Of a stretch of 34,048 nucleotides of DNA, positions 1 to 34,048 are shown in pieces. The stretch lies in sequence record SRR20825006_1186; one strand, 5' to 3'. Position numbers and translations under genes: made by a program. The notes below the pieces were generated by a model, which was not told the DNA's origin, did no database searches, and saw only the letters and a program-made list of their open reading frames with translations. Within the stretch, counting starts at the first letter, position 1; each line of letters opens with the position of its first letter.

Positions 1-456
1 CACGTTCAAAAGCTGCGGCAACTCATCCAGACTTGTGGCGCGAATGATGTGACCGATCCGGGTGATCCGGGGATCATTGGAAAGCTTTTGAAAGGTGGTC
101 CATTCTTCGGCCACCGCAGGGTCTTCGCGACACAGCCGCTCAAGCACCTCTTCGGCGTCCACACGCATACTGCGCAGTTTGTAGCATTTAAACACCTTAC
201 CATTCATACCCACACGTTTTTGCGCAAAAAACGCCGGGCCACCGTCGCGTTTGACCAAGAGAGCCAAAACCAAGACCACGGGCACAATAATCGGCGCCGC
301 GATCAAAAGCAGCAGCATATCAAAGATGCGTTTGCCATATTTTCGATAGAATATTCTTTTGGGTTGCGCGGTCTCCTGAGAGATGTAGCAATCCGATCTC
401 GTCGCGGTGGCTGCGAGCACGGGTGAGCTCAGAGAACTGTTTGACGTATCCAACAT
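1..456 (-). CDS. Bacterial sugar transferase (priming undecaprenyl-phosphate glycosyl-1-phosphate transferase, ExoY/WcaJ C-terminal type); 3' end runs off the window
   Basis: Not in the ORF track. Manual translation from ATG at 456: MLDTSNSS...YRKYGKRIFDMLLLLIAAPIIVPVVLVLALLVKRDGGPAFFAQKRVGMNGKVFKCYKLRSM...QKLSNDPRITRIGHIIRATSLDELPQLLNV. It carries the KRxFD, RVG..G..F...K.RSM, DPRITRIG and SLDELPQL motifs. Confidence 0.93.
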   Translation of the reverse strand, partial: MLDTSNSSLSSPVLAATATRSDCYISQETAQPKRIFYRKYGKRIFDMLLLLIAAPIIVPVVLVLALLVKRDGGPAFFAQKRVGMNGKVFKCYKLRSMRVDAEEVLERLCREDPAVAEEWTTFQKLSNDPRITRIGHIIRATSLDELPQLLNV

Positions 457-830
457 AATATTTACGGACCCTTGAACGGCGAAACGCTCGCCGCCTCGAA
501 TCCCCCCAAATGGCTGACCATTTCTTCATACATTATTAAGGACGTCATTTCCGTGAAACTTGCTAAGAATTGTTTGGGGTTCGAATTTATCCTTTAAAAA
601 CGAGCCTTTTCTGCACTTGCACAATAAGTTACGCGTATTTTTCAAGCAGACTATGAACAAAAATATTTCAAAACTACGTAAAACCTTACCCGAATCGAAA
701 GCGAAAAAAGTCAACTACAATTTGTAAACGTAACGTAACGTAAAAATGACACAACGACTTAGCCTAAGCGGATTTCGTCAACACCACATTCCTGCTTTTG
801 ACCAAGGCCACCGCCCTTCGCCGCACCGCG

Positions 831-2153
831 CTATCCAACACGACGCAAACCATCGACCCAGACCGTGGCAATATTGGCGCGCGAGATGGAATAAAGCAGC
901 TTTTCCAACACCAGATCACCGTCGTAACCGGGCCAAAGCCGGATCGTGCCCTTGGCGGCTTTCGGGTCAATGGCGATGGCATCGAACTTCATTCCCGGCT
1001 CGAAACTCCCGACCGGAAGGCCAAGCGCCTTGGCCCCGCCGCGTGTCGCCAGATAAAAAGCGGTGCGAAAATCAATCCGCGCCGCGCCCCGGCCCCGCGC
1101 CTCAGGCGCAACAGCGGCATCCACACCGCTTTCCAACATTCTAGATGCCGCAATCGCCATCCGGGCCGTTTCCCAGATCGAGGCCACAGGCCCGCCGGAC
1201 ATATCCGAACCAAGCCCGACATTGAGACCGCGTTCCAAAGCGGCGCGCAGCGGAAAGACCGCCCCTGAGAAATAGGCATTGGACAGCGGGCAATGCGCCA
1301 CCCCCGCCTGATGGGCGATCATCAGGTCCATATCAGAGCCGGAGAGATGCGTGCCGTGGGCAAAGACCGAATGCGGCACCATCAGGCCAAAGTCCGCCAG
1401 CGCCTCCGCATCAGAACGCCCCGTTCGGACACGGACATAGTCATGTTCCCAATCACTTTCCGACACATGGCTTTGCACCCGCGTGCCGGTTTTTTGCGCC
1501 AAAGCGCCAAGGCCCGAAAGACACGCATCGGTACAAGACGGCACAAAGCGCGGCGTCACCACCGGATGTACCATCCCGTCATTGCCGGGCATGGCGTTGA
1601 TATACTCAATCACCGCGCGCGTGCCCGCAATCGCGTCTTCGGCAGAGGCATCGCGATACTCAGGCGGGCATTGGTCCGGGTCATCCATCACCACTTTGCC
1701 AATCAACGCACGCTGCCCCTTGGCCAGACAAAGATCGGCCAAAAGCGTGGTAGCCGGGACATGAACGGTGGCAAAATGCAGCGCGGTGGTGGTGCCAAGC
1801 GCCAACATGTCGTCGATCAACGCACTGTAGACCGCTTTGGCAAAATCGAGATCGGAAAACCGCGCCTCAAGCGGGAAAGTGTAGGTTTGCAGCCAATCCT
1901 CAAGCGGCACGTCAAGCGCGGTGCCAAGTTGCGCGTATTGCGGCGCGTGCACATGCAGATCCACGAAACCCGGCAAGATCAACCAGCCCGTTGGCAGGAT
2001 CGTCGCCCCGGTCGGATCGCCGTCCGGCTCAAAACCAACAATGCGCCCCGAGTCATCCAATGTCAGAACGGCATCTTCAAAGGCTTCAACCACACCCAGA
2101 GTTGGCGCATGAAATCCCGAGACCAAAATCTTTTGTCCGCGCAGATCCTTCAT
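831..2153 (-). CDS. guaD: Guanine deaminase (amidohydrolase superfamily)
   Basis: Motifs PGFVDLHVHAPQY, VTPRFVPSCT, QSHVSE, HCPLSN, GLGSDMSGG. Start placed at ATG 2153 (MKDLRGQK), which overlaps the upstream stop as ATGA. Confidence 0.85.
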   Translation of the reverse strand: MKDLRGQKILVSGFHAPTLGVVEAFEDAVLTLDDSGRIVGFEPDGDPTGATILPTGWLILPGFVDLHVHAPQYAQLGTALDVPLEDWLQTYTFPLEARFSDLDFAKAVYSALIDDMLALGTTTALHFATVHVPATTLLADLCLAKGQRALIGKVVMDDPDQCPPEYRDASAEDAIAGTRAVIEYINAMPGNDGMVHPVVTPRFVPSCTDACLSGLGALAQKTGTRVQSHVSESDWEHDYVRVRTGRSDAEALADFGLMVPHSVFAHGTHLSGSDMDLMIAHQAGVAHCPLSNAYFSGAVFPLRAALERGLNVGLGSDMSGGPVASIWETARMAIAASRMLESGVDAAVAPEARGRGAARIDFRTAFYLATRGGAKALGLPVGSFEPGMKFDAIAIDPKAAKGTIRLWPGYDGDLVLEKLLYSISRANIATVWVDGLRRVG

Positions 2154-3037
2154 GCCGCAGTGACGGTAAATGTATCCGCCGGCCCCAAAGTTGTACCGTA
2201 AACACAGCCCTTTTCTTTCAACCAACGGCGATACGCGATGGAGGAGGCATCGCCGCGGGTCGGCGTTTCGAACCGCGGTTCCAACGGCAAAAGACGCGGG
2301 CGTTGGTTTTCCAAAATGATCCGGTCTTGCAGAAAGATCACCTGTTGAAACCCGATCAGATCGGCATCCGTGCTGGTCTCATCCAGCAAGAACATCACCG
2401 GATGTGCGCGACACAGGCCCGGCTCCATCGGTTGCACAAACAGGCAAATCACATCCCAACGCGTCTCGGACATCGGGCAGGTTTTATACAGCAACACGGT
2501 AAACGGCGTGGTGACACGGTAGATATAATCGGTCCGGATCGCGCCACTTGCGGATTTGGCGGCCTGTGGTTGGGTAAAAACGCAATCGGTGGCCCAGACC
2601 TCATCCACATCGCGGCGGATTTCGCATTTGTATTTCTCAACCTCGGGGTGCGCCTCAGAGCCAAGAATATCGGTATGCACAAAAGGGAAATGCGCCATAT
2701 CAAGGAAGTTTTCGATCACACGCGGGGCCGAGGACTTCACCTTCACAGCCCCACATGGAACGTAGCGGCGATCCGGTTCATCCGCCTCGGGGATATGCGG
2801 CACATCGGTGTTGGGCGCGCCCAAGGTGACCCAAAGATAGCCGTATCGTAGTCGCACGGGCAATTCCCTATCACCACAGCGCGCCACCAAAGCCTCGCCG
2901 CCCGTGATGAAAATATCCTGACCCAAAAGCCGGGTCGTCAGCCCAGAGGGCGGGATTTCGACCAGATTTTGAATGCAATACCATTGATCGAGCGTGGCGG
3001 GGTCCAGCACTGCCGACCCATCTGTCTCTGTCGTCAT
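2150..3037 (-). CDS. Rieske-oxygenase catalytic subunit lacking the Rieske [2Fe-2S] motif (NdmC-like, VanA_C fold), copy 1
   Basis: Mononuclear Fe motif ENFLDMAHFPFVH and distal IFLQDRIILENQ, plus C-terminal AYRRWL. No CxH...CxxH in the shortened N-terminus. AAGGA RBS upstream of ATG 3037. Confidence 0.85.
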   Translation of the reverse strand: MTTETDGSAVLDPATLDQWYCIQNLVEIPPSGLTTRLLGQDIFITGGEALVARCGDRELPVRLRYGYLWVTLGAPNTDVPHIPEADEPDRRYVPCGAVKVKSSAPRVIENFLDMAHFPFVHTDILGSEAHPEVEKYKCEIRRDVDEVWATDCVFTQPQAAKSASGAIRTDYIYRVTTPFTVLLYKTCPMSETRWDVICLFVQPMEPGLCRAHPVMFLLDETSTDADLIGFQQVIFLQDRIILENQRPRLLPLEPRFETPTRGDASSIAYRRWLKEKGCVYGTTLGPADTFTVTAA

Positions 3038-3061
3038 TTTATGCATCCTTCAAAATCTGGT

Positions 3062-4471
3062 TCAGGCGTAAATACGATCCATCGTTGCCGCATGATCGGC
3101 CAAAGCGGCCGCCAGGTCCAGACGCGTGAACGCACCTTGGTCAATGATCTGCACCCCATTGATGAAGGAATGATCAACCTCAAACGGACCGCACATCACA
3201 AGGGCAGCCAAAGGATCGCGCTGGGTGCCCGCAAGGCCAAGCCGCGTGCGTTTTATGGCAATGAGATCGGCGGATTTGCCGGGGGCCAGTTGCCCAATGT
3301 CGTCGCGCCCCAAAAGTTTCGCTCCCGCCCGCGTCGCCATCCAAAGCGCCTCGCGCGCCGACAGTGCCCCCGGTGTGCCGCCAAATCCGCCCCGCCCACC
3401 GGGGACCTCGGACAGGTAGCGGTCCGGCGCGACCCGTTGCAAATACTGCGCCATGCGCGCCTCCATGAACATGTTGGAGGTGTCGTTTGAGGCCGACCCG
3501 TCGACGCCCAAACCGACCGTCACGCCGGCGTCCAACATCTCGCGCGCCCGCATGATACCAAGCCCGCAGCGCATATGGGCAGAGGGACAAAACGTGGCCC
3601 CAGTGCCGGTCTCGGCAAAGGTTTTGATCTCGGCATCGTTGAGGAAAATCGCATGGGCAAACCACACATCAGGGCCAAGCCAGTCGCAGCTTTCGGCATA
3701 GGCGACCGAACGCATGCCATAGGTGGCGATGCAATATTCCTCTTCGCTCAGCACTTCGGCGATATGCGAATGCAGCCGCACACCGGGATGCATCCGTGCC
3801 AAAGCCGCCGCGTCTTTCATCAAGCCTTGGGTGACGGAAAAGGCCGAACAGGGCGCCAAAACAATCCGCGTCATCGCGTGATCTGACATGTCATGATAGC
3901 GGTGGATCAAGCGCTCGGCATCCCTCAGGATCGCCTCTTCCTCCTCCACGCAACTGTCGGGCGGCAACCCGCCTTTGCTTTCGCCCCGGCTCATCGCGCC
4001 CCGCGCCGCATGAAAGCGCAGACCCATCTCCTGGGCCACCCGAATGGGCGTGTCCAAGGTGCAATCATTGGGCATGATATATTGGTGGTCCGAGGAGGTG
4101 GTACAGCCGCTCATGATCAGTTCCGCCATGGCCATGCGCGAGGCGGTTTCCATCGCCCGATCATCAAGCTTTGCCCAAATCGGATAGAGGGTTTTGAGCC
4201 AGACGAAGAGTTCGTCATCCTGAACCATCACCCGCGTGAGGTTTTGATAGAAATGGTGATGGGTGTTGATCCTCCCCGGCATCACCACATGATCGGACAG
4301 GTCCAACACCCGATCCGCCACCACATCGACAAACTCCGACATCGGCCCGACAGCCGCAATCACATTGTCGCGGATCAATACGCCCCCATCGGTCATTTCG
4401 CGACCGACCTCGCCATAACCGTCATCAAAGGTGGCCAGATAGGAGATGTTTTTAAGGAAAGTTGTGCTCAT
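3062..4471 (-). CDS. Amidohydrolase, 8-oxoguanine deaminase/AtzB-like subfamily
   Basis: Motifs INTHHHFYQNLTR, SGCTTSSDH, GGLPPD, APCSAFSV, HSHIAE, GVDGSASND. Start ATG 4471 (MSTTFLKNI) overlaps the permease stop as ATGA. Confidence 0.85.
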   Translation of the reverse strand: MSTTFLKNISYLATFDDGYGEVGREMTDGGVLIRDNVIAAVGPMSEFVDVVADRVLDLSDHVVMPGRINTHHHFYQNLTRVMVQDDELFVWLKTLYPIWAKLDDRAMETASRMAMAELIMSGCTTSSDHQYIMPNDCTLDTPIRVAQEMGLRFHAARGAMSRGESKGGLPPDSCVEEEEAILRDAERLIHRYHDMSDHAMTRIVLAPCSAFSVTQGLMKDAAALARMHPGVRLHSHIAEVLSEEEYCIATYGMRSVAYAESCDWLGPDVWFAHAIFLNDAEIKTFAETGTGATFCPSAHMRCGLGIMRAREMLDAGVTVGLGVDGSASNDTSNMFMEARMAQYLQRVAPDRYLSEVPGGRGGFGGTPGALSAREALWMATRAGAKLLGRDDIGQLAPGKSADLIAIKRTRLGLAGTQRDPLAALVMCGPFEVDHSFINGVQIIDQGAFTRLDLAAALADHAATMDRIYA

Positions 4472-5403
4472 CTTTGATCTCGAAAATAGGGGACTGTGAG
4501 ACTGTCGGGTGCGGCCATCAGGCGACGCATCCGTTGCCATGCCAGAACAGGCACGATCATCAATGCCATGGTGCCCAGATAGGGCAACATCGAGAGGATC
4601 GAGGCGGCAATCGGCCAATTATGCGCCTGACCGACAAAGCCCAAGGCGGTGACAAAACCGAATAACAGCCCGGCCAAGACCGCGTTGATCGGGCGAAATC
4701 CGGCGAAAATCACCAAGGCGACCGCGATCCAACCGCGCCCTGCGACGACGCCCTCGGACCAGCTTGGGACAAAGACCAAGGTCAGATAGCCCCCGGCCCC
4801 TGCCGCCAAAGCCGACCCCAATGACACATACCAAAACCGCATTTTCATCACTGAAATCCCAGCGGCATCTGCCGCCGCCGGATTTTCGCCCACGGCGCGC
4901 ATGTTGAGACCATGACGGGTGTGAAAGATCAAAATATGCAGCGCCACCGGCAGCACGAGGAAGATCAGATAGACCAAAAGCGAATGGCTAAAGAACGCGC
5001 GGCCAAAAAACGGCAGATCGGACAGGATTGGGATATGGATGTCCTGAAAGGTCGCGGACACAGGCGAGCCAGAGATCGGTTTGCCCAAGGTGGCGGCCAA
5101 ACCCATCCCCATGTAGGTGAGTGCCAAGCCGCACAGCACCTGATTGGCGCGGATGATCACCGTGGCCACGGCAAAAATCATCCCCGCGATCAACCCCACG
5201 CCCATGGCGACCAAAAAGCCCAGCCATGGGTGCGGCGTGATCACCACCGTGGCCACCGCTGACATCGCGCCCAAGGCGATCAGCCCCTCGACGCCAAGGT
5301 TCACCACACCCACACGTTCGGCCAAAACCTCGCCCAAAGCCGCCAGCGCCAGAACGCCTCCGGCCAAAAAGGCGGTTTGGATCAGACCTGCAAGAATATC
5401 CAT
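4468..5403 (-). CDS. ABC transporter permease (nucleoside/purine, BPD_transp_2 type)
   Basis: Highly hydrophobic; motifs LGEVLAERVGVVNLGVEG, MRAVGENPAAADAAGI, AGRGWIAVALVIF. Confidence 0.92.
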   Translation of the reverse strand: MDILAGLIQTAFLAGGVLALAALGEVLAERVGVVNLGVEGLIALGAMSAVATVVITPHPWLGFLVAMGVGLIAGMIFAVATVIIRANQVLCGLALTYMGMGLAATLGKPISGSPVSATFQDIHIPILSDLPFFGRAFFSHSLLVYLIFLVLPVALHILIFHTRHGLNMRAVGENPAAADAAGISVMKMRFWYVSLGSALAAGAGGYLTLVFVPSWSEGVVAGRGWIAVALVIFAGFRPINAVLAGLLFGFVTALGFVGQAHNWPIAASILSMLPYLGTMALMIVPVLAWQRMRRLMAAPDSLTVPYFRDQR

Positions 5404-5404
5404 G

Positions 5405-6472
5405 TCAGCGCGCTCCCTTGGGTGTGACTTTTCCAGTCGTTGGGATCAATTTGTAGCGCGCGACCTCGTCAGCGATGGCGGCGTAAAACAGGATCAGCCC
5501 GGTGATGGCCAAAACCGTATGGGTTGTAAGCCCTTGAGATTGCAAAACGATCCCACCATTCAGGATCACCGCCATAAAAAATGCTGTGGCAATCACCCCC
5601 AAAGGGGCGGCGCGGGCCAGAACCGCGACCATGATGCCCAGATAGCCATAATTGTTGGAAATCCCGCCCTGAAGCCGCCCGACGGTGCCTGCAACCTCCA
5701 TCATGCCGCCAAGCCCGGCGATGGCGCCCGACATCAACATGACGAGGATCAGATGACGCTGTACCGGCATCCCGGCATAGGCTGCGGCACCCGGATTGGC
5801 GCCGCCGATGCGCACCTCATAGCCCCAACGCGTATAGGCAAACATCACGGCCAAACCAACCGCCAACATCAGCGCCACGGGCAAGCCCCAATGCACGATC
5901 CCCCAGACATAGGGCACCGAGACGGACAGTCGCGCGGTGGTCGCCAAAGCCATGCCCGACGGATCGAGCCAAGGGCCGGTGGCAACCCAATAGACCAACA
6001 AAAGCGCGACGAAATTCATCAACAGCGTGGTGATCAATTCGGACACATCGGCATAGGCTTTGGCCAAGGTCGGGATCAAAATCCAAAGCGCGCCACCGGC
6101 CATGCCCGCGAGCGCCATCAGCGGCACTAAGAGCCACGCGGGACCCGGCACGAACAGCGCCACGCCAGTTGCGGCAAACGCCCCAAGGTTGAATTGCCCC
6201 TCCGCCCCAATGTTCCACGCACCGATGCGCAGGCCAACCGCAACCGCGAGACCACAATAGAGCAGCGGCGAAAACAACAGGCCCAAATCCTCAAGCCCGA
6301 AACGCGACCCGAAGGTCGATGACAACACCTTGCCGCCCAGCGCGATTGGGTCTTTGCCGGACAGCGCCAACACGGCGGCGGCGGTCAAAAGCGCCAAGAT
6401 CACCGACAGCACCCGCGCGGAGAACAACACGCTTGGGGCCGCGACCGGCATACGTTGCAAACGGTAGCTCAT
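5405..6472 (-). CDS. ABC transporter permease (nucleoside/purine, BPD_transp_2 type)
   Basis: Motifs WNIGAEGQ, ELITTLLMNF, WGYEVRIGGANPGAAAYAG, GYLGIMVAVLAR. Confidence 0.92.
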   Translation of the reverse strand: MSYRLQRMPVAAPSVLFSARVLSVILALLTAAAVLALSGKDPIALGGKVLSSTFGSRFGLEDLGLLFSPLLYCGLAVAVGLRIGAWNIGAEGQFNLGAFAATGVALFVPGPAWLLVPLMALAGMAGGALWILIPTLAKAYADVSELITTLLMNFVALLLVYWVATGPWLDPSGMALATTARLSVSVPYVWGIVHWGLPVALMLAVGLAVMFAYTRWGYEVRIGGANPGAAAYAGMPVQRHLILVMLMSGAIAGLGGMMEVAGTVGRLQGGISNNYGYLGIMVAVLARAAPLGVIATAFFMAVILNGGIVLQSQGLTTHTVLAITGLILFYAAIADEVARYKLIPTTGKVTPKGAR

Positions 6473-8040
6473 GCGGCCTGTCCCTGTTGTCTTTGTCCGC
6501 CCATCATCAGGCCGATTTGTTCGATATCCGCGCCTTGGGCCGGAACCACGCCCATAATCTCGCCATGAAACATCACGGCAATCCGGTCGGCGAGGTTCAG
6601 CACTTCTTCCAACTCCTCGGAGATCAGGACAACGGCGACGCCACTGTCGCGCATCTCAACAAAATAGCGCATCATCGTGTTGATCGCGCCAACGTCCAGC
6701 CCGCGCGACGGATAGGCCGCGATCAGCACCTTATCGGCAATGCGCATTTCGCGCCGCGCGACCAGACGTTGTTGGTTGCCGCCCGACAGGTTGCGTGCAG
6801 GCATGGCGAAATCCGGCACCATCACCCCGGCAATCCTGGCAATCTCGCGCGCCAAAGCCAGCGCTCGACGCGGCGCATACCACGGCCCGTTCGAGAGTGG
6901 CGGCAGGGCGTATTCGCGCAGCACCGCATTGTCGGTGATCGACAGGGTTGGGGCCATCCCGGCATAAAGTCGATCTTCGGGAATATGACCCACGCCCTTT
7001 TGCGCAAAGACCCGCGCGCCAGCGCGTCCGATATCTTCGCCATCCAGTGTCACCGTGCCCTTGGAGGGCGCGACAAGACCACTCAGCACATAGGTCAATT
7101 CACGCTGACCATTGCCCGCAACCCCAGCGATGCCAAGGATTTCTCCGGCGCGCACAGAGAGCGAGACGTTTTTCAACACAGTGCCATACTCAGATTTCAG
7201 CGTGACGCCTTCAAGTGTTACCATCGGCGCGCCAATCTTGCGCGCGCCGCCATCGCCACGCATGTCGTTGAGCACGATTTCGCGCCCGACCATCAATTGT
7301 GCCAAGGATGTCTCCGAACAGTCCGAGGTCCATTCGGTCGCGATCTTGCGGCCCGCGCGCAAAATGCTCACCCGGTTGGAAATCTCCATCACCTCGTCGA
7401 GTTTATGCGAGATGAAAATCACCGCGTTTCCCCGCGCCACAAAGGCCCTGAGCGCCGCAAACAGGTCGCGTGCCTCCGAGGGGGTCAAAACGGCGGTGGG
7501 CTCATCAAGGATCAGAACTTTGGCGTCACGCGCCAACACCCGCAGGATTTCGACCCGCTGCTGTTCGCCCGTTGACAGATCGGCCACAATCGCCCCCGGC
7601 TTGACCGCAAGGCCAAGCGTGTCGGCTAAATTCATGGTCCGCTCTTCCAGCGCCTTGCGCGAAATCCGCGCCGGGGTGGCATCCCAACCCAAGTGGATGT
7701 TTTCGGCCACGGTGAAGGCTTTGACCAATTTGAAATGCTGATGCACCATGCCAATCCCGGCGGCTATGGCATCAATTGGCGAGGCAAAGCGGCGACTTTC
7801 CCCGTCCATGATGATCTCGCCTGCATCCATGTGATAGATGCCGGTCAATACATTCATCAGCGTCGATTTCCCGGCGCCGTTTTCGCCCAAAAGCGCGTGA
7901 ATCTCGCCGGGATAGACCGCAAGATCCACGTCCTCATTGGCGATCACGCCGGGGAAATATTTCGACACGCCTTTGAGGGCGACCAAAGGCGGCGTCCCGG
8001 GCGCAAGCCCGAGACGCTGTTGGATCGAATCCTCGTGCAT
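6469..8040 (-). CDS. ABC transporter ATP-binding protein with two NBDs (CUT2/nucleoside type)
   Basis: Walker A GENGAGKST, signature LSTGEQQ, Walker B LILDEPT; second domain LSGGNQQ and PSRGLDVG. Start is ATG 8040 or GTG 8043. Confidence 0.93.
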   Translation of the reverse strand: MHEDSIQQRLGLAPGTPPLVALKGVSKYFPGVIANEDVDLAVYPGEIHALLGENGAGKSTLMNVLTGIYHMDAGEIIMDGESRRFASPIDAIAAGIGMVHQHFKLVKAFTVAENIHLGWDATPARISRKALEERTMNLADTLGLAVKPGAIVADLSTGEQQRVEILRVLARDAKVLILDEPTAVLTPSEARDLFAALRAFVARGNAVIFISHKLDEVMEISNRVSILRAGRKIATEWTSDCSETSLAQLMVGREIVLNDMRGDGGARKIGAPMVTLEGVTLKSEYGTVLKNVSLSVRAGEILGIAGVAGNGQRELTYVLSGLVAPSKGTVTLDGEDIGRAGARVFAQKGVGHIPEDRLYAGMAPTLSITDNAVLREYALPPLSNGPWYAPRRALALAREIARIAGVMVPDFAMPARNLSGGNQQRLVARREMRIADKVLIAAYPSRGLDVGAINTMMRYFVEMRDSGVAVVLISEELEEVLNLADRIAVMFHGEIMGVVPAQGADIEQIGLMMGGQRQQGQAA

Positions 8041-8043
8041 CAC

Positions 8044-9168
8044 TCAGTTGTCCAGACCGGAGACCCCTTCGATCGACCAGTTCCAATGGTAAAGCTCTTC
8101 CTCCGTCATGGTCTGGCCTGCGGCGACTTTGATCGTGCCTTTGGAGTCTTTGATCTCGCCCATGAACGGGTTGAACGACCCATCCAGGATCGTGGCCTTG
8201 ACCGCATCCGCCTTGGCCGCGACATCGGCGGGCACGCTGTCGCCCCAAGCATCGACGTCCACGCCGGCCCCAAAGGGCAAGAGGTCATAGGTCGGCGTCC
8301 ATTCGCCCGCCAAACGGCGACGCACTTGTTCAACGTACCATGGACCGAAATCGACCATGATCGAAGAGATGTAGGCATTGGGACCATAGCGACGCAGATC
8401 GGTGTTCCACATCACGGCCTTGGCACCCCGTTCTTCGGCCACCTGAAGGTAACCGGCCTCATCCATGATCCCAAACAGCACATCACAGCCTGCATCAATC
8501 AGCGCCACTCCGGCTTGGGTCGCGGCCTGCGGGTCGAACCAACTGTTGATGACGATGGATTGTAGCGTGGCCTCCGGGTTGATCGTGCGCGCCCCCATGA
8601 GGAACGCGTTTGTGCCGGAATAGACCGAGGGCACAGGGAAAGAGGCAACATAGCCGAGTTTTCCGGTGGTCGACATCGCCCCCGCCGCGATCCCGGCGAC
8701 ATAGGACGGATACCAATGGGCGACGTAATAAGTGCCCAAATTGTCCATCGGATTGCGGCCATCGCATTCGTAAAACGCCACCTCGGGGGCACGTTTGGCA
8801 ACGTCGTACAAGAAATCACCATAGTTCGAGGTGGCGAAGACCATGCAGGCATCATCGGCGACGAATTGACGGAAAATCCGGGTGGCATCGGCCGAATAGG
8901 GGATCGACTCGACATAGGAGGTGCGCAGCGCCGGGAAGGCGGCTTCGACTGCCTTCATCCCTTGGTCATGCGCCCAGGTCCAGCCTTCGTCCGACGTTGG
9001 CCCAGTGTGACCAAAGGCGATATGCGCGTCAGCTTCGACCACGGGTGCCAAAGGGCCCGCCGCATTGGCAGGTCTGATCACCCCGGTTTTGGGCAGGATC
9101 AAACTGGCCCCGGCAGCGGCACCCATATTGAGAAACCCACGGCGGGACAGGGATTTGGTAGAAATCAT
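8044..9168 (-). CDS. BMP-family ABC substrate-binding protein (purine/nucleoside type), Tat-exported
   Basis: Tat motif SRRGFL; BMP motifs GPTSDEGWTWAHDQG, GKLGYVASFPVPSV, NAFLMGARTINP, NSWFDP. AAGAGG RBS before ATG 9168. Confidence 0.9.
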   Translation of the reverse strand: MISTKSLSRRGFLNMGAAAGASLILPKTGVIRPANAAGPLAPVVEADAHIAFGHTGPTSDEGWTWAHDQGMKAVEAAFPALRTSYVESIPYSADATRIFRQFVADDACMVFATSNYGDFLYDVAKRAPEVAFYECDGRNPMDNLGTYYVAHWYPSYVAGIAAGAMSTTGKLGYVASFPVPSVYSGTNAFLMGARTINPEATLQSIVINSWFDPQAATQAGVALIDAGCDVLFGIMDEAGYLQVAEERGAKAVMWNTDLRRYGPNAYISSIMVDFGPWYVEQVRRRLAGEWTPTYDLLPFGAGVDVDAWGDSVPADVAAKADAVKATILDGSFNPFMGEIKDSKGTIKVAAGQTMTEEELYHWNWSIEGVSGLDN

Positions 9169-9354
9169 CGAAGAGGTCCTCTTGGCTGTTTGAACGCTTT
9201 TGACATGTCCCATCCGGCCTTGGCCGGGGACGCGCTATGAAAGGTGCGCGGCGCTTCGCCCTCTGCGGGGAGATAGCGCCAGGACCGCCTTGCGCCCGGA
9301 CGATCCGTCGCCAAGGTCACGAATGTGGGGCGGCCACGTCGCATGTGCAGGACC

Positions 9355-9426
9355 ACGTTTCCAGAGTGCTGTGACCGTGAATAGCCGTAAAATTTCGATA
9401 CAGATGTTGCGTTTAGAACAACACTT
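9355..9426 (-). promoter_or_regulatory. Putative LysR-activated promoter of the transporter operon (TGTT-N11-AACA box at 9405-9423)
   Basis: Dyad TGTT-N11-AACA fits the LysR T-N11-A rule. The 72-nt segment aligns without gaps to 11997-12068 (39/72 identical by hand count). Confidence 0.7.
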
Positions 9427-9529
9427 GACGGTCCAGATTTTCCACGCCTAACTGCCGCGAACACCTCGGAAAAAATCGCCGTTTTTCCTATAAAAAAGGG
9501 GTTTTCTCGAATGATGAAAGCACAGAGAC

Positions 9530-9793
9530 ATGCAGATTGACCACGTGACATTCACCTTTACGGGACAGATTCCACGCGAGAGTTTTGCCAAGTTTGCGCA
9601 ACACCGTGCCTCAAGATTGTCCATCACCCTCACAACTGTGATGCAAAATGATGCAGTTGCGAAATTGCAGGTGATTGGTCAGCGCGATTTGGTGGATGCG
9701 TTTGAAATGGCGCTCAGCCTCGGGCCACAGGATTGCATCGTCCACAAGGTCACACGACAGGCAGACAACCCCGCCAAAGGAGAAGAGACATGA
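9530..9793 (+). CDS. Small acylphosphatase-fold protein, catalytic motif degenerate
   Basis: 87 aa with the acylphosphatase pattern (G.....F..F....A..L.I...; V.G....V..F...L..GP....V..V), but GQIPRESFAK replaces the usual GxVQGVGFR. Stop overlaps the Rieske start (ATGA at 9790). Confidence 0.65.
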   Translation: MQIDHVTFTFTGQIPRESFAKFAQHRASRLSITLTTVMQNDAVAKLQVIGQRDLVDAFEMALSLGPQDCIVHKVTRQADNPAKGEET

Positions 9794-10449
9794 GTGAAAC
9801 CGGATGGGTGCCCATCGCCCTGTCACGCTTTATTGCCCCCGGCACATCGGCCGGCACGGCGGTGCATGGCGCGGAAATCGTGGTCTGGCGCGACACCGGC
9901 GGCAAAGCCCACGCGTGGGAGGACCGCTGTCCGCATCGCGGCATGAAAATGAGCTTTGGCTTTGTGCGTGGCGATCACATCGCCTGTCTTTATCACGGCT
10001 GGGAATATGACGAGACCGGCACCTGTCGCTACATCCCGGCACACCCGGATTTGGAAGTGCCACCGTCAATCTGCGTCACGCGCTATGCGGTGACGGAGGC
10101 GGGTGGCATGATCTGGACCGCGCTGCCTTTGGGCGACATGCCAGAAGTGGAACCAAACGCGCCTGAGATGGACGGGCTGCGCAGCCTCTACATCGACGCG
10201 CCTCTGGATGCGGTCTTGGCCGGGGTGAAAACCGTGGCCTCGGAGGTCTCGCAGACCGGCGCGCTGATCACCGCCACGCTGGGAGAGACCCCGCTGACCC
10301 TCGGCTTACAAACCGTCGACGCCGACCATTCGGCGTTGCACATCACCCTGCCCTCGGACACACCGACCGCGACCCGCCTCAGCCTGCTCGACCAATTCGC
10401 CACCCTGCGCCGCAACGTCGAATCCCCCCTCAAAGAGGCCGCTCAATGA
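9790..10449 (+). CDS. Stand-alone Rieske [2Fe-2S] protein with a C-terminal degenerate domain (resembles the N-terminal half of NdmD)
   Basis: Rieske motifs DRCPHRG and CLYHGWEY. The ~110 aa C-terminal extension has no 2-His-1-carboxylate motif and no FNR/ferredoxin motifs. Start ATG 9790. Confidence 0.85.
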   Translation: MSETGWVPIALSRFIAPGTSAGTAVHGAEIVVWRDTGGKAHAWEDRCPHRGMKMSFGFVRGDHIACLYHGWEYDETGTCRYIPAHPDLEVPPSICVTRYAVTEAGGMIWTALPLGDMPEVEPNAPEMDGLRSLYIDAPLDAVLAGVKTVASEVSQTGALITATLGETPLTLGLQTVDADHSALHITLPSDTPTATRLSLLDQFATLRRNVESPLKEAAQ

Positions 10450-11075
10450 CCCAGCTTGTCTTGCACAATTATGATCTGGATGACGCCTGCTATCGCGTGC
10501 GGCTTGTGGCCTCCTGTTGCGACCTTCCGGTGGAATTGCGCAATGTCGACATGTTCCCCGGTATGGAACAGGTTTCCCCGCCCTATCTGAAGCTGAACCC
10601 TTTGGGGCGCTTGCCGATCTTGGAAACGGCGGATGTGACACTGCGCCATACCGGAGCGATTTTACTCTATCTGGCGAGGCTGGACCCGCAAAAGCGGCTT
10701 TTGCCGACAGAGGCCTCCGCACTGGCCCAGATGATGGATTGGCTGTTTTTCGCGGAACATGACCTATCGGTCTCCACCGAGGCCCGCGCCATTTCGATCA
10801 TGGATCTGCCCGGTGACGGGCCCCAAACCATCGCCCAAACCCGCGCTTTGCTGCGGATTATGGAGGATCACATGAGCGCGCAAGAGATCAAAGGTCTGAG
10901 TTTCTTCGCCGGAGAAGAGATTACGCTGGCCGATATTGCGCTGTTCCCCGCCTTTGCGCTGAGCCGCGATTGCAATATTGACCATGACGCCTTTCCCGCC
11001 CTGCGGCTTTGGGCGCGACGGGTGCGTGCCACGCCGGGCTTTGTTGTCATGCCCGGCATCCCGGATTACCACTGA
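10446..11075 (+). CDS. Glutathione S-transferase-like protein (NdmE-like)
   Basis: Motifs CYRVRL, LNPLGRLPIL, AILLYLA, ITLADIALFP and C-terminal PGFVVMPGI. Translationally coupled to the Rieske gene. Confidence 0.85.
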   Translation: MTQLVLHNYDLDDACYRVRLVASCCDLPVELRNVDMFPGMEQVSPPYLKLNPLGRLPILETADVTLRHTGAILLYLARLDPQKRLLPTEASALAQMMDWLFFAEHDLSVSTEARAISIMDLPGDGPQTIAQTRALLRIMEDHMSAQEIKGLSFFAGEEITLADIALFPAFALSRDCNIDHDAFPALRLWARRVRATPGFVVMPGIPDYH

Positions 11076-11998
11076 TGGACCTGCATCGGCTTGGTCTCGT
11101 GTCCTCGCGCGTCCACCACTTTATGTTGGTGGCGCGGCTGGGGTCGATCCGGCAGGCGGCGCTGTCGCTCAATGTCGCGCCCTCTTCGATCTCGCGCACC
11201 ATCAAACAACTCGAAGAAGACCTCGACACCCCCCTGTTTGAACGCACCAAACAACGGCTGAAACTGACCTCAGCGGGCGAACTTTTAGCCTATCACATCG
11301 GGCAATCCACCGGCGAAATGAACCGGGCGCTGACCGAGATCAACGACCTGCACGGGCTGCGCCGGGGCACCGTGACCCTGGCGGTGATCGAAAGTGCCGC
11401 ACGCGGGCTTTTGCCCGAAGTTCTGGCCGGGTTTTGGGTGCGCCATCCCGAAATCAGCGTCGATGTCCGCGTCACCGGCTCGCAAGAGGCCGTCGATTTG
11501 GTCAATCAGGGCGAGGCGGATTTGGCCTTGGCCTTTGACGTGCGGGTGCCGCGCAATGCACGGCGTTTGGCCTCCGTGGCTTTGCCTTTGGGCGTATTGG
11601 TGCCACCCGGCAGTGCCCTGACCAAAGAAAACCGCCCCGTAAAAGCCTATGAATTGGCCGGTGAGCGAGTGATCCTCTCGGACGCCTCTTTGACGCTCGG
11701 CAGTTCGGTCGAACAGATGTTTTCTGGCTCTTTCGTCGAGTTTTCCCGCCGCGCCCGGACGAATTCCATCGGCTTGATGATTGATCTGGCCATTCGCGGG
11801 CTGGGCACGATCCTTCAGACCCGGCTTGGTGTGCAAAATGAAATCAGTCGTGGCCATCTTGTCTTCATCCCGCTTGCGGATGCGGGTCTTGGTCTGCGCC
11901 GCCTGTCGCTGATTGCCCGCCCCAAAGGCGAAGCCTCTGAGGCCGCCTTGGCGCTCTCTGCCTCGCTCACTTCCACCATGGAGGGTCTCAAATCCTAA
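11075..11998 (+). CDS. LysR-family transcriptional regulator
   Basis: HTH GSIRQAALSLNVAPSSISRTIKQLEEDLDTPLFER and LTSAGE, followed by a LysR substrate-binding domain. ATG 11075 overlaps the GST stop (TGATG). Confidence 0.95.
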   Translation: MDLHRLGLVSSRVHHFMLVARLGSIRQAALSLNVAPSSISRTIKQLEEDLDTPLFERTKQRLKLTSAGELLAYHIGQSTGEMNRALTEINDLHGLRRGTVTLAVIESAARGLLPEVLAGFWVRHPEISVDVRVTGSQEAVDLVNQGEADLALAFDVRVPRNARRLASVALPLGVLVPPGSALTKENRPVKAYELAGERVILSDASLTLGSSVEQMFSGSFVEFSRRARTNSIGLMIDLAIRGLGTILQTRLGVQNEISRGHLVFIPLADAGLGLRRLSLIARPKGEASEAALALSASLTSTMEGLKS

Positions 11999-12068
11999 GT
12001 GTTGCGCCAAAGCGAACATCTCGTTGAGAAATCATCGTCTTTTCGGAACACAGTCACTCTGACAGGTT
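11997..12068 (+). promoter_or_regulatory. Putative LysR-activated promoter of the ThDP-GMC-XDH operon (TGTT-N11-AACA box at 12000-12018)
   Basis: Same box and downstream conserved blocks (AACATCT, CGnCTnTTC, CACTCTG) at the same spacing as 9355-9426. Confidence 0.7.
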
Positions 12069-12099
12069 GATTTTGTAGCGTGAGATTTGGAGGTTCGAT

Positions 12100-12600
12100 A
12101 TGCAGCAAAGCGCCGTAGATGCGGTGATCCGAGGGCTCAAACGGGCGGGTGTGAGTATCGTATGTTACCTGCCGGATTCGCTGTTCAAAGAACTCTATCC
12201 GGCGCTCGATGCCGACCCGGACATTCGCACCATCCAAGTCACCAACGAAGGCGAGGGGGCGGCCATTTGCGGCGGTGTGTTCCTATCGGGCAAACGCGCG
12301 GCTTTGGTGATGGAAAACTCCGGTCTGCGCGCCTCGGTCGAACCGCTTGCGCGGATGGGCTTGGGCGCGGGCATCCCGGTTGTGATGCTGATGAGCTATC
12401 GCGGCGATATGGGCGAAAACAATTGGTGGGCGGTGCCACATGGCGTGACCATGGAACCGGTGCTGCAAGCCCTGCGCATCCCCTATGTGGTCGAGCGCGA
12501 AGAGGAGCGGATCGAACAAGCGATTTTTGACGCATATGAGCTGGCCTATTCGTCTTATTACCACACCGCCGTGGCGCTTTCGGGGAGTATCGTGCGATGA
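12100..12600 (+). CDS. ThDP-dependent decarboxylase alpha (PYR) subunit, sulfopyruvate/phosphonopyruvate decarboxylase-like
   Basis: Motifs YLPDS, VTNEGEGAAICGG (catalytic Glu), LVMENSG, MLMSYRGDMGE; GGAGG RBS. Confidence 0.8.
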   Translation: MQQSAVDAVIRGLKRAGVSIVCYLPDSLFKELYPALDADPDIRTIQVTNEGEGAAICGGVFLSGKRAALVMENSGLRASVEPLARMGLGAGIPVVMLMSYRGDMGENNWWAVPHGVTMEPVLQALRIPYVVEREEERIEQAIFDAYELAYSSYYHTAVALSGSIVR

Positions 12601-13205
12601 AACGCTTTGAGTGTATGACAAAATTGGCCGCCCGCCTCTCCGACGAATTGGTGATCCTCTCATTGGGCGCCTCTGTTGACGAATGGTACAACGCCGCGCC
12701 GCACATGCGCGCCGCCTCGCTGTTTCAACAACAATTGGGCTGTGTCACGCCGCAGGCGTTTGGACTGGCGGCGGGCCTGCCGGAGCGCCAAATCATCTCG
12801 CTCGACACCGATGGCGGGCTGTTGTTCAACCTCGGCATACTGGCCACTTTGGGCAATGAAAGACCGAAAAACCTGTTTGTCGTGGTCTGGGACAATGAAA
12901 TGTACCAATCCATCGGCGGGCCCAAAACCCACACCGCCTCGGGCACCGTCGATCTGGCCGCCATTGCGCAGGGCGCCGGGGTGACACACGCCTACACCGC
13001 CCGCACTTTGGACGAGTTCGACGCCCATTGCGAAGCGGGTTTGGCCAGTGACGACCCCTATATTGTCGTCGCCAAGGTCGCGGGCACCGTTCAGCCCGAG
13101 ATCAAGCGCAAACACTCAGATGGGCGCGAGGACAAGTACATCTTTGTGCGCCATGTCGAAGCCACCGAAGGGATCACCATCATGGGCCCTTCTGAACATA
13201 ACTGA
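12597..13205 (+). CDS. ThDP-dependent decarboxylase beta (PP) subunit, ComE-like
   Basis: ThDP/Mg motif variant DTDGGLLFNLG...VVVWDNEMYQSIGG; ATGA overlap with the alpha subunit. Confidence 0.8.
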   Translation: MKRFECMTKLAARLSDELVILSLGASVDEWYNAAPHMRAASLFQQQLGCVTPQAFGLAAGLPERQIISLDTDGGLLFNLGILATLGNERPKNLFVVVWDNEMYQSIGGPKTHTASGTVDLAAIAQGAGVTHAYTARTLDEFDAHCEAGLASDDPYIVVAKVAGTVQPEIKRKHSDGREDKYIFVRHVEATEGITIMGPSEHN

Positions 13206-13219
13206 TCCACGGGACTGAC

Positions 13220-14758
13220 ATGAAAACCGCCTTTGATTACATCGTGATCGGCTCTGGATCGGGCGGCTCTGCCGTGGCGCGCCGACTGCATGATGCGGGG
13301 GCGGATGTGGCGGTGATCGAGGCGGGAAAATCGACCCTTGGCGTGGCTGAGATCGAAGACCCGAGTGCTTGGTTTGCTCTGCAATCCGGCGCATGGGATT
13401 GGGGGCATCATTACACCCCCACCGCGCATGTTTTGAATCGCACTATCCCGATCCCACGCGGCAAAGGCTTGGGTGGCTCGTCGGCCACCAATGCGATGAT
13501 GTGGTATCGCGGCGGACCCGCCGATTATGCCCGGTGGGACGCTGTGGCGCCGGGATGGTCGTGGGAGGACTGCCTGCCGAGCTTTCAAGCCTGCGAGACA
13601 TGGCAGAGCGGTGCGAGCGCCTTGCGCGGCAGCGATGGCCCGCTCAAGATCACCCGCCCGGACCCGGATCATCCCCTGACCCAAGCCATGCTCAAAGGTG
13701 GGGCCGATATGGGCTTGCCGATGGTGGATGACCCGAACGGGCCGGAGCCCTTCGGCGTCAGCCTTGCCAATTTCAACATCTCGCCCGAGGGTCTGCGTTG
13801 GACCTCGGCGATGGGGTATCTTGCTCCAATCATGGCGTCCGAACGTTTGACGATCCTCTGCGAGACCCGCGCTTTGGCATTGGCGTTTTCCGGTGATCGC
13901 GTCCGTGGTGTCCGTGTGTTCAAAGACGGCGCGGAGCATCTTTTGACCGCACGGTCGGGCGTGATCCTTGCCGCTGGCGCTTTGGAAACCCCGCGGTTGT
14001 TGATGCTCTCTGGCATTGGAGATGAGGCGGAGCTGGTCCGGCTTGGCCTCAAAACCCGCCTCCACGCCCCCGAAATCGGTCGTAATCTTCAGGATCATCC
14101 GCTGCTGCGCGCCCTCAATTTCCGCGCCTCATCGCCGCTTGGGCCGATGAAAGGCAACGGCGGCGGCACGCTGTCGATTTGGAAATCCGCGCCCGAGTTG
14201 GACCAAGCCGATCTCTTGGCTTTCCCCATTCAAACCCGCTCTGCCGTGCCGGCGCTTTGGGATCATTACGATTTCGACGGTGATGTTTTTGCCATCGGAC
14301 TGGGCGTCATGCGCTCCTATTCCAAAGGCTGGATCACGCTGACCGGGACCTCCCCGGATGACCCACTTGATATTCAGCCAAACCTCTTGTCGGACCCGCG
14401 CGATCTGAAGGCGCTCGTGTCCGGGGTGGAGTTCCTGTTGGACATGGTGCTCACCCCCGGCTTTTCACACCTCTTCGCGGATTTCGTCGCCCCGGATCGC
14501 AAGGTCTCGGGCGGTGATACCGTCACTTTCGTGCGCCGCGCCTGTTCGACCTTTTTCCACTGTTGTGGCACCGCCCAAATGGGCGCGCACACCGACGCCC
14601 CCGTGTCCCCTCGGTTGGGCGTCAAGGGCGTTCGCGGCCTCTGGGTCGCGGATGCCTCCGTCATTCCCGACATCCCCGCCTGTCACACCCACGCCCCTGT
14701 CACCATGATCGGAGAACGGGCGGCGCAGTTTATATTGGAGGACGCATGTCTGACCTGA
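13220..14758 (+). CDS. GMC-family FAD oxidoreductase (alcohol oxidase/dehydrogenase type)
   Basis: Motifs VIGSGSGG, RGKGLGGSSATNAM, GRNLQDHP, FHCCGTAQMG, VADASVIP..P..HTHAPVTMIGER. Confidence 0.9.
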   Translation: MKTAFDYIVIGSGSGGSAVARRLHDAGADVAVIEAGKSTLGVAEIEDPSAWFALQSGAWDWGHHYTPTAHVLNRTIPIPRGKGLGGSSATNAMMWYRGGPADYARWDAVAPGWSWEDCLPSFQACETWQSGASALRGSDGPLKITRPDPDHPLTQAMLKGGADMGLPMVDDPNGPEPFGVSLANFNISPEGLRWTSAMGYLAPIMASERLTILCETRALALAFSGDRVRGVRVFKDGAEHLLTARSGVILAAGALETPRLLMLSGIGDEAELVRLGLKTRLHAPEIGRNLQDHPLLRALNFRASSPLGPMKGNGGGTLSIWKSAPELDQADLLAFPIQTRSAVPALWDHYDFDGDVFAIGLGVMRSYSKGWITLTGTSPDDPLDIQPNLLSDPRDLKALVSGVEFLLDMVLTPGFSHLFADFVAPDRKVSGGDTVTFVRRACSTFFHCCGTAQMGAHTDAPVSPRLGVKGVRGLWVADASVIPDIPACHTHAPVTMIGERAAQFILEDACLT

Positions 14759-16116
14759 TCCTTAGTGCCGAAGCCCTTGTCACCATGGACAAAGACCTGA
14801 CCGTGATCCCCCATGGTGCGGTCTTGGTGCACGGTGATACGATCGTGGCCACAGGCCCCGCGCGCGACCTGATTGCGGCGTATCCGGAGGCCACGGTAAA
14901 GGACATGGGCCGGGCGGTATTGATGCCCGGTCTGATCAATGCCCATGCCCATTCCGGCTTTCTGCGTGGCACCGCCGAACACCTGCCGGTTTGGGATTGG
15001 CTGACCCAACATATCAACCCGATGCACCGCGTGCTTTTGCCCGAAGAGGCGGAGGCCGCCAGCTATCTGTGCTATGCCGAAAGCCTCTTGGCGGGCACCA
15101 CCACGGTGGTGGATATGTGGCGTTATATGGAGGGCTCGGCCCGTGCCGCCGAGATTCTTGGCAACCGGATTGTCGCCGTGCCTTACGTTGGCGAGCACCC
15201 CGATTACGACTATTTCGACACGCTCGATATGAATGAGGCGTTGATTGAGCGTTGGCATGGCAAGGCCGAGGGCCGGGTCACTGTCTGGGTCGGGTTGGAG
15301 CATCTGTTTTATGCCGATGAGGCCGGGCAACAGCGCGCCATCGACATGGCGAAAAGGCACAACACCGGCTTTCACACCCATTGTTCCGAAGCTGAGATTG
15401 AGTTGGCCGAGTTTCACACCCGCTACGGCAAAAAGCCGATGGAGGTCTTTCACGATCTCGGGTTCTTTGAGACGCCGAGGGCGATGTTTGCCCATGCGGT
15501 GTGGTTTTCCCCCGAAGAGATCGACCTGATCTCAAATTACAACGTCTCGGTCGCCCATAACCCGGTGTCGAACATGAAACTGGCCTCTGGCATCGCGCCC
15601 ATTTCCGACATGTTGGCGGCGGGCATACCCGTGGGCATCGGCACGGATGGTGAGAAAGAGAACAACAATTTTGACATGTTCGAAGAGATGAAACTCACCT
15701 CCCTCAAGGGCAAATTGCGCCACCGCGACGCCGCCGCAATGGACAGTTGGGAGGTGTTGCGCATGGCGACCTCTTTGGGGGCCGAGGCCCTGGGGCTGGG
15801 CAATGTCACGGGGTCATTGGAACCGGGCAAAAAAGCCGACATCATCGCCCTGCGCGGCGACACGCCGCGGATGACGCCATTTCACGCCGATGGGCGCTGG
15901 TTCAACATTCACCACAACCTGGTCCATGCCGTACGCGGCTCTGACGTCAAAATGACCATGGTCAATGGCCAGATATGCGTCGAGGACGGCAAGCTGGTGA
16001 GCGGGGATGTGACCGAGATCATCGACCGGCTGAACCGCCTCACACCGGGGCATTTCACCCGCCGCCAGCTCTGGCTTGACGCCAATGGCGGCGGCACGAC
16101 GCAATGGACCGATTGA
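14746..16116 (+). CDS. Amidohydrolase, MTA/SAH-deaminase-like (TrzA/AtzA/MtaD subgroup)
   Basis: Motifs PGLINAHAHS, GTTTVVDM, HTHCSE, AHAVW, HNPVSNMKLASG, GTDGEKENNNFDMFEEMK. GGAGG RBS before ATG 14746. Confidence 0.85.
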   Translation: MSDLILSAEALVTMDKDLTVIPHGAVLVHGDTIVATGPARDLIAAYPEATVKDMGRAVLMPGLINAHAHSGFLRGTAEHLPVWDWLTQHINPMHRVLLPEEAEAASYLCYAESLLAGTTTVVDMWRYMEGSARAAEILGNRIVAVPYVGEHPDYDYFDTLDMNEALIERWHGKAEGRVTVWVGLEHLFYADEAGQQRAIDMAKRHNTGFHTHCSEAEIELAEFHTRYGKKPMEVFHDLGFFETPRAMFAHAVWFSPEEIDLISNYNVSVAHNPVSNMKLASGIAPISDMLAAGIPVGIGTDGEKENNNFDMFEEMKLTSLKGKLRHRDAAAMDSWEVLRMATSLGAEALGLGNVTGSLEPGKKADIIALRGDTPRMTPFHADGRWFNIHHNLVHAVRGSDVKMTMVNGQICVEDGKLVSGDVTEIIDRLNRLTPGHFTRRQLWLDANGGGTTQWTD

Positions 16117-16127
16117 GGAGCATCCAG

Positions 16128-16979
16128 ATGTCACAGACCTCACAAGGCACCAAAGATTCCGTCGCCCTCAACCAATGGTATGCGGTCGCCACGCTCACCG
16201 ATTTGGACCGGATGGAGGAGACAAAGCTCTTGGGTCATCCGATCACTATCGGTCCGGGGAAATCCGTGATGCATAATGGTAAACCCCTGCCCATTCGGGA
16301 GAAATTCGAGTGTCTTTGGACCACGCTCGGCGCACCAAATACTGAGATTTTCGAAATCGAAGAGCGGTTTGAGCCCGAGCGGCGGGTTGTCACCTGTGGC
16401 TGGGTGACCATGCGGGCCTCTGGCCTGCGTGTGGTCGAAAATTTCCTCGACATGGCGCATTTTCCCTTTGTCCACACCGACATTTTGGGCTCTGAACCGC
16501 ACGCCGAGGTGCCCGTTTACAAATCCGAAATCCGCCGCAATGTGGACGAGGTCTGGGCCACCAATTGCACCTTTTTTCAACCGCAAATGACCACAGCCCG
16601 CCCGGAGGGCGAATTCGCCCAACTGACCTACCGGGTGCCCAGTCCCTTTGTCGTCATGCTCTACCGCGAAGCACCAGATCAACCCGCCCACCGCGATGCC
16701 ATTGCCCTGTTCATCCATCCAATCGAAGAGGGGCTATGTCGGGCGCAACCGGTGATGTATCTGCTCGACCAGACCTCCAGCCATACCCAGCTTTTGCGCT
16801 TTGAACAGGTGATTTTCCTGCAAGACCGGATCATCGTCGAAAACCAACGCCCGCTGTTGTTGCCACTTGAGGCGCGCAGCGAAATCCCGACCCGCGCCGA
16901 CAGTTCCTCGGTCGCCTATCGCCGCTGGTTGAAGGAAAAGGGGATTACCTTTGGCACGACCACGCCGGAGGCCGCATGA
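16128..16979 (+). CDS. Rieske-oxygenase catalytic subunit lacking the Rieske motif (NdmC-like), copy 2
   Basis: ENFLDMAHFPFVHTDILGSE is identical to copy 1; also IFLQDRIIVENQ and AYRRWLKEKG. No CxH...CxxH. GAGGAG RBS before ATG 16128. Confidence 0.85.
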   Translation: MSQTSQGTKDSVALNQWYAVATLTDLDRMEETKLLGHPITIGPGKSVMHNGKPLPIREKFECLWTTLGAPNTEIFEIEERFEPERRVVTCGWVTMRASGLRVVENFLDMAHFPFVHTDILGSEPHAEVPVYKSEIRRNVDEVWATNCTFFQPQMTTARPEGEFAQLTYRVPSPFVVMLYREAPDQPAHRDAIALFIHPIEEGLCRAQPVMYLLDQTSSHTQLLRFEQVIFLQDRIIVENQRPLLLPLEARSEIPTRADSSSVAYRRWLKEKGITFGTTTPEAA

Positions 16980-19900
16980 GGGTCAGCCACCCCCGCACAT
17001 TGGCCGAGGCCGAGGCCCTGATTGCCACAGGCGCGCAGGCCGTGGTCGGCGGCACGGGGCATCAGTTTCGCTGGTCCCAAGGACAGACACGGCCCGATCA
17101 CCTCGTCAACATAGGCCCACTTTTACCAAATGGGATCAATGGCTTGACCATCGGCGCGGGCACCTCCCTTGAGGACATCCGCCGCGCCGGATTGCCGCTT
17201 TTATCACAGGCGTGCAGGGATGTCGGCGCACCCAATATTCGTCGTCTCGCAACGCTGGGCGGCAATATCGGTTTTGGTGCGGGCTGTCTCATTCCGGCGC
17301 TTTTGGCACTGGATGCCGAACTGAACACCACACGCGGCCCACGTCCTTTGCGCGACCACCTGCGCGATCCAAAAGGCCTCATCCTCTCCATGACCCTCCG
17401 CCCGCTGGAGCGCTCAATTTGGCGCAAAATCGGACTGCGCGCCGCGTTCACGCCCGCAATGATCGTCAGCGCCGGAACACTCGCCTCGCAGGACGGTCGG
17501 ATCACCGATCTGCGCCTCTCGGTAGGGGGCGGTATCGTCGCGCCGCAGCGGCTTACAGAGGTCGAAACATGGCTCATCGGGCAGGTTTTGACAAAGGTTG
17601 ACATGGCCGATCTTGAGACGCGGGTTTTCGCGGCCATCGACGCGCCGTCTTGTGCCTTTCGCAGTGCGGGCTACCGCAAACATGTCGCCGCCAAAGTGAT
17701 CTCTCATGGCCTGCTCGGGCCAGACCTCAAAACCCATTGCCCCAAAACCCTCCGCCCCAGCCCAACCCCGCCCCCGGCTCTCACCGCACTCTCGCGGCAG
17801 GGCGGCGGCGACCGCTGGCACACCCGCCCGGACATGCCCGCAAAGGTGCGTGGCGCCCTGCCCTATCTGACCGATGTGCGCGCACCCGGCATGTTGGTCG
17901 GGCGTATCCTGCGCGCCGCTCACCCTCATGCCGAAATCCTGCGCATTGACACGCGCCGGGCCGAGGCACTGCCGGGGGTGCATGCCGTGGTCACCCATCG
18001 CGACATCACCGGACTCAACGGCTTTGGCATCGTCTTCCAAGACCAGCCCGCGCTTTGTGCCGACAAAGTGCGTTACACCGGTGATCCGGTCGCCGCCGTC
18101 GCCGCGATTGACGCGCAAGTGGCGGAGGCGGCGCTGGCGCTGATCGACGTCGAGTATGCGCCTTTGCCCGCTGTCACCGACCCGGAGATGGCGCTGATGC
18201 CCAGTGCCACGCGAGTGCATGACAGTGGCAATCTTGTTTCTGAGATCACCCATGCCAAGGGCGATCTGACCGAAGGTTGGGCCAAGGCCGTGCATGTGAT
18301 CGAAGACACCTATGTCACCCCGCGCCAGATGCACGGGTTTATGGAAACCGAAGGTGGCTGGGCCGCACCGGATGGGCCTCAGAACGATGGGATTTTGGTC
18401 TGTGCCGGGGGTCAGCATGGCGCGCGCGATCGGTTGCAACTGTCGCGTATTCTCGACATGCCCAAAGAGAAAATCCGCGTGATCTCTTCTCCCACAGGCG
18501 GGGCGTTTGGCGGCAAGGACGAATTGACGGTCCAGCCCGTTTTAGCGCTTTTGGCGCGTAAATCCGGGCGTGCCGTGCGGCTTCACCTCAGCCGAGCGGA
18601 GAGTGTTCAGGCCGGGACCAAGCGCAATCCGATGCGCATTCGGATGAAAACCGGCTGTGATGCAACGGGGCGGTTGGTGGCGCAGGAGGTCGATGTCCTC
18701 TCCGATTGCGGTGCCTATGCGTCGTTGTCGCCCGGCGTTTTAGAAACCGCGATGGAACATGCCGCCGGACCTTATGTGATTGAAAACATTCAAACACGCG
18801 GGCGGCTCGCTTATACCAACAATGGCACATGCGGCGCGTTTCGTGGCTTTGGTGCCAATCAGATGAGCTATGCGATTGAATGTCAGATGGACCGTCTGGC
18901 GGCGAAAGCGATGCTTGATCCGGTGGCGATCCGCAGGCTGAACATGCGTGTGCCTGGCAGTCCCGGCTTTCTGAGCCAAAGAGTTGCACCCTCTGAGCGC
19001 CTGCTTGAAATGCTCAACGCCGCCTCAAGCTCGCCGCTTTGGAGTGCACGAGAGACCAATCCCGACGAGATCATCGGCACCGGCATGGCGCTGAATTATC
19101 AGGGCAACGGGCTTGGCACTTTGCCCGAGGATGAGGCGGAATTTGCGCTGCGTTTGAAGGGCGGTAAAATCGAAGTGCTCTGTGGTCTCGATGAGATGGG
19201 TCAGGGCCTAATCGCCTCGCTTCATGCCGAACTTTCCACGCGTTTGGGCGTGGCCCGCGATGACAGTCGTGCGGTGTTTGGCGACACCGGAACCGCCCCC
19301 GACAGCGGTTCGACCACCGCCTCGCGCGGCGGCTATGTGGTCTGGCGCGGGATCAAGGAGACGGCCCCGCCGTTTGAGACCGAACTTCTGTCGCAGGCAG
19401 GTGCCAAACTTGGCCTACCCCCTGCGGAACTGCGACTTGTCCCCGGCGGGATTGGCGCGCGCGGGGCCAATACCCCCGCGCCGCTGTTGCGATTTGGTGC
19501 AATGGCCGATAGCGCCACGTTCACCACGCAGTTCTCTTTTCCAAAGTCGGATTACACCAAAGGCAACGCCCGCCTGATTTTCGCTTTTGCCACGACATTG
19601 ACGCGTGTGGCCGTGAATCGAGTCAGCGGGCAGGTCCGTGTGCTTGATCTTGAAATGCACACTGCTGCCGGACCCGTGATCGACATGGCGTCCTATTTGG
19701 GCCAGATGGAGGGCGGGTTGATCCAAGGCCTGGGCTTTACCTTGACCGAGGATATGCTGATGCAGGATGGCCGCCCGGTGACCACGAATTTCGACAGCTA
19801 TATGATGCCAACGGTGCGCGATGTGCCCAACACCATGCGGATCACCGCTCTTGAAGATCTTGACCCCGGTGACCCCTATGGCCCGCGCGGAGCGGGGGAG

Positions 19901-20034
19901 TTGGGCATTGGTGCGGTGACGCCCGCGATTGCCAATGCGGTATTTGATGCGATTGGACGCTGGCCGGTGGTGACGCCGTTTGCGCCAGAGAGCCTTTTGG
20001 ATGTGATCGCATCCGTTGAGGCGGAGGCCCAAAC

Positions 20035-20038
<4 letters not shown>
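16976..20038 (+). CDS. Xanthine dehydrogenase-family protein, FAD-binding domain fused to the molybdopterin-binding subunit (PucC+PucD-like)
   Basis: N-terminal ~250 aa FAD domain (VGGTG, IGAG, IRRLATLGGN, RKIGLRAAF). Mo domain motifs HPHAEI, GGAFGGK, GAFRGFGANQ, EMGQG, TTASRG, GQMEGG, GPRGAGELG. Confidence 0.88.
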
Positions 20039-20492
<454 letters not shown>

Positions 20493-20496
<4 letters not shown>

Positions 20497-22001
20497 CATT
20501 CACCTTGACCCCACATGCGCCCAAAACCGACGGCGTGCTGGCGTTTTTGGCCCGGCCCGCGCAACCGATTTGGATCGGCGGGGAATGGCAGATATTGCCC
20601 GATCAGTTTGACAGCCATGATCCCGCCACCGGTGCTCTTTTGACTCGCCTGTCGCGGGCGGGCGCGGCAGAGGCCGATGCGGCGGTGGCTGCGGCGCAAG
20701 AGGCGCTGGCATCAAACGCATGGCGCGGGATGCTGCCCGCCACGCGTCAGGCCTTGTTGTGGAACATCGCTGATCTGATCGAGGCCCACGCCGATGAATT
20801 GGCCGAATTGGAAAGCCTCGATCAGGGCAAAACCTTTGCCACCGCCCGGTTCGGCGAAATCCCCGGCACAGTCGCCCAGTTTCGCTATTACGCCGGGTTT
20901 GCGACCAAATTGACCGGGGACAGTTTTACCCCCTCAATCGGCTATGCCCCACCGGGCAAACAGGTCATGGCCTATACCCGACGCGAACCTGTGGGGGTTG
21001 TGGCCGCGATCACGCCGTGGAATTCGCCCCTTTTGATGGCGGCAATGAAACTGGCGCCTGCGCTTTGCGCGGGCTGCACCGTGATTTTGAAACCGGCCGA
21101 GGAAACATCACTGACCGCGATCCGGCTCTGTAAATTGATCGAAGAGGCGGGGATGCCCAAGGGCGTGGTCAACCTGTTGACTGGCTTTGGACATGAGGTC
21201 GGAGAGGCCTTGGCCACACATGCGGGTGTCGCCAAAGTGGCCTTTACCGGATCGACCGAAATCGGACGGCATTTGTTGGGCTCGGCCAAGGGCAACCTCA
21301 AAAAACTGACACTCGAACTCGGGGGCAAATCCCCGGCGATTGTGATGGCGGATGCCGATCTTGATCTGGCGGTGCCGGGTGTAGCGCGCGGGATTTTTGC
21401 CAATTCGGGACAGGTCTGTGTGGCCGGGTCTCGCATCTATGTTCAGCGCGCACTCTATGATCAATTTGCCGAACGGCTGGTGCAGGCCGCACTTGCGCTG
21501 CGCCTTGGGCACGGGTTGGCACCGGACAGCGATCTTGGCCCGCTCATCAACGCCACACATGCCGCGCGGGTCGCGGGGATTGTCGACCAAGGTCGCGCCG
21601 AGGGGGCCGAAATTTTGACCGGAGGCGGGCAAATCGACGAAGCACCCGCGTTTTTTCAACCAACGATCCTGACTGGCGTGCGCCCCGACATGGCCTTGAT
21701 GCGGGATGAGATTTTCGGCCCGGTGACGGCACTCACCCCATTTGACACGCCAGAGGAGGCCTTGGGCCTCGCCAATGACAGCGAATACGGCTTGGCGGCC
21801 TCGGTCTGGACCGAAAACCTCAGCCACGCGCACAAACTGGCGGCGGCAATCCATGCGGGCACGGTCTGGGTCAATTGCCATAGCTATTTTTCACCGGAAC
21901 TGCCGAAAGGCGGGATCAAGGCCTCGGGTTGGGGCGTGGAAAACAGCGCGCAAGGCTTGGACAATTACCTGGAGAATAAAACCGTCTGCATGGTGATTTA
22001 G
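20493..22001 (+). CDS. NAD(P)-dependent aldehyde dehydrogenase
   Basis: Motifs ITPWNSPL, FTGSTEIG, LELGGKSP, NSGQVCVAGSR, EIFGPV. ATG 20493 overlaps the upstream stop (ATGA). Confidence 0.93.
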
Positions 22002-22076
22002 GGCCGCAAGATACGGCTTGGAGCCAAAAGTCGCCGCTTTGCAGATAAGAAAATGGCCCGCAGCACCGCTTGAAAA

Positions 22077-23258
22077 CTACCCGACCCGCGCCACGGCGGG
22101 CTTGGCCAATTGCCATTTGATCCGGGCAAAGCCCATTTGCACCGCCAAACCGACAAACACATAGGCCAGGTCAAAGATCCACGGATCATAGATCAGCGCC
22201 GCTTTGATCGACTGGCCGAGGATCGACAAAACCGTGCCAAGCGCAAAACAGCCAAGACCAAACCGCCCCATCAATTGGATCGGCCAAACCCAACGGCTGG
22301 CAGAGAGGTGTGTCACCCAATTTTGCGTCGAGAGGAAATATACCAGTGCCAACACATGGATCAGACGCGGGGCGGCAAGAAAGGTTTTGTCGAAATTGGT
22401 GATGTAAAATGGCGCCCCAAGGCTGCGCAAAACGCCCAACCCGCTGCTGCCAACCTCACGGATCGCGTCGATTTTCATCCAGCCCAGAATGAGCACCAAG
22501 ATCGTCAGTGACAGCCATTTGGCCCAGGCCACATTTGGCACCAACCGCTGACCCGCCTTCAACCGCATCCCACAGGCAAGCCCGATGGCAAAGAGGAATT
22601 GCCACGCGAACGGGTTGAAAAACCAACCGCCGGGATTGGGATAGGCGGGCACGTTGAGGCGGGTTTCACCGGTGAAAATCCAAAGCGCGAATGACCCGCC
22701 CAGCATGATCCAGATATTGCGTTGCCCGACCAGGATCATCACCGGCGTCATCAGCAACAAGGCCGCATACATCGGCAAAATGTTCAGATAGCCGAACTGA
22801 TGGCCCAATGTGGCGATCCCAATCGTCGCTTGCACCGGGGCTTTCATCCACGGGCCAACGTTGTTGACCTTCCACATCTTGTCGGCGCCGAACCAATAGG
22901 CCGCGCCCAGCATGATCGCCAAAGAGATCACGGAAATCACCAGATGCACGGAGTAAAGCGTCCAGGCCCGGCCCCAACATTTCGCCACAGCCCGCCACAA
23001 CGGCAAACGCACAAAGGCCAAAGGATAAGCCAGCCCCGCCGCCATCCCGGACATGAAAACGAACCCTTCGGCCGCATCCGAGAAGCCGAAATTGCGATTG
23101 GTAAGGACCTCAAGCGGGTTGCCGGGCACATGGTTGATGAAAATCATCACCAAGGCGAGCCCCCGGAAAAAGTCGAGCCTGGGGTCTCGTGCATTCGGGC
23201 CACGAGAGGATACGGGCACGCCAATCGGTGCGGAGGAGGACGGTTTGGTATGGGACAT
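22077..23258 (-). CDS. opgC: OpgC-family membrane protein (OPG succinylation)
   Basis: Motifs RDPRLDFFRGLALVMIFINHVP, GFSDAAEGFVFMSG, NILPMY, WFFNPFAWQFLF; last gene of opgGIH. Confidence 0.88.
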   Translation of the reverse strand: MSHTKPSSSAPIGVPVSSRGPNARDPRLDFFRGLALVMIFINHVPGNPLEVLTNRNFGFSDAAEGFVFMSGMAAGLAYPLAFVRLPLWRAVAKCWGRAWTLYSVHLVISVISLAIMLGAAYWFGADKMWKVNNVGPWMKAPVQATIGIATLGHQFGYLNILPMYAALLLMTPVMILVGQRNIWIMLGGSFALWIFTGETRLNVPAYPNPGGWFFNPFAWQFLFAIGLACGMRLKAGQRLVPNVAWAKWLSLTILVLILGWMKIDAIREVGSSGLGVLRSLGAPFYITNFDKTFLAAPRLIHVLALVYFLSTQNWVTHLSASRWVWPIQLMGRFGLGCFALGTVLSILGQSIKAALIYDPWIFDLAYVFVGLAVQMGFARIKWQLAKPAVARVG

Positions 23259-23259
23259 A

Positions 23260-25068
23260 TCAGGCAGGGATTTCAGCCACTTGGGCATTGGGCACGACGA
23301 CACTTGGGGAAGTGTCATCCCAAAGCGCGACAATCCGGCGATGATCGGTGATGACCTGCGGCAGGGCGGTTTCTTCCGGCGTCAGAAACACCGGCGGGTG
23401 AGAGGGCTTTGATGTCATCCAGATCACCAAAGGCGCCACCACCAAGGGTACGCCAATCGGCAAAACCCAAAGCATCAGGTTGGGGGCGAAACTATGGGTG
23501 AGTGCCATCACCACGATGCCCCACAGTTGAATCCACCACCCGGCGGCATAGGCCTCGGGAAATGTCAGCCGCCCGTCACCACGTGTCTGCGCTGGCCAAC
23601 CGCCATCGCGCCCCATCACCACCTGCATCACCGCCCGGGTTTGCCACATCAACATGATCGGCGCGTTGATCGAGGATTGGATGAGCTCGGTTATCATGCT
23701 GCGCAGGGCCGTGACTGTACCGCCAAACTCCGCCACCCGCCCACGCGCGATGGCATCGAGTAGGATCAACACTTTGGGAAAAACCAAAAGGCCAAAGACA
23801 CCCACCGCAACCCCCACCGCTTTCGAGGTTTGATCAGAGGGAAACACCGGAAACAATTGGAACGGTTCAGGAAAGAAATCCGGTTCAGGCGCGGTCGCAG
23901 TGGCGTAGAGGTTGGAGGCCAGAAACATCACCCAAAACAGCGGCGCGACGTAGCTGAGGATGCCTTGGAAAAACACGAACCGCGACCAGCCCTTGAGGCC
24001 CGGCGCAGAAATCACCCGGATATGTTGTAAATTGCCCTGACACCAGCGCCGATCGCGTTTGGCGAAATCAATCATGTTTTCGGGGCCTTCCTCAAAAGAC
24101 CCCGCCAAATCTGGATCAAGTCGCACCCCCCATCCGGCGCGCGCCAAAAGCGCCGCTTCGACGTAATCGTGGCTGAGGATATGACCGCCAAAGGGCGGCG
24201 GGCCGGAGAGTTCGGGCAGCGCACAGCTTTCCGCAAAGGCCCGCACCCGCACCATGGCGTTGTGGCCCCAAAACGGGCCCGTGACGCCTTGCATCGCGGC
24301 CTGACCCTGGGCAAAGACCGGCGAATAGAACCCGGCGGAAAATTGCATGGCACGGCCAAAGCGCGAGCGCGCGCCGGTGATGCGCGGCAGGGTTTGCAAC
24401 AGACCAAGCTCGGGGGCCGCCTGCATCCGGCGCACCATTTCAACAATGGTTTCGCCTTCCATCAAACTGTCGGCATCCAAGATCAGCGCGAAATCATATT
24501 GCCCGCCCGAGGTCTCAAAAAAGTCCTGAATATTACCCGCTTTGCGGCCAATATTGCGCGCCCGTCTACGGTAGAAAAACCGGGGGGCTTTCCCTAAGGC
24601 GACCCGCGCGTCTTGGCCGCGGTCAGACCAAAGATGCACGAACCACCGCTCTTCTTCGGGCCCCACTCGGTCATTTTGCGTATCAGACAGGATAGCAAAA
24701 TCAAATTGTTCGGCCACACCAAGCCGGGTGAGCGAGACGTCCATCGCCGCCACGCGGGCAAAAACCACCGCAGGATCTTCGTTATAGACGGGCATCAAAA
24801 TCGCGGTGCGGGTCGTAAGCGGCGTGTTCAGATATGCGGGGGGGTTTCGGGCCGAAATAAGCCCCTCCACCGATTGCATCGCGCCCCAAGCCAGCCAAAA
24901 TGTCGTGATAAACACAAGCGCAGCCCGCACACCATCGACCATCTGATAGCCGTCCGCCGCGCCGAATTGCAAAAACAATGCCGCCGCGCCGATCCCAAGG
25001 CCAACACTGATCAGCAACGCCAAAGCACGCGCAGAACGCGCGCCGCTGGGGGACGTCGATTGGCTCAT
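23260..25068 (-). CDS. opgH: Glucan biosynthesis glucosyltransferase OpgH/MdoH (GT2)
   Basis: Motifs TAILMPVYNED, FAILSDT, RKAGNI, LDADSLM, FWGHNA, ILSHDYVEA, RDRRWCQGNLQH. Confidence 0.95.
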   Translation of the reverse strand: MSQSTSPSGARSARALALLISVGLGIGAAALFLQFGAADGYQMVDGVRAALVFITTFWLAWGAMQSVEGLISARNPPAYLNTPLTTRTAILMPVYNEDPAVVFARVAAMDVSLTRLGVAEQFDFAILSDTQNDRVGPEEERWFVHLWSDRGQDARVALGKAPRFFYRRRARNIGRKAGNIQDFFETSGGQYDFALILDADSLMEGETIVEMVRRMQAAPELGLLQTLPRITGARSRFGRAMQFSAGFYSPVFAQGQAAMQGVTGPFWGHNAMVRVRAFAESCALPELSGPPPFGGHILSHDYVEAALLARAGWGVRLDPDLAGSFEEGPENMIDFAKRDRRWCQGNLQHIRVISAPGLKGWSRFVFFQGILSYVAPLFWVMFLASNLYATATAPEPDFFPEPFQLFPVFPSDQTSKAVGVAVGVFGLLVFPKVLILLDAIARGRVAEFGGTVTALRSMITELIQSSINAPIMLMWQTRAVMQVVMGRDGGWPAQTRGDGRLTFPEAYAAGWWIQLWGIVVMALTHSFAPNLMLWVLPIGVPLVVAPLVIWMTSKPSHPPVFLTPEETALPQVITDHRRIVALWDDTSPSVVVPNAQVAEIPA

Positions 25069-25071
25069 TGG

Positions 25072-25302
25072 TTATCTGCCACGCGCAGTGCGACCGATAC
25101 CGGAGGCGAAAACCCCGATGAGGCGCGACAAAAACGGTGTCTGTGCCACGGCCTCCGCAAGGGGCCGTTCGATCACCTGCCGGGGCATCGCCAAAGGCGC
25201 ATGAGGCAGACGCGCCGCACGCAAAATCTCCGCGTGACGCGTACCGATGGCCCGCGCGTGTGCGTCCTGCGCCGCATCAGAAAGAGACCCTTGCATCATC
25301 AT
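25072..25302 (-). CDS. opgI: Small OpgI-like protein
   Basis: 76 aa between opgG and opgH with an APLAMPRQ motif; ATGA overlap with the opgG stop; matches the opgGIHC order known from Rhodobacter. Confidence 0.65.
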   Translation of the reverse strand: MMMQGSLSDAAQDAHARAIGTRHAEILRAARLPHAPLAMPRQVIERPLAEAVAQTPFLSRLIGVFASGIGRTARGR

Positions 25303-26957
25303 GTGCGTACCCATTGATAAATCCATGTTTCCGTCAGTTTCCGTCCAAAGCCCGCGACATGGGCGACAAGTTCAACCAGCCGCTCATTGCCGCCATCGAC
25401 ATCAATCACCAAACGCCAGCGCGTGGTGTTTTCAATTTTGGAGAGGGCGATATGTTGGATTTTGCCGCCAGACAGGGTCACGACCGGCTCCATCTCAGCA
25501 TCCGCAGGCAGCCCCGCCATCAACCCACCGTCAAAATCAATCACAAATTTGCGCAACGAGGCTTTCGCGCCCGAGACGCCAGACGTGCCGCCTTGGCCCG
25601 CCAAAGTGTTGACAATCCATGCGCGGTCCCCGTCGCGGTCGGTGCCAAGCGCCCCCCACCGCAGACGATACACATATTCACGCGTCTCGCCCGCTTTCGG
25701 CTTCTCAGACGGCACCCAGAAGCTGACGATGTTGTCATTGCCTTCCAGATCGGACGGGATTTCCACCAAACGGATAGCGCCCGGGCCCCAATCGCCCTGC
25801 GGTTCGATCAACACAGAGGGGCGGTCCTGATAATGCGCCCCGGCGTCTTGGTAATCCTCAAACGCCCGGTCGCGTTGGATCAGACCGAAGGATTTGAGGT
25901 TCGGTTCGCTCAGATACGAGCTTGCCAGACGCGGCGGGTTGTTGAGCGGACGCCAGAGCACATCGCCGTCGCGACGCACCACCATCAGGGCGTTGCTGTC
26001 ATGGACTTGCGGGCGATAATCGTCAAAGGCGTCGCTATTCTTTTCGTCGAACAAGAACATCGAGGTCAGCGCGGCCACGCCCAATTGTTCCACATCGCGG
26101 CGGAAATGCAGCTTGGCGGTGACATCAATCACCGTTTCCTCGCCCGGACGGATAACAAACCGATACGCGCCGGTGCAGGACGGGCTTTCGAGGGCTGCGT
26201 AAAATACCACGGTGTCCTGGCCGACGGCAGGACGTTCGAGCCAAAACTCAGTGAAGCGCGGGAATTCTTCTTCGCCGCTCAACCCGGTGTTGATGGCAAG
26301 CCCCCGCGCCGACAGGCCATAGCTGCTGTCACGCGCCAAAGCGCGGAAATAGGAGGCGCCAACAAAGGCCACCAATTCGTCGAACTTATCAGCGCGATTG
26401 AGCGGCGAGTTCAACCGAAAGCCAGCCACACCGGGCAAGGCGACATGGGGCGACACGCGCGCGGCCAAGTCTTCATAATAGAGGAAATCGTCAGTGGAAA
26501 ACGCCATCGGCACCTGCATACCGTCCACGACCTCATGGACCGTCACCGTGTCTTTGTACAACCAACCGGGATGAAAAGCGTGAACCTGAAACAACACGCC
26601 CTCATCGCGCCAGCGGGCACGCAAGGGGTTGAACTGGATCTTACGGTAGTCGTCGTAATCGAGGTCCGTGATCACTTCGGCCGCGGCAACAGGGGCCTGA
26701 TAGTCAGACTGCGCCGCCTCAGACATCCGCGCATCGAGCCAGTCAAACGAAAACGGCTGAGGGCCGATCGGTTCGGCCACAGGTTCGGGCATGACCTCCG
26801 GCACAGGCGTGCTGACGGCTGGTGCATCCACCGTTGGGTCCACGTCTTGTGCCCAAGCAGTGCGCGCCAAGGCGACGGCGGCCACAGACCCCGACAGCGT
26901 GGCAAGAACGGAACGACGGGACAGGCCCGCATCAGAAGAGAGTGACTTTACTGACAT
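25299..26957 (-). CDS. opgG: Periplasmic glucan biosynthesis protein OpgG/OpgD family, Tat signal
   Basis: Tat-like SRRSVL; motifs LDYDDYRKIQF, GASYFRA, YGLSARGLAINT, EEFPRF, LTSMFLF, DYRPQVHDS, NDNIVSFW, ETWIYQW. Confidence 0.93.
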   Translation of the reverse strand: MSVKSLSSDAGLSRRSVLATLSGSVAAVALARTAWAQDVDPTVDAPAVSTPVPEVMPEPVAEPIGPQPFSFDWLDARMSEAAQSDYQAPVAAAEVITDLDYDDYRKIQFNPLRARWRDEGVLFQVHAFHPGWLYKDTVTVHEVVDGMQVPMAFSTDDFLYYEDLAARVSPHVALPGVAGFRLNSPLNRADKFDELVAFVGASYFRALARDSSYGLSARGLAINTGLSGEEEFPRFTEFWLERPAVGQDTVVFYAALESPSCTGAYRFVIRPGEETVIDVTAKLHFRRDVEQLGVAALTSMFLFDEKNSDAFDDYRPQVHDSNALMVVRRDGDVLWRPLNNPPRLASSYLSEPNLKSFGLIQRDRAFEDYQDAGAHYQDRPSVLIEPQGDWGPGAIRLVEIPSDLEGNDNIVSFWVPSEKPKAGETREYVYRLRWGALGTDRDGDRAWIVNTLAGQGGTSGVSGAKASLRKFVIDFDGGLMAGLPADAEMEPVVTLSGGKIQHIALSKIENTTRWRLVIDVDGGNERLVELVAHVAGFGRKLTETWIYQWVRT

Positions 26958-27374
26958 TGCGCAAACATTGAACCGAACTGGCTTCCCGACTTGGTTTCTC
27001 GACTCTGGTTTCCCAGACTCACATCATCCCTGCATGCGACTCACTCGCATGACAGTTCCGTGACATCCGTCAAATATGTTTAGTTTCGCTGCACCGCCAC
27101 ATAAATCTGTAGAACCGTTTGAGAACTGGCGATTTTTCGCGAGTTTGTCAGGGGCGAAATCGGGGTTTTTCGCCGGTTTCGCGGAAAAACAAGGTTGCTT
27201 TCGCCTAAAGCGGCCTTTTATTCCCTCTCTGCGCGAAACCCCGCGCATTGCACGCGCCGAACGCGCAGATTGTCCCCCTATTGAACACCCCGCTATTGAG
27301 CATCAAAGCCCCAGGAGATCACGGCGGGGGCTGTGCCGCTTTTCAACACTTGCACGACAGGGTAGACTGATCCG

Positions 27375-28019
27375 ATGACCGCACCCGCCTTTCCTCATAT
27401 CCCTGACCTTGACGGGATGATGGCTTGTCCCGCCTGTGACGCTTTGCTGGTGGACCGCACTGTCTCGGTCGGAGCCACGGCCTCTTGCCCGCGCTGTCAT
27501 ACGGTGATCGAAGCGCCGCGACCCTTGGCGATGACCCGCATCATCATGCTGGCTCTGGCAGCGCTGATCCTGATGATTGCGGCGGTGTTTTTCCCCTTTC
27601 TCGAATTGGGTGCGGCGGGCATGGTCCGGCGCAGTTCTTTGTTGGACACGGTGATGGCCTATGCCACCGGATTGACCGCGCCGCTGACGCTGGCCATGGC
27701 TGCTTTGATTGTGGTTTTGCCCGTGACCCGGTTTTTGACACTGCTTTATGTGTTGGGGCCGATGGCCTTTGGCTGGCATCCGGCACGCCATGCGGTTCAT
27801 GCGTTTCGAGTGACCGAAGCGTTGCGGCCCTGGGCGATGGCAGAGGTGTTTATCGTTGGCGTTGCGGTGGCATTGGTAAAAGTCGCAGGGCTGGCGCATG
27901 TCTCGCTGGGCCCGGCATTTTGGGCCTTTGTGGCGCTGGTCATCGTGACCGTGCTGAAAGATAATTTTATGAGTAGAGTGACCGTTTGGAAAACCTTAGA
28001 AGCGCGCCGCCGATCCTGA
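27375..28019 (+). CDS. pqiA: PqiA-family membrane protein (first half-type gene)
   Basis: CPACD...CPRCH zinc motif, transmembrane helices, PWAMAEVFIVGVAVALVK. Confidence 0.88.
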   Translation: MTAPAFPHIPDLDGMMACPACDALLVDRTVSVGATASCPRCHTVIEAPRPLAMTRIIMLALAALILMIAAVFFPFLELGAAGMVRRSSLLDTVMAYATGLTAPLTLAMAALIVVLPVTRFLTLLYVLGPMAFGWHPARHAVHAFRVTEALRPWAMAEVFIVGVAVALVKVAGLAHVSLGPAFWAFVALVIVTVLKDNFMSRVTVWKTLEARRRS

Positions 28020-28621
28020 CAGCCCGTGATGCGGGTCTGATCGGCTGCACCCATTGTGGCAAGGTGGACCGACCCGGCGTGGTGCGATGTGCCCGCTGTG
28101 GCGCCCGTCTGCGTGCCCGCGATATCGATGGTTTGCAAAAGGTCTGGGCCTGGCTCATCGCCGGAATGGTCATCTATATACCGGCCAATCTCTACCCGAT
28201 GCTTTCCACCGCAAGTCTTGGGAAAACCACGGAAAACACCATTCTCGGCGGGGTGATCGAACTGATGCGTCACGGCTCCTACGGCGTGGCGGGCATCGTG
28301 TTCTTCGCCTCCATCGTGATCCCGATCGCCAAGTTCATTGCGATTATTTACCTTGGCCTGTCGGTGACACGCAAAGTACGCATGCCGATGCATCGCCGTC
28401 ACACCCTGTTTGAAATTGTTGAATTTATTGGACGCTGGTCGATGATTGATGTGTTTGTGGTTGCGATCCTTTCTTCGCTGGTGCGGTTGGATTTTGCTGC
28501 CACCATCACGCCGGGGATTGCGGCGGTCAGCTTTGCACTTTCCGTTGCCTTCACTATGATGGCCGCCTTGAGTTTTGATGAGCGTCTGATTTGGGACGCG
28601 CGTAACGAGGACGTAGAATGA
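27986..28621 (+). CDS. pqiA: PqiA-family membrane protein (second half-type gene); start uncertain (TTG 27986)
   Basis: CTHCG...CARCG, YIPANLYP, TILGGV, FIGRWSMIDVFVVAIL, FDERLIWD. Confidence 0.88.
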   Translation: MENLRSAPPILTARDAGLIGCTHCGKVDRPGVVRCARCGARLRARDIDGLQKVWAWLIAGMVIYIPANLYPMLSTASLGKTTENTILGGVIELMRHGSYGVAGIVFFASIVIPIAKFIAIIYLGLSVTRKVRMPMHRRHTLFEIVEFIGRWSMIDVFVVAILSSLVRLDFAATITPGIAAVSFALSVAFTMMAALSFDERLIWDARNEDVE

Positions 28622-28635
28622 GGACAATGCCATGA

Positions 28636-30750
28636 GTGAATGCCGTGAGTGATGTGCAGCCAACAGAGATGGTGGTCGAAGGTCCGAAACGCTCGGCATG
28701 GCGCAACCTGTCCTATGTCTGGTTGGTGCCATTGGCGGCCTTGGCCGTGACGCTTTTCATTGCCTGGCAAAGCTGGGCCGAACGGGGTCAACGCATTGAA
28801 ATTCTGTTTGAAAACGCAGCCGGCATCACCGCAAATGAAACCGCTCTGCGCTACCGGGATGTCACCATTGGCCTGGTCGAAGACGTGGCCTTTTCCGCCG
28901 ATCTGACCTCTGTCGTGATCGGCGCGCGCATTGATCGGACGGTGGCGGAGTCCTTGCCCGCCGATGCCGAATTCTGGGTCGTGCGCCCCGAAGTCTCCGC
29001 CAGCGGCATTTCCGGCCTCTCCACCGTGCTTTCGGGCGCCTATATTCAGGCCGCCTTCGACCCCGCCCCCGGCGCAGGCACCACCAAATTTGTCGGACGC
29101 GATGACACGCCCTTGGTCTTGCCCGGTATGAAAGGCACAAAAATCACCCTGCGCACCGCCTCGGGATCGCAACTCACCCCCGGCGCGCCGATTTTTCACA
29201 AAGGCATCGAAGTCGGCAAAATCGAAAGCCCGCGCCTGATCGACAATGGCTCGGGCGTGATGGTCGACGCCTTTATCAACGCGCCCTATGACACACGCCT
29301 CACCTCCGCCACGCGGTTTTGGCAAACCTCTGGTTTCTCAATCAATTTTGGCCCAAGCGGCCTTAATCTTTCGGTTGACTCGGTCGCCAGTCTTGTGCGC
29401 GGCGGGTTGGCCTTTGACACGGTGTTTTCCGGCGGAGGCCCGGTGCGACCCGGGCAGGTTTTTGATCTGTTCGAGGGCGAAGAAGAGGCGCGCGACAGTG
29501 TGTTCAGCGAGACCATCGACAATGCTGTCGATTTGACGGTCGAGTTTGATGAATCCGTCAGCGGCCTGTCCGCAGGCTCACCCGTGCTCTATCGCGGCGT
29601 GCGCATTGGTGCGGTTTCTGATATTGGCGCTTTCATCGAAGACATGCCCGATGGCCCTGCGGTCAAATTGCGCGCGATGATTTCGATTGATCCGCAGCGG
29701 CTCGGTCTGACTGCCGACGCCCCCGCCGCAGAAACCATCGCGTTTTTCGCCAATGCCGTCAAAGGTGGGCTGCGCGCGCGGCTGGCTTCGCAAAGCCTGT
29801 TCAACACCTCGCTGGTGATCGAACTGGCGGATATCCCGGACGCAAACCCGGCGATTCTTGGGATTTTCTCCGAATCCGCGCCGCTTTTGCCCTCCGTGCC
29901 CTCTGATTTACCGGATGTGGGCGCGACTGCCGAGGGGTTGTTGAAACGGGTCAATGACCTGCCGGTCGAGGAGTTGTTGGATCAAACCATCGCCACGCTC
30001 GCCGCCGTCGAAAGCCTTGCGGGCGACGAAACCCTGCGCGCCGCACCTGATGCATTTGTCGCGCTGTTGGATGACGCGCGCGGGTTGATTGGTAGCCCCG
30101 ATACGCAGGCCCTCCCCGCCGAGTTGAAAGCCGCCGTTTCCGAGTTGCGCGCAGTGTCCGAAGAGTTGCGGCAAGCGGACGCGGTGGGCAAACTTGTCGC
30201 CGCCTTGGATGCCGCCGAAGAGGCCGCGACATCGGTCACAGACGTGGCCGCCGACATCGAAGGCGCCACGGCGGAGTTGCCGCAACTGGTGGCCGATTTA
30301 CAAAAATTGACCAACAAGGCCAATTCGCTTGAAGTCGAACAATTCCTCGCCTCTGCCGGGGCGTTTTTGGACGGCGCGGATCGGTTGATCGACACGCCGG
30401 ACGCCCGCGCCCTGCCCGCAAGCCTGACCGCCGCTTTGGATGAAGCTCGCAGCGCCTTGGCCGAATTGCGCGCCGGTGGCGTAGTTGAAAACACCAACGC
30501 CACGCTGTCGTCCGCCCGCGATGCCGCATCCGCGATTGAACAGGCGGCGCAGAGCCTGCCGGAACTGTCCGCCCGGATCGAAACCCTCGTGGCCGAGGCC
30601 GAAAAGACCCTTGCGGGCTATGGCAGCCAATCCAGCTTCAACCGCGAAACACTCTCGTCCCTGCGCGAAGTGCGCGCGGCGGCACAAGCGCTGAGCAAGC
30701 TCGCCCGCGCCATTGAACGCAACCCCAATTCCCTCTTGTTTGGACGGTGA
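28636..30750 (+). CDS. pqiB: PqiB-type multi-MCE intermembrane transport protein
   Basis: N-terminal TM (WLVPLAALAV), three MCE domains (FWVVRP...SGLSTVLSGAYI; IFHKGIEVG...TRFW; SVSGLSAGSPVLYRG...GLRARL), long helical C-terminus ending IERNPNSLLFG. Confidence 0.92.
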   Translation: MNAVSDVQPTEMVVEGPKRSAWRNLSYVWLVPLAALAVTLFIAWQSWAERGQRIEILFENAAGITANETALRYRDVTIGLVEDVAFSADLTSVVIGARIDRTVAESLPADAEFWVVRPEVSASGISGLSTVLSGAYIQAAFDPAPGAGTTKFVGRDDTPLVLPGMKGTKITLRTASGSQLTPGAPIFHKGIEVGKIESPRLIDNGSGVMVDAFINAPYDTRLTSATRFWQTSGFSINFGPSGLNLSVDSVASLVRGGLAFDTVFSGGGPVRPGQVFDLFEGEEEARDSVFSETIDNAVDLTVEFDESVSGLSAGSPVLYRGVRIGAVSDIGAFIEDMPDGPAVKLRAMISIDPQRLGLTADAPAAETIAFFANAVKGGLRARLASQSLFNTSLVIELADIPDANPAILGIFSESAPLLPSVPSDLPDVGATAEGLLKRVNDLPVEELLDQTIATLAAVESLAGDETLRAAPDAFVALLDDARGLIGSPDTQALPAELKAAVSELRAVSEELRQADAVGKLVAALDAAEEAATSVTDVAADIEGATAELPQLVADLQKLTNKANSLEVEQFLASAGAFLDGADRLIDTPDARALPASLTAALDEARSALAELRAGGVVENTNATLSSARDAASAIEQAAQSLPELSARIETLVAEAEKTLAGYGSQSSFNRETLSSLREVRAAAQALSKLARAIERNPNSLLFGR

Positions 30751-31316
30751 CCGATATGTTTCGTTTTCTCCCGCTTGCCCTTTTGCTTTTGGCCGCCTGT
30801 GGCGGCTCCGATCCACGCTATTTGATCGACACGGCCCCGGCAGAGACCGCAGCGCCGGTGCGGTTGCGCGTTGCAAACCTTGAGGTGCGCGAAGTGTCGC
30901 TCCCGGCCTATGCCGAGGAATCGCAAATCCTTTTGGAGGGCGGTGACGGTGCACTGACCCCGGTCAAAGGTGCGGCTTGGGCGGATGAGCCTGTGCGCGC
31001 TGTGACGCTTTTGCTGGCCGATACCATTGGCCGCGCTGGGTCGGCCACAGTGGCGGCGGAACCTTGGCCTTTGGCCACCCCGGCGCAGGCGGCAGTCGAA
31101 GTGCGTGTCTCGGAAATGGTGGCGCGGGCTTCGGGCCAGTTTGACCTCAAAGGCCAGTTCGCGATTTCATCCTATGATCATATCGTGCGCGAACGGATCG
31201 TGCGGTTTGACATCGCCGTCCCGCTTGGCGACACCTCGCCCGCAGGCATTGCCGCCGCCTCTGGCCTTGCTATGCGTCAACTAGCGCAAAAGATCACGCA
31301 AGAACTGTCTCGCTGA
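30747..31316 (+). CDS. pqiC: PqiC-type outer-membrane lipoprotein
   Basis: Lipobox LLAAC, motifs VSLPAY and WADEP; position directly after pqiB. Start is GTG 30747 or ATG 30756. Confidence 0.85.
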   Translation: MTDMFRFLPLALLLLAACGGSDPRYLIDTAPAETAAPVRLRVANLEVREVSLPAYAEESQILLEGGDGALTPVKGAAWADEPVRAVTLLLADTIGRAGSATVAAEPWPLATPAQAAVEVRVSEMVARASGQFDLKGQFAISSYDHIVRERIVRFDIAVPLGDTSPAGIAAASGLAMRQLAQKITQELSR

Positions 31317-31504
31317 CCCACGATCCGGGGCATAGGCCTGACTGGGATGAGATGATGCCTTTGGGTTTGACCCCCAAATGCTCGCCCCTCCCTTGGTCGA
31401 ACGCTGAATGCGTTCTCGCATTGCAAAACGTGCATCAATGCACTGATTGTTAAGATGCTCCCCTCATGGTGTTCCCAAACGCCATACAATTCAAGGGGAT
31501 CGAG

Positions 31505-33433
31505 ATGATTCGCGCTCAGCTGTCAAAACTATCAGTCCGAATCTACGCCATCGTCGTGATTGCCGTTGTTCTGATCGCAGTACTTACACAAATTCTATTG
31601 AATCTCGCCTACAACTCCGCGCTCGCCATGCGTGAACGACACCTAAGTGATGTTGTAGATACCGCCATCGCGTCCCTCATCGAGATCGACGATCAGGCAA
31701 AAGCCGGCGCTCTCACACATGAGCAAGCCATCGCCCTTGGTCAGGAGACCATGATGAAGATGCGCTATGGCGAAAGCGGCTACTTCTTTGTCTTGAATAA
31801 CCAAAACATCATGATCGCCCATCCGATCAAGCCAGAGCTGAACGGCACCGATCAGACCGACATCAAAGACACCCACGGCACCTACATTTTCCAGGAAATG
31901 ATCGAAATTGCCACCACCAAAGGCCGCGGTGCGTTGACGTATTACTTCGACAAACCGGACGGCAGCGGCGACGATGAAAAAATCAGTTTTGTGCGCGAAT
32001 ACGAACCTTGGGGTTGGATCGTTGGCACGGGCTCTTACATGTCTGACATCAATGATGATCTTACTGACATGAGAACCATCGGCCATAGCGTTCTGGCGGC
32101 AGCGCTCATCGCGCTCGGGCTCACCTCCGCTCTCCTTGTCCGAAGTGTCACGCACCCTCTTGACGCCTTGAAGGCACGTATGTCTGCCATGTCCCAAGGC
32201 GACACCCACACTGAAGTGCCGATGACCAACAACAAAAGTGAAATTGGCGAAATGGCCCGCGTCCTTGAAATCTTTAGGGTAGCCCTTGTTGAGCGTGCAG
32301 AACTTGCACAGGCTCAAATCGAAAAAGACGCCGCCATGGTGCGCGAACGGGAAGACGCCGCGGAGCGAGAACATCAGGCCAAACTCCGTGAAGCCGCCGT
32401 TGAGGAAAGCCGTCGCAAAGAACAAGAAAAGGCCCGCCAGGAAAAAGAGGCGGAGCGTGCCGAAGCCGAAGCCGAACGCGAACGAAACCTCAGAAATCAA
32501 CAGCGCGTCGTATCAACGCTTGCGGCGGGCCTCGGCGCCATGTCACGCGGCGATTTGACCGTGCGTATCAACGAAGACTTTCCGCCTGAATATGTAAAAC
32601 TGCGCACCGACTTCAATGATGCCGTTGAAAAAATCAGCCGCTTGGCCAGCACCATCGTTGAAGGGGCCGCCACCATCATTGGTGAAACCGACAACCTCAA
32701 CAGCGCCGCGATAGATCTGAGCCGTCGCACGGAAACTCAAGCCGCCTCCCTTGAAGAAACCGCGGCAGCGATCACCGAACTTGCCGCTTCTGTAGACAGC
32801 TCAGCCCGCAGTGCAAAAGATGCTGCCGGCACGGTTGGCCAAACCAAAGACCGCTCAACGGCGGGGCGCCATGTTGTCCAGCGGACCGTCAAAGCCATGA
32901 ACGACATTGCAGAAAGCTCAACCCAGATTTCCAAGATCACCAGCGTCATTGATGACATTGCATTCCAAACCAATCTCTTGGCCCTGAACGCCGGCGTCGA
33001 AGCCGCGCGAGCTGGCGATTCGGGCAGGGGCTTTGCCGTCGTTGCCTCCGAAGTGAGGGCCCTGGCACAACGCAGCTCCGAGGCGGCAAACGAGATTGCG
33101 AAACTGATCGAAACATCGGGGCGTCAAGTCGACGAGGGTGTGCAACTCGTGAATGCATCTGGGGATGCGCTCGCCGAGATTGAGACCCTTGTGGCAAGCT
33201 TGGACGGCCTTGTTCAGACCATTTCGACCTCTGCTTCTGAACAATCTGTCGGTCTCGCGGAAATATCAACAGCCGTCAGCCAACTGGATCAGGTGACACA
33301 ACACAACGCGGCCATGTTCGAAGAGACCACCGCGGCCTTGCAATCCCTGAAAGCTCAAGCCACCGCCCTCGAGCGTGACAGCTCTGTGCTCAAAACGACA
33401 AATGAAGATGAAGAGGTGAGACTGGTCTCTTAA
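31505..33433 (+). CDS. Methyl-accepting chemotaxis protein with sCache_2 sensor and two HAMP domains
   Basis: TM1; periplasmic [10 protein letters not shown]...HPIKPEL.G...[21 protein letters not shown]2; HAMP; signalling tip [50 protein letters not shown] before ATG 31505. Confidence 0.95.
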
Positions 33434-33471
33434 ATGTCTCTCACGGCTGAGACTTGCACCAAACGCGCCTC

Positions 33472-33507
33472 CCCGCATGTCTCATCAGACATGCGGGAAT
33501 TTGCTTT
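33472..33507 (+). terminator. Probable intrinsic terminator of the MCP gene
   Basis: Perfect 11-bp stem CCCGCATGTCT-CATC-AGACATGCGGG about 40 nt after the stop, followed by a weak U-tract (AATTTGCTTT). Confidence 0.6.
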
Positions 33508-33950
33508 GCTGGAACATATAGCCCGAATTGGTCAAATTTCTGAGCGCATGGTGGCATCAATGGAGGTTTGCCGCCGGATGAAACAAATCCAGTTAAGCGA
33601 GTCGATCATCGAGTGGCGCATTCCAATGCCGCGCCGCAGCGTTTTGGCCCGACACTCGACGGCTGCGTCTATATGGGCGCTCAACGTCCCAAACAGCGAA
33701 CGTGAGCAAGCAATTTCAAGATTTCACTCTGCTGCAGAGATCGAAACTAACAATCTGTAAAGTCATGACATTTCAGATTTGTAAATTTAATTTACACAAA
33801 GTGACGTACATTCGTGAAGTGATTTACAAATAAATCTATTTAATGCAGCAAGTTACGGGCATTTTCACATCAAACTCTGTAAAGCTGATCTGGAGGAAGG
33901 ACTCTGCCTTGCGCAGGGTCACGTCAAGAATACGAGAACTGGGAGGCGAC

Positions 33951-34048
33951 ATGTCCGAAGACACCACCACAATGACCGTTCCTTCCGAGGCATTTGCTTC
34001 GAAGGCACATATTTCCGCAGAAAAATACACCGACATGTACGCGCGCTC
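33951..34048 (+). CDS. acs: Acetyl-CoA synthetase N-terminus (partial, runs off the window)
   Basis: GGGAGG RBS; MSEDTTTMTVPSEAFASKAHISAEKYTDMYAR matches the typical alphaproteobacterial Acs start (PS..FA.KAHI.A..Y..MY). Only 32 codons are visible. Confidence 0.7.
   Translation, partial: MSEDTTTMTVPSEAFASKAHISAEKYTDMYAR

Follow-up and report, generated by a model that had tools for sequence, protein, structure and literature searches.

Two Rieske-less NdmC-like oxygenase subunits and a single free Rieske/GST-like pair in a conserved purine-type gene island

Gene content of the island

The stretch of DNA that we analyzed (hereafter, the window) comprises 34,048 nucleotides of sequence record SRR20825006_1186. 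It hosts two divergent sets of genes, with the following predicted products:

831-2153, minus strand: guanine-deaminase-like amidohydrolase (TIGR02967, 361.8 bits, cut-off 375.4; PDB guanine deaminases, E 4e-68)
2150-3037, minus strand: catalytic subunit 1 (type 1), Rieske-less NdmC-like non-haem iron oxygenase (VanA_C only; AF2; Foldseek)
3062-4471, minus strand: 8-oxoguanine-deaminase-type amidohydrolase, AtzB/8-oxoGuaD cluster (NF006055, 565.3 bits, cut-off 532; PDB 7ww2, E 1e-131)
4468-9213, minus strand: BMP-family ABC importer with two permeases, a double ATPase and a substrate-binding protein (Pfam BPD_transp_2 twice, ABC_tran, Bmp)
9790-10449, plus strand: free Rieske [2Fe-2S] protein with a vestigial catalytic-domain remnant, 219 amino acids (Pfam Rieske; AF2; Foldseek)
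10446-11075, plus strand: GST-like (NdmE-like) protein, translationally coupled to the Rieske gene (GST_N/GST_C)
11075-11998, plus strand: LysR-family regulator (HTH_1 and LysR_substrate; in 61 of 80 related loci)
12100-13205, plus strand: split TPP-dependent enzyme, alpha and beta, sulfopyruvate/phosphonopyruvate-decarboxylase-like (Pfam; NCBIfam below cut-offs)
13220-14758, plus strand: GMC flavin oxidoreductase (GMC_oxred_N/C; PDB alcohol and choline oxidases, E 1e-70 to 1e-65)
14746-16116, plus strand: amidohydrolase of the MTA/SAH-deaminase / chlorohydrolase group (Amidohydro_1; PDB 4f0r, E 9e-55)
16128-16979, plus strand: catalytic subunit 2 (type 2), Rieske-less NdmC-like oxygenase (VanA_C only; 54% identity to subunit 1)
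16976-20496, plus strand: XDH-like molybdenum hydroxylase (FAD and Mo fusion) and its [2Fe-2S] subunit (Pfam; PucD, 690 bits, cut-off 784; PucC, PucE)
20493-22001, plus strand: aldehyde dehydrogenase (Aldedh, 570 bits; no NCBIfam equivalog reached)

Several neighboring genes overlap. Stop and start codons share the letters ATGA between subunit 1 and the guanine-deaminase-like gene, between the Rieske and GST genes and between subunit 2 and the XDH-like gene, and the GST and LysR genes overlap as TGATG. The starts proposed in the initial annotation for subunit 1 (3037), subunit 2 (16128) and the Rieske gene (ATG at 9790) are each preceded by a ribosome-binding site.

The guanine-deaminase-like, 8-oxoguanine-deaminase-type and PucCDE-like genes, together with the BMP importer, place the locus in a purine context. 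The protein at 3062-4471 passes the curated NF006055 cut-off and is therefore a predicted 8-oxoguanine deaminase. This protein was also considered as a candidate NdmH, the N2,N2-dimethylguanine hydrolase whose active-site shell motif, in the available part of the source, consists of C, Q, N(+4) and N(-48) (PMC13054789). Mapped through rbNdmH numbering, C257, S258, S261 and M209 stand at the C-Q-N-N of NdmH, and the candidate was rejected with one of the four residues in place. The alpha and beta chains of the TPP enzyme have median identities of 86% and 84% across the best 80 related loci; PDB searches with the GMC oxidoreductase and the TPP beta chain indicated no specific function. Neither frmA nor fghA (formaldehyde detoxification) was found in the window.

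Two studies provide contigs from RNA libraries that match portions of 9200-17000; those of X2 mostly match at 95% or more, and those of X4 and X5, at 90-95%, represent a relative. Since one contig crosses the divergent promoter region and carry-over of DNA is possible, we did not count these contigs as expression.

Complementary domain losses in the catalytic and Rieske proteins

The initial annotation described the two catalytic genes as retaining the mononuclear-iron ligands and having lost the cluster subdomain between surviving flanks, and both Pfam and sequence alignment agree with this description. VanA_C is the sole domain in the reading frames at 2150-3046 (minus strand, E 4e-20) and 16104-16979 (plus strand, E 1.4e-16). 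In an alignment to the full-length NdmA/B-like proteins of a caffeine plasmid, subunits 1 and 2 and five other NdmC-like proteins lack approximately 45-55 residues, precisely the stretch with C-x-H-R...C-P-Y-H-G; the segments flanking the deletion (W-Y/H, LLG and (Y)G.LW..L) are retained. The iron motif E112-N-F-L-D116-M-A-H119-F-P-F-V-H124 and D241 are invariant in 26 type-1 and 21 type-2 rows of the alignment. The AF2 model of subunit 1 (pLDDT 80.5) matches GxtA, SxtT and NdmA in Foldseek.

In the phylogenetic tree, type-1 and type-2 proteins form sister clades. Subunit 2 lies in an orthologue clade of its own (support 99/99), and the companion genes of fused NdmD proteins, including the NdmC-like gene of the caffeine plasmid, branch outside both types (support 87/74). 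Judged from tree and alignment, both paralogues belong to old, well supported clades with intact ligands. The catalytic domain stands alone in all of the best 120 of 3365 and the best 120 of 3262 relatives (63-98% identity).

The gene at 9790-10449 shows the converse loss, as had also been proposed: a Rieske cluster followed by a degenerate, ligand-less second domain, coupled to a GST gene. Its long reading frame (9733-10449) contains only a Rieske domain (residues 25-109, E 4.3e-23, Pfam), whose ligands C47, H49, C66 and H69 show no variation across 25 rows. In the AF2 model (pLDDT 92.4) the second domain is a small sheet plus a long helix, in which no His/Asp iron motif was found. The whole protein nevertheless aligns to full-length alpha subunits of Rieske oxygenases (GxtA/SxtT, E ~1e-15, TMq 0.67-0.72, Foldseek), and its 120 best relatives measure 200-237 amino acids. 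The catalytic and Rieske proteins both match SxtT/GxtA and NdmA/B best, by sequence and by fold, and have thus undergone complementary losses within one family.

The adjoining protein at 10446-11075 has the N- and C-terminal GST domains (Pfam). Among its 26 rows, 9 have Asp and 16 have Ser at position 12, and variation is also seen in the residue pair that aligns with 'ES' of PDB 3m8n. If these are GSH-binding positions, as we assume, they give no more than a hint of lost GSH binding and of a structural role.

Relationship to NdmCDE and to other Rieske oxygenases

NdmCDE is the 7-methylxanthine N7-demethylase of Pseudomonas putida CBB5, called unique among Rieske oxygenases in the available parts of a 2015 review (PMC4408171). 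For comparison we used syntenic homologues from plasmid records, standing in for NdmC, NdmD and NdmE of CBB5. The similarity expected by the initial annotation is significant for all three parts. The caffeine plasmid of Paraburkholderia caffeinilytica encodes an NdmC-like protein with which subunit 1 shares 43% identity (E 9e-84, BLASTP); two NdmA/B-like genes, a reductase, a GST, frmA and fghA belong to the same caffeine cluster. The Rieske protein is 35% identical (E 1e-27) to residues 25-165 of a 585-residue Rieske+reductase protein (pKF715A), and the GST is 34% identical to two NdmE-like GSTs from two NdmCDE-like clusters (E 1e-38 and 3e-35).

As far as the CBB5 system is described in the same parts of the review (PMC4408171), it shares with the window a catalytic subunit without Rieske cluster, a cluster on another polypeptide and a GST-like third protein. 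In CBB5, however, the Rieske domain is the N-terminus of the reductase NdmD, whereas the window has a free 219-residue protein in place of a fusion to an FMN/NADH/[2Fe-2S] reductase, no nearby reductase, and two paralogous catalytic subunits per Rieske/GST pair. The window also differs from the NdmCDE type in the separation of its catalytic clades from the companions of fused NdmD and in the absence of frmA/fghA. With CBB5 NdmC represented by syntenic homologues, the catalytic proteins do not appear to be orthologues of NdmC, and therefore the reaction may differ.

Other plasmids host related arrangements. Sinorhizobium meliloti pSymA carries two NdmC-like genes followed by one Rieske+reductase and one GST gene, with a BMP importer adjoining, and P. 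putida pKF715A carries an NdmC-like gene, the 585-residue protein and a GST in a purine context. In both, the Rieske domain is fused to the reductase and the catalytic genes are adjacent, whereas the window has a free Rieske protein, with a catalytic gene 5-7 kb away on each side. Rhizobium johnstonii 3841 pRL10 shares the three proteins, the free Rieske, the lack of a reductase and an amidohydrolase and BMP importer alongside. In compact operons of the pRL10 type, however, each pair has a single catalytic gene, which separates the Rieske gene from the GST gene, unlike in the window with its contiguous Rieske/GST genes and two distant catalytic genes.

Both proteins have the fold of the alpha3 Rieske monooxygenases (VanA/KshA/NdmA/SxtT; Foldseek E 1e-15 to 1e-17). 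These enzymes bear both centers on one chain, whereas in the window each chain retains a single center, together with a remnant of the other domain. Three-component oxygenases, such as carbazole and biphenyl dioxygenase, employ a small soluble Rieske-type ferredoxin of about 105 residues with no second domain. Such ferredoxins gave only weak PDB matches. Like them, the free Rieske protein would be a small soluble protein that hands electrons to an oxygenase; three-component oxygenases, however, retain their own Rieske cluster, which the free protein of the window would replace.

The initial annotation regarded the system as not described. This holds for the free-Rieske form, since we found no paper on it or on the purine-type island in the literature searched. 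It does not hold for the wider type: ndmCDE-like clusters of unassigned function in Sinorhizobium and Mesorhizobium were listed by Summers 2013, according to the available parts of the 2015 review (PMC4408171), and pSymA already has two NdmC-like genes.

Distribution and conserved layout

In a sample of 151 genomes of the same family, one per genus, NdmC-like proteins, full-length free Rieske proteins and high-scoring GSTs occur all together or not at all, in the same 11 genomes. All 14 GST matches of at least 239 bits in this sample have a Rieske or an NdmC-like match as neighbor; below them, the best GST scores 183 bits. A compact Rieske-catalytic-GST operon is present in 8 of the 11, as in R. 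johnstonii pRL10. The nearest genome has two NdmC-like proteins, one free Rieske protein and one such GST, and a search of it returned no second Rieske protein of this type. The same ratio of two catalytic subunits to one Rieske and one GST is found in 11 of 16 other island genomes, which were hand-picked for taxonomic spread rather than drawn at random. A class-wide sample (7 positive of 301 genomes, with eight candidates scored per genome) was too sparse to use.

The surrounding purine-type island, approximately 21 kb long, is conserved in 68 of the 80 best type-2 loci, where the Rieske and GST genes head a same-strand string that includes the type-2 gene. Genes for the GMC oxidoreductase, the aldehyde dehydrogenase and the split TPP enzyme are found in 75, 54 and 68 of the 80 best loci, respectively, and in both Rhizobiales versions examined an adenine deaminase follows the GST. 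This layout modifies the earlier view of two catalytic subunits in different operons: subunit 1 belongs to a divergent operon, but subunit 2 lies 5 kb downstream on the Rieske-GST strand, within one conserved gene string. A genome scan returned at least 593 confirmed stretches. Rhodobacterales, Rhizobiales, Methylorubrum, Telmatospirillum and even Rhodococcus retain one Rieske/GST pair alongside two catalytic subunits that diverged long ago. The layout is not peculiar to the window and is kept in many alphaproteobacteria.

No PDR-type reductase was found in the window or in any of the best 80 related loci. When the nearest genome was searched for a dedicated reductase with the Rieske+reductase protein of pKF715A, all matches adjoined other oxygenases or sat in a DmmABC cluster.

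Structure model of the three-protein assembly

The three-chain model of the Rieske protein, the GST and subunit 1 scored 0.93. The best of three controls, with the Rieske protein replaced, scored 0.60, and both controls with a partner replaced scored 0.00. In the calibration, 58 of 80 solved complexes attained the score mark, against 2 of 110 mismatched pairs; the present job, with three chains and custom alignments, was unlike that calibration. Model runs agree in at least 86% of contacts, with a partner pLDDT of at least 87. As the initial annotation would predict for this copy, the model sets the cluster loops of the Rieske protein (residues 45-53 and 67-70) against catalytic residues 117-126 and 242-250, around the iron motif, and the GST would contact the catalytic subunit as well. 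The predicted contact between Rieske loops and iron motif mimics the inter-subunit electron path of the alpha3 monooxygenases. Because the interface resembles solved alpha3 oxygenases, the model may owe its pass to that likeness.

The positions of the modelled interface are identical between subunits 1 and 2 at 34 of 49, compared to 118 of 249 elsewhere, although the interface shares positions with the active-site motif, where conservation is expected in any case. The proposal that one Rieske/GST module serves both subunits is supported by the gene counts and, for subunit 1, by a model that surpasses its controls, whereas for subunit 2 we infer the sharing. One Rieske/GST pair is apparently common to the two catalytic subunits.

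Proposed function and alternative explanations

Starting from the observed domain losses, homologies, co-occurrence and gene counts, we consider it fairly probable that the locus encodes an unfused NdmCDE-like oxygenase, with two catalytic subunits on one Rieske/GST pair and a reductase encoded elsewhere, that dealkylates purines at nitrogen. The free Rieske protein would carry the [2Fe-2S] cluster lost by the catalytic subunits and receive electrons from the distant reductase, and the GST-like protein would hold the assembly together. Each subunit would dock onto the single pair with its D-x-x-H...H...D iron site opposite the Rieske histidine loops, as between neighboring subunits in ordinary Rieske oxygenases. 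The two subunits would most likely strip ring N-methyl (or N-alkyl) groups at different positions from imported purine bases, and the products may pass to the deaminases and the XDH-like enzyme of the same island. Methylated purines are our best guess for the substrates, and dealkylation is the reaction that we infer.

Several observations count against this explanation. A simple methylpurine scheme leaves the split TPP enzyme, the GMC oxidoreductase and the aldehyde dehydrogenase without a role; frmA/fghA are missing, unlike in the caffeine cluster; and the reductase is missing from the window and the best 80 loci, while the PDR-type reductases of the nearest genome all lie beside other oxygenases.

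The same split architecture could instead hydroxylate ring carbons of purines, for example converting guanine to 8-oxoguanine and, via the neighboring deaminase, to urate. A Rieske enzyme of this kind, HpxD, hydroxylates hypoxanthine and xanthine, and its genes are detectable relatives (~29-32% identity over 73-78% of the query). The position of subunit 1 between the 8-oxoguanine-deaminase-type gene, above its NF006055 cut-off, and the guanine-deaminase-like gene would fit such a route, as would the lack of formaldehyde-handling genes. We regard it as unlikely because the 43% identity to the caffeine-cluster NdmC-like gene is well above that to HpxD, and because subunit 2 is translationally coupled to the XDH-like enzyme, which already hydroxylates the ring and would make a second hydroxylase redundant.

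Somewhat less likely still is a non-purine substrate, namely an amino-heterocycle that bears a side chain (a pterin or other vitamin-like compound, for example), which the oxygenases would open or dealkylate. The frequent GMC oxidoreductase, aldehyde dehydrogenase and TPP enzyme suggest side-chain oxidation, and the 8-oxoGuaD-type protein matches PDB 2paj (E 2.6e-71), an entry named putative cytosine/guanine deaminase that we take to be isoxanthopterin deaminase. Purine enzymes are, however, the best matches of the three amidohydrolases, of the molybdenum enzyme and of the extra Rhizobiales gene, and the nearest characterized relatives of the oxygenases act on methylxanthines.

It is also improbable that the Rieske/GST pair serves subunit 2 only, leaving subunit 1 with another electron donor or a non-redox role. 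Such a division would agree with the conserved same-strand string of the type-2 loci and with the location of subunit 1 in the distal part of the divergent transporter operon. The complex that passes the controls is nonetheless predicted for subunit 1, type-1 proteins retain all iron ligands, and the nearest genome has a single Rieske protein of this type; moreover, in Kaistia, one of the genomes with the 2:1:1 ratio, the pair adjoins the type-1 gene, with the type-2 gene on another contig. Finally, loss of a cofactor domain can look like decay, but that the Rieske-less genes are functionless remnants is already refuted in practice by their conservation: the single-domain form prevails in all of the best relatives counted above, the ligands are invariant, and the reading frames are uninterrupted and show start/stop overlaps with adjacent genes.

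Returning to the split dealkylase, it is an improbable extension that the free Rieske protein is fed by the co-operonic XDH-like enzyme or GMC flavoenzyme rather than by an NAD(P)H reductase, that the island is a complete pathway for an abundant alkylated purine-like nutrient and that the hub switches between its two catalytic subunits. If so, oxidizing one intermediate would pay directly for oxygenating another.

Implications

The window and its relatives suggest that the NdmCDE principle is widespread and has a simpler, unfused variant as well, in which the Rieske center has a small protein to itself, a GST-like protein would act as scaffold and a dedicated reductase is lacking. The assembly of a split Rieske oxygenase, the job of the GST-like protein and the nutrient of a purine-type island that is very common in soil and marine bacteria thereby become testable. 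The locus would provide a natural system in which interchangeable catalytic modules work on one electron-delivery hub.

Two divergent gene strings form one catabolic island

Positions 831-22001, which make up the left two thirds of the window, hold a single, densely packed catabolic island. Its genes run in two divergent strings:

9213 to 831, minus strand: first a BMP-family ABC importer (substrate-binding protein, double ATPase and two permeases), then an 8-oxoguanine-deaminase-type amidohydrolase (3062-4471), oxygenase subunit 1 (2150-3037) and a guanine-deaminase-like amidohydrolase
From 9790, plus strand, beginning: the Rieske protein (9790-10449, 219 aa), a GST-like protein (GST, 10446-11075) and a LysR regulator
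Plus strand, middle: a split TPP enzyme (12100-13205), a GMC oxidoreductase, a third amidohydrolase and oxygenase subunit 2 (16128-16979)
Plus strand, end: a xanthine-dehydrogenase-like (XDH-like) Mo enzyme, its [2Fe-2S] subunit and an aldehyde dehydrogenase (ALDH)

Starts and stops overlap as ATGA at three junctions (Rieske/GST, subunit 2/XDH-like and subunit 1/guanine deaminase) and as TGATG between GST and LysR. Ribosome-binding sites precede exactly the start codons proposed in the initial annotation (3037, 16128 and 9790), and with these starts subunits 1 and 2 are as long as their nearest database relatives (295 and 283 aa). The region 9200-17000 is covered in part or in full by contigs from RNA libraries of two marine studies, those of one study mostly at 95% identity or more and those of the other, from a relative, at 90-95%; one of the contigs crosses the divergent promoter region, so that this coverage may derive from DNA carry-over.

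The genes to the right of the island (22077-33433) bear no relation to the oxygenases. They encode OpgC, a family-2 glycosyltransferase and MdoG, which are osmoregulated periplasmic glucan genes, together with PqiA and MlaD-domain proteins and a Cache/HAMP chemoreceptor. Opposite MdoG, Pfam recognizes nothing in an ORF of 602 aa (25137-26945, plus strand), which is probably an antisense frame in GC-rich DNA.

Catalytic and Rieske proteins have undergone complementary losses

Pfam detects VanA_C alone in both oxygenase genes and a Rieske domain alone in 9790-10449, which agrees with the earlier reading of two Rieske-less catalytic genes and one gene that keeps the cluster. We aligned the two catalytic proteins and five other NdmC-like proteins with three full-length relatives, namely two NdmA/B-like proteins of a caffeine plasmid and one pKF715A gene product. 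All seven lack approximately 45-55 residues, corresponding exactly to the part that bears C-x-H-R...C-P-Y-H-G, while the strands on both sides are kept. The iron ligands are retained, as had been claimed: neither E-N-F-L-D-M-A-H-F-P-F-V-H nor the downstream Asp (D241) varies among 26 sequences of type 1 and 21 of type 2, the families of subunits 1 and 2. The four Rieske ligands are likewise invariant across 25 sequences of the free Rieske family.

AlphaFold2 gives confident models of subunit 1 and of the Rieske protein (pLDDT 80.5 and 92.4). In Foldseek, each of the two aligns from end to end with complete alpha subunits of Rieske oxygenases, with GxtA/SxtT as best matches (E 1e-17 and 1e-15, respectively) and NdmA/NdmB next. 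Subunit 1 thus still has a remnant of the Rieske domain, as the Rieske protein has of the catalytic domain. This second remnant is built from one strand, one helix, a sheet of four strands and a long helix at the C-terminus, and corresponds to the degenerate second domain, devoid of iron ligands, that had been described from the sequence. The losses are complementary, and both proteins descend from the same kind of protein.

The system resembles NdmCDE and is not a member of it

In the 7-methylxanthine N7-demethylase NdmCDE of Pseudomonas putida CBB5, NdmC has no Rieske cluster, NdmD bears an extra one and the GST-like NdmE is thought to be structural, according to the excerpted text of a 2015 review (PMC4408171). 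The same text credits Summers et al. 2013 with finding ndmCDE-like clusters, whose function was unknown, in 18 organisms, most of them Sinorhizobium and Mesorhizobium. We searched plasmid records with subunit 1 (tblastn; a match in 272 records) and chose stand-ins for NdmCDE by synteny. One is the cluster on plasmid p1 of Paraburkholderia caffeinilytica CF1 (two NdmA/B-like genes, GntR, an NdmC-like gene, a PDR/VanB reductase, GST, frmA and fghA), and the other is on P. putida pKF715A (an NdmC-like gene, a gene for a 585-aa Rieske+reductase protein and GST). In BLASTP, subunit 1 matches the NdmC-like protein of the caffeine plasmid (43%, E 9e-84), the Rieske protein matches the N-terminus of the 585-aa protein (35%, E 1e-27) and the GST matches both stand-in GSTs (34%, E 1e-38 and 3e-35). 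Subunits 1 and 2 are 54% identical to each other. The proposed likeness to NdmC, NdmD and NdmE is thus significant for all three parts, as measured on synteny-defined homologs.

Unlike in NdmCDE, where the Rieske domain is fused to the reductase, this defining feature is absent from the window, and the catalytic subunits are not orthologous to NdmC. The system would therefore work like NdmCDE without being a member of it. Our literature searches found no paper on an NdmCDE-like enzyme with a free Rieske protein or on this island. In our genome searches the free form is common.

The three proteins occur together

We searched 151 genomes of the window's family, one per genus, with profiles of the three proteins. 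Eleven genomes contain NdmC-like genes (E up to 1e-40), and the same eleven contain full-length free Rieske genes (E up to 4.8e-50); two further genomes match the Rieske profile only through the Rieske half of ordinary oxygenases of 357-371 aa. The GST profile finds matches in 78 of the 151 genomes at E up to 1e-25, and the 14 that reach at least 239 bits are confined to those 11, where every one of them neighbors a Rieske or NdmC-like match. The best remaining match (183 bits) is in a genome with no NdmC-like gene. A compact Rieske-catalytic-GST operon occurs at least once in eight of the 11, as it does on Rhizobium johnstonii pRL10; in the other three (G001, G360 and G415) Rieske and GST genes are contiguous and the catalytic genes lie elsewhere. 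A class-wide sample (7 of 301 genomes) was too thin to be informative.

One genome (G406) carries both the fused and the free compact form on contig C1, at approximately 977-980 kb and 2622-2629 kb. Its fused form comprises an NdmC-like gene, a 578-aa Rieske-containing ORF and GST, and a third, weak NdmC-like gene has its own GST.

One Rieske-GST pair accompanies two old catalytic clades

The nearest genome compared (G001), which has 80% of the window's sampled words in common, holds on a single contig exactly two NdmC-like genes, one free-type Rieske protein and one high-scoring GST. We extended the count to 16 whole genomes behind type-2 loci, hand-picked for taxonomic spread. The ratio of catalytic to free Rieske to high-scoring GST genes is 2:1:1 in 11 of them, 3:2:2 in one (island plus compact operon), 2:2:2 in two and 1:1:1 in two. 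Eleven of the 16 repeat the window's order on a single contig (type-1 gene, pair, type-2 gene), with divergent catalytic genes 13-17 kb apart; Kaistia has the pair next to the type-1 operon and carries the type-2 string on a different contig. Judging from gene content, two intact Rieske-less oxygenases with a single such Rieske donor per genome would be most simply explained by sharing.

In a maximum-likelihood tree (midpoint root, outgroup of two NdmA/B-like and one pKF715A full-length proteins), types 1 (97/93) and 2 (99/99) are sister clades (93/88), each of which spans Rhodobacterales and Rhizobiales. The duplication is thus old and both copies have been kept. Orthologs of subunit 2 at 67-82% identity occur in Celeribacter, Rhizobium, Mesorhizobium, Hoeflea and others. 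The compact gene of pRL10 falls outside types 1 and 2, genes accompanied by a fused NdmD (caffeine plasmid, pKF715A and S. meliloti) lie further out still (87/74), and all Rieske-less proteins form one clade against the full-length outgroup (97/97).

A type-2 profile scan of one genome per species confirmed at least 593 stretches. The best 80 loci, which are type-2-biased by construction, were searched with the window's proteins (tblastn). Rieske and GST are found in 70 of them: in 68 as an adjacent pair upstream of the type-2 gene (median distance 6.1 kb) and in two (L099 and L100) flanking it. Six of the ten loci without them are contigs that end early upstream and four have a full flank (three Kaistia and one Mesorhizobium). 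The remaining string is also widely present (GMC 75, third amidohydrolase 72, TPP-alpha 68, [2Fe-2S] subunit 66, XDH-like 64, LysR 61 and ALDH 54). Among the named records in these 80, Celeribacter baekdonensis DSM 27375 is closest, with equal gene order and a subunit 2 of 92% protein identity, which makes the source of the window a close relative in Rhodobacterales. The island reaches Methylorubrum, Telmatospirillum, Komagataeibacter and two Rhodococcus genomes.

In the Rhodococcus loci (L094 and L095) the order is Rieske-GST-TPPa-TPPb-GMC-type-2 oxygenase-ALDH, as in alphaproteobacteria, and the oxygenase forms a basal branch of the type-2 clade, which suggests that the island may have been transferred between phyla. 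The split TPP enzyme is far better conserved (median identity to the window protein 86% for alpha in 68 loci and 84% for beta in 67, over several orders) than the other island genes (49-71%). No NCBIfam model reaches its cut-off on this enzyme, and PDB offers only a phosphonopyruvate-decarboxylase beta subunit (E 7e-13).

Predicted docking of subunit 1 on the pair

We predicted the complex of Rieske protein, GST and subunit 1 with a separate alignment for each chain and subunit 1 as the scored partner. The model scored 0.93, compared with 0.60 for the best of three controls (Rieske swapped for an unrelated protein) and 0.00 for both partner-swapped controls. The multimer modeling suggested in the initial annotation thus supports binding of subunit 1 to the pair, short of demonstrating it. 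In calibration, 58 of 80 solved complexes came up to the mark, as did 2 of 110 mismatched pairs; these counts are a rough guide here, as the job is unlike the calibration. Contacts were at least 86% alike between runs, with a partner pLDDT of at least 87.

Among the confident contacts of the model, Rieske residues 45-53 and 67-70 (loops with C47, H49, C66 and H69) face 117-126 and 242-250 of subunit 1, which surround D116, H119, H124 and D241. This geometry is that of neighboring subunits in ordinary Rieske oxygenases, and resemblance to solved structures may thus account for part of the pass. On the GST side, residues 117-120 and others contact subunit 1 at 97-104. Since the Rieske-swapped control still scores as it does, the modeled GST contact alone may already position subunit 1. 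Subunit 2 is identical to subunit 1 at 34 of 49 modeled interface positions versus 118 of 249 elsewhere, a comparison that lends a common docking weak support, since these positions overlap with the active-site motif.

The GST-like protein of the window has Asp at position 12, as do its eight nearest cluster representatives, whereas 16 of 26 rows of the family have Ser there, and the residues aligned to Glu-Ser of PDB 3m8n are not conserved. This variation hints that glutathione binding may have been lost.

Electron supply and substrate

Domain searches found no PDR/FNR-type reductase in the window, and none was found in any of the best 80 loci. The reductase part of the pKF715A protein has matches in the nearest genome, and these lie beside ordinary Rieske oxygenases (425-429 aa) or inside a DmmABC-type dimethylamine monooxygenase cluster. 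Most simply, the Rieske protein would use a borrowed reductase; a bolder and less probable reading is that it receives its electrons from dehydrogenases of the island itself.

The 3062-4471 amidohydrolase matches 8-oxoguanine deaminase above cut-off (PDB 7ww2, E 1e-131), the second matches guanine deaminase just below cut-off, the third is MTA/SAH-deaminase-like and the Mo enzyme is PucD/C/E-like, below cut-off. Both Rhizobiales versions of the island that we examined (L036 3076-4878 and L060 2824-4686) carry between GST and LysR an adenine deaminase of 600-620 aa, a gene that is not in the window. A 2026 paper (PMC13054789) describes, among AtzB homologs, N2,N2-dimethylguanine hydrolases (NdmH), whose gene context its excerpted text does not discuss. 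The 3062-4471 enzyme is not an NdmH: only one of four motif residues agrees, with C-S-S-M at the positions that are C-Q-N-N in NdmH and S-S-I-I in AtzB. The 7ww2 chain shares C-S..S with it at three downstream positions.

To our knowledge, hydrolytic removal of ring N-methyl groups is impossible, and position-specific N-demethylases are for this reason plausible. By analogy with NdmA, NdmB and NdmC, two such enzymes feeding deaminases and a xanthine dehydrogenase would make sense. Two observations count against N-demethylation: formaldehyde-detoxifying genes are absent, and the strongly conserved TPP enzyme, GMC oxidoreductase and aldehyde dehydrogenase are left unexplained by it. The oxygenases could instead hydroxylate a ring, as HpxD does, which we consider unlikely; that the substrate is a non-purine heterocycle seems slightly less probable still.

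What this window contributes is the conserved 2:1:1 arrangement, the age of both catalytic clades and the full conserved gene string.
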